Source: Moniliella sp. 'wahieum'
Lineage: Eukaryota
Reading direction: 5' to 3'
Length of the DNA stretch: 64,000 nt
NCBI GenBank assembly: GCA_003971905.1
Contig: RSEE01000025.1
Location: 620,001 to 684,000 of the forward strand
In this document: positions 1 to 64,000 of the stretch, in pieces
Layout of the letters: each line of letters begins with the position of its first letter
Numbering within the stretch: the first letter of the stretch is position 1
Notes under the pieces: generated by a model
Database searches by the model: none
Told to the model about the DNA's origin: nothing
What the model saw: only the letters and a program-made list of their open reading frames with translations
Made by a program: the position numbers and the translations under genes

Positions 1-939
1 AACGCTACAGCCAAGGCAAGGTCAAAGTGCGGTGCGACTGGACCGTACACATGCCCGCGTGAGAACGAAGACCGAGAGGTTCAGTTAGCGTCTGTAGTGA
101 ACACATGCATGATCGTATAGAGGGGGCAGGGACGAACCTTCGATCACTGCATCTGTCTTGATTCCACTGCGCTCCTTGATTAACACAAGGGGCGCCTTCC
201 CCCCCTGTGGATCTTTGACTTTGATCTGAGCCACGGCAAGTCGCCGGGTGCGAATCTCGCACTGCACCGCCCCCCCATCCAAGTTGGTGGGGATCACGAA
301 CGCAGAGCGCGATCGCACTGCGGAGCGCTTGAGTACATGGAACAATTCGTCAGGCGGAAACGTATCGGATTCGCTGAGAGCACCCAAATTAGCAAGATGA
401 ACTTCTTTCTTAAATGTCCCAGGACGGACAGCTACCCAGCCTTGGAACGAGTACATAACGTGATGTAGACTCATCAAGGGGCCCTGGGAGTCTGACAAGA
501 CAATCTCCTGGTTCCTTCGCATCATGGCCTTGGGATCTCCCAGGATTGGAGTGCCAGTGTAGGAGAAGAGAGGAGGCGAACCGGCGCCCTATCACACAGT
601 GCAGAGAAAACTCCAGAGTAAGTTTGGGGGGGTAGGAAGAGTAAAAGGGGGGACGGAACGTACGGACCCGCGCACAATAGAAACATCGGTTCGGCTGGAT
701 AGAATGGAGGACCGCTTGAGGCGAAGGAGAATAGGCTGGTCGTGGGTAGCATACTGAGGGAAGAGACCGTAATGGGCCATGCCCAGGTCAAAGCGGGATA
801 CGTAGGGTGGCGGTTCTTCTTCCCCCTCCGCCTCGGTGAGCCCCAGAGACCATACCGAGTCATCGTCATCCGAGTAGGCTGGCGAATCGGCGGCGAGGGC
901 GTCGTCCTTGGTTTTGCTGTTGCTAAAGGGCAGGATCAT
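1..939 (-). CDS. LURP-one/Tubby C-terminal-like protein, 3' end runs off the window
   Basis: ATG at 939 (MILPFSNSK...). Probable introns at ~663-590 (GTACGT...TAG) and ~105-39 (GCTAAC branch...CAG). The last exon reads VAPHFDLALAVA, resembling the LURP-one C-terminal VAPGVDLAL motif. Family assignment is from memory only. Confidence 0.5.
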
Positions 940-1401
940 TGATGTGAATGTCAGCACGGAGGGCGCGGAAGATGAGGTTTGCCGATCTCAGGCCAGCCGC
1001 GTTGCAGATATAGGGAAGCAGAATGCCATGGATGGTCGAGGGAGAGCGAAGCGGAGGTCGGAGGGTATGTGGGCTGCGAGCTGCGGACAGTGCTGCGACG
1101 CAACACGTGCTCTGCGTCAACGTCTGTTCAATGTTGCATCCAGTCAACCGCTGCGGCAATAAGCCACCACACATGACGTCACCCATTGCGCCCCCCGGAG
1201 TCTGGCAGCCTCTAACCGGCAGCACACGTGCATATCGTAGGCCTGCTGGTCTACCCCGGTATCGGTCTCGCAGACGGTGTGAAGCCTGGGGGAGCAGGTC
1301 GAAATGAAGCGACCAACATGCCAGCAACGGTACTATCGGCCCAATCAACCAACCGCGAGTTTGAACTCCCTCTTTCATTCTCATCTGAGACCAACTAGAG
1401 T

Positions 1402-1848
1402 GTGTTGAGCCACCGTGTGGGTGGCTCCAGTGTGGGCCAAACGTCCCCTTTCAGCCCCACCTCCCAAGCCTAGGAGTTCCGTGGTTTTCTCGCTCCCGTG
1501 TTTTCCTAGTTCCGCGGCCTACTTAGCCCCTAATGGCAACTGGCTGGCTGATGTTACCCTGTACTAGTAGGCGCAGCATTGACCACCATCACCACCACTA
1601 CTAGCGCCACTGCATGATGAGACCTGGAGTCCGGATGGTCCTCGAGGGTGATGCAATCGCACTGATGGTGGTGGTGGTGGTCTAAGCCAACCAGCAACGC
1701 CTACTGAGGAACATCAAGCACCGAGTCGCCACCAGGGGCTAAGCTGCGGAACAAGGAAAAACAGGAGAGAAAAACAACCGAACTCCTAGGCCTGAGGAGG
1801 AACTGAAGGGACATTGGCCAAAGCGCGAGCCACCCGGTGGCTCAACAC
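1402..1848. repeat. ~450-bp imperfect fold-back (long inverted repeat), possible MITE or hairpin RNA
   Basis: Left arm GTGTTGAGCCACC...GCCTAGGAGTTC...CTTAGCCCCT...AGTAGGCG...GACCACCATCACCACCA matches the reverse complement of the right arm colinearly up to a small central loop. No target-site duplication seen. Confidence 0.85.
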
Positions 1849-2048
1849 TGCATTGCCCTCGAGGACCAGCAGGACTCCAGGTTTTCCGCCGGGGTGGTTA
1901 TCGGGCATATGCACACACACACACAACAGTGTGTATTGAACGCTGCGAGGGTTGGCTTTGCGTCGGGCGGACTTGCGCTCGAGAGACAATTCCACCCGAC
2001 GATCGTGTTTGTGTGGCAGCTGAGAAGAAGTCGGTGGCTCTTACTATT

Positions 2049-2160
2049 GCTGCCAAGAAGGATTACAAAGTCAATCAAAGACAATCAGGGGGCGAGAAGA
2101 AGGAGCGCCACAACCTGACCTTCCACCGCCCTAAGACTCTGGCGGCTTCCCCGTAAGCCC
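2049..2160 (+). pseudogene. Decayed N-terminal fragment of ribosomal protein uL23 (RPL25/L23a)
   Basis: Reads AAKK...KKERHNLTFHRPKTL. Skipping one extra G at 2142 it continues RLPRKP, matching the eukaryotic uL23 motif FHRPKTLRLPRxPKY. It ends abruptly in a T-rich tract. Confidence 0.6.
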
Positions 2161-2683
2161 TTTTTGTTTTTATTGTAAACAGGTGCGCTCCCCCATCTAC
2201 CCTGATGGTAACAAGAAAAGGCCGGCGTTCGCTTGCACAAGGGCCAGAATGCTCTCGATGTGTCGACCCAGATTGGCTTAAACTAAACTACCTTGTTTTT
2301 TTTTGCTATGCCGCTATCCTCCGCTCTTCCCCTTCGTTCTTCCGTTCTGACAGTACTGATATCCCGTGTTATACTCTGTACTGTGGTGCACCTAAACGCA
2401 CTTTCGCCCTTTGGAAATATCCTCAAGAGCGCAAAGTTGTCCTCTGTCGTGGACCTAGACGCAGCTCCTGGACCAGGGGGAGGCTCAACAAATCTATTGC
2501 CTCGGCCAGCCAACTACTCCTCAGCACCTTACCACCACCCATGTGTATGTTTCTTCGTTACCCGTAATCGATAATCGATAATCCTTGAATGGGCCATGGT
2601 CTGCCAACTCAAAAGAACTACGTAGTACGCATGCTGCTGTACACCCATACCCTACTAGTATGGATTCAAAGTCTGCTCGACGT

Positions 2684-3829
2684 TCACTCGTTTGCCTGAC
2701 GCGGTCGTTTGGTCGCGCGACTATCATCCCACGCGCCGTGGCTCCGGCCTCCACGTGGACGGTACCCAAAGTCGGGACGGAAATTGTCCCTGTGTTCCCG
2801 TCGGTCCATCTGCGGGGCGGGAGCAAAGTTGGGACGGGCAGGGAGACCGGCCATGCGCGGCGGGCGCGGCAGAGAAGACGGGGCGGGCATCGGCGCGGGG
2901 GGCATGGAAAGGCCCATCATCCCATGGCCGGCATGCCCATCATTGGCATCATCGGCATATTCATCCCCATTGGCGGACCTGCTTGGTTCCGATCCCCACG
3001 CTGGTGGGACTGGAAGTCTCTCCCGCCTCGGCCGCGACCGCGCCCGCGTCCATCGCTCTGTCGCCCGGAGTCTTTGGGCAATACAGCATACGGGTTCCCT
3101 CGTGCCGAGAAAGCAGTTCCACTTCCATCTCCGCATCCTGATAGGGATTCTGGCTCCACCACTGCGCTAACGTCAAAGCATCCTGTTCGGAGCCAGTGAC
3201 AATGTACACCGCACCCTTGGACTTGCCATTGACCTTATGCTCCGAAAAGGTAATGTTTCGGAGTGAGATGGACACACCCGCTGCAGCGGCAGCTTGGCGA
3301 ATGTCCTCGTCCGTAGTCCACTGGTGGAGGTTAGTTCATCTTCCTCGTAACAAACAGAGAAATGGGAGGGGAGGGGCGCGTACCCAGTTGAACTCGCTCA
3401 CTGTCAAGGCGTCTTTCACGTTCGGATCAGGGTAGTGCGGCTGCTGCCAGGAACGGTTGTCATTCGAGTAGCCAGTGTCGGATTCGCCTGTAGGGCGGGG
3501 GGCGGGGGGGGCTGGGTTCGTGTACCCGCCGGAATCACGACGGGGAGGAGGGTTTGGGCTTGCAGCTTCGTCCGGGACTCGCTCTCCCGCGGGCGCTTGC
3601 GCACAATGGTAGGAGGCGAAGATGGCTCCGGTGGCGCATCTTGTGCGGCTGCTGCCGAGGCAGGTGCAGTGTAGAGGTCGTCCTATGGGGACAAGAAGGT
3701 ACATGATGTCAGTCACAGGCCGGAACTGCTTTCTGCCTCGCTGACAGGAGAAGGGGGGGGTGAAGGAGAGCGTGTTGCAGCAGGAGAGAAAGGCACACTC
3801 ACGCCATACAGGTCAAAGTCGTCTTCCAT
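2684..3829 (-). CDS. CPSF6/CPSF7 (CFIm68/59)-like RRM protein
   Basis: ATG 3829 MEDDFDLYG. Introns ~3802-3683 and ~3383-3321. RRM reads [15 protein letters not shown]...[14 protein letters not shown] (CFIm68 WWTTDED...NGxSKG signature), followed by RG- and P/M-rich tails. Frameshifts present. Confidence 0.75.
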
Positions 3830-5510
3830 TGTGGGATGGGCAGGGAAACAGGTACGCGCAGAGGACGGAAAATGCGTGTGCACAGAACACGACAGTCAAG
3901 CAGTAGACAAGAGCCAGAGGGGAAACGCGGGGGGCGGGCTAGGAAGGCGAGCGAAGTGGCGGTTGGCTGCCGCAACGTCGATCGGTTTTCACTGCCGCCA
4001 TCCATCGCAACCGAGCGGAATAGGCTACGGCAAGCTACTGCGAGCGGAACTAGGCTCGGAAGGCTTGCGACACGTGATTTGCACCGTATTGCGTCTTCTG
4101 TGTCTTGCTGCATGTTACTCCAGGGTTGAATGTTTACGTTTCAGCCGGGATGTCCGTGGGTTGTCCACACCGCGCCAGCAGCTCCACCCGGATGTTCGTA
4201 GTATTATAGACTACTGAGGGTTCGCTGGGCGTGAGTAGCAAAGGGTAGAGAGAGGTGGCGGGGTGGGTGGAGCCTTATACGCACTGAAGGCGACATCCCG
4301 AAGTCTATACCCTGGGCGCGGTTGTCAGATCATCGACGCCTCCTCCCAAAATTGCACTGCAATAAAGAGTCGAGGTTGATATAGGTCACATATAAGTATC
4401 GATCTCATCCTGAAGACCCACATAGTATCCAATAATCTATATACAGGGGCTCCATAATGCACATAAAGCGGCAGATAAGAGCCGAGTCAATGGTTAAAAG
4501 CCCGAGCGCGCCATGTGGAACTGAGAGTCCGTAGGAACCCAAGGATTTATTGGTGTTAGAATCTCTGGAGATGTGTAGAACAATGCAATGGCAAAGGTGT
4601 CGGTGATTCCCGGCTAAGCCTTCTACCACACCTGGAAGAGACAGGGAGTATACTTGTGCATCCTTCGGAGGTCAAAATAAGGGACCAATAGCGATATAAA
4701 GGCGCTTTGGTCTCTTCAATATGTGCAGCCTCTTCCATGCATCGCGAGATAGAATCCTACCGCCCATATGCTATCCATAGCGGGTTTGTACGTGAACAAG
4801 TGCGGTTGGAGGCGGGCGCCTTTTGACCAGGACATTGGAAAATGCCTACCCTGTAAAGGGCTCATCACCGAGTAGGGCAAATGAATTCTCTTCGATTGCG
4901 CCTCGCCTAATAACAAACGAGAAAAGAAGGGTCGATTGCGTGGTCTACTATAAGGGCGCAGCTGTGGATGGCGGCAGTGGAAAGGATGCGGTATGAGTAA
5001 GCAGAGAAGAGGATCCGAGTAGGAGGCGGTAGAGGTGGGCGCCCTGGTCAGTGCCGCGGCGCTGTCAAGTCCAAGTCAGTTAAGGCTCTCGTTTACATAT
5101 ACAGTGGTTATCGGCCGCCGGCGCCGTGTGTTCCTGTGGGGTAAGGGATCGCCCTCTCTGCGCCGTCAGGCCTCAGGCCTTAGGGGTCACATTTGTCCTC
5201 CCGGAGCTTTTGTCATTCCTGAAGTGTATACGCTCTTGGAGGCAGTCGTGCCCCAGAGAAGGCCCACCCATCAGTGTCGCGATTACGCACGCAAGCAGCC
5301 ACTTAGGCTCAATAGATGTGATGCCACGCTGGCGTAGTGGCGCCGGTAGTCCGTTCGGAGCCTTCGGGTTCATTCCTTGCAGCCAGGAACGAATATTCTC
5401 ATGTGCAATGCAATGCACTATACCATCTTCCTGTTGCACTCTATAATAATAGTCTTTCACGATGAGGCTGTCGAATGGATGTCCTGCACCGTGATGCGTG
5501 ATGAGATATG

Positions 5511-5540
5511 AGATCTGAGATCTGAGATCTGAGATCTGAG
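5511..5540. repeat. (AGATCTG)x4 heptamer array
   Basis: Read directly. Palindromic hexamer AGATCT plus spacer G. Confidence 0.95.
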
Positions 5541-7005
5541 AGCGCATGTGTGCCCTCCAGATGCGGTAGGCCTATTGTTGACGATGTCGGAAGCGATGAC
5601 CTTCTGCGGGGGGGGGGGTATAGTCTTGCGGCGCCTCTGGTGACCTGTGTGGGCTTTTGGTGTTATTGTGGGGCTGCGCGCGCCTTCCCCTACTTTTGCC
5701 ACGACATCATAGTCCGCCGGCGACAACCTCATCGATCATCGATCATCTCCCAACCACTGAAGTATATACGCAGGACGACGGCCACATCCTCCTCACGAAC
5801 CTGTGGTACCGCCTCCGTTCAACGTGATCAACGTACTCAACACGCATTTCTTTCGTGCAAGAGTTATGGCATTGTTTTTTGGGTTGCCGCGTTTTTCCCT
5901 TCTCTTTCCAAAAAGGTCCGACTACAACGGGGGGCCACTAGGCCACTGTGACAACACGTGATGAGTCCCGAGTCGGGTTGAGTTAGCCCATTTTCTCCCT
6001 TTGTTCGCTTCAGTCTTCTGAACACCGCATCCGTTTTCTGTGAACAACAACTATCTATTCTCTCGTTTTGATCAGAAGACGTTTCGTAAAGTCCCCGACA
6101 CACGCCCCGTATCCTGCAAAACTTACCAAACAGATAGGATTGCGCTCTGCCACTTTCGTTACAAGAGAGCAAAACTCAGCATCCTTTTCAAAGCTACTCT
6201 TCAAAGTCCAAAAGCTCCAAGCTCCACAAGCCCGTGCGTCCGGGGTTCCCTTCAATAGCTTCCATGTTAAGGTTCCGCGTTCAGCGTACGTACACAACAC
6301 AACACACGTCCGATCAATATCGCTACGGACGTGGGTGCATGGACAGTGACTAGCTTTTGACTATAAGGTAGTGCCATGGATTCCAAGAACCCAAGGAGTG
6401 GTGGTTTGTGTCTTACTATCACCGCACTGCAACTTTCAAAGTCAAAGTCGAGCAATGTTGCGTTCAAACCACGCTATCACATGGGCACCCAACCAGTGTA
6501 CAGCCCCCAGCGTTTGACAGCGCACCATTGCCATCCCCAGACCATCCCATTTGGCCCCTCTCCGCGGCGGCCAGCGTCTGGGTCTAGCTTCAGGCCCAGG
6601 CCTCAGGCCGGACTCAGGTACCATTTCCCATGCCCACGGCATGACATGGGCTGCTGTTGATGAACTCAGCGCACTCGGCATCCCCAGCTCCCCACCTGCC
6701 CATCCTCAGGCCTCAGGACCCCCACCTGGTCCTAGGCTACTGGCAGCTGGAAGAATGCGGATCTCTCTGAACGGGCGACAACCCTCAGTTTGCAGGGGTT
6801 GCCCCAAGGTTCACAACCGCTCCATCTGACCCCACTGCACATCATCTGCCTTGTCATGCATGCATCATGCCACGCCATCTTTACCGTGTGCTGGTTTGAC
6901 GCTTCAAGCTTCACATGTCACATGTCACCTGTCGAGCTGCCCATACTGAGCTCTGTCGTGTGCCATCTGCCCTCCCGCTCATGTCCAGGCCATCTGGCGT
7001 GTAGG

Positions 7006-7012
7006 TATATAA
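7006..7012 (+). promoter_or_regulatory. Putative TATA box of the alcohol dehydrogenase gene
   Basis: TATATAA ~80 bp upstream of the ATG, followed by a pyrimidine-rich leader. Confidence 0.55.
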
Positions 7013-7088
7013 TCCCGACCCCTTTCGGGCCCCGCCGTCGTTCTTCTCTCATCACAAGTCTTCGCTTACTTTTGACCCCCCCACCACC

Positions 7089-8239
7089 ATGTCTGACCCC
7101 CGCGAACAACAACTTGAGGTGCCCACCCAGGCCACCAAGGCCATCTTCGACAAGGTCGGCGGCCCATCAAGTTCGTCACCTACGACCCCAGCAAGATCCA
7201 GCTGAAGCCCGGTGAGGTCCTCGTCCGTATCACATACACTGGTGTCTGCCACACGTACGTCCCCGCTCTCTCCCTCGTTGATCCGAGATGATGTTAACGC
7301 GTTGATCCAGTGATCTGCACGCCATGCTTGGCGACTGGCCCCTCCCTACCAAGCTCCAGGCTAAGGGTGAGCCTCTGGTTGGCGGCCACGAAGGCGCTGG
7401 TGTTGTCGTCAAGCTCGGTACGGGCTCTGAGGAGTGGATCCAGAAGGGTGCCCGTGTGGTATCAAGTGGGTTGCTTCGGCCTGCCTGAACTGCGACTACT
7501 GCCGTGTGGGCTTTGAGCCCAACTGCATCCACCTCGAGAACTCGGGTTACAGCGTCGACGGTACCTTCCAGCAGTACGTTGTGGCTCCTGCCAAGTACGT
7601 GACGCCGATTCCCGACGCCCTGCCTCTCATCGATGCTGCCCCCATTCTTTGCGCCGGTGTGACTATCTACCGCGCTCTCCTTGAGGCCGGTCTGAACGTC
7701 GGTGACTGGGTTGTGCTCCCCGGCGCTGGCGGTGGATTGGGCCATCTTGGTGTGCAATACGCTGCTGCGATGGGCTTCCGTGTCATTGGTATCGACACTG
7801 GCGATGAGAAGAAGGCTCTCGTCAAGCAGCTTGGCGCCGACGCCTGGATCGACTTCCGTGAGTCGAAGGACATCGTTGCCGAGGTCAAGGCCATCACTGG
7901 TGGTCTCGGCGCCCACGCTTCCGTCGTGGCTGCCGCTTCGGAGGCCGCTTACACCAAGGTCTCGCTTACCTGCGCCCTCGCGGTACCCTCGTTGCCGTCG
8001 GCATGCCCCCCGGCACCTTCATCAAGGCTGACGTGTTCGACACCACCGTCACTGCCAAGCGCATCGTCGGTTCCATCGTGGGCAACCGTGAGGACGCCAT
8101 CGAGGCCCTCCGCCTGGCTGAGCGCGGCAAGGTCCGTGTCATCTACCACACTCGTGGCCTGTCCCAGCTCAACGAGGTTTACGCCGAGATGCACGAGGGC
8201 AAGCTCGCCGGCCGTATCGTCCTTGACGTTGACAAGTAA
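7089..8239 (+). CDS. ADH1: Zinc-dependent alcohol dehydrogenase (ADH1-like MDR family)
   Basis: Motifs [23 protein letters not shown]...[25 protein letters not shown] and GRIVLD. Intron 7255-7310 (GTACGT...CAG). Three apparent single-base deletions (~7166, ~7458, ~7953). Confidence 0.93.
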
Positions 8240-9010
8240 ACAATTCACCCTCATGCCTTTAACGACTTAACTGAACACGTCTCCATTCCTGCATGGATTT
8301 TTTACCGTCATCTCTGTTTGATTCTTTACATACTTTACATATAGCTGCATCTTTTCCTTGTGTCCAGCCCAAGGAAGCCACTAGCCAAGCACTTGAAGGC
8401 AAGCTTGAGGTGGGGAAAGTCGATGGTGAAGCCCTTGCATGACGCGTGGTGCTTGATGATCGATGATGTCAACGTTCAACTTGCAACTTTCAAGAGGCGT
8501 GCAGACTGACTGCACATTGAAATTTTAAGCTTCACTTGAAGGCTGAGCTGGGCTTGCCTCGGTTCGGCGCAAGGCGGTCCGGGCCGGGAGAGGGGAGGCC
8601 GGAGGAGAGAGACGGAGACGCCGTGTCCCCAAGCCGGTGGCGAGGTGTGGGTTGCGGTTGTGGGTCCGGGTGGCCGGCCGCAACGGGAGCCGGAACCGGC
8701 ACGCGGGCTGCTCCACCGCGTGAGTGCAGGCCTGCGCTCGCCCTCCCTCGTGCGCTGCCCCGCCGGGTACTGCGGCCTGGGCGGAGCGTGGCGGAGCAGA
8801 CGGTATTGGATCGGTCGGCGTCCCCCCAACCAGTCCGCACCAGCAGCCAGCAGCCAGCCGCACCCACCCGGCTCAGCGAACCTCTTGCATCCGACGACCC
8901 CATCGCCACTCCTGCGCTTACCTTACCGTGGCATACCTTGCGTTGACGCTTTGACGCCACACCCCTTCGCCCTTCCCTTCTTCCCCGGCCCCCACTTACC
9001 CCTACCCCCC

Positions 9011-10218
9011 ATGTCGTCCAACGAAGAGCCTCTGACACCAGCGGAGAACGCACTGGCCGGAGCGTTGGGTGGTGTTTGCCAATGCAGTCACCTATCCGCT
9101 CGACACGGTCAAAACCCGTGTCCAGGCCGGAGCACGTCGGCCCAGCACCGATGGCAAACTGCCCGCGGGCCTGCCGCCGATCCACAAGAACACCTCTCTC
9201 TTCAAGGGCGTTCTCATCTTGGCCCGGTCCGAGGGCTTTCGTGCTCTCTACAAGGGCTTTGGCGCAAATATGGTCAACACGTTCCTCATGCGTATGTGCT
9301 GCGTTTTCTCCTTCCTCCTTCCTCCTTTTGTCCTGGCCTCTCGCCGCACGACCATTCCCTTGGCCCCCGCTGGGAGCGGGAGGGGGGGAAATAAGTCGTT
9401 GAACCAAAACTAATCCGTGATGACCTATTTTGTGCCTGCGAGCAGAATTCGCCTACTTTTACGCGTACGCCAACGTGCGTCGAGTCTACTTCCGCACCAT
9501 TCTGCGCATCCCACGCGGCACACAACGTCCCGTGCTCTCGACGGCTGTGGAGCTACTGCTAGGCGCGGTAGCGGGGGCGATTGCACAACTATTCACCATT
9601 CCAGTGAGTGTGATTGCGACGCGGCAGCAGCTAGGTGCGGCGCCTTCGCCCACGTCACCACGGACGTACAAGTTGGAGCATGAGCCGGTGTCTACGGGTC
9701 CGCTTGGCTGGGCCCAGCATAAAGCCAAGAAAGTGTGGTTGGAGCTTGTGCACGACGAAGAATCGATTGTGGGCGTGACGCGCGACATTTATCGTGAAGA
9801 TGGCATTACGGGGTTTTGGCGCGGGTTCAAAGCTTCGTTGGTGCTCTGCTCCAATCCGGCCATCACGTACGGCGTGTTTGCCCGGATGAAAAATTGGGTC
9901 GTTGCCGTATCGGGTGACCACAAGATGACTCCAGGTCAATCGTTTGTCGTTGGCGCAATGTCGAAATCCTTAGCGACCATCGTCACATTTCCTTACATCC
10001 TCGCCAAGATCCGCTTGCAAGCTCGTAATGCTCAATTCAACTCCGCTTGGCGCATGTTGGTCGCCATCCTCCAAACCGAAGGCATTCAAGGTATGTACCA
10101 AGGCATGCAGGCTCAAATCACCAAATCCGTCTTGTCCCAAGCCCTCCTCTTCTTCGCTCGCGATTACTTTGAAATCTGGACCCGCGCCTTGCTCGCAGTG
10201 ACGGGGGCGAAACGGTGA
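9011..10218 (+). CDS. ANT1: Mitochondrial-carrier-family protein, most like the peroxisomal adenine nucleotide transporter (Ant1/PMP34)
   Basis: ALAGALGG.FANAVTYPLDTVKTRVQ, AQLFTIPVSVIATRQQ, LCSNPAITYG, KSLATIVTFPYILAKIRLQ and GMYQGMQAQITKSVL. Intron ~9292-9445. One frameshift near 9075. Confidence 0.85.
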
Positions 10219-11879
10219 ACGTTCACGCGTTCACGTTCAAGTGAATGAACGGTGAATGGTGAACAGTGAACGGATCGGAGCGGATCGCTCGGGTGGTGGG
10301 GTAGGGGTGTAGAAAACGAGGTGAATCGGGGTCCGGGGGGGAAATGGTATATGGCGGGGGGAGGGAGGAAGAGAGCCCTATACGTCTCTCCTCCTCTTTT
10401 TGCTTATTTTTTTGTTCTATCTCTCTCGTTTTTGCCCTCCTTTTTCCTTTTCGCACACACAGCACAGATCCGGTTGGTTTATTGCTTGTTTGTTTGCTTA
10501 TTTGCTTGTTTGTTGGTTTGCTGGTTGGTTGTTTTTTTTTGCACTTGGCCCACCACATTTTCACCCCCTTCCCTCCAGATGTCTAGACACCTACCTTACC
10601 CCCCTCCCTACCGTCGAACAATTTCACTGCCTTGCTTTTCCTCACCGCGTGGCGCCCGCCTCCCGTCCCACGGATCAGATCATTGAATCATCCCGCTTGG
10701 GCCCATAGTTCTTCAGGCCAGATACCGTGCCCTCGAGGATCTGGTGTGCTTCCCTGTCCCCATTCGCATAAGTATTCCTATTCGTATTCGGTTTGGGATT
10801 GGGATTGGGATTATCTCGATTATCCGAGACGCAACACCAAGGCCAAGCCCAAGACGCACAAGCCCAACATGCTACAGCTAGCCTGCTACAACACCCACCA
10901 ACGCCAAACAACGATGCAAATAATAGGACTGGGGAATCGGTAGCGTTGGCTGCACTGCAATAGATGGAACGGTAACAAAACACAAGTGCTAGCAATAGCT
11001 TAGCAATAGCAGTAGCATGGCATGGCAATGGCATAGCGTAGATCCAATGGGAGGGAATCGGCGGCAGGCGGGTGTGCGGGGGGCGTAGCAGAGGTAAGGT
11101 TCAAGACGTACGTTCAAGGGCATACAGGGTTTACTTGCCCAGAGGTCACGAACAAAAAAAAACAGGTTGCAAAAGGAATCGATCACGCGAAACCTTCATT
11201 GAGGTTTCGGAGAATGAAGATGAGCGCCCAGACTGGGCATTCATCATCGCAACTGCGATAATACTACGTGACCTGACAGCGTAGAAAACGTGTGTATTTC
11301 TAGAAGGATGGAATATTGTCCGCTATACCAGTTTCTCTGCTAGATGTGTGCTGTTCGTCCAGAGAGGACGTTGGGTGCGCCTCTGGCACTTGGCTTTCTT
11401 GTCGCATCGGCTGGCTCCACTCAACCCAACGGCCCAACCCTCATTAATCATTGCATACCTTCTCGATTAACGATGGCCCACCAAGCTTCTGCAACCTGTC
11501 GGACATTCTCACAGGATGAGTCAATCTCTGCGCCTGCTCTCATACGCGTTGCGCGTTCTCCTTCCCATCATGCATGCCACACTTGACTTGCATCGGACGA
11601 TTACTATATCGGAGTATTCCCCACATGTGCTTGCCACCCCTTACTTGCCAAAACGTACGCGACACTAGCAGCCAGCAATGCGGGTTCCCCATTCCAAGGC
11701 ATGGGCATGCAGTGGCGGTACCGGTAAGATATGTAATCCATCCTCGAAGAAGCTCCGTGCTCATCACCGATCCATAACCCCACATGACAAAAAAAGAGAA
11801 GCAAAACAGAGAGAGGCAGGCGGGAGGTTGAGGAGATGTTCCATCAGTGATAATGGCACCATGGTACCCTGTTACCCTG

Positions 11880-13164
11880 TTACCCCTCCAACGGTCGTTC
11901 CACCACAAGCGCCACATTGATCGATTTGATGTCCCCACCATCCTCTTCAAACATGAGTTGGTAGGTGGACGAAAGCCGATCTAGATCGCTTTGGTGGGTC
12001 TGCTGCGCATCAGCCCGTCGGCCCTCTTGACCCGACCCCCCACTGAGAAAGAAGTACGTACCTTGCCTGTAGGCCCTCCGCCCATGACGGTGGCAGGGTA
12101 GAATATGGTCGTGTCGGGGTAGACGGCCAAGACTTGTTGTCCCAAAGCGTACTCACGCGGTGGGAGCGTCCGGCCCGATTCGGGGAGGGGAAGAAGAGTT
12201 TCGAGGGTGGTACTGTACGTTTTGCTATGAAATCGCGTTAGCGTCAATCATCATCATCGTGGGGTAGGGGGAGGGGGGGGGTAATTCTACCAGAGTAAGG
12301 GAAAAAGGGGACGTACTCGGTATTGTAATCGTCTCTCACCACGTAGCGATTGTGATCGTTGTGGATACACTCTACCACTGTAGCCATGATCCATTCTTCC
12401 AGCGACGCGGGGTCCCCATTAAGCAGAGGCGTACGGAACGCCACCTTGCGCCCGGGCTGGAGAGGTAGCTGGGATGCATCCTGTTCCCGCTCTGGACGCA
12501 CTTGGTCGTGAAGGGGGAAGTGACAGCAGAGGGAACGGCCGAGGTGGCCCGTTCTGGTCCAGAGGGTCGGTCTGCCACTTTACGCTGTGCTTTCCCGCGC
12601 TTGGAAACGGGCGGGTCGGAGGGATTGTCCGAGGTGTGGGAGGCGGAGAGGGACGGGGTGGTGGCAGGAGAAGCGGTTTTTGAGGGGGGAGGATCGACTC
12701 GCCTCCGTTTACGAACAAGCACGTCGTCGGTGGAGGGAGGAGTGAGTAAGGCCTGAAGAATGGATACCTTCTCGTACGCATTATCGGACAAGTCGTGGGC
12801 TAGCTGCAGACGCGGTCGCAGCTCGGCACGCACGTCGTCCAAGCTGCGATCGGGCCAGGAAGGGTTGGTCACCCGCCATGCCTGGATCCGTTCGTACTCG
12901 TCCTCGAGTGGCTTGATCTGGTCACGCAGAACATCGAGTTGGCGCAGCTGCTCGCGGATCGAAGTCCAGAGCTGGGCTTCCTCAGGGCCAGCTGCAGAAA
13001 GGGAAGGAGAATGATTAATGATTAATGAGCACTGTGAACATGATGGCAGCCGCCCTGCCTGCTGGGCGGTGTTCTGTTGAGATGCGCCCAGCAACGGCAA
13101 GCATCCGAGAGGGAAGGGAAGAAAACAACGCACCATTTCCACGGCTGCGACTGCGCAAGCTCAT
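11880..13164 (-). CDS. SGF29: SAGA-associated factor 29 (tandem Tudor domain)
   Basis: ATG 13164 MSLRSRSRG. N-terminal helical region, then LQPGRKVAFR...EEWIMATV...RYVVRD, VLAVYPDTTIFYPATV and YQLMFEED...ALVVERPLEG*. Three probable introns. Confidence 0.85.
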
Positions 13165-14493
13165 GCGGGCACGCGGGTGTGGCGGGTGTCCTCGACCCGG
13201 GTGGGGGCAGCAGACGACGATGACAAGACAAACGAAGGGTGGTTGGTTGACGTGAGCACGGATCTCACTAATTAATTGCATGTATTAATTACCAGTCTCG
13301 TAAAGCCAAGCAAGCCTAAAAAAGCGAATAGGCGCTTTTAAAACCAGCTGCCCCCCCACCCCTTAGTCGAGAGGATCACTCGTTCGACCGGGCCAAGAGG
13401 CACTTCTTGCATTACTTGCTTGGGCTTCAAACTTGAAGCTTTAGTTAAGGAAGGGTCTAAGGGTCTGCCAACAGGTATTACTACTATAGTATATAGGCGT
13501 GCACAACAATGCAACTCGTGCCACCAAAGGCATACGACCAAGTAAGGGGGGAAGAAGTGGGAACATCGATCAGTACTGATCCCTACCCGCGTATACACTC
13601 CCACGCTCGTACGCTCCTCCTACTTTGTCCGACACTCGCGATGTTAAAGTCCTACGCTGACCCGATGTTCCTAGGGGATCGCCAGGGATCGCCACAACAG
13701 AAGAGAGCAGGTATTATACTTTTGTCTTCCCCCCCTCCCCCTCAATACAGCCGCGCTGCACCTGGTTTGTCGTCCACCGGGAACCCGACATCCAGGAAAC
13801 ACAGTCCGAGCGGGCAAGAGACGAAAGGGAGAAGAAAAGAGGGCATATATGGAGAGAGGGTAAGGAGAGAGGGTCAGGGGCGAGACGTGTGGGGACAATG
13901 GTTGAGAGGTGCTCAGCCTGAGCCGTACCCGGCCTCAAGATTGTATTCCGTAACCAGTGCTCAGTTGAGGCTCCTGAGCACCAAACTCATTTCTCCACTC
14001 AATCCAACGGGGAGCGCTGCGTACCAGAGACCATACCCACCAGTGCGCCCAAGCCTGCCCCAAGCGCGTTCAGTTCAACGTTCAACGTTCAAATCAAAGC
14101 GTTCAGTTCGTCTTCAACGTTCTGGCGCTCAGCTCAGTCTGAGCGCTGAGGCTCAGCCTGAGCCTCAGAGCGCGCCTCAGCAGGCCTCAATCAGGGTGTA
14201 CAAGTTCAGTTCACTATTTTCAACTCAACGAACGTTTTGTTCCTATCCCGTTGAGTTCAACGTTCCACATCCCACCTTCAAGCTTCAACCGTAACGTTCA
14301 ACTTGAACGTACTGACCTTCAGATCTCAGAGACCGACGGGTGGCACCGACGCATGGACACTGATACGGAGTATTACGGACTTCCAATCGACAACACCCGA
14401 GGCCGAGGCCCGAGGCAGAGAGACTGTGAGAACCGGCTGCAGTGGGGCGGCACGGCACGGCACGGCACACGCCATCAATTCCATTGCAGGTCC

Positions 14494-14544
14494 CAAGTTC
14501 CCAGTTCCAAGTTCCAAGTTCCAAGTTCCAAGTTCCAAGTTCCA
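14494..14544. repeat. (CAAGTTC)n heptamer microsatellite
   Basis: About 7 tandem units read directly. 7-bp period, but the unit is not palindromic. Confidence 0.9.
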
Positions 14545-15984
14545 GGTTGCATCATAGCCTAGTCGGAGCGGGCATCGCGGGCGCATGGAGTGTCCCCCTG
14601 TGGGCATCGATCTTGATCGTGCCATCAAGCCACAACAGTGGCATGTATCGAGTATCTTGCATCGTATCATCTATACGACCCTGCAGACCTGCACGTTCCC
14701 CGCCATATAATACGCAGTCCGGCAGGCAGGTGGGAAGCAGGTCCCCGCTCTAAGAACGCAGCTGACGCAGGGACATCGGGCAAGCAGAATGAGGTCCAAG
14801 GTCTACGATGTAAGATCTAAGATCTAAGATCCAAGATCCCAAATCCAAGATCCCAGATCGATCGAGAGTCAATGGGAGCTAGGGACTAGTTCAGTTCGTC
14901 GGAAGGCAAGCGATGGGAAGGGAAGGAATAGGGAGAGAGAGAGGAGGGAGCGAGCGAACGGCAAGAAAGCGGTAAAGCCTCAGGCAGCAACAGACTGAAG
15001 CACAGCACAACGGAAGACAAAAGGGGAAAGGAAAAGGGAAAAAGGACAGGAAAAGGCGACGGGCAGGAAAGCGAGGCAAGTGTCGGGTCAAGAGTCAAGT
15101 CAAGTCAAGTCACGGCGAGTCAAGCCAAGGCGAGAGGCGAGAGACAAGAGGAGAGGCAAGAGGCGAGGCAAGAGGCGAGGGGTGAGAACAGAGAGTGTCT
15201 TTTGGTTGGTCGTGGGAGATCCAACGAGGAAACAAGCGCACACAACAACCGTCGAATAGAAATGGGTAAGGAGAAAAAGAAAAAAAAGAGAAAAGAGAAA
15301 CCGAAATACAAAACTATACTAGCGTTTAGTAATACGGGAAGAAATACGGGAAGTGGTGGTGGTGGAAATGGTGAAGGTGAAGGTGGTGAGGGTAGGTTAC
15401 CAGGGTACAGTAGGTCTGCCGAGTAATACGTGCCCCCCACAAACGGGCGAGGTTTTAGTGGAGGGGGTGAGAGGACCACACAAGAGATGGGGGGAGATGG
15501 GAATCAATAAGGTGTCGCAAGTCGGGCCTTTTTGAACCTCCGTGGGCCAAAAGGCCACGGGGACCCAAGGGCAGGACAAGGACCGAAGCGGGCAAACATG
15601 GAGGGGGAAGCCTAGAGGGGAAAAAGGAAAGAAAGGAGAGAGAACGAGTGGAAGAAAAAAGGAAAAAAAGACAAAAGCAGGGGAGAGGAGGATGAGAGGA
15701 GTAGGGGAGAGGGGGGGATCCACCAGCTTAAGAGAGGAAGAAGAAAAAAAAAAGAAAAAACGGTGCGTGCGGGTGGGGGTAGCGGGACAAGTGGGGCAGG
15801 GCGAGGCAGAACGCCACGCCACAACCACACGAGCCATTAAAGCGAGACGTGAGCCCGCGCAGGACGAAGCCAAAGGGCAGTCAAGTCAATAACCGACCGC
15901 CAAAGAAAAGCATAGTAGACACTTGAGTTGGGACGCAAGTGCCTGGTGTGCGCGACGACTGAGCAGCGTAAAGCGGGGAACCGT

Positions 15985-18978
15985 TTACTCTCGTCGTCCA
16001 CCTCGAGACGAGTGGCGAACGAGTAAATGTCGGGCTCGCCCTCCTCCGACTTCTCGTGGACGACAGTAAGGCGCTGGAGGTTGGTGAAGAAGTCTTCCAG
16101 CACCTCGTTCTTGGTCGAACGAACGCGACGGCCCATACGGTTGATCCACTCGAGCTTGTTCAGCACGTAGTACACGACGGTAATGATGATCGTCACACCA
16201 ATCGAGTAGGCCCAGACACGCACAACGGTAACCACGTCGGTCCAGTTGTGCTTGTTGTGGCGCAAGGGGCGAGTGGATGTACTTGGCAATGGGGCCACCG
16301 AGCCAGCCAAACAGAGTGAAGAGCGTAGCAAGCGCATCGACACCGAGAATGGCACCAACAAGCTCCCAGGACGGAATGGTGTTCTCGTCCGACGTGCCCG
16401 AGCCAAGACGCGTGACAAAGATGAGCCAGTTCTCCGTGAGCGAAACCTCAAGGAAGAGGATAAGCTGCACGTTACCGAAGTTCTGAACGATACCACCGTC
16501 GGGGAGGAAGAGGGTGCCACGGACAATCCAGGTACCAGCAGCAAGCAGCGCACCGAGGATGGTCGAGATGACCCAAATCTTGGGCAGCTGCCACTCGACG
16601 GGCTCCTTGGCGGGGGCATTGTCGTACGCAATGGCAATGGTAGCCAAGTCGGCAAAGAGAGCAATGAAGACAATCAGGTCGGCGCGGATCACCTCGTCAC
16701 GGATGCAGATCGACAGAAGCAGGTAGATCTCAAGGTGAAGACAGAGCGGATACGGTACTGAATGTAAGCCTTCATACGGTGGAAAATCTGGCGAGCGACC
16801 TTGATCGAGTGTGATGATGGTCGACAGACCCTCGTCGAGGAACACGACGTCAGCAGCCGAGCGAGCAGCGTCCGAAGCACCCTCCACAGCATACCACAGT
16901 CAGCCTTCTTGAGCGAGGGAGCGTCGTTGACACCGTCACCCGTCATGGCAACCAAGTGACCACGGTGCTGGGAGCATCTCGACGACCTGGTACTTGTGCT
17001 CGGGGAACACCTCAGCGAAACCGTCGGCAGCCTCAATAAAGTCGTGAATGGCCGAACCAGCAAGACCGCCCGAGCCAATCAGGCGCTGCGAGTCGTACAC
17101 CTTGGTGCCGAGCGAAAGCATCTTGCAAGTCTCCTTGGCAATAGCGACAGCGTCACCCGTAAGCATCTTGACAGCGATACCAAGGTTCTGGGCCTCAGCA
17201 ATGGTAGCAGCCGTGTCCGAGCGAGGGGGTCAAACATGGGCAGGAGACCAAGGAGGTGCCACTCGCCATCGTTGATGGCAACACCAAGCGAACGGAAACC
17301 ACGGGACGCAAAGTCGCCAGCCACCTTGCGGTACTGGGCAGCCTGCTCAGGGTCGGGCTGGCACAGCTTGAGAATAGCGTTGGGGGCACCCTTGGCAGCG
17401 ATGTACTGCTTGCCGTCCTTCTCAACCTCGGCAGTGATACGCTTGGAGACGGGGTCGAAGGGAGTGAAGCGGTGGGTGATCCAGCCCGAGGCGAGCTCCT
17501 CCTGGGCACCGGGGTAGTCCTTAAGGGTCGAGATGGTAACCTTGTCAATGGGGTCGAGCGACTTGATGTTGTGCGACGAGGCGAGGGCAGCGACAGCCAT
17601 CATGAAGTTAACGTCGACACCTTCCGAGGTGAAGGGCTCGTGGATCGAGAGCTTGTTGGCAGTAAGGGTACCAGTCTTGTCCGAGCAGAGCACGTCGACA
17701 CCAGCAAGCGACTCAATGGCAGTAAGCTTCTGCACAATAGCCTGGCGCTTGGCGAGGTAGGCAGCACCGACAGCCATGGTGGTGGTGGTAACGCAGGGAA
17801 GACCGACGGGAACACCGACAACGAGGAAGATCAGGGTGTAGGTGAGCAAGTTGTTCTCCTTGGGCTCAGCAATACCGGTGTGGCGGAAGAAGCCCGAAAT
17901 CCAGAAGCCAACGACGAAGGCCATGACAAGAACCAAGAGAGCGGTACCAATCGAGTCCATGACCTTCTGGAAGTGACCCTGCGACTCACCGCCGAGCACA
18001 AGAGCAGCGGTGCGGCCGACGAAAGTCTGCTTGGCAATGTCCGTGCAGAGGACGAAACCCTTCCCACGCTTGCAGCCAGTGGTGTAGAAGACCGTGTCAC
18101 CAATGTGCTTGTCAACGGCAAGTGACTCGCCGGTAATGGCCGACTGGTCGCAAGCAATGATAGCGGGGCCTTTGTCGACACCCTCGTCATCGTCATCGTG
18201 GGCCGTGGCACGAGCCTTCTCGAGAATAGCAGCAGCCTGAGATCCGTCCTTGTCCTCGTAGTCAGCCAGCAGGCGACCGTCGCAGGGAACCGTCTGGCCA
18301 TCCTGAACAATAACGATTTCACCGGGGGCGACCTCACGAGCTTCAATTTCAACCTCTTGACCGTTGCGAATAACCGTGGCGCGGAGCGCAATGCCCGCCT
18401 TGAGCTGAGCGACAATGTCACCAGCCTGCTTCTCCTGGTACCAACCGACAAAGGCGTTCAGGGCCAAGATACCGCAGATGACACCCAAGTCAATCCAGTC
18501 ACGCAGACCACCGGCAAGAGCGGCAGCCAGCTCCATAACGTAAAGAATGGGACCCTTGAAGAAACCGAGGAACTTCAGGAAGAGGTTCTCCGACGGGGCC
18601 TCGAGCTCATTGTACCCGAACTGGGCACGGCGAGTCTGGACGTCCGAGTCGGACAGACCCTGCTGCATCGAGGTCTCGAGCCTAGAGGAGGGGAAAGAGT
18701 TAACAGGGCTGAATGCCAACCAGGGCGCACAAGAGAGAGCAGACGTACCAGCTGGCGGGGACCTTTTGGGCGACGGTCTCCTGCTCGCCGTCCTTGTTGA
18801 CGCGGACCTCGTGGACCTTCCACGGGCGGAGGAACTCGCGCTTGCGGACGACGGTGATGTTGTTGTCTTGTTCCTCGTCGCCGCTGTGGGCCTTTTGGGC
18901 CTTGATGAAGTCGATGAGCGAGGCGTACTCGTCGTTGACCTGGGCGCCGTAGGAGCCCTTGGGCAGGTCGTCAGCCAT
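15985..18978 (-). CDS. PMA1: Plasma-membrane H+-ATPase (P3A-type)
   Basis: ATG 18978 MADDLPKG. Intron 18748-18682. Motifs [35 protein letters not shown] and [14 protein letters not shown]. Several single-base frameshifts in the 3' half, so the exact stop is inferred. Confidence 0.97.
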
Positions 18979-21900
18979 GGTTGGCAGAGGGTGGGGTGGG
19001 GGAGGGAGGGGGTGTGCGCGCGAGAAGAACGAGAGGTGAGTCACTGGGTGGGGGGGGGTCGCGGCGCGGGGGGGCGAGAAGAGGGGCGGGGGGAGGGGGC
19101 GGAGGGCGAGGCGAAAAAGGCCAGCAGCGACGGGCGAAGCGAGCCCTTTTAACCACGCCGGCCGAAGCGTCTGTGCACCAGACTGCGCCCGCGCCGCGCC
19201 CCCGGACAAGCCTGAACTTGGTGGGGGCACGCGGGCAGTGTGGGCGAGGAGTTTGTTGGGCGCTGGGCGCTCTGGAGAGTGAATAGTGAATCTGCGTATG
19301 CATTCTGCATCCGCCGTGGATTTTGCACTCTGCCTTGCGTGCGGGGGCGGCTGGCTGTCCTGGCTCGGCCTGTGCGTGGCACCAGCCCAGCCACGCGCCC
19401 CGGCGCATCACCGTCGCCACTAGTATGGTCTCCCACGCCATGCGCTGGGCATGCGCAGCACGGGAGCGCGGCCCACAGCGCACCCACGCGCGCGGCTGGC
19501 CAGTGCGGCGGGTGGGTTGCGCCAGCCGCATGCATCACTGCTGATCAGCGCGGTGCCGCTGATCAGCGATGGGTTAGGGTGCATGCAGTACGATCGGTGA
19601 CAGCAATCACACCACGACACGACATCAGACATCCGCCCCTGACTACTCTGACGCCTGATATAATAGTGGCCGCAGCGGTGCTGCAGCCTTCCCGGGGGCG
19701 TGCGGCAGCCGCTCGGCGTAATTCCATGGGCGAGCGGGATCGCCCGCACCCCCTAGGGAGCGATGATCGATGATCGATGATCGATGAACGTTTGTTGAGC
19801 ACTGAGCGTTCGGCCCCGCGCCCCGCACGGCGCCACTGTGCCGGGAGCAATGCAGGGCGGGGGCGCACCTGCCGGCCGAGACGGGCGGCGCGCATGCACA
19901 CCTGAGGCTTGGCTGGCGCGTGCCCGCTGCTCCCTCCGCACGGCGCCAGTGCAAGGTCGCGACCAAGCGGATTCTTTGTCGGGTCGCAGTGGTCAGCATG
20001 CACCACGGCCAGCTCCCCCAGTGGCAAGGCGGCTGGCGGGAGCGTACCGCCCTCGTAACCGCTGAGGCTCAGCGCTCCGGCAAGGCTGATGCCCTGATGC
20101 ACCCCTGACTAGTGACCGGTGGCCGTGACCCCCCCGTGCAGAGCGGGCAGTACGTTCTGAGGCCCTGCGGGGGAGTGAGTTCGGGATATGAATCTGAGCG
20201 CTCATGAGCAGCGCAAGCGAAGGCTGGTGTGGCCGTCGTGTGGGCGCGGGCCGGCGCTGGAGGCACGGGCCCTGTGGAAGGCCTTGGCAGGGGCTGTCGA
20301 CCCGTGAGCCGTGCATGACGTCCCCTAGGATCGACATCCGTGCATCCGCCTCTCCCCACGCGCGCGCTGGGCTGGCCACCGGGCACTGCGCCGCACTGGG
20401 CCACACGCGGCAGGTGGCTGGGATGGGATTGAATGATCGATGATCGATGGGTTAGGTTGGGTTGTGATCTAGGCTCTCTCTCTCTCGCTTCCCCAGGCCG
20501 CCGTGGGCCGACCTGGGCCGACCAGTCAACCGGTCAGTACGTTCAGTAGAGTATGAATACGAATCCTGAGTTCACCCGGGACGATGTTCAACCAACCAGG
20601 CCGCGCGGCAGCAGCAGCGCGCATGACCCGCTCCACTGCCGCTCCCCCCAGTCAAAACAAAACGTTCAGCGTTGTCAACGCGCCAGCGTCAACGTTCATA
20701 CGTTCATTCACGTCCACCCTTCCAGCTCCACCGCAGGCCTCGCCGGTCTTTCCGATCATTGATCTGACCGATCATTTCGATCATTCCAGCTCGCGGAACG
20801 AGTGGGTCGATCATCGATCAGTTCTCAAAGGAAGCCAGAGCGAAGACGCTGCGTCGTGGCTCCATCGACGTTGGATCCAGCTCCTACGTCAAGCTTCAAG
20901 CGTCAAGCGTCAAGCTTCAAGATTGCAGCAGCTATGTAGATTGTTTGCGCTTCAATTGAATATTGGCTTTCTGGGCGTGTGCATGGCTAGCATGAGTAGC
21001 ATCGCCTTGCACCCATTTTTCGGAGCCATTCTAATTCTACCCCTACCCTTGCCCTCTTCTTTTCGCTCCGCTCCAGACTCCTTGGCGCCTTGGCATCGAC
21101 TTTCGAGAGCGCGCCTGCCCAGCTTGCTCGGCTCGGAGCTCCGCCACATCCCCATATGGCTGTACACACCCTCTCCTTTGTGTATAAGAAACCGGTACGC
21201 ATAACCGGCATAACGCATCTGCATCGCCGGTACCCCCCTTGGAGCGTATAGACTTCACATGTCACATGACCGTCACACGTCACGGCAGGTGGCGCTGCCG
21301 CCTGCGAAATCCTGCGTCTCGTTTTCCCGGTTCCCCCCGCCTAGCGCTGCCAGGCCTGCCTGCTTGTTGGTTGGTACAGCAGCCACCAGCCACTAGCCAT
21401 GCCTCAGGGGCAGCGGCAGTGTGTGGTAGCCGGTATGCCGCCATGTGTGGCGGGTACCGTACCCAGCACCGGTTTCGGTCCTGTCCCATGTCCGGCTCCA
21501 CTGGCCGCGGCAGCAGCGGCGGTGGAAGCGGTGCGGCGCCGCGCGTGGCCCTGGACCTGAGGCTCAGGCCTGCGGGAGCGCCGGAGCGCCTGCCTGTACT
21601 GACTGGTACTGAGTACTGAGTTACTGACTGGGCGCTTGGCTTTTTTGGTAGGAGGATCTCACATGCTGACATGCGGATCTGCTGACATGCATGACAAACA
21701 ACAGCGAGCATGCATCATGCATCATGCATATGCACGTGCATGAGCCTGCTGCATGATGGGTGAGCCAGCGCTCAGCGCTCACCGGACACACACACCAGAG
21801 ATCTGCCGGACTGAGGACCTGAGGAACTGAGGAACTGAGTCCTGCGCTGTGGTTTCGCCTGGGTTGCGGGCGAGGCAAGGATCACTGACACCAGGGTCCC

Positions 21901-22466
21901 CAGTACCGGCCGCAGCTAGTCCCTAGTCTCCCCCCCCGCTGGAAATTCAACATTGCACCTTGCGCATCCCTGAGAAACATGCGTCATGCGTCATGCGTCA
22001 TGCACATCATGTCTTCCGACCAGCGGTCTCAGATCTTATATTTACCGGATTCAATATTCACCGCCCTATCTACATGTCCATGTCATCGCTGACATCTCGC
22101 TGTCATCCCCTCCACATTCCACCACCTCCACCACCCCGTCTATTCCCGCCCGTCCCACGCCCCCTTCGCTACCGCCCCCTTCGCGTGGCGCTCCCAATGC
22201 CAGATTGGTGTTAGATGTGCGATGGGAGGTTGAGATGCGAGATCTGAGATCTGAGATCTGGGAGATGTTGAACGTTGAACGGTTGATGCATGTTGGTGCA
22301 TGGTGATTGATACATGATACATGATGCATGATGCATGTTGGTACATGTGATCATCGACTCAGTCGATGAAGCTGAAGCGCAACCAGTAGGATCCGTTGAC
22401 AAAAAACGTCTCTCCACACGCACGCATCCCAAGTAAACCATAGCAAACAAGACCTTTTCCAATTTC

Positions 22467-22520
22467 AAGCTTCAAGCTTCAAGCTTCAAGCTTCAAGCTT
22501 CAAGCTTCAAGCTTCAAGCT
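22467..22520. repeat. (AAGCTTC)x7 heptamer array, the longest of the palindromic-heptamer family
   Basis: Seven perfect units at 22467-22515 plus a partial unit. Confidence 0.97.
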
Positions 22521-24697
22521 CCAACCTTCCTGGTGCGAGCTTCACAATGTCACAGGGCGCACATTAAGTGCATGAGCGCATGAGCACCCAGACTGAGTGG
22601 TTGGCATTTGCGAGAATCCGACAGGGTGCATCATGCATCAAATTCCAAATTCCAAATCGAACCAACGCAGAAAAAAGGCCAGGAAAATGAGCAGAAAGAT
22701 GGGAAGGATACGCATGGGACATGGGACAGGAGAAGGGCTGCGAGAGATAGACATGGCCAGAGGGCTGAGGCTCAGCTGAGCCAGCCATTTTTCTGGCACG
22801 ACCGCCAACAAAATGCCATCCATCACAAAAAAAGTTTAAATACAACAAGTAACTAGTAACTAGTAACTAGTAACGTGGAACATGGAACATGGCACGCTGC
22901 GCTCAGCCGTTCAGCCGCTCCGCTGCTGAGCCTCAGCGCTGAGCTCAGGTGGACGGTGAGTAGGAAGAATGGAGATACTAGTCCTGCTGGATCATCAATC
23001 AGGCGCTCTGCTGTCTTCTCTCTTCTCTCTTCTCTCTTTTGAGATCTGACCGGTGACCGGTGACCGTGACCCGGCTCGGCCGGCGGACTTATCGCTGTCT
23101 TGGGTGGCAGCCGTTCGTTTGCATAAAGCGCTAAGTGCTAATGCCGAAAGAGGGGCAGAGATGCCGAGGTGGTATCTGGTCCCTGCTGGTCGGTCGGTGT
23201 GGCTGGCTGGCTGGCTGGATGTGGTCGGGTCTCTCAGGACGTTTTGCCCCAGAAACCTCCATTCAGTTACTCAGGTACTCAGTGTCTAGTGTACTCAGTG
23301 TCTAGTGTACTCAGCCCCAGAGAAATCCGAGGACAATATCTCGAGGAACACGCTGGTCGTCGGTGATATATAGGTCACTGGTCACCGGTCACAGACCTGT
23401 CACACGCAGCTGCTAGTTCCCTCCCCCAGGATCCTGGGTGACATCATCGAATTGCCAAGCCACACCCCCGCAATCCCCGCCCCCCCCTCGTTTTGCGTGC
23501 CAGCCTGTCCCATGTCAGATGTCACAGACGCGAGTCTGAGGCTAGAAACTTAGCTTCAGATCGCAGAAGCTTCAGAGGCTTTGGAGGCTTCAAGCTCCAG
23601 GGCCTCAGGGCGTTTGGGTTCGGGCTTAGGCCCATAGGGATTACTAGTTACTCAGGCGGCGTCCGAGGCCGCGGATATATTTTTCCCCCTGTGTCCTGCT
23701 ATCGTTTGCCAGCTCGTGGATATGAATACCGCGGTGCTGTTCCTCGTTCCTCTATTGCTAGGTACGAAGTACTAGGTCGTGCGGGTAAAGCCGGAACCAG
23801 CGTGAACCGAGTACCCGGGTACTACCACGGTAACGCAGTAAAGCCGATAGTCGATAATCGAAAACCCGATAACAGCGCCCGTGGGTATGCGTGACGCGTG
23901 ACGCGCGCTACCTGCATGTGTGAACATGTTCGTGATGCGCGTGATGCATAGTGTGGCTCTGAGGGATCTGATGCATGATGCATGATGCATGATGCACGGT
24001 GCATGGCGGCCGACTGCATCGACCATCCCTTGTCAACAAACGCATGTCTTGGTAGGCAGTCACATGTCACATGTCACAAATAACCACAGCTCTTAGAGCT
24101 TAGATTGTTGCTACAAGGAGGGATAGTGGAGTGGATGGAAGAGTAGGTGGACGCGTGCCGAGTAGGTAGGTAGACGAGTGATGGACCATGGTCGATGGAC
24201 GACCATACGTGCGCGCTAGATGGACGACAGATGCTCACCGGCCTCTCAGTATACTGGTGATGGTCACTATGGTCACTCATTAGGCCTTACCGGTACCGGT
24301 TACCCCCTTCTCACCATTTCGTTGTTACTGCTCTGGCATATTTTACTGGTTACTAGTTACGCGTTACGCGTTACGCGTCACTCGCGCACGACCAGCAGTT
24401 ACTAGTTACGAGTTACTCGTTAACGCTGCTAGTTGTTAGATTCCTTTTCGCCACCCCATCTCGCCGCCCGCGATCCATCATATGCATCATCGATGAGAGT
24501 GTTGGTGGTCGACGTTACGCGTTACGCGTTACGCGTTACTCGTTACGCTTACGTCTGTCCAGTGTGCATTGTATGTCCCTACCCTCATTAACAACGTCAT
24601 TAACGTTTAACGTTTTACGTTTTACGCGCGTCGCAATCACGTTTAGCGTTGAAGTTCAACGTTCAACATCATCGACATCATCGATCCTCCGTCCACA

Positions 24698-24734
24698 CTG
24701 CATCTGCATCTGCATCTGCATCTGCATCTGCATC
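24698..24734. repeat. (CTGCAT)x6 microsatellite
   Basis: Read directly. Confidence 0.95.
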
Positions 24735-26490
24735 ATTAACGACTGTCGTGTCCCCTACATTGTCGCACGGTCGTGCGCGCGCGCGTCCTCGCATATATAT
24801 CGCCACGCGCCACTGCAGATCGTTGCCTACCGTTGCAGGCTATGCACCGCCCTCAGTCTGCCAAGAACCTGCAAGAGCCTGCAATAACTCCCCCCAGGCC
24901 CCAGGCCCCGTTTCTCTTCCGTCCACAGCAACAACAGGCACCAACACACACCAACACACACAACACGCAAAGTGGACTGATTGGTTCAGCCGCGGTTCCT
25001 TTAGCGTTAATTACGTTAATTCTCGATTTTCATCGACCATCACCAATTTTGAATACGGAACTATATTGACGAGTGCGAGAGCTGCCGTGAGTGCATGAGC
25101 CCAGCGCGGGGGGGCGCGGTACTACGTCGGGGCCGGCCGGGTCGGGATCGGGATCGTCGGGATCGGAGTGGAGGGTCTTGTTAGTACTTAATACTTGGTT
25201 GTCTTTTCGTTCCTTGGTCGGAGTGGTCGGAGCGCCGCGCATCCAACTAGTATGCATCTTCAAAGTGTCCTACTGGGAATCTCGCTTCCCCCCCCCCTCT
25301 CTGCTGCACCGTCGCCACCGTCGCCACCCACACGAGCCGAGACAGGAAACCACAAGATATGAACGTACGTTGACCGTTGAACGTTGAACGTACGACTCCT
25401 GAGTAACTGAGTCCGAATCGCGCCGCGCATGAGGAGGAGCGCGTGGGTTAAGTATGGGTGTGTTTGTGTGCCAACTAGCGGCACACAACAGCTGCACATC
25501 GACCCTGGGGGGCACTGAGTACTGACTGAGTCCACCGTGAGCCGGGTCAGATCGATCGTACGGCTGGAGTTGAACGTTGGGACGTTGAGATCGAGTTGAG
25601 AGTTGAGTACTTGAGTAACTGCGATGTGACAGGTACGAGCGAGGCTCGAGGCTGGAAATCCATGCACCATGCCGGAAAGAGGATTATCGATCATGGCATA
25701 TGGTGCAGCATGACGAAGTGTTTGCGGGGTACATCAGGGTTCAACTCATCAGGGTACATCCCCAGCCTCAGGCCACCTCGGAGTACATCTTTTGGTAAGC
25801 ATTCTTTTGGCGCGTTGTCAGATGTGTACATGGTATATGCCCTGTGATATATGTTCCCGTATGTCCCCAAGTTGTACACCCGAAATGGGAAGCTGTGCCT
25901 GCGCGCCTTCGATCATTGCGATCATATTTCTCTGATCGAATCGACGACTTTCGTCTGCAGGTACTTTAGTTGTGTTGCGGCCGGGACGTCGACTAGGTAC
26001 TAGGTTCTACTTCGTTCCTACCCTTTTCGCGTTCTGCGTTCCTCGACACATGCCAATGTAATGCCACGCGGGCCAGGCCGAAGCCGGGCGGCCATTGTTG
26101 CTCGCTGGCTTGCACGCCGAGCTCCAAGCAGCAAAGTGGACACCACCCCGACCTCCAGTCTCCCCGTTTCTCCTCGGCCAAAACAAGAACGTGTTGGCGC
26201 ACGAACGATACTTGGCAGAGGCAGTGCCGTAACGGTCTGTGTGGATGCATGTATCGCAGGCAACCATGGTGGCTCTCTTGCGCTTCCCCGTTATTCAGGG
26301 GGGGGGAGGGGGGAGGGAGGAAGGTATATAACAGTGTGCATGATTTCGGACGCTACCGACGTTTGACTCCCATCGACTCTCATTATATCTCAAGAAAGGC
26401 AGAGAGAAAGATCCAGCTGCGCGTGTCTCTGCGCTCTCCCCCGAGAGCAGCTGGTAGAGGAACTGGAAGGCTTTTTTCCCATGGCTGATT

Positions 26491-26842
26491 CCATGTCATT
26501 GGCAGAGCTTAAGGCTGGGACAGGGGGAACGCTACGTCTAATCCTAACCGTTCATCTTGCGGGGTTACTTAGGGCACCACCAGGGTCAAGGAACCAGGGG
26601 GATCGCCAGGATATCAGGACCCTCCGGCTCGCGCCATCCGGTCCCGTACCCTAGGTAGCGCGTGTGAACACGGATAAACGTGGTTGACATCCGAGCGAGG
26701 AACCATGTCCACTGAGACTTAGTAGCCAACTCCTTCCAATGCGCAAACAACTTGCCCGCCGTCTTGGTGCCGTAGTATTCTCGCGTCGTCAAACCAGGGG
26801 GAAAAACGTCTCTTGAGTGCGTCCCTGGTACTTGGCGTTCTT
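26491..26842 (-). mobile_element. Dispersed repeat copy A (coding-derived, probable transposon relic)
   Basis: Reverse complement aligns end to end with 54463-54813. Encodes TTREYYGTKTAGKLFAHWKEL...GWREPEGPDILAIPLVP. Confidence 0.75.
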
Positions 26843-27846
26843 TCCTATATATTCTGCTGCATCTTCTGCATCGTCAGGGACACGAACCCTGAGGACCTAA
26901 GGCCTCACCTTGAGCGTTGAGCCTGGACGTTGTTGAATCTGTACCGCCTCTCACACCATTCACGCTTCCCGCCTCGTCGCCTGGACCATCCGCCGCTCAG
27001 CGCTCAGCGCCCAGCACCCATAGTGGATCGGCATTGGATGTCGGGGGGAAGAAAGGCACACGACCAACCAGGATCAGCCGGGGCAGTGTGGTCCAGCATC
27101 CCGTCGTCCTTCTTTCGTGAAGAGGCGAGGAAAGACGGGGTGAGGGCGGGCAGCAGGGATTGCCACGTACGTTTGGCCTTTGCCCAGAACAGCGATGCGG
27201 GAGGGCAGGCTGGAGGAGAGGGCAAGCGGGGTGGATACTGGATGTGGATGTGGACAGGAGATTGGTGTGCATGTGACTGGAGCAGGGCCGAGTGTGGGGC
27301 AAACCGCCTGGGCATGGATTGGTTGGTCAGAAAAATTGGTGCCCTGTGCTGACAAACCCGCTGACAGCCCAGGGCAGAGCAGGGCAGAGCAGGGCAGAGC
27401 AGGGCAGCCTACGGAGGGGGGCACTGGGGGGGCAGCGCAGCACCTGGCCGGGCGAGGGAAGCACAGTGGCGCTGTGCCTGGCTGCACGCGTGGGTGGGGG
27501 CTGGGCCGGGCCGGGCTCTGCCGAGGCTGCGGGGCAGAGGCGACGGGGCAGTGTGGAGGCGGGAATTAGTAATGGGGATGGCACGGGGGCAGCGGGGCGC
27601 GGGTGCTGCACCACGCTGGTGTGGGTGCATGCCGTGGCCCTTGCAGCTGCAGGCTGCATGCGCCAGGGCCAGGGCGGAGGAGCGGACGGGCGCGAGGTCT
27701 GTGGCCAGAAGCCAGGCCCAGTCTGGCCAAGCAATGCGGCAGATTAACACTGGTCGAGACCCAGCAGCCGCTCGAACCAGCTCGCCAGCCCCACCTCCCC
27801 GCGCCCGACCACCTTCTCCGGCCCCGTCTCCGCTGCGTCCGCCGCC

Positions 27847-29865
27847 ATGTTTGCTCTTGGCCGCTCCGCCCTGCGCTCCGCCCCTCCCGTCCTCCGCGCC
27901 ACGCGCGCCTTCTCCGCATGCGCACCTGCCCGCCGCGTCGTCGCGTCCCAGCCGCTGCGCGCCAAGCAGGCCTCTGCCCCGCTCGATGCGCCCCAGGGCT
28001 ATCAAGTCATTGAGCACGAGTGCGTTGTCCTCCCTTGTCCCCTCCGCCACCCTTGCCTCCCTGCCGCCGTTCCTAACCCCTTTCTGCAGATACGACGCCG
28101 TCGTGGTTGGTGCCGGTGGCGCTGGTCTGCGTGCCACCATGGGTCTCGCCGAGGCTGGTCTCAAGACGGCGTGCATCACCAAACTCTTCCCCACCCGCTC
28201 CCACACTGTCGCTGCCCAGGGCGGCATCAACGCCGCCCTCGGCAACATGACCGAGGACGACTGGCGCTGGCACATGTACGACACGGTCAAGGGTTCTGAC
28301 TGGCTGGGCGACCAGGATGCGATCCACTACATGGCCCGTGAGGCCCCCCGCGCAGTGATCGAACTGGAGCACTATGGTCTTCCCTTTTCGCGCACCTCGG
28401 AGGGCAAGATTTACCAGCGCGCCTTTGGTGGTCAGTCGCTCCAATTCGGCAAGGGCGGGCAGGCGTACCGTACGTGCGCTGCCGCCGACCGCACGGGCCA
28501 CGCTATGCTTCACACGCTCTATGGCGAGTCGCTCAAGCACAAGTCCAACTACTTTATTGAGTTCTTTGCTCTGGACCTGATCATGGAGGATGGCGAGTGT
28601 GTGGGTGTGATGGCCATTAACCAGGAGGACGGGACGATCCACCGCTTCCGTGCACACAACACGGTCCTTGCCACCGGTGGCTACGGTCGTGCCTTCTTCT
28701 CCTGCACCTCGGCCCACACGTGCACTGGCGATGGGATGGCCATGGTGTCGCGTGCAGGTCTGCCGCTGCAAGATTTGGAGTTTGTCCAGTTCCACCCGAC
28801 TGGCATTTACGGTGCTGGGTGCCTGATCACCGAGGGTTCGCGTGGCGAGGGTGGATACCTGCTCAACTCAGAGGGAGAGCGGTTCATGGAACGGTACGCT
28901 CCGACGGCCAAGGACTTGGCTTCTCGTGATGTCGTCTCGCGTGCCGAGACGATGGAGATTCGTGCGGGCCGTGGTGTAGGACCAGAGAAGGACCACTGTT
29001 ACCTTCAACTGTCGCATTTGCCCCCCAAACTCTTGCACGAGCGTCTTCCTGGTATCTCGGAGACGGCTGCCATCTTTGCCGGTGTGGATGTGACCAAGGA
29101 ACCGATCCCGGTCCTGCCTACCGTGCACTACAACATGGGTGGCATCCCGACCAACTACCAAGGTCAGGTGCTGACCCACGAGAATGGGCAGGACAAGGTG
29201 GTCAAGGGGCTGTACGCAGCTGGTGAAACGGCGTGTGTGTCGGTCCACGGCGCGAACCGACTGGGAGCCAACTCGTTGCTGGACATTGTTGTGTTTGGTC
29301 GTGCGTGTGCGAACCACATCAAGGAGAACTCGACGCCCGGAGCACCGCACAAGCCTCTGCAGGGCGACGCGGGCAAGAAGGCGATTGTCGACCTGGACAT
29401 TGCGCGCAACTCGAACGGTCCGCAGCACACGTCGGACATTCGGTTGCACATGCAAAAGGTTATGCAGACGGATGCCGCCGTGTTCCGGATGCAAGAGTCG
29501 TTGGACGAGGGCAAGAAGATTGACCATGTGGCCGACATTCTGCCCCAGGTGGGCATCAAGGACCGCTCTTTGATCTGGAACACGGATTTGTACGAGACGT
29601 TGGAGCTGCGCAACCTGTTGACGTGCGCGACACAGACGATGCACGCTGCTGCAGCGCGGAAAGAGTCGCGCGGTGCGCATGCACGTGAAGATTTCCCCGA
29701 CCGAGACGATGTCAACTGGATGAAGCACACGCTTTCCTGGGACACGGCCGTGGACTTTGTCCAGCCTGGCGAGCAAAAGGTCAAACTCGACTACCGCCCC
29801 GTCATCTCCACCACGCTGGACGAGAACGAGTGCCCGAGTGTGGCCCCCTTTGCCGCAAATACTAA
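27847..29865 (+). CDS. SDH1: Succinate dehydrogenase flavoprotein subunit, mitochondrial
   Basis: Presequence [14 protein letters not shown]. Intron 28020-28089. Motifs [46 protein letters not shown] and RKESRGAH. The true end is probably PFARKY* (TAA 29863-65) after a one-base deletion. Confidence 0.97.
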
Positions 29866-30382
29866 GCGAAAATCTATGGATCTCTAATCCGGTCGACCAT
29901 TGTCACTTCCATGTTCCCCTCCCCTCCCCCCCCCCCTTGGGCACATCTTGTGGATCAGGTTCCGGATCATGAATTGGTTCCCCACATGGCCGTGGCTGCG
30001 AAGTGAACTTCAATCCATCCCACAGCATCTCCCGTTGAAGGTGGATCCCGTAGGAACAGATCAAGTAAAGGTGTACCTGCCCCCTTAGTCGAAAGAAACG
30101 TGAAAGACAACTAGGATGGTGAAGGAGCAATCCTCAAGTGGCGCGGGAGCCTAACGTCAGTTGGTTGGTTTGGCTACTTGAAGCTTGAAGCTTTTGACGG
30201 TGGGCCAAACGCAGAGAGCCTTTGTGAATTCTTGACTGTAGCAAGCACCCCCTTGTTCATACAGATGGAGTTGTTACGACCCCCCCCCGGGGGTCGATAC
30301 TTCTCTCTGAGTCCCCATGCATCGTGAAGTCGGGCAAGCAGCGGGAACGCAACCAGATGCTGGTTTTTTGGGAGCAGGGGAA

Positions 30383-30430
30383 ACCTGCCTCTTGTGACCT
30401 GCCTCTTGTGACCTGCCCCTTGTGACCTGC
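30383..30430. repeat. 14-bp tandem repeat (ACCTGCCYCTTGTG)x3
   Basis: Read directly, ~170 bp upstream of the tRNA. Confidence 0.9.
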
Positions 30431-30600
30431 GAGAGATACGTCCTCTTCTCGCACACTCTTTACGTGAAGATGAGGCGTCAGCGAGTAGGACTGAGGCCAG
30501 CCAATAAAGTGATGGGCGTGTGGGAAACGTGGTGGGAAAGGGAGGGCAGTCCAAGAAGGGGGATATGAATGATGACAACTGCTGCTGTCGACTCCCATCA

Positions 30601-30672
30601 GGGCGGATAGCTCAGGGGTAGAGCGCTTGCTTAGCATGCATGAGGTCCGGGGTTCAATTCCCTGTTCGTCCA
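30601..30672 (+). tRNA. tRNA-Ala(AGC), intronless
   Basis: Acceptor stem GGGCGGA/TTCGTCC with the G3:U70 Ala determinant. D stem GCTC/GAGC, anticodon loop TTAGCAT, T arm CGGGG-TTCAATT-CCCTG, discriminator A. Confidence 0.96.
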
Positions 30673-32823
30673 TTCCTTTGCATCAGTTGGTAATACACAA
30701 CGGTGCATGATGGATTTTTGGGGGGTTACCTTTTTTCGACTAGGCCTCGCGTCCGTTCCCTCGTTCCTTGGACCGGCGGTCTGTTCCTGCAGCTTCGTCT
30801 CAATTGAAGTAAGAGGGGGCCCCTTCTCGCTTCCTCTGCTTCCAGGGGGTGCAAAAACGAAAACGATATGTGCTCTGAAGAATTCCCGTCAGCTTCTCTC
30901 TCGGGAACCACTCTTCATTGTGACCACCCCCCCCCCCCCCATGACGCATGTGATGACGGGCTTCATTTCGTCCACAGCCACATACTATAGTAATCGGTGT
31001 CGCGCTGTCTGCCTTGACTACCGCGGATCGCAGCACTTTGTGATGGTGGAAAGCAGGCTCACACATCTCTAAAGGGCCATATAACTCTCACACGGCTGAC
31101 ATGTGTATACCTACTATACAAGTCGCCGACTGGCCTAAATAAGGGGCATCAGGTTTGAAGCAACGTTTAAGGCCGCGATGGCGAAAGTTGATGTGGCCGC
31201 AGGTCAGAATGGACACGCTAACCCACCCAAAATATACCTAAAAATGCATTTGATCGAACTGGAAAGAATCCCATTTGGAACACTTGGAATAGGAACCACT
31301 TGTCGCGGCCCCTATAACGTGGGAATAGAGAGTGATGTGGACTCATAGGATTCAACCAGATATCGGGGAAATGAAGGCATGCGAATTTTGCAGATATGCC
31401 CCTAGGGCAAATGCATATTAAGGGTAAGGTAAACGATCTATATATTATAGAGAGCGGATGGGACAATTGTATGCAAAATTCAGCCCTCATATGTGACTCT
31501 AAAGCTAAGAGTGCCGGGAATCTGGGATAATCCCAGACGCACCCCGCAGCCGTGAAGGCCACCGAACTTCCAGTGTCGTTGCGACGGCTATCGCCTCTGT
31601 CCCCGTTCCCTTTTTTTTTCTTGGTCGTGCCTGCGGCGACCAACCCCGATTTTGACATGTCTTCCTTTCTACACCCCCTCTTGTATCCGTTTCCCTTTTG
31701 ATATTGCCTTTACACACCTGGTTGATATGGGGATCCTTTCCCCCACCTTTCATTCTCGTCCACCCCCTCCGTTCTCGTCATCTCCCGTCTATCCTGTCCG
31801 ACTCCTGCCCGTTTTCCAGCCAATTGATCCATTACAGGCAGCCTCCTCTTGTTAGCGTCCGACTTCTCCTCCGACCTCGTCCTCCAGCAATCCGTCAATC
31901 CAGTCGCGCGAGCCCTCCTCTGGCCGCGTCGATTTCCAGTCGTCTCTATCCAGTCTCAGTTGAGGCAGTTTTTGACCGCCGGTGCCTCCTCCCGTCCCTA
32001 AGTCCCGGAGGCTTCAGACACGTTACTACGGCCCAAGCCGGTGCAGACGCAGCCTTGCCACACGTGCAGCCGCCCCACTAATGGCCTCTCCTCGTCCTAG
32101 CTCCGCTCGGATCCACCAACCAGCCCAAGCCCGAAACTACCGTGAGTCGACCTACCGTCTCCTAAGGGATCGTACCCCAAAACCCCGGCGGGCGTGCCCC
32201 CTGTGTGGCGGGCCACTCTCCGTGACAAACATATAGCTCTCACACGATTGGCATGTGTAATAGATGTGTTTTGCCCATCAAATTGATGTGAATTGATGCG
32301 CACAACCTGACTACTTACACAAAAAAAGAGAAGTGTGTGGCGGCTGTATGTCCTTACAATATCCCGTGAAGCCACACAGATGACACCACAGTGTTTATAT
32401 GGTCCGTGCATCTCGTTCTAATCGAAGCCACAACAGTAAATGGGCGTGTAGGAGGGCGTATGGATGAGCGTGTGGGAGATAAGCATCATTGTGAGATAGG
32501 AAGAGAGGACAAGGTTGATATCAACAACCATGTCAGCCATCCTTGTTTTAGGGGACCTTGTTCATGACGTTCATGTGAATATGTTACTTAACACTCTCTA
32601 AAAATGTTCGGAGTACATGTGTATACCGGTATACAGATATATACCTGTAGCTACCGATATCCCATCTTTTCTCCAACATCCCCTCACCGTCTGGACATCT
32701 TTCGGTGGGTATATAGCCCCTTTCCTCTCTTCCTGAATCCAACGTTTTCTACGCGCCGGAGCTGACCAGGCTTATGTGCCTTTTCTCGATACCACATCTG
32801 GGGAATTGCAGCCACATCGACCC

Positions 32824-34295
32824 ATGCCACACCAATCCCTGTACGCGGAGATAGTCCGGGAGGAGTCGCCCGCCAGCGCAGAACGTGCAAAGCTGATGGA
32901 GCAGGTGGCCAATAAGTTAAATCTAACTGTAAGTTTGTGCCGGAATGATAATGTGCTTTCTATTCAACCCTTGAAACTGATATAAAATGATACAATCCAG
33001 ACGAAAGAGGATGGACTTCTCGTGTTAATGTACCTCGATTGGGATTGTGACCGTTTGGAACGATCCCTGTCGGTGTCTGGAATTGAAGAGCTGAAGAAAA
33101 CGCGGATTGGCGGACTGCCAGCCTGCGCCAGAACCGTCGCGAACAACAAGGACAATGAAACATTGTGGTGTTTGCTTGAATGGGTCTACGAGAGACGTCG
33201 ATGAGTCCGTCCTGGCAAGTGAGATGTGGCCACCGATACTGTACCAGCTGCTACCGTAACCTCATCCGGTCTAAAGTGGAGAGTGGTCATACGGGTCGGA
33301 TTCAGTGTATGGAACCATCCTGCGACCGTGTCCTCAGCATCCAGATGATCCAACAGGTGGGGGGTCCAAAATGTATGTCGCATTGATGGACAATATTGAT
33401 CGCATGTTGGTTAACAAGTCAACCCATCTGTGTTGGTGCCCTTACCCGGATTGTGACGAAGTGGTGGTCTACGATCATGGTAAACGTCACATCCCAACAA
33501 CTATGTCCAGTCCTGTGCGTTGTAACAAAGGCCACATCCGTTTTGCTTTGCTTGCGGCGAGGCGGTTCATGGGTGGCTCTCCTGCAATGAGATGCGAATC
33601 GCTCAGGGCATGTGCATCAACGTTCAAGAACGAGGCCGCATTGAGAATCACCTTCTTTCTCGCCAGTGGATCTGGAAAAATACCAGGCGCTGTCCTACAC
33701 CTGGATGTGGCGTCCCAATAGAAAAGAATGGAGGATGTGAAACCATTTATTGCAAGAAATGCCACCACGAGTTTAGTTGGGTATATTCACTTTCTCATCT
33801 GTATTATCCAATTGTTTCCGTTGCACCGTCAACGACTGTTGATCAGTTGGCTAATGAGGTCGCTGATCAAGAGGCGAGGTACAAACAGGAAGAAGCTCTG
33901 ATTCAAGCATTGTTACAGGGCTACGAAGAGGGGTCGGCGACTAGCACCCGGTCCGCACAGACCAATCTGTTGACTGATTTGAAGGCTACTCTACGAGACT
34001 GTCGCCTACAGGTGAAGTGGTGTTGTTTTTGGTCCTTGCTGCACCAAGGCGAAAAAACAAGGATCGTGACACAGGAGAAGAAGTGTTCTCGGCGCGTTTG
34101 CACAAGACTACATTGCTATTGGGCTCTCTGAATGAGCCCCCGCGTCGGAGCAACCGGATATCAGGCTCGCGGGAATCCAATATCACAGTGCGATACTTCT
34201 CTACAGCCACAGCCAAGAGTTTGAAGAGTGAGCTGGATGAGGTGCGTCGATCACAGCGGACATTCCTGCAGTATCTGGTTAAGGAGGCGTTGTGA
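32824..34295 (+). CDS. Divergent Ariadne-like RBR (RING1-IBR-RING2) E3 ubiquitin ligase; possibly decaying
   Basis: UBA-like EQVANKLNLT|...LMYLDWD (intron 32929-33000). RING1 CGVC...CGHRYCTSC...CMEPSC, IBR WCPYPDC...CNKGH.FCFAC, RING2 TRRCPTPGCGVPIEKNGGCETIYCKKC. Multiple frameshifts; start uncertain. Confidence 0.8.
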
Positions 34296-35308
34296 ACAAC
34301 ATTGAGGCCGCGGCTACCGGGTACTAAAAAAAGGCGAGTGTGAATGTTGTTGTGTATAAGTGGTGCGTGCGAAACATGACGAAGGTGTGCCAATAAAAAG
34401 CACATCACTCACTTTGGCTCTCCGTCATTTTTCTCCGAGAAGGCAAGCATATATGAAAACCCTCCTTCTGATCTTAGAGACCATCTGTCATCGAAGGTAT
34501 CTCTCGTCAGTACTAGTGTGTTACACCTACTAGTATATCCGCCGAACTATAGACCTGTAGGTTTTGCCTGCACCAACTGCGTCAACGTACCATCAGCCAG
34601 CAGCATTTACGTTATCCGATTATCGCCATTCCGACGCCATCCTCACTGGGACCTCTGAGTTGGGGCTGAGCTGAGCCTCAGCGCTGAGGTGAGACCGGTG
34701 AGGCCTGCAGGAGGCACAACAGGATTACGGATTGCTAGTGAGGTGTGCCACCTGCTTTGAACATTGCAGCGGGCTCCACTCTTATCGCCGGCGGCGTGCG
34801 GTCCGACATGTCTTGGGCGTGGCCGGGAGAAACCGGACGAGGCGTGGCAGCGGGCCGGTTGAGGGACACTGGAGTGGTGCCCGTGAGAAGGGGCGGGTGG
34901 GTCTTTGCGGTAGCATGGCGCCAGTGTGGGTGGCTGCGACGCACGGGCCCGTCCCTGTCCGTCCCTGCCCGACCCCGCTGGGTGGCCAAGAGACAGTGAC
35001 CGGGGTAACGGTAACCGTGTCGGGCAGGCGCGGGGCTGTGTCGTGCCCCGCACCCCACCGCTTCCCCCCCATCCCCGCCTCGTCCGGCGCTGCTGGGAGT
35101 AGGGTGAAATCACCGCGAAGCTTCAAGTCCAGCTGGAAGCGGGGAGGCGGCAGAGGGCGCAGCAGCAGCAGCGGCAGCGCGTTGCTGGCGCCGTGAAACT
35201 TGATATGCCTTGAAGCTTGAGGGTGCACCATTCCGGTCGCTTTCCCAGCCCGTGTGTTCTCTCCCCTCTTCCACCAACCTCGCCAACCTCGCCCCGATCC
35301 CCGCCGCC

Positions 35309-36451
35309 ATGACTGCCGACTACTTCCCCCCTGAGACCGACATCATCACCCTCACGCGCTGGGTGTTGCAGTCGGAGATTGAGGCGCGCAAGACTCACGA
35401 GCACGTCACCGGCGATCTGACCATCCTGCTCACCGCGCTCCAAACCACGTGCAAGTTCATCGAGTCCAACGTGCGCAAGGCGCGTCTCATCAACCTCGTC
35501 GGCCTCGCTGGAGCCGAGAACGTGCAAGGGGAAGACCAAAAGAAGCTCGACGTGCTCAGCAACGAGATTATGGTCAACGCCCTCCGTGCTAGCGGCAAGA
35601 CTGCGGTGCTCGTGTCGGAGGAGGTGGACGAGGCTATCTTTGTCAAGGACTCGCCCAAGGCCACTGTCGGGCGCTACTGTGTCGTGTTTGACCCTCTCGA
35701 CGGCAGTTCCAACATTGATGCCGGTGTCAACATTGGCACCATCTTTGGTATCTACGCCGTCAAGCCCGGTAGCAAAGGGACACTGGCGGATGTGCTCCGC
35801 CCCGGCAACGAGATGGTAGCTGCCGGCTACTGCATGTACGGCTCTTCGGCCAACCTGGTCCTTACCACAGGAAATGGGGTAAATGGGTTCACGCTTGATA
35901 ATGCTCTGGGCGAGTTCATCCTCACCCACCCTAACATTAAGATCCCTCCTCGCGGAAAGATCTACTCTATCAACGAGGGGAATGCCGCATATACGACAAG
36001 CCCACCCTCAAGTACTCGACCATGTCAAGTTTCCCAAGGACGGCCGCAAGCCCTACTCAGCTCGCTACATTGGCTCGATGGTGGCTGATGTGCATCGCAC
36101 CTTGCTGTACGGGGGCCTCTTTGGCTACCCAGCGGACAGCAAGAGTAAGTCGGGCAAGCTGCGCATTTTGTACGAGGCGTTCCCCATGTCGTTCCTAGTG
36201 GAGCAGGTATGTCTCTTCCTTTTTTGTACTTGCACAGGTCAATACTAATACACTTTCCATCTCTCCAGGCTGGCGGCAAGTCCACGACGGGCACCAAGCG
36301 GGTAATGGACATCCAGCCGGATGGCATCCACTCCCGCACGGGCATCTTCTTGGTTCAAGGAGGATGTGGAAGAGCTGTACGTATTCTTCACCCTATTGCC
36401 TTTGGCACATCCTAACTTCTGTTGTCCAGCGAGTCGTTTTACAAGGCGTAA
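35309..36451 (+). CDS. FBP1: Fructose-1,6-bisphosphatase class 1
   Basis: [51 protein letters not shown] and GKLRILYE. Introns ~36207-36268 and ~36376-36429; ends ESFYKA*. Confidence 0.96.
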
Positions 36452-37236
36452 GATAACGTTCCACCGTTTGGTCCCCATCATACCTTCAAGAGGGGCCATG
36501 AGTGTTCTTGACAACTGCTTGTGTCACTCATCTTTCCTTCCTCTCCTTCCATGGCACATGCAACAGATAGCCTTCTTGACATGCATGACAGTGATTTTTT
36601 ACGCACTGTGGTTCACAAAGTTTGATGACTTCTTGGGAAGAGCCTGTTGGAAGAGGTAAGGAAAAACTATTATAAGTTAAGATAGAAGGGTTCCATGTCT
36701 GCTCACACTCTTCTCGCTCGAAAGCGTGTTCGTTGCATGCCACACATCATGTCCTCTTCCACCGTTTCGGAGCTAAAATAATACTTTTCCAGTCAAGAAA
36801 AGCACTGCTGCTTGCCTTTGATCCTGAAAAAACTTTGCTGCTTTGTCTTGAGAGCGCGGGGCAATGTCCACATGTCATCAACACATCTCTACTATATCTC
36901 CAAAACACGCATAATGTGACCAAACAACACAGCTTTGGTGGCTCACCTCCACACCCTCTTGCCCTTTTCCTCCTGGCGGTTCCCCGCAGCCTACCTCGTC
37001 CACCCCACCGCCACGTTTTAGAGTGGATTCTCCCTCGGCACTCACGTTACGCTCACGCTCTCTTTTTCCCTCGTATTGCTCTCTTCTTCTCATCCGTCCC
37101 ACCACCACCAATCCTGTCCTGTGTTTTCCTTCATCTCCTCCTGACTACGACCCTCGATGTGACCCAGAAAAGGTACTCTCCTCTCGCTCTCATCCGATCC
37201 CTGGTCTCAGGGCACCACCTGAAGACGCATCTAGAC

Positions 37237-39427
37237 ATGTCTTTACCAAGAAGAAGACTCAAGCTCGACTTCATCCAGCTTCATTCCTTCCATCTCACTG
37301 CACAATGGGGACCTGGTCGAGTTCCTCTCCCGCCCTCTGACCAATGAAACAATCGGTATGTATCTATGGTTTTCCATGTTCAACCCGAGGATGCTGCGAA
37401 CATTAACCTACTAACTCCCCCACCTGATCAGAGTATGTAGCGTCCCGGGTATCTTCGCTTCTCTCGCAAGACGGCAATAAGAAGGTCAACAAGTCCGACT
37501 TGGATACGAAGACGGTGGAACTCGAGAAAGAGCAGGCCGACGCTATGGACCTCTTCTCTTTCTCTTCTCCCTCGCCGACCCATACGCGCAGGGCGTCTAC
37601 CCCATCTCCATCTAACCCAAGTCGATTGGAGCCCCACATGGTTCTCCCGGACCTAGAGTGCTGGTTGTGGCACTTGACCCAACAGTCCGGTGCATCCGCA
37701 TCCACCGTGATGGTAGCACTGGTCTACATTGAGCGGGCACGACCTGCCTTATCCCAATGCACTTCGCGCCTGCCCACCAATGCTTATTGCCACCGCATCC
37801 TTCTCGCCGCCTTGGTTGTGGCAGCCAAGATGACTCATGACCGAGCACTGAATAATAGTGTGTGGGCACAACATTCCGACTTGTTTGTCACGCAGGACGT
37901 GAATCGGATGGAGGTTCAGTTACTGCAATTGATCAATTACCGTTTGGTCGTGAACGAGGACCAGTTGCTTCAGACGTGGTGGCCCGGCCATGGTCATGGT
38001 GCTCAGCCCACCCCTCGGCGAGTGCCACAGTTCCTTATCCGCTTGTGCGGACTTGCAGGCCAAGCCGGCGGGACGCGCACGATCAGAGGCGAGTTTGAGG
38101 GACAAACGGGGGCGAGATATAGCCACGGATCGGTCTCCAGCGTCGGACGACGCCACCCACTAATGGAACCCGCGTCCTCAGCCACACCTCGATTGGCCTC
38201 GACCCAACAGCAAGCAAACCAGTCCGAATGCGGACCTGGGCCGGAACCGATCGGCCACGCTGCCGAAAGAAGGCTTCGGCTAGGCACATGGCCCTCATGC
38301 TCCCGCCCGGCTTGTTCTCAGGGCCTGGTATCCTGCCTTTCGTTTTCTCTCGCTGTTTTCCCCCCGGAACGAGCTCTGTCCGCGCTGGAAACGTCCCCAA
38401 AACAGGGGGGCCCAGCTCCATTGATGCTATTCAGTACGGCAAACGCGGCATGGTCTGCTCCCCCAATGATGATGAGGATTGTTCGCCTCGTCCCGAGAGA
38501 AAAGTCAAGGGCAGTCCAAAGGCCGAAGGGTTGCCAACTATCAAGGCTAATATGGAGCATGTTGCCCTGATGAACTTTCCGGAAGATAAGGGCAGAACGA
38601 ATGTCACTTCCTGTACAGAAGGAAACGCGAAAAATAACACCTCGGTTGAGCAACAAACGAAGACGAGGCGGATCTCTCCCCTCCCCTCCCGTCACGCCAA
38701 CGAGCATGGTCAACCCTGTTCTGAAGAAAAAGAACGAACCAGGGGGGCAAGGGAACCTGACCCTCCCTCATATGTGTCCGACTCCCACCCGCGTCTTTCT
38801 TTCTTTCCTGTCACACCGGCCTTACCTACCGCTCTATCGCGCCCTCCTACTGGTCATCCCACCTCGCCCCGCATACCCCCGTGCAAACATACGTGGCGCA
38901 CCAAACACCATCTTCACTCCCCCAACCTTGGACGCCGCCACGTAACAATGACAAGGGCGTGGAAGACTCCGACGAGACGTCGTCCTCTCCTGACCACGTT
39001 CCGCAGCATGCCTCACCTCGTTCCTTCGTCGGTCTTTTCCACCACGGATGGTTCGGCACTTGCACCCGCACCCGCACCCGCACCTGCACATGTTCCTGAT
39101 CCTGCTCCTGCAGTCGCTCGCACTGGCCCTCATACGGCCTCCGCTGCTCATATGCAAGAGCAACACCCATGTCCCCTCTCGCACTCGTACTCTAGCTGGG
39201 CGGTCCGAGCACGCTTCAAATTGTGCTTTCCGCTTGGTATAGAGGAAAAACGAGAAGAAGAAGAATGTCAACCGCCTGCCCCACAAGCTGTATTAGAAGA
39301 AGAAGCGGAACCCCATACACTTCCACACCAGCGCCACGCCCCCCCTTGGCGCGGGCTGAAAGCCAAGGCATCAGCCTTGGAGTTGCGTACCGCCGCTCGA
39401 TGGCGGTCATTGGTGCAACATTATTGA
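37237..39427 (+). CDS. Pho85-type cyclin (Pcl1/Pcl2-like) with a long low-complexity C-terminus
   Basis: DLVEFLSRPLTNETI|EYVA (intron ~37356-37431). Cyclin box LPDLECWL...TVMVALVYIER...CHRILLAALVVAAKMTHD.ALNN..WA...DVNRMEVQLL.LINY.L. The 3' end is uncertain because of frameshifts. Confidence 0.8.
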
Positions 39428-40610
39428 TGTTCCCACAAAACCGGGGGTAAATAAAGGACAAAAAGCGATTGTGAGCCTAGAGGTCGATGCATCAATTATC
39501 ACACAGGTCGTAGATCCATCTATGGGGTGTGCCAATGATTTGCCTCCCCGCCATTTTCTACAGTGCAGCCCTGCACGTTTCCTCATTTCTTGCCCTCTCT
39601 CTTCAGCCTTCCTCGTTTATTTATCGTTTCCTGCTTGTCTTTTCTTTTTTGCTCCTTGATGTTTATATACGTTGCGGTTTCTAGGTGTTGACTGTGATCT
39701 TGCGGCACCCAGTCGGCAGACCAGGATCGCTTCGGTTCCATCAGCTTCCACGCTGATGGGTATCGCCCCAAGGTAGCACTGATACCCCTGCGCCCTGAAT
39801 TCTCTCGTGTGTGCGCCTCACTGGCCAGTGCCTTAGTAGTCTGGCCTCTTAAGTATATATAGATGCCTTTGCACCCACAAACCCTATACTCTGGCAACAA
39901 TCACACCTTCTCATCCTTCTGCCCATTCGGCTATATGGCGGAGAAATGGTATGTGGCATGCGACCCTGTTACATGGAGACATTTCTCAGTCCCTCCGTCT
40001 CTTGCCCGATATTCTCTTCGTAGTTACCCTGGTCATACCGACCATCCTTGGATCCGTCCTACTCAGCCAATCTGGGTCCGATTGAGCTGGGGACTAAACC
40101 GAGCGCTTCTCCTGCCCTTGCTCTACTACAATCTGGGACAGATGCCCCTCAGCTCGGCCTTCTTTTTGAACATGGATGTTGGGTGGTATGCAGTGGACGT
40201 GGTGACCGGTGAGGATTAGCGCCCACATTAACTCGCCTGGGCGTTTGCGTGCGACCATTGAACCATCTGAACTCATCTCACAAGTTCCGCCACAGTGCGG
40301 TCTTTCTAACCAAGGTCCTTCGCCTACATGTTGTGGATGCTTTACTTTTGAAGATGGTTGCATGGATGAAGTTGTGATCGTTGCAGATCCAGCCAATAGC
40401 AGGACATGGGAATAGGAATGGAGTAGGTACATGCAGAGGAGCAATGCTGGGAGAGGTAGAGGCAATGTCTGTGGGGAGGAGAGGATGGGCAATAAGGGGG
40501 GAGGGAGAGCAAGCCGATGCACCAAGCATAACCGACGAGATGGGTCCAGCTGAGCAACGCACACACGGGAACCGAACAAAAGCCGGTGCGTATAGCATGT
40601 AGCAACACGC

Positions 40611-41189
40611 TTACGCCCACGAAGGCTTGGGCACAATCTTGAACTTGCCACTAGCGTTGCCCGAGTCACCAAAGACGATGACAATGTAGTCGCTACGGGT
40701 GGTCAGGCCGTCTGGGAGTTTGACGATCGTGTGGCCCCGGCCAATGGGGATGTTGGCGTCGGTGGTGAGCAGGTCCCACTCCTCGTGCAGGCTGCCGGTG
40801 CCGTCGTCGTAGCCGAGCTTGATGGCAACGGGGCCGTTGAGGTTCGCACCCTCGGGGGCAGAAGACACGTCCCTGTCAGGAGCAAAGCGGGTCTGGTTAG
40901 CACCTATCCGAAACGAACACTCTGAGAGAGGAGCGGGGAGAGACGAACCATTTGATCACTGTCGGCACGCCGGAAACAAAAGTCTCGCCCGCAGCAGGTT
41001 GGGTGATGCTGGGGTCCCAGACGATGCGCTCCTGCAGGTCAGCGCGCGCGTCCAACTGCTCAGACCAGGCGCCGCCAGAAAGCGCGCCCAACTCGCGCGC
41101 GGCAAGCTTGTCCTGGGGGGCACAGTGAGGGCCAGGGCGGAAGCGGCGGAGGCCAGAGCGGCGAGGGGGAGGAAGGAGGCAAACTTCAT
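40611..41189 (-). CDS. Small secreted protein (basidiomycete Kre9/Knh1-N-like, GDSGN-motif family)
   Basis: Signal peptide MKFASFLPLAALASAASALA. IVWDPSITQPAAGETF...IKW|D and C-terminal DYIVIVFGDSGNASGKFKI. Intron ~40948-40874. TATAAAA upstream at 41292-41286. Confidence 0.75.
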
Positions 41190-43117
41190 GCTGGAAGAGG
41201 GGAGTGGTAGACGCGGAGAGAGAAGTGCGATGAGAGGCGGATGGATGTGGGAGTTGGGAGAGAGACGCGTGGGAGGAGGTCTGGGTTTTATAGGGCCTCT
41301 GTAGCCCGCCCCCCAGCTGGACTATTCGGGTGGATGTCAGCGGCGTGAGATCTGGGCGAGGAGAGTGGGCTGGTGCGGCGGCCGTGGAGGGAGGCAGAGA
41401 GCGTGGCAGTGCGAAGGAGTGGGGCGATTTGGGCGTTACGCATTACGCGTTACGCAGAAAGGCAGGTCTCAGCGTTGGGGCCCGGGGCGAGTCAATGAGA
41501 GCACTGCGCCAGTGTGGGGGCGTCGGAGTTGCGCGCAGGAGGGTGAGACTCGTGTGATGCAATTGTCGATCCTCGGGCGGCTCTAGTGTGGGCTGGTGCG
41601 AGCTGGTGTGGGCTTGGGCGAGCTGGTGCGAGCTGATGCCGGCAACGGGGACAGTCTCACACGGTGCGCCACGTCCGTCTTGGCTTCCGCCACGCTAGCC
41701 CACTGGCACCGTGCCGGGCAGGGCGCCTCAGCCTGCCTGCCGCTCAGCGCTCAGCAGCCTTAGTGCACTGCGCACGGAGCCACTCAGGCGCAGCGCCAGC
41801 GCTCAGCAAGCGTTATGCCATGCAGGAGCTGCTGGGGCGTGGAGCGAGCCTCAGCGCCTCAGCCGCTTCCCGCGGGCATCCCCGGAGGTGACGTCATGCG
41901 GTTGTCCTGTCGTCGGACGTCCGCATGCTTTCCAGCAAACCAAACAAACGATCTTACAGCCCAACGCCCACTCTCACAACACTATTACACGCCCACACCG
42001 CCCACCCCAGACGGTGCCCACCTATTTCTCGCATTCTGCCTCCTCCCGTCAGCAACCACAACACTCAGCCACACTGGCATTGCCCCTCCGCCAGTGCGCT
42101 GCAGACTGGTGGGCATGCGGTATGTCAGCAGCACATGGTTAGATTGGCATACTCGACCGCACAGTACCTATCTGGCAAAAAACTCAGTACTCCTGCATTT
42201 CTGCTTGCCGCAGAGGCCGTGGAAGATTTCGGTAGATCGAAGAAATGCGCAGGGCTGCGAACCCGAGCGTTGTAGGGGTTAGGCCTTAGGGCCTCAGCTT
42301 GAGGCACCTCATGTATTAGCCTATGGGAGTGGGACGATGGATTTCCACAGTTCAGACCACACCGTTGCTTTCTCTCTTTGTTCTTGAATGCGTGTTGCGA
42401 GCTTTGCTCAGCCTCAGCTGCCACTCAGCGCCAGGACAGAGCTTGGCTGGCTTGACTACTAGTTAGACTGGCTTGACTAGCTGACTGGCTTTATTATAGC
42501 CTGACTTGCAGTGGCTCTTGGCGTTGCCGTCACAACTTGTGGCCCTGGTTGGCCCTGGTTGGCCTGGTTGGCCCTGGTTGACCTGGTTGTACCACGACAG
42601 GCAGGACTCGGCCGAGCTGGAATAGACACTACCTCCATGCCGCGCCCCTTGCATTCCCTCCTTGGGATCGGCGGCTCCACAGGGCTCCACCTGTCGACCC
42701 CCGACACTTGTGGTGTTTTGAGATATCATGTCGATCATGCATGATTGCTTCCACCATGCATCATCGGTCGCCCTTCCATGCGTCATGCATCATATATCAC
42801 CCCTCTCTAATCTACCATTCAATCACACGAACAACAACGGTGATGCGAACAGTGCTGGAAGACCATCCTCCCAAGAGTGGATCCCAAGCTTGTCCGCTTC
42901 GTCCGGGACATACCAATTTAATGTGCCGGTTGTTGTGGAAGAAGAGGAAACACGGTCAAGGCAGGGGAAGAGATGGTGTGGATGCAATCAGTCTCGGGAG
43001 GCAGCCCGGAGGCTCAACAGGAAGGGGCGGAACAGAGGCGGAACGGGCCGCTTCGCACAAACCTGCTGGCGAACTCTCGATTGGGTTGATACACGAGCGA
43101 ACCACACACTGTACGCC

Positions 43118-43157
43118 GAATGAGCAAGCCCGGTAGAGAATGAGCAAGCCCGGTAGA
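43118..43157. repeat. Perfect 20-bp tandem duplication GAATGAGCAAGCCCGGTAGA
   Basis: Read directly. Confidence 0.95.
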
Positions 43158-46100
43158 CGTGGTCGTTTGTTGCCCTTGCTTGAAGTTCCACAAAACCTAT
43201 GAATTTTCAAAAAAGGAAAGTGTGCACAGGGGAGATAGAGCCGAGGCAGAGGCTGAGAGAGGAGAGAAAAGAGATACCAGAAGGAGGGCCAAAAAAGGGA
43301 AAAGCCAGTCGAAATCATGAGACACAAAGAGGGGTAGTAAGAGTCATATGGGTCGTCATATATACCCAAAAGGGAAGAATGGAACCGACTGACTCAAGCT
43401 CGCGCCAATTTTCAACTCTGCATCATCACGTTGTCCATCTGGCTCAATTCGCTTTCCGTTTTGCTCGTGCTCCCTATCCGATACCTGTTACTTAGTATTT
43501 TCTACCACGAACGAGCTCGTGCCGCCATTCTCCCCATCTCTGGCTGTGCATTGGTCTCCCTCGGGTAGCCCCGACTGTTATGATAGAGTGTGCTGCTGAC
43601 GTTTTGTACCGTGAACCCCCCCTCCCTCCGGTACTACAGGCGCCCGGGACAAATCCTGATGTCATCATAGTAGTGGTGGCTATGGACGAGACATGACACC
43701 TCTCAGTTCTCCACGATCGGCAATAGGCTTTCGGCAGGATCTCTCACTGTGTTCCGTCGTACCGTAGCCTGGTGCAAAAGGTCACCGTGGACTCAACTCT
43801 ACCTGGGGTCGTCTGTGATGCAACCTTTTTTCGGGTTCAGCAGTGCCCCTCTCAGCGCGACCGACAGAGCACCGTCGCAAGCGGATGAATCGATGGGTAC
43901 ACTATGGTCCCACAAGGAAAATGATACCCCCCCACCCTAGTCTCCTATATCTTCTCCGCTCGTTATAAATAGCAAAAAGAATATCGCTCTAACCCTCTCC
44001 TTATTGTTTCCCGACAATGACAATAATTGTCCCCTCTCATCAACCCACGCACCTTACGCCTCTCCGTTTGCTATACTGTGCCCACAGTAAGAGATCCGAC
44101 GGATCAAAGGTGTGATTCTTACTCTAGTCTCTGCTATGAGACTTGGTACAGGACCCCTTCCTTGGACTGGGAAAAGCTTTCCGTTCAACACCCGGTCTTC
44201 TTGTGATTTGTAGGAGAAGAGCTCGTCCTTTTGTTTTTTGTTGTGGTTCCGTGGGGGGGGTACAGTATAGAGGGAAGGGGCTGCGCTCCTCCTCTGAGAA
44301 GAAGGCTCCGGATTGATGACGGAAAGCGCCGTAAGGGTGGGAGCCATCGCCAGTATTAGCTGTTTGAAAATGTTGTCCGTGGCGGTGTGGCGGGTGCATT
44401 CTCCTCTGTTAAAGGAGGAACTAACAGGATCACCTAAAGAAGTTAGGGCGGCCAGGGAAACTGTGCTGGACCGATACCAAGGGGGACCCCCTGAGGGTGC
44501 ATGAAGTCTCCAACACATGGCCCACATATGGCCGGCCGTCAACGTCATATGAACAGAAGATGTATTGTGGTGACCGGTGAACGTGCTTGATTGAGATTTA
44601 ATATGACCAAAACAGAACATACGAACCGTAGTAGCCGCCACGAGACTTCGCCATCGATCATGTTCTCACGGTAAGAAAGACCATTCATATGGTGTGTTGG
44701 TGAGTAGGTCACTATACTGCAGCTCACAATACAATAAACGGGTCATCTCGATACCCAATGCGTTAGAGGTGGTATCACAGAACCGTGTATGTGGCTCATC
44801 CGATTGACCGTCCAAGGATATATGTACCGTTAAAGTATATGTAGGGACGGGCCCCACTTCGTGCGGCGCCACCCTGGTGTAATGGTGCCGGTAGCCCAAT
44901 CCCGGAACCTTCCGGTTTATTCCTTCCAAATATTCCTTCCTGGATGAGGGCAGGAATGTTCTCTGGCGTCTGTAGCTCATGCGCAATGCAATACACCATC
45001 AACTGTCTTCTCTGTGGTCTTTCGCACTTCAGTGCTCTATTCATGACACGAGAGGATGGGGGCGTCGAAGGGAATACCTGCGCTTCGTATGCACTCAGTC
45101 TCCCTCGCGCTAAAGGGCGGGAGGAGTGGGAAGATGACACAATAGAGCCGATTGCTTTTCATGTGAGTGTGCTGTCGAGGTGGGATTTTTTAGAATAAAC
45201 CCGCCTTGTTCTACTTATGTACTCTCTGATGCATGGGATTAATGCAACCGAACTGGGAGGTGCTGAGACTCGAACAAGAGCGGGCAAGACCGGGTCTGAC
45301 CCGGCTGCTGGGAACCGATGTTTCGTCCTCAAGATGGGAGAAGCCTGGACCAGACTAGCAGACGTAACGCCCAGTGCGCACCGAGCCTCCGAGTACAGAG
45401 ACGAGAGATGCACGGCATGCGGTAGGGGCTGGGGGGGGGCATGTGGAGTCGGTGGGTGATGCTTTTGCACAATCGATGGCCCTGAAAAAACCAGGGCCGC
45501 GTGGAAGGTTGGGTGCTATTGTTGAGAGCGATCACGCATAGAGCTTGTACGATGTAAACTCGCACTAATCGCGGGGAAGCTCTCAGATCTCATTTTCTCC
45601 GAGGTGAGGCCACGACGGTCCGTGAAACTCTTCATGGAAGCGGCCTATTTAGGTCCTGGGTGGCCACAGCGTTGAAAGACTACATCACGATTCCACTACA
45701 AAACCCATTTATGTGATGCGAACGCGGGATGGTTGTATGTAGGAAGAGAACTGGGTTTGTATGTGTTCTATACATGTGGACACAAGAACTATAGCTGAAG
45801 TTTGAAGATGAATCTCCGTGATATTTTGTTACACATTGATCTTGAAGGTCCTGATGACTTGACGACGATGCTAGCCGAGGCCTGTGCTCATGCGATGAGC
45901 TCGAGCTGCAGGCAAACGCCAGGCAAGGTTGGCGCGTGACGAGCGAAGCCGGGTCTCTCCCTGTCCCGTCCCCAGGCGTTTTCGCAAAATGGCATGCATC
46001 TGATGATATACCAGACTCCCCCCCTCCTTGCGTTGGGTCCGGTCAAGTCGAAGAGTAGTAAGACTTGTGTGACTGAGCATGTGCCTCCATGTCTTCTAAC

Positions 46101-48168
46101 CCGCAAAACGTTCTTGAAGGTTGAAGGTTGAAGCTTGCAGTATTCACAACAGTCTCTGCTCTTGAGATTACGAGCTGGATACAACTTGTCGGGTGCGATC
46201 TGATATAATGCGATCGCTGTTACATATTTGGCTCCTATACTCTTCACAGGGAGCAAAGCATCAGTTGTTCTCTTGTCCACCAGCGTTCGGTACGTCGGGT
46301 GCGTTCAACGGTTCAACGTTCCAGCGCGCCACACAGGTTCCACGTTCAACGTTTCAACGTTCACACTTTCAACGTTCACCGGTCACCGGTCATTCCTGCC
46401 TTTTTTCACACACGACTATACTGCATCCAATATGTATGGTTTTGTGGCCACCGATCGTACCGCGAACAGGTTGAGCTGAGCTCTTCTGGTTTGTTTGCAT
46501 ACATAGGCAAAATGATGGTGAAAAGGGCGGAGATGACACGCATCACAGTCGTGAGTATCAAACCTACGCGCTGGGATATTGAGTCTATAGCTTTAAGCCA
46601 CCCAGCTTTTCAAGCTTTTTGACATGAAGCTTGAAGCTTCACTTGAAGTTTGAGCGCTTTTGAGCCTTGAGCTTGAGCGCCTTGAGCTAGCTTGAGCGCT
46701 TGAGCAGCTTTGACCTTCAAACTTTTCACAACTGCAAAGCCCTAAAAAGTTCATGATTGGGATTCACGCAGGGCACGCGGGTCACGTGCTACTATTATAC
46801 CAGCGTAACGCGTAACGCCCTTTTGACTCGTAGCGCGAAGGCTCGAAACGCGTAAAGTGTAAGACGCACAACGGGTTTCGGACGTGGCGAGTGGCCATGG
46901 AGTCGTCCGCGTCATCCGCGCCAGCGTCATGGATGGAATGGTCTGGGGGGGGCAAGCAACTGCCGGGAACTGCCAGTGACGTTATGGTTGTTGCCACACG
47001 ATTAGGTACGTGGTGTGAGTCGGTGTGAGATCTGAGAGGCATGTGCGGTCGCGGCTAACACGTTCACGCGTTCGCGTTTTTACAGGGGACATCACATGTG
47101 ATATGTGAACATGTGAACGTTGTGAACGTTGAGTACGCCGAACGCGCGGAATACGTGGCACAACAGGACACAATATTCCTATGAGTTACCAGCTCTCGCT
47201 CCCCATTCACATATTCACGCCGTAACGCGTAACGCGTTAGGTAAGTAGTAAAGCTAGACAGAAGGGGGCAGATCAGATCTCAGATATCAAAATTGTGGGT
47301 AGGTGGTACACCCCCCTGGCTAGGTGATGCAATGGTACCATTGGGCGTCGATATTCGATCGTGGCCGTGAAAGTGTATTGCCATCGGTCTCGCGTTCAAC
47401 GTTCACGCATTGACGTAAACGGCGGGGGACATTTTCACAGGGAAATCAGTCACCTCGTGATGTTTGGCACGTCCCGCCGGAACCGCCACCTTCGGCGCCA
47501 CTTTGGGTTCATTTACACTGAGACAGGGTTGCGGTATTCCCTAGATTCACTCGAAGCTTGACCGCCGAGCGTGAAAAAAGCGGCCGTGAAAATAGCTCCG
47601 CACGGGGGCAGTGTGCAAGCAGCTCCTCGTTTGAAAAAGCGCAGACGGAAAATGCACGCGTGGATGATCATCACCCATGCCACCGATGAGATCCAGGAGC
47701 CCCCTGCGACGTCCAAAGGCCGAGGTCCACCTCGCCTCAGCGCCTCAGCAGCTCAGCCCAGAGGCCTGACCAGATTTTTCACTCTCGATTGTCGTGCCCT
47801 CAGGCTCAGGCTCAGCGGCTCAGCCTGAGCCCTTGCCTCAGGGTTGTCAGGGCCTCGGCGCCTCAGCCGAACCGTCGTCGTCCGTCAGGGCATCAGCCAC
47901 CAGCAGAACCCGCTAAGCCCATGCAGGCAGAGGCATGCTCTGGCCGCCGCACGCAGCTTGCAGTGGGCAGGACAGGCCATGGCGGCTCGGAGTCAGATCT
48001 CAGACAACAGAGATGCCTGTGGTCTGCGTATGCCTGCCGCCTGTTCTGGTCTCTGCGCCCTGGCCACTAAGCTTGCTCGTGGGTTGGAGCAAGTGAACTT
48101 GCTGACCCTCTCTCAACTCTCGACTTCCATCCGTCTGTCCTTGCCCCTGGCTTCTACCTTCTCACGCC

Positions 48169-49982
48169 ATGGGCTCGGCCAGCACATCTAGCAGTGAGCG
48201 CAGCACCGACCCTATTTTTCTGCGCGCACCAGTCGCCGCACCAAGCGCCATATCCACACCCACAACCAGCATCGCCAGCAGTGGACTCTCCAAAGCACTG
48301 TCCGGTGTCTCCACCGGCCTTCCAGCCCCTTCTCCTCCATCACCCCTACTCCTCGCTCTCCACCCACATGGCGCACGCCTCAAGCGCTACTCCCCCCACC
48401 CAAGGAGGAGACCATCCGCCATTAGGCCATCCTCCCGTTGAACCTTTTCCCAGTGGCCATGGACCCACAGCTCTCGATATTTCGAACTCGGCCCGCTCGG
48501 CGGCCCAGCTGCTGCAAGCTCGATGGGAGCTAAAGAATCAGCATCAGCAGCGGCAGGAGCAGCAGCTGAGGAAAGCCCCTCATAAATCACGTACCCATGC
48601 CGCCGACCCCACCCGCTTAGCCGAAACCGATGCCGCTCTTCCACAACGGGTAAACACCTAAAGCGCAATCGTCGTCATCAATCCCAAGAGCTGGAAAATT
48701 TCCCAAGCAATTGGTCTTCCCGTTCAAGCGATCGGAACCGTCTAGCGTCACGTTCGCGTAGGTCCAGCCGTGCTTCGGTGGAAGGATCTCTTCGTTCTGA
48801 TCGTTCAACCCCCTCGGCTAGGAATAGCTTTTATTCGGCTCATTCCATCTTCAACCCAACAGGGGAACAGGAATTAACGGCATTGGTGTAATTCCTGAGG
48901 TGTCTCAGTCGCACACTTCGTCGCCCTCTTCCACGGCTTCACCTCTCCCTGGCAGCGATGGCCGTAAAAGGACACAGAGCACCACCTCACGCTCAATTCG
49001 TTCGGTTCGAACCGACACTGTCTCGTACTTGTGGGATGCATCAGCAGAGGATGCGAAACGTACGCGCCGCTCATCTGATGTATCATCATTGTTCCCGGAC
49101 ATTCCCGGTGCCTGGACCGAACACCGCATTGAACCAACACCCCTTGCAAAGGGGAAAACTTATTCTACGTCGTCTACGCTTGGATCGTATCCTATCTCCA
49201 ACAGGAAGATCATCCACGCCGCCCTCAGAGCTCTCGCAGCTCTTTCTACCAAACCGAACTACTCTCATCGTCGCCAAAGGATAAAACAGGTCTGTCCGAC
49301 CTAAGCAACCTACGTGCCTTGGACATGGGGCATCGGCAACTTTCCCATGCATCCTCGTTAGCGCGTACTTTGACCCGTCCTCTTTCAGCGCCACTTAAGC
49401 CGGTTCTCCAATTCTGGTTAGCAGCCTGCCTAAGCACAATGGCTGTGCTGTCACTCAGTGTTCTCATGGCTTGCTCTTATCTCTTGACTTTTTACGACGA
49501 TGCGGCCCACAGATCCCGCTCCCTCACCTCGGCCGCAGCGAAAGCTAGGGGCAAAGCCCCCACCGTCGGTAGCATCCTCTTCCCCTTCGTCTGGCTCCTC
49601 TCTGCACCAATACGAGTGCCGTTGCGCCTCTTCTCTCGATCGAAGCCCACTCGTTCTACTTCCTCTCCTCCTGATCTGGACGATGTTGGTGGTCCCGAGG
49701 AGAATACCCCGTCGGGTGCCCCGGGCCCACGACCTCCCATTGGCCCGCTCTGGCTAGCCTCGCATTTGCCCTTACCGTTACATTCGGGCAGGGATGTTGC
49801 AGCTGTTTGTCTCTTACCGCCGCCGCATGTTCCACCAGTATTTTGACGCGGACGTTGACCACAGTCCGATTCGGACGGGCAGACTGGTCCCCTCCCCGCC
49901 AAGTTCACGGGAATCCCAGGGGAGCTCTGCTGCGCCAGTCACTTCTCCTCCATGCCGCGTTACAGTCACAGGCAGCAACTAA
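48169..49982 (+). CDS. Hypothetical Ser/Pro-rich protein with probable transmembrane segment(s)
   Basis: Chain of overlapping + strand ORFs from MGSASTSS. Hydrophobic segment VLQFWLAACLSTMAVLSLSVLMACSYLLTFYDD. No family recognised; exon structure unresolved. Confidence 0.45.
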
Positions 49983-50579
49983 TTCCTGATATCCTGATCT
50001 TGATCTGGATCATAATCCCTGATGACCTCTCTCTCTCGTTTATTTCCTTTTCTGTTAGCGTCTTTCTTGCCTGCCCCGCATGCACGTTGCCACTGTTTTT
50101 CAGACACGGATGCAGCCATTGGCCTACACGCTCCTTACTAATTGTGCCGCTGCCCGTGTCGCGTGTGTAATTTATGAATGAAGAAGAGATGGCACTGTAG
50201 CTGGCACCCTTAGGATACGTATCGGTTGCGTATGGCGTAGAGTAACCCCAGTAACTACAGAGTACGGGCAGTGCCACGGTGCTTTTGCTTGCACCTGCTC
50301 TGAAAATGGACATGGCCATCCAAGGGCGGCGGCGTGTCAGAGCAGTAGTGCTTTTGCAACATTCAGAAGTGGAGACGCTCAATTTCCGTGTTGCGTGGCA
50401 AGCCCTTGCGCCGGGGCTAGTTGAATCGACCGAACGTCAGGCTGGCCAGCAGCCGCAACTGCTAACCCACCACTGTCCACCCAACCACCATTGCCTGCAA
50501 GCGCCTTACCCGTCCCCGCACCCTGGAACCACCTCCTCCCTCGCGCTGCGCCGTCCGCACGACTGAACACGAGCCCACC

Positions 50580-51499
50580 ATGTCGTCCTCTGCCCGGTCC
50601 CAACTGTGGCTCCGCTCCACCTCCTTGCCGTCGCTCTGCTGGCCTTCACGCTTGTCCACAGCGTGCGCACATGATCGAGATGGCACCATATGGGAAGGAC
50701 TGCTTCTTCGAGGATCTGCACATCGGGGACCAGGTATGCCATCCACCCTTTCCCGTTTCCCCCACCCCTCTTCTGGCAACGCCGTCTGAGTCCGACCTGT
50801 GACTGCTGCCCCTGCCCTGTCCTAGCCCCCTTTGACTTCTAGTGGTGTTACGCAGATGACGCGTCCTACCAAGTGGGTGGAAGCTCGCAGCTCGACATTG
50901 ACACTATTCTCACCGACCCCTCTGGGAACGCTTTGTACGAACGGTCGCGCAAGGATACGGGTTCCTATTCGTTTGTCGCCTCCGCCGATGGGCGGTTCGA
51001 ATACTGCTTCTCCAACGAGTACAGTAGTGCGGGGGATAAGAACTGTGAGGGGGTGCTACGCTGAGGGAGGACGCTGGTATGGGTATGGGCGGAGCGACGA
51101 CTCAATTTTTCGATACAGCTTCAAGCCATGGCATTATCTATGTTGAGGAGGAAGGCGACATGTCACCTGTCGAGCGCGAGGTGCGCGACTTGGCCGCAGC
51201 AGTGCAGGCCGTCAAGGATGAGCAAGCCTACCTCGTTGTGCGAGAGCGTTTGCATCGCAACAGTATGTCCTCCTGGAATGGGAAGCAAGCTGAATACTAA
51301 CCCTTCTATGTACTTAGCTGCCGAAAGCACCAACGCACGGGTGCGTACCTGGTCGGTCCAAGCGCTCATGTTGCTGCTGTGTGTGGCGTGCAGATCTTCT
51401 TGTTAAGAGGTGGAGTTTTTTTCTCTTTGGGCAATGGCGAGTGTAGACTGACCATCTTCCCCTGTCTCCAGGCACTTTGAGGTGCGACGTATTGTTTGA
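50580..51499 (+). CDS. EMP24: p24/GOLD-domain cargo receptor (Emp24, p24-beta)
   Basis: KDCFFEDLH, YSF.A..DGRFEYCFSNE, AVKDEQAYLVVRERLHRN|AESTNARV and C-terminal FEVRRIV*. About four introns; frameshifts. Confidence 0.9.
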
Positions 51500-52829
51500 T
51501 CCCTCTTCTCGTTTGCATCCTCTTTCCCTGGCCATGGACGTGTGCTGTCGTGGCACATGTTGTGGCATGTCCCCCCATCCGTACATTATACCTTTCGCTC
51601 GTGAGGGATGTCCCTCCTACGCCTCATTTCATTGTATTCATGCGTTGGTAGGGCGCCCACCAGTGTCTAATAACACCCGCCAACCTGGATGGAAATACGG
51701 TTGTTGTGACCTGGGACGCGTCGAGACACTTTCATGCCAAGGTTGTTGGTCCCCATTGCCTCGCTCGGTGGACAATTTGTCAATGTCGAGGACAACATTT
51801 ATGAGGATCTGTGCTAGGCCTACCAGCAATGATAGGAGCGCTTCAGCGAACACGTTTAGAGTGGGGACCATCCACGACAGTGCATCACCCCAGCGAGCCC
51901 AGTTGCATTATATATGCTTATCTACTTCCCCTGCCCTGCCCTGCCAGGCCGGCCTACATGATCACCAGCTATAGGGCAGGCAAGATTGTTATTCAGCAAG
52001 CTCGTCCTCTGGATGGTTAACAAGCGACATCAACTTCGCTAGTCGGGAGATCAGCTCCCGGGCATCCGGGTGCATCACATTTACCCAAGCGATGTAACAG
52101 GCGCGCGCCGGGTATGAAGATGGCAACGGTGGGAAGTCGTAGCCCAGACTATGTATGCCGAAAGCCCACTATCCCATGTCATCCCTTGGTGGCGAATGGG
52201 ACTTTTTGGCAGCTTTTTGCATTGGGTTCTCTATGGTAGCAACAAACTGTTGGCTGAGGCGGGTAACAGAGTTTTTCTCAGCACCACCCATCTTGTCGAA
52301 GCAATGTCCCTCTGCTACAAACTCACCATACCTTCCGAGTCGTCTTGTCAACAGAGGGATGGGAAACAAGGCATCTCATCCCTAATTGCATACTCTGGCT
52401 TTAGAGAATCCATCTGTCCCCGGCACCCTTGGCACGTATGTTCTCGTCCTGCCCCGCAAGCGTTGATGAACTACATGGGCTGCTTGGGGACAATTCTTGC
52501 GTGCACTATTTAATACCTATGGCGCATGACTCGGAAGAGGGTTGCTAGATGGGGAATAGCATTTTGGGGGTCGTAGACGCGCCTACTAAGGTGCGCATGG
52601 AAGAGCATAGCGCCATAGATGCCCAAGGCAACCGGCAACCAATCGCGTGAGACCCATACGTTAGGGGAGGAGGAAAAGGGAAGGGGATAAAGAGAGACGG
52701 ATACTCCCTGTCCCCTCACTGAACCTCACCCCGCTCCCACGCGCAGCGGGGCCCCAATGATCGTTCCCATATCGTCAAGGCTCACTCAGCCTGACGCCAG
52801 GGCCGGTACAGATATCCAACGAGGAGAGC

Positions 52830-53096
52830 TTAGGCAACCAGCTGGATGACACCGCCAGCCTCCTTGATCTTGTACTCAGCCGCGGCCGAGACAAAGCGGG
52901 CCTTGACAATGAAAGGAAGCTTGGGCAGGGTGCCCTTGGCGAGCACCTTACCGTAACCAGCAGCCAGGGGTCAATCAACCGGCACCTCCGTCGACGAGGC
53001 GGTCAGACCCTCGCGAGCCGAGGCCGGAACGAGAGTCCAAAGCTTGTCCAGGTTGATCACAGGGCGCCAGTATGGTTGTCAAGCTGGTGGAAGTGG

Positions 53097-53133
<37 letters not shown>

Positions 53134-53338
53134 TGTCGAAGTTGGTACGGGGTGGTGCTGACCACCAGCGAGACCGCGACCACCCGGATGCTTGCGGTGC
53201 TTGCTGTTTAAACGTAGCGGTTAGTGCATGCTCTTCAACGGAGGAGCTCCAAGAAAGGGGATGAGACGCACCGATACGGCCGTGACCCGAGGAAACGTGG
53301 CCACGGTGCTTGCGGGTGTTGTGGAGACGGGTGGGCAT
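52830..53338 (-). CDS. RPL28: 60S ribosomal protein uL15 (yeast L28 / L27a)
   Basis: [63 protein letters not shown] and [13 protein letters not shown]. One intron; single-base frameshifts. Confidence 0.97.
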
Positions 53339-54462
53339 GTCAACAGTCTTGGAGGTTGGTGCTGGGCGAAGAGACGGCGCGACAAGCAAATGCAAACAGA
53401 AGGCAGCAGCAGCCTGGCCCCTACAGAAAGAGTAGGGTTAGCTTCCGCGTACGTCATCAGTGTAATATTTCGCCGCAGCAGGTTTTCACCACGGTACTAG
53501 GGTTGCAAACGCCGTCTGGCGCACGTCACGTGTCACGTGTCACCCTTGGTCTGACGTCGTGGTCAAGCTGGTCAAGGGTCCGATGCCGTCTGCCAGCGAC
53601 AACTGGAACGCGGGATTAGGTCGTGCACCAATTGGTCTTTGCGTGGCCTCCTCAACCATTGTGATTATCCACCCGGCATCACGTGAAGTCTGACGTCCCC
53701 GCTATGGACGTTCGCACCAGCGTGCCCCCGTTCATACTAGTGGTTGCCAGGTAAAGCTGCCGGTTGTCATTCATTCCAACTCACTTGTACCTTTCCCCTA
53801 CCCCCCTTCGCTATCTCATTCGTCGTGTTCACTAGCTTCAGTCTCCACCGTACGGATCCCGCGGGCTGGGGATAATATAAAAGATTGAGGTGTTCTCTGT
53901 GGCACGGCCTGCTCTACCATGTCTTTGCCCGTGTCAACCTTCCGGCCAACCTTTCCGGCTCAAAGCCTACAGACATCCCAGTCTGCTCGTTCTGGTGCAC
54001 ACCAAACTTTGCCACGGGAGCCTACGCCTCAACTCATCAGAGGCCTCGCCTTGTCTCTAGCTCCATTCGGATATGCCAGTACTAATGTTCAAGCTCGTCG
54101 ATATCAACTGTAAGTGGACTTGTTCCAAGGGAAAGCGCCCTATAAACTGTGGGTCGGACTCCACAGTTCGGGATCATAATCCGCCCATGACATAGAACTG
54201 ACATATGCATAACGAGGAGACCACCGGGCCTACGGCCCGGTCTGCTGTGTCCACCTTAGCCACCGTTCCCCGTCGCCACCGTAGCCACCGTTCCACGCTG
54301 GAACCCATCACGCTGGAAACAATATCACCGATACGTGCTGGCTGGCGTGGCTGGCGGCGCCCCCGGTGGCTGCGCCACCGGTGGCTTACGCAATGCTTGT
54401 AAAAACAGTGGTGCACCCCGTTCGGGATTCTAATTCGGATGCTTGAACAAGCAGAATGCGAG

Positions 54463-54813
54463 AAGAACGCCAAGCCAAGTACCAGGGACGCACTCAAGAG
54501 AGTTTTTCCCCTGGTTTTGACGACGCGGGATACTACGGCACCAAGACGGCGAGCAAGTTGTTTGCGCATTGGAAGAGGTGGCTATAAGTCTCAGTGGAAA
54601 TGGTTCCTCGGGATGTCAACCACGTTCCTCCGTGTCCATACGCGCTTCCTAGGGTACGGGACCGGATGGCGTGAGCGGAGGGTCCTGATATCCTGGCGAT
54701 CCCCTGGTTCCTTGACCCTGGTGCGCCCCTAAGTAACCCCCGCAAGATGAACGGTTAGGTTTAGACGTAGCGTTCCCCCTGTCCCAGCCTTCTTAAGTCT
54801 GCCAATGAAATGG
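54463..54813 (+). mobile_element. Dispersed repeat copy B (inverted relative to copy A)
   Basis: Colinear, high-identity match to the reverse complement of 26491-26842, with small indels that break the reading frame. Confidence 0.75.
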
Positions 54814-56551
54814 ACGTTGTCTAGAGATGCATTTTTCCTCTGGGCAGTGCATGATTTGTCCGCCAAAGGGATTCCTATACCAGTGGTCACTAGGTCACAG
54901 TCACTGTCTGCCAGCTATTACTAAGAACTCTGCATAAAAGTAGAGAGCAATGCGCAAAAGGGCGATAGGGCGTGACTGGCGTCTAAGAAAGCCCAGACTC
55001 CGTGTTACGGGGCACTCAGGTTATTTCCGGACGAGCGTAAGCCAGCTCATCTCATAGACATCTCATCCAAACACGCGTCAATCGCGTTACACTAGCGAGA
55101 GAGAGCAACGGATACCTTATCCATGCTGGAAATATCTCATCCGCTGCCCGCCCTGTGGCCGCATGTGCTTATCGGTACGATGCGTTGTGCTCATCGCACC
55201 CAGTCACACAACCCTTTAAGCTTACCTGTGCTGCGCCCAATTGCGCAGCGTCAACGTTGAGAGCACGGGATCAGTCTTTACCCTCTGGAAAGTTCCCCGC
55301 ATTCTGTTTATATACCTCTGTGTCATGAGGCACTTGAGGCCTGAGGCCTGGTTCTTCTGTATATAGTAAGCAGCCCTGCGTAAGGCTTGCTATAGCTATG
55401 GTCCTTGTCGACCACCATGTTACACCTGATACTGACCTGTTGAATTACTGTCCCTGTTCTCTACCCTTTCCATTCCTCTCTCGCCCATTGCACCTTCTCC
55501 ACCGTATAAATTTACAAACTGACATGTCGGTTACACTCTAAGCCGCGGTACTCGCAACCTAGCGCTTGCTCTTCGTTAGGAACTGTCTGATTCACCTATT
55601 ACACATCGCGTGTCGAGTGTGGTAACGCCCCAGGGTAACCCATAATGCATAACCCACGTTACGCGTTACCACAGAGTTCCTGTGAACCCCCGCAACGGGT
55701 CTGGCCGGACTTTACGTACGCTCCTTCCTCGGAGGTTCTGAGCTGCGGTCGTTGCACGCAGGCGCCGCCCCCCAAACTAGAGGATCTCCCCCTCGCCTCT
55801 ACACCAACCCGCTCGGTTCGACCAGGATCTGAGGCAGGACATACCGGATGTGGTTCCGATTAGCCGTTCAAAAGTTATAATACCCCCCTAAACACCTTAA
55901 CCACAACAAAAATGCTTCGTCGTTATCGTCTTGTGATATGTAGAGAGTGAGGACCATATGTATAAGAGCTGAGTACTCAGACTGAGTGTGGAGAGAAGCA
56001 CTGCAAACGAGCAACTATAAACAAGACATTATATTCTCACAAGTTACTAGTTACCGGCTTCCAACGTGGTCCAACTGAAAAATTCTAAGGCTAAAAAGGA
56101 GCTTCCAGGAAACCAGTTAAGCAGGTTAATATTTAATGCGCAACCCCCGGAGTCGAGATGCCAGCTTGGAGGCGCGGCGCTGCCGAAAGCTTGACGGAAC
56201 GAGAAAAAGAAACGCCCCCCTGGGTGGTTCATTTCTCAACGTACCCAATAAAACCTCCGTTGCCGACAACATTGAACGTTGAACGTTGAACAGGCGCCAT
56301 AGCACCGATGCATATGTGCGTACTCTTTCTGCCTTTCGCTCTCACCGTTTACATGGTGACGAAAGGGGGGGAATTCAAAGAACGAACGATGTGGATGGCA
56401 TCTGTTAAACGTAGGACTCAACAACGTTTTGACATGAAGATAGATTGATAGTAGATCGATAAGATGCGGTGCGTGCTGATGCAGCGCTGATGCACTCTGA
56501 TCAGAAGCACAGGACGATGGGCGAGATGGTCGATGGGAGGCTATCCGGCTA

Positions 56552-56966
56552 TGGGCGATGGCAGGCGATAGACGGTAGGCGCTAGGCTGCCAGGTGCGGT
56601 GAAGTCGAGTGATGAGCGTTTGACGTTTGATCCAGCCAAATTCAAATGGCTGTCATCGCCATCGCTGTCATCAGCGCGACAGCCTGCGACAGCCAAGCAC
56701 CTCTCGCCGGATGCTTGGCGCCACACGGCGTGGCAAGCCGAAGAGGGAGGCACTAGGCTAGTGTGCTGTCGGCCCTAGCTCGGTACAGCGAACGGCGATA
56801 GGCGCGAGGCACCCTGAAGGCACTACAGGGCACTTTCCGGCACTGCTCCAATCGCCGCCGCACTTTCCTGCTCCACTCCGCTTCACCGTATGATTCACCT
56901 GACCGCCTCGCACGTACCCCTGAGCGCCTCCGCCTCCTCCCCGTCTCATCGGGGTTTCACCGCCCA
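56552..56966. ncRNA. Candidate structured non-coding RNA or fold-back of unknown class
   Basis: Long imperfect terminal stem (56552-56617 with 56870-56966) enclosing at least five local hairpins. No convincing ORF, and no full set of SRP, RNase P/MRP or U3 motifs found. Confidence 0.35.
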
Positions 56967-57834
56967 AGAGTGGAGAGCGAGCAGCAGACGGCCTCTTATG
57001 ACCGACTAGTAGGACTCCACTACAGGCGGGCTTTCGGCCTGACCTATTAACCGCGGCAAAATATCTGCCAACAGCTGTACGTCATACCACCCCGCCGCCT
57101 TACACCCAGCTGTGTGTATCTCAGCCAGCCGATCCCTATAAAGGTAACCACAATCATCGTCAGACGCATGTGGCCATGATGCACTTGATGTGTCCTGCTT
57201 CGTGCTCTTCTCTTGGGCGGCAGGCCGATCACAGTGACTTGTCAAGCGTCAGCGCGTAAGCTTCAAGCTTCAAGCTTCAAGGCACTACTTAGGACCTCAT
57301 CGAACTCATGATTATCCACAATCTCCACACTTCTCGCGCCGTAATCCATAAGCTTAGAGCTGCCGGCCATCGGCCAGTAATGCGTAACGGCAACTGGCTA
57401 AGCTTTTGTTTGAACTTGGGTGCGGATGCAGACGCAGACAGAAGGTGAAAACGGTGAAAACAGATGGATGAAGAGAAGAAAGGGCGGGACCCATTGGACC
57501 CGGAACGGGATCCGGGGGATAACCCGGAGCCGGTGCCTGTCCGCACAACTTGATGGGCTGTGACATGTGATGCATGTGAACGCATGAGCGATGTGAGATC
57601 TGAGATGAGCGCATAATAAGCATCGGACCAAGCACCCTGCCCACCTCAGAAAAGCACCGGGCGGGCGTGGTGGGGAGCTCCGCCTCATCACCGCACCACA
57701 CAGTATAATATGGTACGTGATCACATTATGTGTCAACGTACGTTCAACATGATGTGGACTGTACGTTCCACACGTTACATGCACATGATGCAATGATGTA
57801 ATGATGGACTCGGAGACCCCATTGGGGGCCATTC

Positions 57835-57872
57835 AAGCTTCAAGCTTCAAGCTTCAAGCTTCAACGTTCAAC
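57835..57872. repeat. (AAGCTTC)x4 continuing in phase into AACGTTC
   Basis: Read directly. Confidence 0.95.
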
Positions 57873-59682
57873 GCCAACAAAAGCATCAAGCTGTGTCCGA
57901 TGAACGTGTTGCTGGATGCACCACGCCTGCCAGGCTTCACATCCAAGTAAGCACTAAGCCCAGTCGGCAGCTCCAGCCACATTCATTCGCTGGGACAGTG
58001 CCGCTGGGGTGTCCGCGGGTTGTGCTATAGTGGCAGAGGCCATATGATATGATCGACGTGATCGCGCTTGTTGCCGCATCGGTGGCTCCGATGCATGCTC
58101 AGTTTTTGCCGTATCATTTATCATTTACACTAGACCGGCGCCACACGCATATAAGACACGCCGCGCGCACTGACTTGCCTTTTGGAATTGTTATTTGCGC
58201 GAGCCAAGCAGCTGCCTTTGGCACTCCTTCCTTTGCTCTCTCCCTCCTTCCGCCATCCCCCTCACCACATCTTCGCCCATCCTCTTTTCGTTATTTGCAC
58301 CCATGACCTGCTGTCTTCGCCATACTTCCTATTCACCCTCAATGTCCCATGCTTCCGGACTCTCACGTACGTATGTCCTCCGTGCATCGCCTCAAAGTCA
58401 CCCCTCTTCTTCTGTATCTAGTGCCCCCATTTTCCCAATCATAACCGGGCTAATTCCTTGTCCATCTTGCAGGAAGCATGGGCAACATGGCACTCGGTCC
58501 CTACGTTCGCTGTCCGTTCTGCGACAACATCATTGTCAAGTTGAACGAGTGACCTCCTGCCACCGCTCCTCATCGGGGTACGTTGCAAAGAACCCTGAAG
58601 CTTCACCTCAGGCCTCATCCCAGTCCCGGCGGCTGGTCTCCTGCCCCTTGGTCCTTACATGCTCCCCTTGACTTGTCGCCATCGACTGTTACGTTGTGGG
58701 ACTATGCGTCGTGGATCATGACGAGCCCTGAGGTCAGGGACCTTAGGCCTATGATCTGCCTCAGCAAGCCTGCTCCCCCGCTGAATCATGGTCACTGAGC
58801 TGGTTCCATTTCGGCTCTCTCGCCCCAAGTTTCATGAGTTTGATCGTATATTCTTCATCCCTCTGTCCAGCTTCCCATTACCACATCGATACCATCACTC
58901 TCCTCACATGAACATTTTGTCCTGTATCCTGTTTCTTCCCATTTCGTCGAGAAGACCGCTAGGCAACGAATACATCTCCCCCTCTCCATCTCGAACTTTG
59001 GACCTACTTATTATCTTCTTGACACCATACTCCATGTCATGCCTTGGGGCATCTGCATCTCCGCTCTACTGGCTGCCGTATTGTGATATGCTCGCAGTGC
59101 CACGTTGTTTCCTGGTGATTCTACATCGTTCTGCTCAGTCCCGTTCTCTTAGCCCCCAACACACTAGTGTAGCCCAATTAAGGACTGGGCAATGGGGTTG
59201 ATTTAATACTCTCTAGTTTTCTTTCGAGTCTCGACTGGTAATGGGTTGGTTTTCACTCGCGAACTCATTCTATTGGGGCCTAACAAGGTACATCGCAGGT
59301 ACAACACGCGTCCAGTTCGAAGGGAGGATTAGGATGGGGAATCTCTGTTGGTGTGCCCTGCTACACCTTGCACACACGCCGATGAAGGATTGGGCACAAC
59401 GGTTGTGGGTGTGTAAATCAGACTGCAGTTGACCATCTCATCGTAGTAACGTCTCTCGTGGCCTCTTGGTCTCTCCGAATTGCCCGCTGTTCGCAATGAA
59501 TCCAAACTCAGTAGCTCTATCGGACGTACTAGTCAGCAAGTTGATTGGCTTTGCAATGCAAGAACATGGAATTCATCAAGCTTCAACCTGCAAGCTTCAC
59601 GCTTTCTAGCTAGCGCAAGGGTGGTGCAGGGGAAGTATGAGCATCTGAAATGCTATCTTGCAGGAGGGACAACCGGGATGCT

Positions 59683-60498
59683 TTACTCCTTCGTCTCCTC
59701 GGTGGGCTTCTCCTCCTTGGCCTCCTCCTTGGCCTCCTCCTTGGACTCCTCCTTAGGGGCCTCCTTGGACTCCGGCTTGGACTCCTTCTCGATCGGCTCA
59801 AGCACCTCGCCCTTCTGGGCCTTCTCGAAGGCGGCCTTAAACGACTGTGCGTCTGCAAGCACAATATGTCAGTACAATCCCTCAAAACAAACAAGGCTAC
59901 AAGACGTACTGTCGGCGTTGGCAAAACGGATGGCAAGCGTTTCAGCTTGGGGCTCACCATCCGACACATCCGCCGCTACGTTGTACACCCACGACCGGTC
60001 GGACGAAACGTTGGGCTTGAGCTCAATGTCCGAGGTAACTGTTCAGCCGAGTTAGCATTTCATCTCCTGCATTCCGAACAGGAATTCAGTTCGGAATCCA
60101 GTAGAGGTAATACACACTGTAGTGGTTCGCGCACACCTTGAGCGTCTTGTCTCGCCGCATCACAACACGCACCTTCTTGGTGTCCTTGTGCTGGAGCAGA
60201 CGCACATCCCCAGTACCCCTCTCTTTCCATTGCTTGCCTCGGGGTCGAAACGGAAAAGCTTGGCGCGGCTGCACACAAAAGATTATTATTAGGATGCCGA
60301 ACTGAGCCTACAGAGCAACAAAAGGGCCAAAGCAGACGGAGACGTACACCTTGTACACCACATTCTCATCCTCCTCGAGCGTCTTGGTCTCGACCTGCTT
60401 CTCGAGCTTGATGACCGGCTCGTAGTGCGGGTCGTTCTCTTCGCCGGGGTCGTTGCCGGTGGAGGCGAGGGGGTCGTTCTAGGCTCGGTAGCAGACAT
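59683..60498 (-). CDS. YRB1: Ran-binding protein 1 (Ran-specific GAP cofactor)
   Basis: [72 protein letters not shown] and an E/K-rich tail. Three introns. Confidence 0.96.
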
Positions 60499-61037
60499 GG
60501 GGAGGGGGCCGGTGGTGGTGGTGGTGGGAGAGCGGAACAATGAACACCCGGGGCGATGACGCGGATGATGATGAGAGCTCTGCTCTGCCCCAGCCCATTC
60601 TGCGCCTGGAAAAAATTGAATCCGAAGGAGCCGCAGCGGCACGGCGCCACTCTCCCATGTGGATGCGCGCGCGCAGAAGCAACACTGTTCCCCTGCAGAA
60701 ACCCTAGCGCTTGGCAGACCAACACCAACAACGCATCCGCTTCAATTTCATAGATGGACCGGACTGTTGCCCATCGGACGTTCGTCCGCTCTTTGGTGTT
60801 CCACCGCCAACCGCAGCTCAGCCTGAGCAGCCCTCACAGGCTCACCCCAAAATGCACCATCGAACGCATTGTATGCGACTGACGAACTGGGTGTGCCGCC
60901 CAATAGAGTGCGGGTAGAATTTACCACAGACCTCTTCTCTAGATCGCCCCCCCCAGCATCGGAACCGAGGCAAGGCGAATGAAGTTATTCGGTCGCAACA
61001 AAGTTTGAGCTTCGGCCCGTTAGGGAGTTAGAAGGCA

Positions 61038-61291
61038 AAGTACCCAGGGCACATTCAAGGTTGGTTCTTCCTCCTCTGTAGCCATGACGACGCGAGAGTA
61101 CTATGCCTCAAGACTGCTATAAGGTGTTGGTTAAGCACTGAAAGGTGCTACAGCTGAACTTTTGGGTCTCTTACAGTGATGGAGATAGTTTCCGCTCTCA
61201 TGCCCACCCGCTCATTATTGGTATCTCACTGCTTTTGTGCTCCTTATTGCGGTTTGTAAACAAGTGGTGAGACCCAAAGGATCTTGGTCTC
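61038..61291 (+). pseudogene. Dispersed repeat copy C, strongly diverged, with in-frame stops
   Basis: AAGTACCCAGGG...TGACGACGCGAGAGTACTAT...AAGACTGC matches copies A/B. HWK is now H*K and WREPEG is now W*DPKD. Confidence 0.6.
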
Positions 61292-62700
61292 TGCAGGTAA
61301 CCGGTAACACTATTTCCCTCTCCTAATTGGACAGGTACTGTATAAAAGTCGAGGGAAGGCAGGTACAACCAATTAGTGGCTAGTCAAGAAGAGGTACATG
61401 ATTTGTTGCCGTAAGAAAAACAGAGCAATGGCTAAGGACGGGGCTTGAGAGCTTGAGGGAATAAAAGAATCCCGGTTACCTAAATCGGACCTGACGCGTG
61501 ACGGGCAGCGCACGTGTGGAAGCAGACACCGGATGAACGCTCAGGCGCTTAGGCTGAGCGAACGTGGTGGACAAGTGTTTCTCTGTTCCCTTGACGATCA
61601 TCGAGATGACGCGGACGCCTCTGCTACAGGAAGCAACCTATGAGGCACTGTACTCAGATCCACCTACCGCCCGCCCCCGCACAGATGCCACCAGGGATGT
61701 GGCAATCCGGTTGGAGTTTAAAATTTAACGTTTCATGTCGAACTGAATGTCGAGGTCAACGTTTCAATCTTCCACTATAGTAAACGCCCGCCCTCTCTTG
61801 TCGGTCGATGCACGATGCAGGATGATCGATGATCGATGATCGATGAGGCCTCGGCCTCAGCGTCCTCAGCCTGAGGATACTACTGCGATCGATGATTCTT
61901 CGCCTTGTCGCGGTCCCACAGCCGACTCCACACCACCACATGGCTCAGGGCGGATGCTCGGTGCGGGACGATCGAGGATCCCGATGAGGTCGATGAGGGA
62001 GAGAGAGAATGCCTGTCTCTGTCTCCCAGCCTCTGTGGGCGGCGCAAGAAGGGGCTCGTCCTTTAGCTTCTCCAGCTCTCTCTGCTATACTATTAGTCAC
62101 AAAACCCCACCGCGGGGGGGACACACAGAAGAGTGGGCACACCCGGTGGCGGTGCCTGTCGCTGCCGAGTGACAGTTTTGCGAGAAGCACGTGTACCCCC
62201 CACATGCATCCATGCATCCATGCCTCCACACACACCCCAACTGAAACTGTGGTGTATTGGACATTTTGCTCTGCATGTGGGTGGCACCATGTGTGGCTTC
62301 CTCGAGAAGTGGCATACACGTTCAACCAAGAAGAACGCCAGCTAAAAGGGCGTAAAAACCCCAGAGCTTGACTAATTAGTACATACCCTACAATAGATGT
62401 GTATACTGTTAACTGCCACGACCAGAGCCTCTCGAGCACCCCCACAGTATGCCACATCTATCCTGATTCAGAGAGAGAGGCGCCACCGTTCCCTTCAAGA
62501 CCACAGCCAGCCTCTCCTGTTGTACTCTTATGGATGGCGCTAGGCACGGAGCGATTTGGCCGAACGCGAACGTTGTGGCGCAGACTCTCGCGAGCTTAGT
62601 GCTGTTTTTTAGTTCCAAGCGAGAGGACGCTCGCGCCTTCGTTATCTCTCTGTCATAACATCTTGTTGCTTGTACTAGAGTGAAGAGTGACTAAAAAGCA

Positions 62701-62707
62701 TATAAAT
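62701..62707 (+). promoter_or_regulatory. Putative TATA box of the polygalacturonase gene
   Basis: TATAAAT ~95 bp upstream of the ATG, followed by a CT-rich leader. Confidence 0.6.
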
Positions 62708-62797
62708 CGTCCATCTTCCTCATCTCTCTCACAAGTCTCCTCATACTCACATTCCCCCCCTCACCTCTCTCCCACATTCGACCTTGTTCTCCTCGCC

Positions 62798-64000
62798 ATG
62801 CAAATTTCCCCCTTCTTCGTTTTCTGCCCTGGGCATGACATCCGTCGTCTCAGCGCGGAACCCCATTACAAAACGGATGAGCGTACCCCGTCACGTTCAT
62901 GGTGCCCGCTCAGGGGGCACCTGCACCATTTCGGACTACTCCCAGATTGGTCAAGTTTCCACTTGCCAAACAATTGTACTGCAAGATCTTGCAGTGCCGG
63001 CCGGGGAGACGCTCACACTCAAGCTTCCTGACCAGGCTCACCTGACATTTTCGGGAACGACCACGTTTGGGTACAAAGAGTGGGAGGGTCCCCATTTCCC
63101 TGAGTGGAACCGGGCTCACCGTCACCGCTGCCAAGGGCGCAGTGATTGATGGCGGTGGTCCCAAATACTGGGACGGTCAGGGGGAAAGGGAAAGACCAAG
63201 CCCAAGTTTTTCCGTATGGAGGATATGACCAATAGCCACGTCACCGGGTTGACGGTCCAGAACACCCCGGTGCAAGCATTCAGCATTACCAATGCCCAAT
63301 CTCTCTTCCTCGACCACATCACCATCGACAACCGACTTGGTGACACTCAAGGCGGACACAACACTGACGGCTTTGATGTGGCCAACAGTGACGGAGTGTT
63401 CATTACCAACCCGACTGTACGTACAGAGCTATATCCCTCTCCCATCTCTCTCATCACTGCTTTTTTATCTGACCGATTTTCACTTCAATAGGTATGGAAC
63501 CAAGACGACTGCCTTGCCATCAATAGCGGCAACAACACCCTCTTTTCGGGTGCCATGTGCTCGGGCGGTCACGGCATCTCGATTGGCTCCGTCGCTGCTG
63601 ACTCAACTGTGTCCGGTGTACACGTGGAGAACTGGTGAGTAACAATTCCACTTCCAATATTCTGCTCTGCTCTGGACCTGTTTTGAGCCCTCATTTTCTG
63701 ACCGCTCCCCTTTCCCCATACAGCCAAGTGATGAACAGTGCCAACGGTATCCGGATCAAGACCGTGCAGGACGCAACCGACGGAGCGGTGACCAACGTCA
63801 CGTACACAGGAGTTGCCTTGACCAACATCACCCAGTTTGGCATGGTGATCGAGCAGGACTACTCCAAGTCCAGTGGAGGTCCTAGCGGGCACCCTACAGC
63901 CGGAATTCCCATTACCGATGTGACCATCAACAACATTACCGGTACCGTCGCATCGGATGCTTCGCCGCTCAACATTGTCTGCGCCCAAGGCGGGTGCAAC
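62798..64000 (+). CDS. GH28 endopolygalacturonase, secreted, 3' end runs off the window
   Basis: All four GH28 motifs present: [25 protein letters not shown] and GIRIKT. Also [12 protein letters not shown]. Introns ~63416-63491 and ~63635-63723; frameshifts in the 5' part. Confidence 0.95.

Follow-up and report, generated by a model that had tools for sequence, protein, structure and literature searches.

TNA-anchored 7-bp repeats in a Moniliella genome: an enzyme-like duplication rule and its possible origin in excision footprints

Repeats of 7 bp in the smut-related fungus Moniliella sp. 'wahieum' follow a precise rule: TxA and the two bases after it (ab) are followed by the inverted b'a', and then by TxA-ab again. 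With TNA as the anchor this order is met at 77/110 loci, compared with 0–3 of 29–45 for control anchors. The DNA analysed, hereafter the window, is a 64-kb stretch (GCA_003971905.1, RSEE01000025.1, 620,001–684,000, forward strand; positions below count from its first letter). We give about even chances to the reading of these repeats as mutational scars, namely stereotyped footprints left on excision by a putative flank-hairpin cut-and-paste transposase whose target is the 7-bp NN-TNA-NN, with arrays built by renewed hits or slippage.

The family of 7-bp A-NNNN-T+1 repeats is real. Exact arrays of period 7 and at least 14 nt number 82 in the window, against 3.1–4.7 in Markov shuffles (30 each, orders 1, 3 and 5). 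In 44 of these an A...T palindromic hexamer and one further base make up the unit, a class for which the shuffles give 0–0.5; two arrays are of the C...G class (25640 and 53525), none is of the G or T class and 36 are non-palindromic, each palindrome class making up about 2.7% of all 16384 heptamers. A sequence-only reading of this DNA had proposed such an enriched family, and all 25 of its coordinates lie inside, or a few bases from, an exact period-7 array of the named unit. Its count of 13 of the 16 A...T cores is that of the 44 arrays, and all 16 occur once single units are included (91 merged sites); its statement that palindromes starting with C, G or T form no arrays is right for G and T and wrong for C. 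Among the 36 non-palindromic arrays 19 are one change off the rule (random heptamers, 29%). One non-palindromic period-7 array, at 14503, has 6 copies, and exact tandem arrays of periods 5, 6, 8 and 9 also exceed the shuffles. The family and its more informative arrays are as follows.

2565..61846, unstranded: whole family, 91 merged TxA-ab-b'a'-TxA sites, with 44 exact arrays of at least 14 nt
Exact-array starts 1–22 of 44: 2565, 5166, 5509, 5729, 6704, 6911, 13010, 14073, 14811, 19761, 20433, 20807, 21255, 21606, 21709, 21766, 22239, 22267, 22320, 22464, 22627, 22848
Exact-array starts 23–44 of 44: 23047, 23889, 23969, 24059, 24356, 24513, 24600, 24654, 25375, 26994, 30177, 41741, 46376, 46625, 46803, 47221, 55335, 56272, 57258, 57832, 57860, 61821
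5509..5541, unstranded: array, core GATC, 4.7 periods
13010..13028, unstranded: array, core TTAA, inside the SGF29 gene, upstream of a probable minus-strand splice acceptor
14121..14170, unstranded: chain of inverted TGA/TCA pairs with 3-nt spacers, of a minor inverted class
19761..25525, unstranded: densest cluster, filling part of a long gap bordered by a P-type ATPase gene (PMA1-like, minus) and a gene for succinate dehydrogenase flavoprotein
22464..22520, unstranded: longest exact array, core AGCT, 8.1 periods
24349..24378, unstranded: compound array, core CTAG then CGCG, register kept
46353..46392, unstranded: compound array, cores ACGT and CCGG
57832..57873, unstranded: compound array, core AGCT then ACGT (both inner bases changed as a pair)

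The sites are unevenly spread. The interval 20–26 kb holds 34/91, and in this densest cluster TNA-TNA distances peak at 7, 14 and 21 (91, 47 and 36, against 18 expected); 30–45 kb is almost without the lattice (39 vs 30). Pfam-supported coding DNA (8657 bp in all) holds only one of the 91 sites, an 11-nt single unit at 33617, where TNA counts predict 10.1 (p=0.0006), in agreement with the earlier claim that arrays sit outside exons. That claim extended to an array at 13014 in an SGF29 intron: the surrounding gene is SGF29 (PF07039, E 1.8e-12), and the array stands immediately before a pyrimidine tract plus AG on the minus strand, a placement consistent with an intron. The only Rfam and ARAGORN match in the window is a tRNA-Ala at 30601. 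Genes of the assembly show frameshift-like breaks. A dispersed 370-bp repeat (~26485–26845 and ~54470–54810), the only paralogous pair in the window, shows no 7-nt indel between its copies, which differ by several direct duplications of 2–5 nt.

We scanned for direct repeats W + 2 nt + W, with W ending in TnA+2, and scored whether the spacer is the reverse complement of W's last two bases; AnT, CnG and GnC in place of TNA served as control anchors. The pattern TxA-pal4-TxA with the same x occurs 125 times, against 1, 6 and 6 for AnT, CnG and GnC and 2.4 in 20 shuffles; perfect inverted sites, in which x is flipped, number 13. The two bases that adjoin TNA on one side dictate the core: 57/71 single-unit sites match on at least one side; both sides match in 14/57, where an arithmetic estimate of chance gives ~3.6. 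About half of the sites (47/91) are 10–13 nt long, below a full duplication, and the mode over all sites is 12–13; single-unit sites terminate on the axis of symmetry, an extension by 1 being less common than by 0 or 2. Orientations are balanced (80 vs 77), and x has no strand bias (C16 G16 T8 A3). When TNA is not imposed, its T still stands exactly 5 nt before the fold-back point in 104/173, 13/30 and 10/15 hits for |W|=5, 6 and 7. AT-only cores are depleted (6 vs 16.6 expected, p=0.0025) and core usage is mildly biased (chi-square p=0.015). A minor inverted odd class (26 sites vs 8.8 expected) is not accounted for by the main rule.

Two rarer classes delimit the duplicated segment. The spacer is inverted in 13/25 loci with |W|=6 (the 6+2 class, period 8; control anchors 0–2 of 7–12) and in 10/14 with |W|=7 (the 7+2 class, period 9; control anchors 0 of 0–6), compared with 0/2 TNA loci with |W|=8. 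Counted by extra duplicated flank bases (k=0, 1, 2, 3), the oriented matches are 157, 13, 10 and 0. The duplicated segment is thus 5, 6 or 7 nt and never reaches more than 2 nt left of TNA, the limit at 7 coming from small numbers (10 vs 0). Because the 6+2 and 7+2 sites copy one or two more flank bases and none copies three, the segment is bounded 2 nt out from TNA on each side, and the geometry is a 7-bp staggered duplication plus two even-centred P-like bases. In a two-overhang table the cells (4,1), (1,4), (4,2) and (2,4) hold 8, 5, 4 and 6 sites, with at most 0.1 in shuffles and 0–1 for control anchors; P bases from both sides are nearly absent, with 0 in (4,3), 0 in (3,4) and one ambiguous site in (4,4). 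Five of the 13 6+2 sites, with CG or GC cores, are also perfect 8-bp tandem duplications.

6+2 class, all 13 starts: 10220, 20692, 22570, 23268, 25603, 41848, 46345, 46690, 47103, 47205, 47733, 57785, 61443
10220..10235, plus: 6+2 example, one extra flank base duplicated
57785..57798, plus: 6+2 site without the A..T hexamer
61443..61457, minus: 6+2 site without the A..T hexamer
7+2 class, all 10 starts: 10809, 20769, 23931, 24666, 25005, 32560, 46672, 47112, 53560, 61982
24666..24684, plus: 7+2 example, NN-TNA-NN duplicated whole, two inverted bases between the copies
10809..10824, minus: 7+2 site
20769..20785, minus: 7+2 site
23931..23947, minus: 7+2 site
25005..25021, minus: 7+2 site
32560..32575, minus: 7+2 site
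46672..46687, plus: 7+2 site
53560..53576, plus: 7+2 site
61982..61998, minus: 7+2 site
47103..47132, unstranded: compound junction, one chain of 6+2, 7+2 and a single 5+2-type core
56475..56494, unstranded: single site with 7-bp copies and two inverted bases per side (both hairpin overhangs kept); ambiguous, alternatively 9+2

Read from their sequences, 17/23 period-8/9 sites keep the TNA and the fold-back point and lack the A..T hexamer. Together with the dictation of the core by a one-side flank, this leaves the hexamer, which the sequence-only reading had taken as the unit, not supported as such; it is a by-product.

Several other readings of the sites were ruled out. A 3-bp TNA TSD with element-end remnants fails as cores vary and mirror the flank; whole duplication of a pre-existing 7-bp palindrome would give a mode of 14 nt, not the 12–13 observed; pure fold-back inversion would flip x; and dipyrimidine damage is incompatible with an x without strand bias. 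Neither a preference of x for S over W above background (70/91, p=0.14) nor a dependence on partial microhomology (the bases at -1/+3 pair in 19 of 65 and those at -2/+4 in 17 of 65, close to chance) is upheld, and apparent preferences at +5/+6 and at -7, -5, +7 and +9 come from eroded neighbouring units.

In the footprint reading, a 7-nt staggered cut centred on T-N-A (t1 t2 T x A a b) would duplicate 7 bp upon insertion. Excision would then seal both flanks as blunt hairpins, to be opened by a host nuclease 2 nt from the tip—a property of Artemis—leaving the 4-nt overhangs a b b' a' and t2' t1' t1 t2. End joining that retained one whole overhang plus 0, 1 or 2 bases of the other would yield 5+2 (net +7 bp, either orientation) and the rarer 6+2 and 7+2, the product classes observed; the A-NNNN-T hexamer would appear only because joining places the overhang beside the T of TNA. 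The 5+2 product would itself be a palindromic target with both overhangs fully compatible; new hits or slippage may add exact 7-bp units, and later point mutations would erode the arrays.

A two-fold symmetric cut would account for the balanced orientations and the unbiased x, and favoured compatible ends or palindromic targets for the excess of both-side matches. Two hallmarks of footprints are present: direct duplication of a fixed-length, two-fold symmetric target (5–7 nt, none at k=3, from few sites) and inverted P bases from the flank end in all three classes, with controls at chance. All 16 cores occur and coding DNA is avoided, observations on the side of footprints. On the other side, it would be odd for an ordinary transposon to leave more than 100 scars in 64 kb and not one filled site, and both the perfect 8-bp tandem duplications at 5/13 6+2 sites, which the model does not predict, and the near absence of two-sided P bases speak against it. 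The 370-bp paralogous pair, lacking a 7-nt insertion, offers no example of a site before and after an event. Within the 64-kb window we found no TIR element flanked by an NN-TNA-NN duplication: a search for pairs of identical NN-TNA-NN 7-mers, spaced by 40–10000 bp and inverted at their inner ends, gave 7 hits, each formed by the arrays themselves (shuffles 0–2). The 99 ORF translations of the window contain no transposase family, although assembly frameshifts could hide one.

A mobile element may not be needed, and a one-step copying error, or a cargo-free host or domesticated nuclease making the same ends, is a possible origin that we place well below even chances. In the copying-error route a nick at or just before TNA would prime strand-displacement synthesis that ran 2 nt beyond TNA; at the branch point the nascent end would switch to the displaced flap, copy two bases backwards and be ligated to the flap, as a sequence-anchored form of 'alternative duplication'. 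Such a route fits the absence of filled sites, yields exactly a direct copy plus inverted spacer and never two-sided P bases, and could give 5, 6 and 7 from a variable nick position. It offers, however, no reason why synthesis should always stop 2 nt past TNA, why the inverted bases should be exactly two, or why the left boundary should be limited to the mirror position (k=3: 0). Duplications with internal templated sequence from 3' flaps are known in yeast and human cells, though the available part of the source states neither sequence anchoring nor a fixed size (PMC12633238). More doubtful is a cargo-free, sequence-specific DNA-writing activity, such as a domesticated RAG-like hairpin nuclease cutting 2 nt either side of T-N-A, whose fixed +7-bp repair would regenerate its own best substrate.

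Slippage clearly acts in this DNA: 36/82 arrays are non-palindromic, periods 5, 6, 8 and 9 exceed shuffles and the 370-bp repeat copies carry 2–5 nt duplications. It might make 7-bp duplications, among which hairpin-forming (palindrome+1)n units would be corrected, expanded or retained in preference to others, much as CNG triplets are; array lengths have a long tail, up to 8 periods, that agrees with slippage, and hairpin stability predicts the depletion of AT-only cores. We consider this unlikely, and slippage as the origin is largely refuted. It leaves TNA unexplained, with control anchors at chance; the even-core rule is absent at periods 5 and 9 (12 vs 9.0; 0 vs 0.8); simple microsatellites would repeat an arbitrary unit in full at least twice, whereas 47/91 sites are shorter and the units are not arbitrary; and the hexamer-less 6+2 and 7+2 classes have no place in it. 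The sequence-only reading was right in that the family is not explained by ordinary slippage.

That reading had suggested either a hairpin-related generative process, which is the likely cause, or selection for a TNA-N4-TNA code. A cis-regulatory or structural code under selection, recognised by a DNA-binding protein, would suit the avoidance of coding DNA (for which frameshift selection alone suffices), the clustering upstream of the PMA1-like gene (34/91 in 6 kb), the patchy distribution and the mild core bias. As the generator it is very unlikely and not supported: protein binding has no need of a core that mirrors the outer flank on one side, leaves unexplained the spacers of 5 and 6 that follow the same rule, and would favour the perfect inverted sites preferred by a dimeric factor, which are ten times rarer than direct ones (13 vs 125). 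Selection may still keep some arrays. A sequencing, amplification or polishing artefact, suggested by the frameshift-like gene breaks, is hardly credible given exon avoidance (1/91 vs 10.1), eroded and compound arrays and three ordered size classes unlike technical error.

The first appearance of microsatellites with long units is usually attributed to chance duplication. In this DNA they appear to be created, at ~2/kb of non-coding DNA, by a precise enzyme-like rule that feeds on its own products. If the footprint reading is true, this would be a new birth route for short tandem repeats, and the scars reveal the target (NN-TNA-NN), cut geometry (7-nt stagger, blunt hairpin) and repair spectrum of a putative element. 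They would also document past transposition densely, in a fungal lineage that has been little sampled. If instead a cargo-free activity is at work, intergenic DNA would be built, and microsatellites born, without mobile element or slippage.

Among known systems, prokaryotic heptamer repeats share period 7 and a non-coding location (PMC4692102), and identical heptamer units are present in bacterial, metagenome and viral contigs among the matches listed. The 271 comparison loci (1.28 Mb, among the matches listed) have one unit family each, with non-palindromic variants, whereas the Moniliella window has 16 cores and so departs from one family per genome or locus. In these loci non-commonest cores (15, 43 and 23) are at control level and 6+2/7+2 events number 1–2 per set; the loci that scans of genome, metagenome and viral contigs for single-core arrays brought up are prokaryote-like or viral, and none shows the many-core rule among the matches listed. 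A link of bacterial heptamers to four-helix-bundle genes found no support in the literature. The 'alternative duplications' from 3' flap Okazaki fragment maturation likewise combine a duplication with templated internal sequence, but the Moniliella repeats are fixed in size and TNA-anchored (PMC12633238). Ac/Ds leaves short, stereotyped palindromic insertions in the yeast Candida albicans, resembling those here; its palindromes have an odd centre, formed by the complement of the bordering base (PMC5873905), whereas our main class is even-centred with x unflipped (125 vs 13 flipped) and so does not fit canonical Ac/Ds footprints. The minor odd inverted class (26 vs 8.8) might fit Ac/Ds.

A further likeness is to flank-hairpin chemistry, that of hAT, Transib, RAG and MULE: in RAG/V(D)J coding joints, Transib, the MULE Muta1 and hAT, a two-fold symmetric target is duplicated directly with a short inverted flank-end copy between the copies, as here (PMC5499845). 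Compared with such footprints, the Moniliella scars have one dominant product (net +7 bp), an NN-TNA-NN target and one-sided P bases, lie at ~2 per kb of non-coding DNA, seed tandem arrays and come with no element in the window. Transib TSDs are 5 bp and GC-rich, which does not match these scars. Nor does the mostly precise excision of Muta1 (>90% when TSDs are present; PMC5499845). The hAT7 families of basidiomycetes have 7-bp TSDs and so share their duplication length with the Moniliella scars (PMC12730594).

The window holds 82 exact arrays of period 7 that are 14 nt or longer, against 3.1–4.7 in Markov shuffles and 9, 12, 15, and 12 at periods 5, 6, 8, and 9. The sequence-only reading had described repeats built from an A-NNNN-T palindrome plus one base, and this family is real—the unit takes that form in 44 of the 82 arrays, far above the total in shuffles. 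Its further statement that palindromes starting with C, G, or T form no such arrays holds for G and T (none) and fails for C (2 arrays). Written as the 10-mer TxA-pal4-TxA, where x is the middle base of a T-any base-A triplet (TNA) and pal4 the palindromic core, the pattern occurs 125 times with the same x, 13 times with x complemented, and 1, 6, and 6 times with control anchors (AnT, CnG, or GnC in place of TnA). Merging these matches leaves 91 sites, and each of the 16 possible cores is represented; their spread is patchy, with 34 of the 91 within 20–26 kb of the window. The arrays were also said to lie outside exons, and they do avoid them strongly, with one exception: a single site of 91 falls within the 8657 bp of supported coding DNA, where 10.1 would be expected. 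Positions 30000–45000 have hardly any period-7 TNA lattice, though much of the DNA there is apparently non-coding. Other tandem repeats do not follow the rule: a TNA-free 7-mer (6–8 copies) and units of 6, 10, and 14 nt lie at 14493–14548, 24698–24734, 27370–27407, and 30383–30430.

At 47 of the 91 sites the repeat is only 10–13 nt long (mode 12–13), which is below the length of two heptamer copies. Of the 71 single-unit sites, 43 extend the period by at least 2 nt on one side only, 14 do so on both sides, and 14 on neither; the common form is therefore TxA-ab, b'a', TxA-ab, where ab are the two bases after TNA and b'a' is their inverted copy. Five bases thus occur twice, and an inverted copy of the final two separates the repeats (5+2). 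When repeats of the form W + 2 nt + W with W = TxAab are collected, the spacer is inverted at 77 of 110 loci, compared with 1 in 16 by chance and with 1/29, 0/35, and 3/45 for AnT, CnG, and GnC. The two orientations are equally frequent (80 and 77), and x shows no preference for either strand.

The same junction recurs with longer duplicated segments: with one more flank base (|W| = 6, period 8, or 6+2) at 13 of 25 loci (p ~6e-10; controls 0–2 of 7–12), and with two more (|W| = 7, period 9, or 7+2) at 10 of 14 (p ~7e-10; controls 0 of 0–6). At |W| = 8 there are 0 of 2 loci and at |W| = 9 one ambiguous site (56475); oriented counts for k = 0, 1, 2, 3, and 4 extra duplicated bases are 157, 13, 10, 0, and 1. 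In 104/173, 13/30, and 10/15 unselected hits the fold-back point and the T of TNA are 5 nt apart, and the A...T hexamer is kept at only 6 of 23 period-8/9 sites read by eye, about chance level; this fixed distance, with the hexamer at chance, makes TNA a positional anchor and not a pairing partner. The boundaries are symmetric about TNA, with the fold-back 2 nt to its right and the duplication limit at most 2 nt to its left, and these limits match the shape of a staggered duplication of 7 bp, t1 t2 T x A a b.

Features located in the window are as follows.
10220, 22570, 41848, 46690, 47733: perfect 8-bp tandem duplications, b'a'-N-TxA-ab, in which ab is always CG or GC
14121–14170, 20060, 21557, 22765, 22926, 34667, 47812–47830, 55970: alternating TGA/TCA chains with 3-nt spacers, a second, inverted junction class
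26485–26845 and 54470–54810: two inverted copies, about 90% alike, of a 370-bp non-coding repeat
1622–1655 and 1849–1882: a pair of 34-nt inverted arms with 88% complementarity and 193 nt between them
30601–30672: tRNA-Ala (AGC) gene

The reading we favour is that the sites are excision footprints of a postulated flank-hairpin transposase with a 7-bp NN-TNA-NN target. Under this reading, a blunt hairpin would close each flank of the duplication, and opening it 2 nt short of the tip would give the ends a b b' a' and t2' t1' t1 t2. RAG hairpins are even-centred, hairpin opening by Artemis takes place about 2 nt from the tip, and mismatched overhangs are joined by ligase IV. Overhang retention at TNA, counted as matches and not merged loci, with cells on the diagonal i+j=4 sharing array units, gives (4,0) 80, (0,4) 77, (4,1) 8, (1,4) 5, (4,2) 4, and (2,4) 6, and for the larger joint cells (4,3) 0, (3,4) 0, and (4,4) 1; the listed cells reach at most 0.1 in 20 shuffles and 0–3 in the three control anchors. 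Cells such as (0,0), (2,0), and (3,0) are about equally raised in the control anchors; these counts reflect tandem duplication in general. A first 5+2 event would leave one copy as a palindromic target with compatible overhangs, so later hits would add exact units; 20 of the 91 sites hold two or more cores (maximum seven). Slippage could equally add exact units and is here indistinguishable from re-hits. PMC5499845 treats flank hairpins as established in hAT, Transib, RAG, and Muta1, a MULE. In PMC5873905, Candida albicans Ds footprints are short, with 53 of 128 clones from two of 28 types, and the hairpin-opening enzyme of baker's yeast is named as Pso2.

Several observations count against footprints. 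Inverted flank bases from an opened hairpin (P bases) are nearly never retained from both sides, the outer flanks of compound arrays, where site sequences were read, are often one base off the unmutated two-sided model, and the five 6+2 sites with CG/GC cores double as perfect 8-bp duplications that the model leaves unexplained. Muta1 excision is precise in more than 90% of events (PMC5499845), and Ac/Ds footprints are odd-centred (PMC5873905), which makes a canonical hAT unfit for the main class. All 7 candidate filled sites in the window are made by the arrays themselves, and Pfam found no transposase family among 99 ORF translations. A serious rival is a one-step copying error—nick, strand displacement, and template switch—that would produce the 5+2 pattern with no element involved and is similar to the flap-derived 'alternative duplications' of PMC12633238, but leaves the symmetric limits unexplained. 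The pattern works like a hairpin-type excision footprint; since the element itself is missing from the window, we withhold membership among such footprints. A cargo-free enzyme is an improbable agent; such an enzyme would make this a system of a new kind.

Inverted junctions form a minor class: TxA-a-n-a'-Tx'A occurs 26 times against 8.8 expected, even-spacer inverted sites 13 against 2.6, and those with 5-nt odd spacers 11 against 2.1. The TGA/TCA chains lie mostly within GC-T(C/G)A-GC and CC-T(C/G)A-GG words. These classes may represent longer or offset hairpin openings, in events whose orientation could not be polarised. The 370-bp repeat has no Rfam match and no evident TSD; its copies, the sole paralogous pair compared, differ by several direct duplications of 2–5 nt and by no 7-nt insertion. 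A 17-nt odd palindrome (1835) lies between the 34-nt inverted arms, around which no flanking duplication was seen.

The window is eukaryotic DNA. Its fructose-1,6-bisphosphatase (FBPase) has 78–82% identity to Tilletiaria, Kalmanozyma, and Violaceomyces proteins and one further record, and in a tree of 27 rows falls on the smut-related (Ustilaginomycotina) side of a split with support 100/99, the tree resolving no finer position. The 99 translations were drawn from 127 stop-to-stop ORFs no shorter than 130 aa and a few shorter ones, with most frames overlapping recognised genes omitted; Pfam named alcohol dehydrogenase, mitochondrial carrier, P-type ATPase, succinate dehydrogenase flavoprotein, IBR protein, FBPase, cyclin, and a GH28 fragment, and also an SGF29 gene. 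Apparent frame shifts inside conserved genes (15840–19040, 12244–13160, 35204–36250) suggest uncorrected indel errors of assembly.

We found no fungal precedent for such a pattern in a literature search thin on subscription papers; a heptamer excess in bacteria is already known (PMC4692102). Identical units form arrays in prokaryote-like and viral contigs at 271 loci among the matches listed, each a one-family repeat. On an 18-kb viral contig (L254), one heptamer (core ACGT) forms ten arrays at 297–16630, some inside a repeated block; one bacterial array (L001) strings together related 7-mers in a long mosaic, and another (L009) lies directly 5' of the start of an ORF that may be four-helix-bundle-like. 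Across three sets of listed loci, whose counts are not independent since some viral loci overlap, the commonest searched core accounts for 147/162, 205/248, and 90/113 sites with other cores at control level, and 6+2 or 7+2 events number 2, 2, and 1. The prokaryote-like and viral arrays thus hold one core family per locus, whereas the Moniliella window holds all 16 cores.

Follow-up and report, generated by a model that had tools for sequence, protein, structure and literature searches.

It is not obvious how different perfect palindromes can be joined one after another without losing a common 7-bp phase. This question is raised by the array at 24352..24378, where ACTAGT-t-ACGCGT-t-ACGCGT-t-ACGCGT is read directly from the letters (...ggttACTAGTtACGCGTtACGCGTtACGCGTcac...) and T is kept as the spacer throughout. 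The array lies within 24345-24379, a span singled out by a previous sequence-only reading, and is spelled as that reading had it; an alternative parse is GTTAC-TA followed by three copies of GTTAC-GC, and the exact period-7 run at 24356-24378 amounts to 3.3 copies. Unless bacteria are named, all counts refer to one window, i.e. the whole 64-kb stretch of DNA that was analysed.

The array and its relatives in the window

The surroundings of the array (21500..25500) form the densest patch of a heptamer family, with many arrays, different cores and both orientations, and period-7 hexamer matches reach 150 in the 22-24 kb bin and 70 in the 24-26 kb bin; no Pfam-supported ORF was found in this patch. 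Close to the array there are the heterologous pair AGGCCT-t-ACCGGT (24282..24294; hexamers different at 4/4 inner positions, spacers t, t, a), a decayed GTTAC-NN array comprising ACTAGT-t, ACGAGT-t and ACTCGT-t (24397..24422) with the mirror pair ACGAGT-t-ACTCGT inside it (24408-24420), and, from the period-7 listing, 3.9 copies of ACGCGT-t followed by one-mismatch units (24513..24553). A single large degenerate palindrome over 20-27 kb was considered and rejected, since inverted 9-mer matches (380) are about as numerous as direct ones (440) and show no single axis.

Seven further arrays had been named by the sequence-only reading and all of them were found as described. These are AAGCTT-c-ACATGT-c-ACATGT (6906..6925; palindromes different at 4 positions, spacer c throughout), the heterologous pair AACGTT-c-ACGCGT (10218), three ATCGAT-g units followed by AACGTT (19752..19792; 2 paired positions differ between the palindromes), four AAGCTT-c units followed by AACGTT (57835..57868; central GC changed to CG, AACGTT itself in 2 copies at 57860-57873), and the heterologous +7 chains AGATCT-g-ACCGGT-g-ACCGGT (23042..23061), AACGTT-c-ACCGGT-c-ACCGGT (46371..46390) and three ATCGAT-g units followed by AGGCCT (61825..61851). 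As in short tandem repeats, there are 82 period-7 arrays with at least two exact copies, the maximum being 8.1 copies of AAGCTT-c in the longest homogeneous array of the period-7 listing (22464..22520). Non-palindromic heptamers expand too, namely CCAAGTT (8 copies, 14493-14548), ATGCGT-c (3.7 copies) and AAGCGT-c (2.9 copies). Similar 31-mers at 8518 and 46625, which as paralogues would have given a direction to an AATT/AGCT core change, have flanks without similarity.

The unit of this family is T-N-A plus a self-complementary tetranucleotide or, equivalently, an A-NNNN-T palindrome and a single spacer base. Where TNA recurs at +7 the core between the copies is palindromic 125 times and non-palindromic 73 times (ratio 1.71), while the ratio for the 15 other triplet classes is only 0.015-0.137; reciprocally, where a palindromic 4-mer recurs at +7, TNA stands between the copies 62 times and each other class 1-9 times. 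The role of punctuation is therefore restricted to TNA, one of 16 triplet classes. A perfect palindromic hexamer is contained in 46/82 period-7 arrays (random 7-mers of the window: 11%) and the A....T class makes up 44 of these 46, odd palindromes with arms of at least 6 are centred on TNA 54 times vs 6, 7 and 20 times on other centres, and the arrays are symmetric about each spacer and each core centre. The share of A....T-palindromic units climbs with array length (13%, 28%, 38%, 60%, 72%, 80%), which may reflect either a growth bias or a mixture. Isolated TNA-core-TNA words (n=64) carry a half-core extension on the left in 32 cases and on the right in 37; short runs favour TNA-core-TNA plus 2 nt (19/23 runs of length 5), and TNA with an identical N flanks the core in 125 words, as in microhomology duplication, the arm often being TNA plus 2 nt. 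Isolated palindromes display only a slight flank bias (T at -2 and A at +7, 27-29% vs 22%).

It had been proposed that the unit behaves as a fixed-frame word with a free core. The frame, TNA every 7 bp with a self-complementary 4-bp core, was confirmed, but the core is not entirely free. All 16 possible palindromic cores occur in the window, AT-only cores are scarce (6/91), and T/A spacers accompany CGCG and CTAG cores at 11/14 loci vs 10/77 for other cores (Fisher p = 1.9e-6); this association points to a preference for particular words, which would not be expected from a symmetry filter alone. Across the family C or G is the spacer in most cases and, in agreement with the claimed constancy, one base is kept in 16/16 chains of at least three units; at 9/17 heterologous junctions the intervening spacer and those on either side are likewise one base. 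Among 78 TNA-core-TNA words outside perfect arrays the two flanking bases N agree in 60, are complements of each other in 11 and show some other difference in 7. The arrays are thus direct repeats, not fold-back copies. The exact spacer base is also common to loci less than 1 kb apart more often than in permutations (30/68 vs 21.5, p = 0.017).

Heterologous neighbours at +7

Palindromes constitute 385 of the 3005 ANNNNT hexamers in the window (12.8%, 6.25% expected). The prediction that an ANNNNT palindrome is followed by a different one preferentially at exactly +7 was borne out, with 17 such pairs at +7, 2 at +6 and 0 at +8; other offsets between 3 and 22 that are not multiples of 7 give 0-6 pairs each, and there are 10 at +14 and 7 at +21. 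Different non-palindromic ANNNNT neighbours, taken as a control, have no +7 peak (100/110/107 at +6/+7/+8). Matches of 5-mers peak at +7 (841; about 100-400 at other distances), and of the consecutive chains separated by 8-50 bp 21/91 share the phase (p = 0.016), the coherence being short-range and fading past about 50 bp. Ten of the 17 heterologous junctions are pairs of single units rather than arrays.

Chance, local composition or by-products of other repeats would be the simplest explanation of these counts, and at least 3 of the 17 junctions do look like by-products of other periods: that at 10218 sits inside a period-8 repeat (row 10220-10235), and those at 34694 and 57563 are 9-bp repeats by reading of the letters. 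Markov simulations preserving the k-mer content of the window yielded 0.47 heterologous +7 pairs at order 3, 2.87 +/- 1.54 at order 5 and as many as 6.23 +/- 2.4 at order 6; nevertheless, the maxima in 60 runs each were 8 (order 5) and 13 (order 6), so local k-mer composition falls short of the 17 observed. The near absence of pairs at +6 and +8 speaks against chance too, the TNA-only contrast over 16 triplet classes speaks against composition, and a bacterial (TCAAGCT)n control has no excess of heterologous palindromes. We regard this explanation as hardly credible.

The way in which neighbouring units differ is also informative. At +7 there are 17 heterologous perfect palindromes vs 24 one-mismatch units, and two-mismatch neighbours are palindromic in 8/34 cases, where independent hits would give about 1/15. 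The palindrome is kept in 6/6 double changes of the central dinucleotide, and at 9 of the 17 junctions none of the four inner positions agrees between the neighbours, for which several steps or another route are needed. The view that the arrays are not the product of decay of a single microsatellite is supported by these paired and multiple changes, and simple decay was rejected because the bacterial arrays of the TCAAGCT unit have one-mismatch, non-palindromic neighbours.

Possible origin of the heptamer family

The heptamer loci number 85 in 64 kb, about 1.3 per kb, and the two orientations occur about equally often, mixed within a region. The repeats avoid coding sequence: only 2/85 loci lie inside Pfam-supported ORFs vs 13.9 expected, Pfam support having been used for the coding map as codon bias gave too weak a signal, with 13 ORFs passing. 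A single tRNA was the only known RNA family detected in the window.

The explanation we favour, although tentatively, is a lineage-specific heptanucleotide STR family in the non-coding DNA of an Ustilaginomycotina fungus, produced by slippage or microhomology duplication on TNA together with a dyad-symmetry filter. Arrays would be born and grown by direct-repeat processes, either replication slippage or microhomology-mediated tandem duplication, with the repeated TNA, in many cases together with two more bases, acting as the microhomology arm which would set the 7-bp register and hand the same spacer base to each new unit. New cores would emerge in place, adjoining the old ones, as the shared spacers of loci less than 1 kb apart and the in-phase chains suggest, and only dyad-symmetric, TNA-punctuated units would expand or persist; it is because of this filter that today's neighbours would again be perfect palindromes in frame. 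The simplest candidate for the filter may be a structure into which two neighbouring units of one strand fold, a predicted 5-bp stem with a T-N-A loop, and which a replication or repair factor could recognise or leave untouched. The earlier suggestion of modular assembly fits this pattern but names no mechanism. Points against the favoured explanation are the core changes at all four inner positions, the expansion of non-palindromic heptamers, the short reach of the phase coherence and the preference for particular words.

That the A....T rule stems from the stability of such hairpins is contradicted by folding predictions, in which A....T arrays have the lowest single-strand stability (-2.8 to -3.2 kcal/mol, equal for T....A) and G....C and C....G arrays are more stable (-4.7 to -6.9 kcal/mol), so that the least stable class is the one holding 44/46 palindromic arrays. 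The region of the 24352 array is not predicted to fold better than shuffled copies of itself (z = -1.49). Nearest-neighbour thermodynamics alone, as modelled, does not yield the A....T rule.

As stability fails to explain TNA, a sequence-reading factor would be needed, which counts in favour of a reading that we nevertheless consider unlikely, in which the heptamers are scars written by an enzyme. A dimeric nuclease, or a transposase- or recombinase-like activity, at T-N-A would duplicate TNA and leave a 4-bp palindrome, and a new event at the TNA of an old scar would add an in-phase core with the same spacer. After excision of Tc1/mariner elements a duplicated TA remains on either side of a short palindromic footprint, and the target duplicated by PIF/Harbinger elements is a 3-bp TNA/TWA. 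Such an origin is consistent with the repeated part being TNA with the same N (60/78 words outside perfect arrays), with a variable part that is always dyad-symmetric and an effect exclusive to TNA, with one spacer common to heterologous units, and with array ends that fall at a TNA edge or core centre in 41/88 cases (about 25 expected, hand-summed). However, the window has no visible transposon and a scan of 179 distinct ORFs gave no transposase domain, many hits at one site would be needed for arrays of up to 8 units, and isolated words mostly run into partial further units, like short microsatellites. Moreover, the remnant takes all 16 palindromic forms, whereas transposon-end remnants should be fixed; a transposon excision footprint was rejected on this ground and for want of any element with inverted termini or transposase domain in the window. 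The sole dispersed repeat revealed there by repeat search and self-BLAST, about 345 bp long (26490-26836 and 54474-54814), has neither terminal inverted repeats nor a target duplication. In a bolder version, to which we give rather little credence, each heptamer would be the trace of a new TNA-specific DNA transaction in this fungal lineage, duplicating T-N-A and depositing a fresh 4-bp palindrome, so that arrays and mosaics would be event logs, not slipped microsatellites; a nuclease or transposase acting as a symmetric dimer, either active or domesticated, might be the agent.

Selection might instead hold the symmetry, if the arrays were putative sites for dimeric DNA-binding proteins or RNA/DNA hairpins in untranslated or intergenic regions. 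Their intergenic location and avoidance of ORFs argue for function, as does the recurrence of specific words at separate places (e.g. TTACGCG at no fewer than five regions); ACGCGT resembles a fungal cell-cycle box, and GTCACATG a Cbf1-type fungal regulatory site. The bacterial AAGCTT-c arrays are mostly situated between genes, 29/72 of them between convergent ORFs, where hairpin-forming elements act. On the other side, copy number and boundaries vary as in neutral repeats, the two orientations are about equal and regionally intermixed, and at least 12 different palindromes in one frame mean that no single factor explains them; function of this kind is in our opinion doubtful. Still less probable is templated symmetry correction, proposed by the sequence-only reading, in which hairpin or cruciform intermediates would let a half-unit or unit template the repair of the other and so convert single hits into paired changes. 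The preserved palindromes in 6/6 central double changes, the mirror-image A....T unit pairs at 24088 and 24408, of the kind expected from correction between neighbouring units, and the 11 words with complementary spacers, as fold-back would give, are in line with it. These 2 mirror pairs are, however, far rarer than the 17 heterologous palindrome pairs, spacers are copied directly in 60 words vs as complements in 11, and nine junctions carry four-position differences; furthermore, the changed bases would fall in the loop of a unit-centred hairpin, where there would be no template. The proposal was thus not borne out.

Relation to known repeat systems

A scan of bacterial genomes with one motif, (TCAAGCT)n, recovered arrays in at least 121 loci of Pseudomonas, Stutzerimonas, Zobellella and other bacteria, and to our knowledge these arrays have not been described. 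They resemble the fungal ones in having the identical unit in 4-12 copies, in being mostly situated between genes, and in the presence of in-phase adjoining arrays of other heptamers (e.g. L028 1930-2117). Unlike in the fungus, their neighbours are one-mismatch, non-palindromic and freely expanding: 90 one-mismatch non-palindromic neighbours were counted, heterologous palindromes remain at background (13 at +7, 17 at +6, 16 at +8), and only 9/129 other period-7 arrays are perfect palindromes.

In expandable hairpin-forming repeats (CAG/CTG and similar), and in the palindromic loops that evade mismatch repair in yeast, pairing of the strand with itself probably promotes slippage and reduces repair. 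The fungal heptamers differ from such repeats, as predicted stability does not rank their units and their loop triplet must be T-N-A. In literature searches on palindromic or heptameric repeats in fungi, array strings and microhomology duplication no description of heptamers built of T-N-A and a palindrome was found. The (A)n-TATA-(T)n sequences of Fusarium, called palindromic microsatellites in PMC7218506, are likewise intergenic and length-variable, but consist of a single inverted homopolymer pair in mitochondrial DNA and have no 7-bp tandem units.

The proposed route has its closest counterpart in microhomology-mediated tandem duplication, where a segment between short direct repeats duplicates and may expand; TNA-core-TNA has the same form, while neither a palindromic segment nor a particular arm sequence is required in the process as outlined in PMC8639346, PMC13167724 and bioRxiv 10.64898/2026.02.28.708716. 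It is proposed in the last source as the general birth route of tandem repeats, and the strings "palindrom" and "hairpin" are absent from that preprint.

Lineage-specific heptamer families are already known from bacteria. According to PMC4692102, heptameric repeats are over-represented in many bacteria (citing its reference 33), and GGGAATC in Xanthomonas and GGGGA(T/C)T in Nostoc constitute such families. Period 7, intergenic position and variable copy number are shared with the fungal arrays; hundreds of loci per genome under one motif rule with variable positions, including some inverted pairs, can be counted as a further likeness. Those bacterial heptamers are, however, G-rich, quadruplex-prone and non-palindromic as characterised there, whereas the fungal heptamers combine T-N-A with any GC-containing 4-bp palindrome, in a eukaryote.

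The fungal family is thus eukaryotic, and its grammar, T-N-A followed by a self-complementary tetramer, is of unusual sharpness and simplicity. Extrapolated from the 64-kb window, its density would make it a major component of the intergenic DNA of this genome and a rich source of markers. The palindromy rule survives the change of motif in the fungus and is not obeyed by the same TCAAGCT unit in bacteria; it is therefore directly testable and could separate structure-driven from enzyme-driven instability.

Palindromes in seven-base register

The sequence-only reading had claimed that different palindromic hexamers are concatenated here in 7-bp phase, and its array at 24352 together with the seven other arrays quoted were all found as written. 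Positions 24352-24378 read ggttACTAGTtACGCGTtACGCGTtACGCGTcac, that is one ACTAGT and three ACGCGT joined by the spacer base t, and like-shaped units continue for over 200 bp beyond: GTTAC-TA, GTTAC-GA and GTTAC-TC at 24397-24422, ACGCGT-t in 3.9 copies at 24513-24553, AACGTT-t at 24600 and AACGTT-c at 24654. Among the 210 Tandem Repeats Finder rows of the window no other period comes near 7 in frequency, and 841 five-mer matches fall at +7, where other distances have roughly 100-400 each; GC content along the window is 0.50-0.64. Further short repeats made of the same small palindromes are (CTGCAT) x6.2 at 24698-24734 (TGCA core, 2-base spacer, period 6) and the 16-bp unit GTACTCAGTGTCTAGT in 2.5 copies at 23275-23314.

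Palindromes make up 385 of the 3005 ANNNNT hexamers in the window (12.8%). An identical palindrome follows 49 times at +7, versus once at +6 and twice at +8, and a different one (a heterologous pair) 17 times at +7, versus 2 and 0; at other offsets different palindromes number 0-6 at non-multiples of 7, 10 at +14 and 7 at +21. The peak is absent for non-palindromic ANNNNT pairs in the window (100, 110 and 107 at +6, +7 and +8), so the comparison which the sequence-only reading had proposed came out in its favour. Simulations keeping the window's 6-mer content gave 2.9 +/- 1.5 heterologous pairs (maximum 8 in 60 runs) and those keeping its 7-mer content 6.2 +/- 2.4 (maximum 13 in 60 runs), hence the excess also holds over local k-mer composition. 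Of the 17 junctions, about 3 arise as a side effect of repeats with a period of 8 or 9 bp, partly on our own reading of the letters, and 10 are single-single pairs. The two palindromes differ at two paired positions in 8 junctions and at all four inner ones in 9; the spacer base before, between and after the pair is the same in 9 of the 17. In-phase heterologous palindromes are more than chance, a source which is hardly credible for them, and the observation stands.

Grammar of the unit and mode of copying

Two or more exact copies are present in 82 period-7 arrays. A perfect palindromic hexamer occurs in 46 of them, against 11% of random 7-mers of the window, and many of the 24 one-off arrays are single-mismatch versions. 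The outer pair of these palindromes is A....T in 44 arrays and C....G in 2, never T....A or G....C; with all 64 palindromic hexamers counted, 49 of 50 same-palindrome pairs at +7 are A....T. Where T-N-A recurs at +7, the 4-mer in between is palindromic 125 times and non-palindromic 73 times, the ratio for the 15 other repeated triplet classes being 0.015-0.137, and between copies of a palindromic 4-mer repeated at +7 T-N-A stands 62 times versus 1-9 per other class. Odd palindromes with arms of at least 6 are centred on T-N-A in 54 cases, versus 6, 7 and 20 for other centres. After normalising for strand, 36 arrays have a C spacer and 8 a T spacer. All 16 possible cores occur; AT-only cores are rare (6/91), and T/A spacers accompany CGCG and CTAG cores in 11 of 14 loci versus 10 of 77 for other cores (p = 1.9e-6). 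Thus GTTAC-GC and GTTAC-TA form a sub-family in several separate regions: T/A-spacer units, mostly of these two kinds, lie at 22850, 23641, 24350, 24399, 24515, 41443, 46806, 47223, 55659 and 56044, and since five or more separate regions carry them, particular 7-mers are favoured beyond the rule itself. It can be said that the fixed frame and self-complementary core proposed earlier are borne out, the frame being T-N-A only, but the core is not quite free. The array (CCAAGTT) x8 at 14493-14548 is long and has neither a palindromic hexamer nor T-N-A, so the rule is not absolute. All window counts come from one 64-kb stretch, which holds 85 merged repeat loci, 2 of them inside Pfam-supported ORFs (the gene models used for the window) versus 13.9 expected.

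The spacer is unchanged in 16 of 16 chains of three or more units, in keeping with the earlier claim that it usually stays constant. Among T-N-A/core/T-N-A words that lie outside perfect arrays, 60 have the same base at both N, 11 have complementary bases there and 7 differ in some other way. Mirror-image +7 pairs of non-palindromic A....T units number 2 (24088 and 24408), and in the dense 20-27 kb stretch 9-mer matches are about equally inverted (380) and direct (440), with no common axis. These observations demonstrate that units were propagated as direct copies; hairpin-templated copying, which would turn the spacer into its complement, contributes little at most. Isolated words mostly carry a partial further unit, namely a left half-core in 32 of 64 and a right half-core in 37 of 64; T-N-A/core/T-N-A plus two bases is the favoured short form (19 of the 23 length-five runs), and of 88 array ends 41 fall at a T-N-A edge or core centre, versus about 25 expected by our own sum. 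Neighbouring loci within 1 kb have the exact spacer base in common in 30 of 68 cases (21.5 in permutations, p = 0.017), and phase is kept in 21 of 91 cases between successive chains spaced 8-50 bp (p = 0.016), an effect that weakens at greater distance. The A....T-palindromic share climbs with period-7 match length (13%, 28%, 38%, 60%, 72%, 80%), a trend compatible with preferential growth and also with chance matches diluting the shortest classes.

Gene content and other features of the window

The window encodes a succinate dehydrogenase flavoprotein, plasma-membrane H+-ATPase, fructose-1,6-bisphosphatase, cyclin, mitochondrial carrier, alcohol dehydrogenase, IBR protein, family-28 glycosyl hydrolase and one tRNA-Ala. 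For two conserved enzymes compared, the best named relatives in the protein collection, none of them close to the organism, were Testicularia, Pseudozyma, Thecaphora and Ustilago (about 83%) for one and Tilletiaria, Kalmanozyma, Tilletiopsis and Tilletia (76-79%) for the other, all Ustilaginomycotina, which indicates a smut-allied basidiomycete.

A second recurrent word is the 13-bp odd palindrome GCTGAG-S-CTCAGC / GCTCAG-S-CTGAGC, an inverted pair of C-TSA-G, at 13911, 14132, 14145, 14151, 20061, 22764, 22925, 34670, 47818 and 60816, with related words at 21556, 61864 and 55975; the surplus of long palindromes centred on GNC (20, arms of at least 6) is mostly due to it. A purine-rich low-complexity stretch (14900-15800, AT skew 0.35) with numerous short A/G-rich repeats lies just past the last ATPase-strand ORFs with a passing codon-bias score, on their low-coordinate side. 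Nested inverted repeats (1402-1425/1825-1848, 1465-1488/1771-1794 and 1622-1655/1849-1882) form an imperfect palindrome of roughly 480 bp adjoining an ORF with a weak ribosomal L23 N-terminal match. The 31-bp stretches 8518-8548 (TGA-AATT-TTA-AGCT-TCACTTGAAG...) and 46625-46655 (TGA-AGCT-TGA-AGCT-TCACTTGAAG...) are 84% alike; the likeness stops at the flanks, which leaves common descent no more than possible. GAAGCTTC, a sequence resembling a heat-shock element, is present in both. No transposon is visible in the window and no transposase domain was found in its ORFs. The sole dispersed repeat, 26490-26836 (+) and 54474-54814 (-), is about 345 bp long, 91% identical, inverted and 27.6 kb apart, without terminal inverted repeats, target duplication or a Pfam match in overlapping ORFs.

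Bacterial arrays, explanations and known systems

When a bacterial and archaeal genome collection was scanned with one query, a 28-base piece of the longest array in the window, the AAGCTT-c unit was met as (TCAAGCT)n in at least 121 loci, mainly of Pseudomonas, Stutzerimonas and Zobellella and also of distant and candidate phyla. To our knowledge these arrays have not been described. They are exact, of 4-12 copies and often several per genome. Most are intergenic, with convergent ORFs flanking 29 of 72; where the adjacent genes are co-directional, TGA is more often on the sense strand (23 versus 8, by a crude ORF call). Other in-phase heptamer arrays flank them, for example AAGCTG-c, AAGCTA-c, AGGCTT-g, AAGCTT-g, ACGCCT-g and ACGCCT-a in this order at 1930-2117 of locus L028, and a further example is locus L024 (2001-2087). 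Neighbours at +7 of an A....T palindrome are identical in 498 cases and one-mismatch non-palindromes in 90; heterologous palindromes have no +7 excess in the bacterial loci (13, versus 17 at +6 and 16 at +8), and 9 of 129 other period-7 arrays there are perfect palindromes. The bacterial pattern is plain motif turnover within a heptamer array, and the fungal window differs exactly in its heterologous in-phase palindromes, which agrees with the earlier view that these are not the decay of one microsatellite.

The fungal units may well be a lineage-specific heptamer repeat family; the leading, though tentative, explanation is direct copying together with a filter for dyad-symmetric T-N-A units. 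Slippage, or microhomology-mediated duplication, would copy units at the common T-N-A, so that the register would stay fixed and the spacer be inherited; core changes would happen in place, and if only dyad-symmetric, T-N-A-punctuated units could expand or persist, neighbours would again be palindromes. The filter itself is inferred; its obvious candidate substrate would be a predicted structure of two adjacent units with a 5-bp stem and T-N-A loop, and some factor reading T-N-A must also be needed.

Hairpin stability alone was rejected as the cause of the rule. In nearest-neighbour folding of three-unit strands A....T gives -2.8 to -3.2 kcal/mol, T....A the same, and G....C and C....G -4.7 to -6.9 kcal/mol; stability would favour absent classes, and T-N-A is not separated from A-N-T. 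The region around 24352-24378 folds no better than its own shuffles (z = -1.49). Arrays serving as functional sites or hairpins are unlikely. An enzyme writing T-N-A duplications with palindromic filler is unlikely too, if slightly less so. Templated symmetry correction, the mechanism suggested by the sequence-only reading, is quite improbable, in view of the two mirror pairs and the prevalence of identical over complementary N.

In the literature on palindromic or heptameric fungal repeats and on microhomology duplication no description of the T-N-A plus palindrome grammar was found. The nearest published relatives are the bacterial heptamer families (PMC4692102) and microhomology-mediated tandem duplication (bioRxiv 10.64898/2026.02.28.708716); the former paper restates a proposal that period 7 reflects the DNA stretch held by the polymerase.
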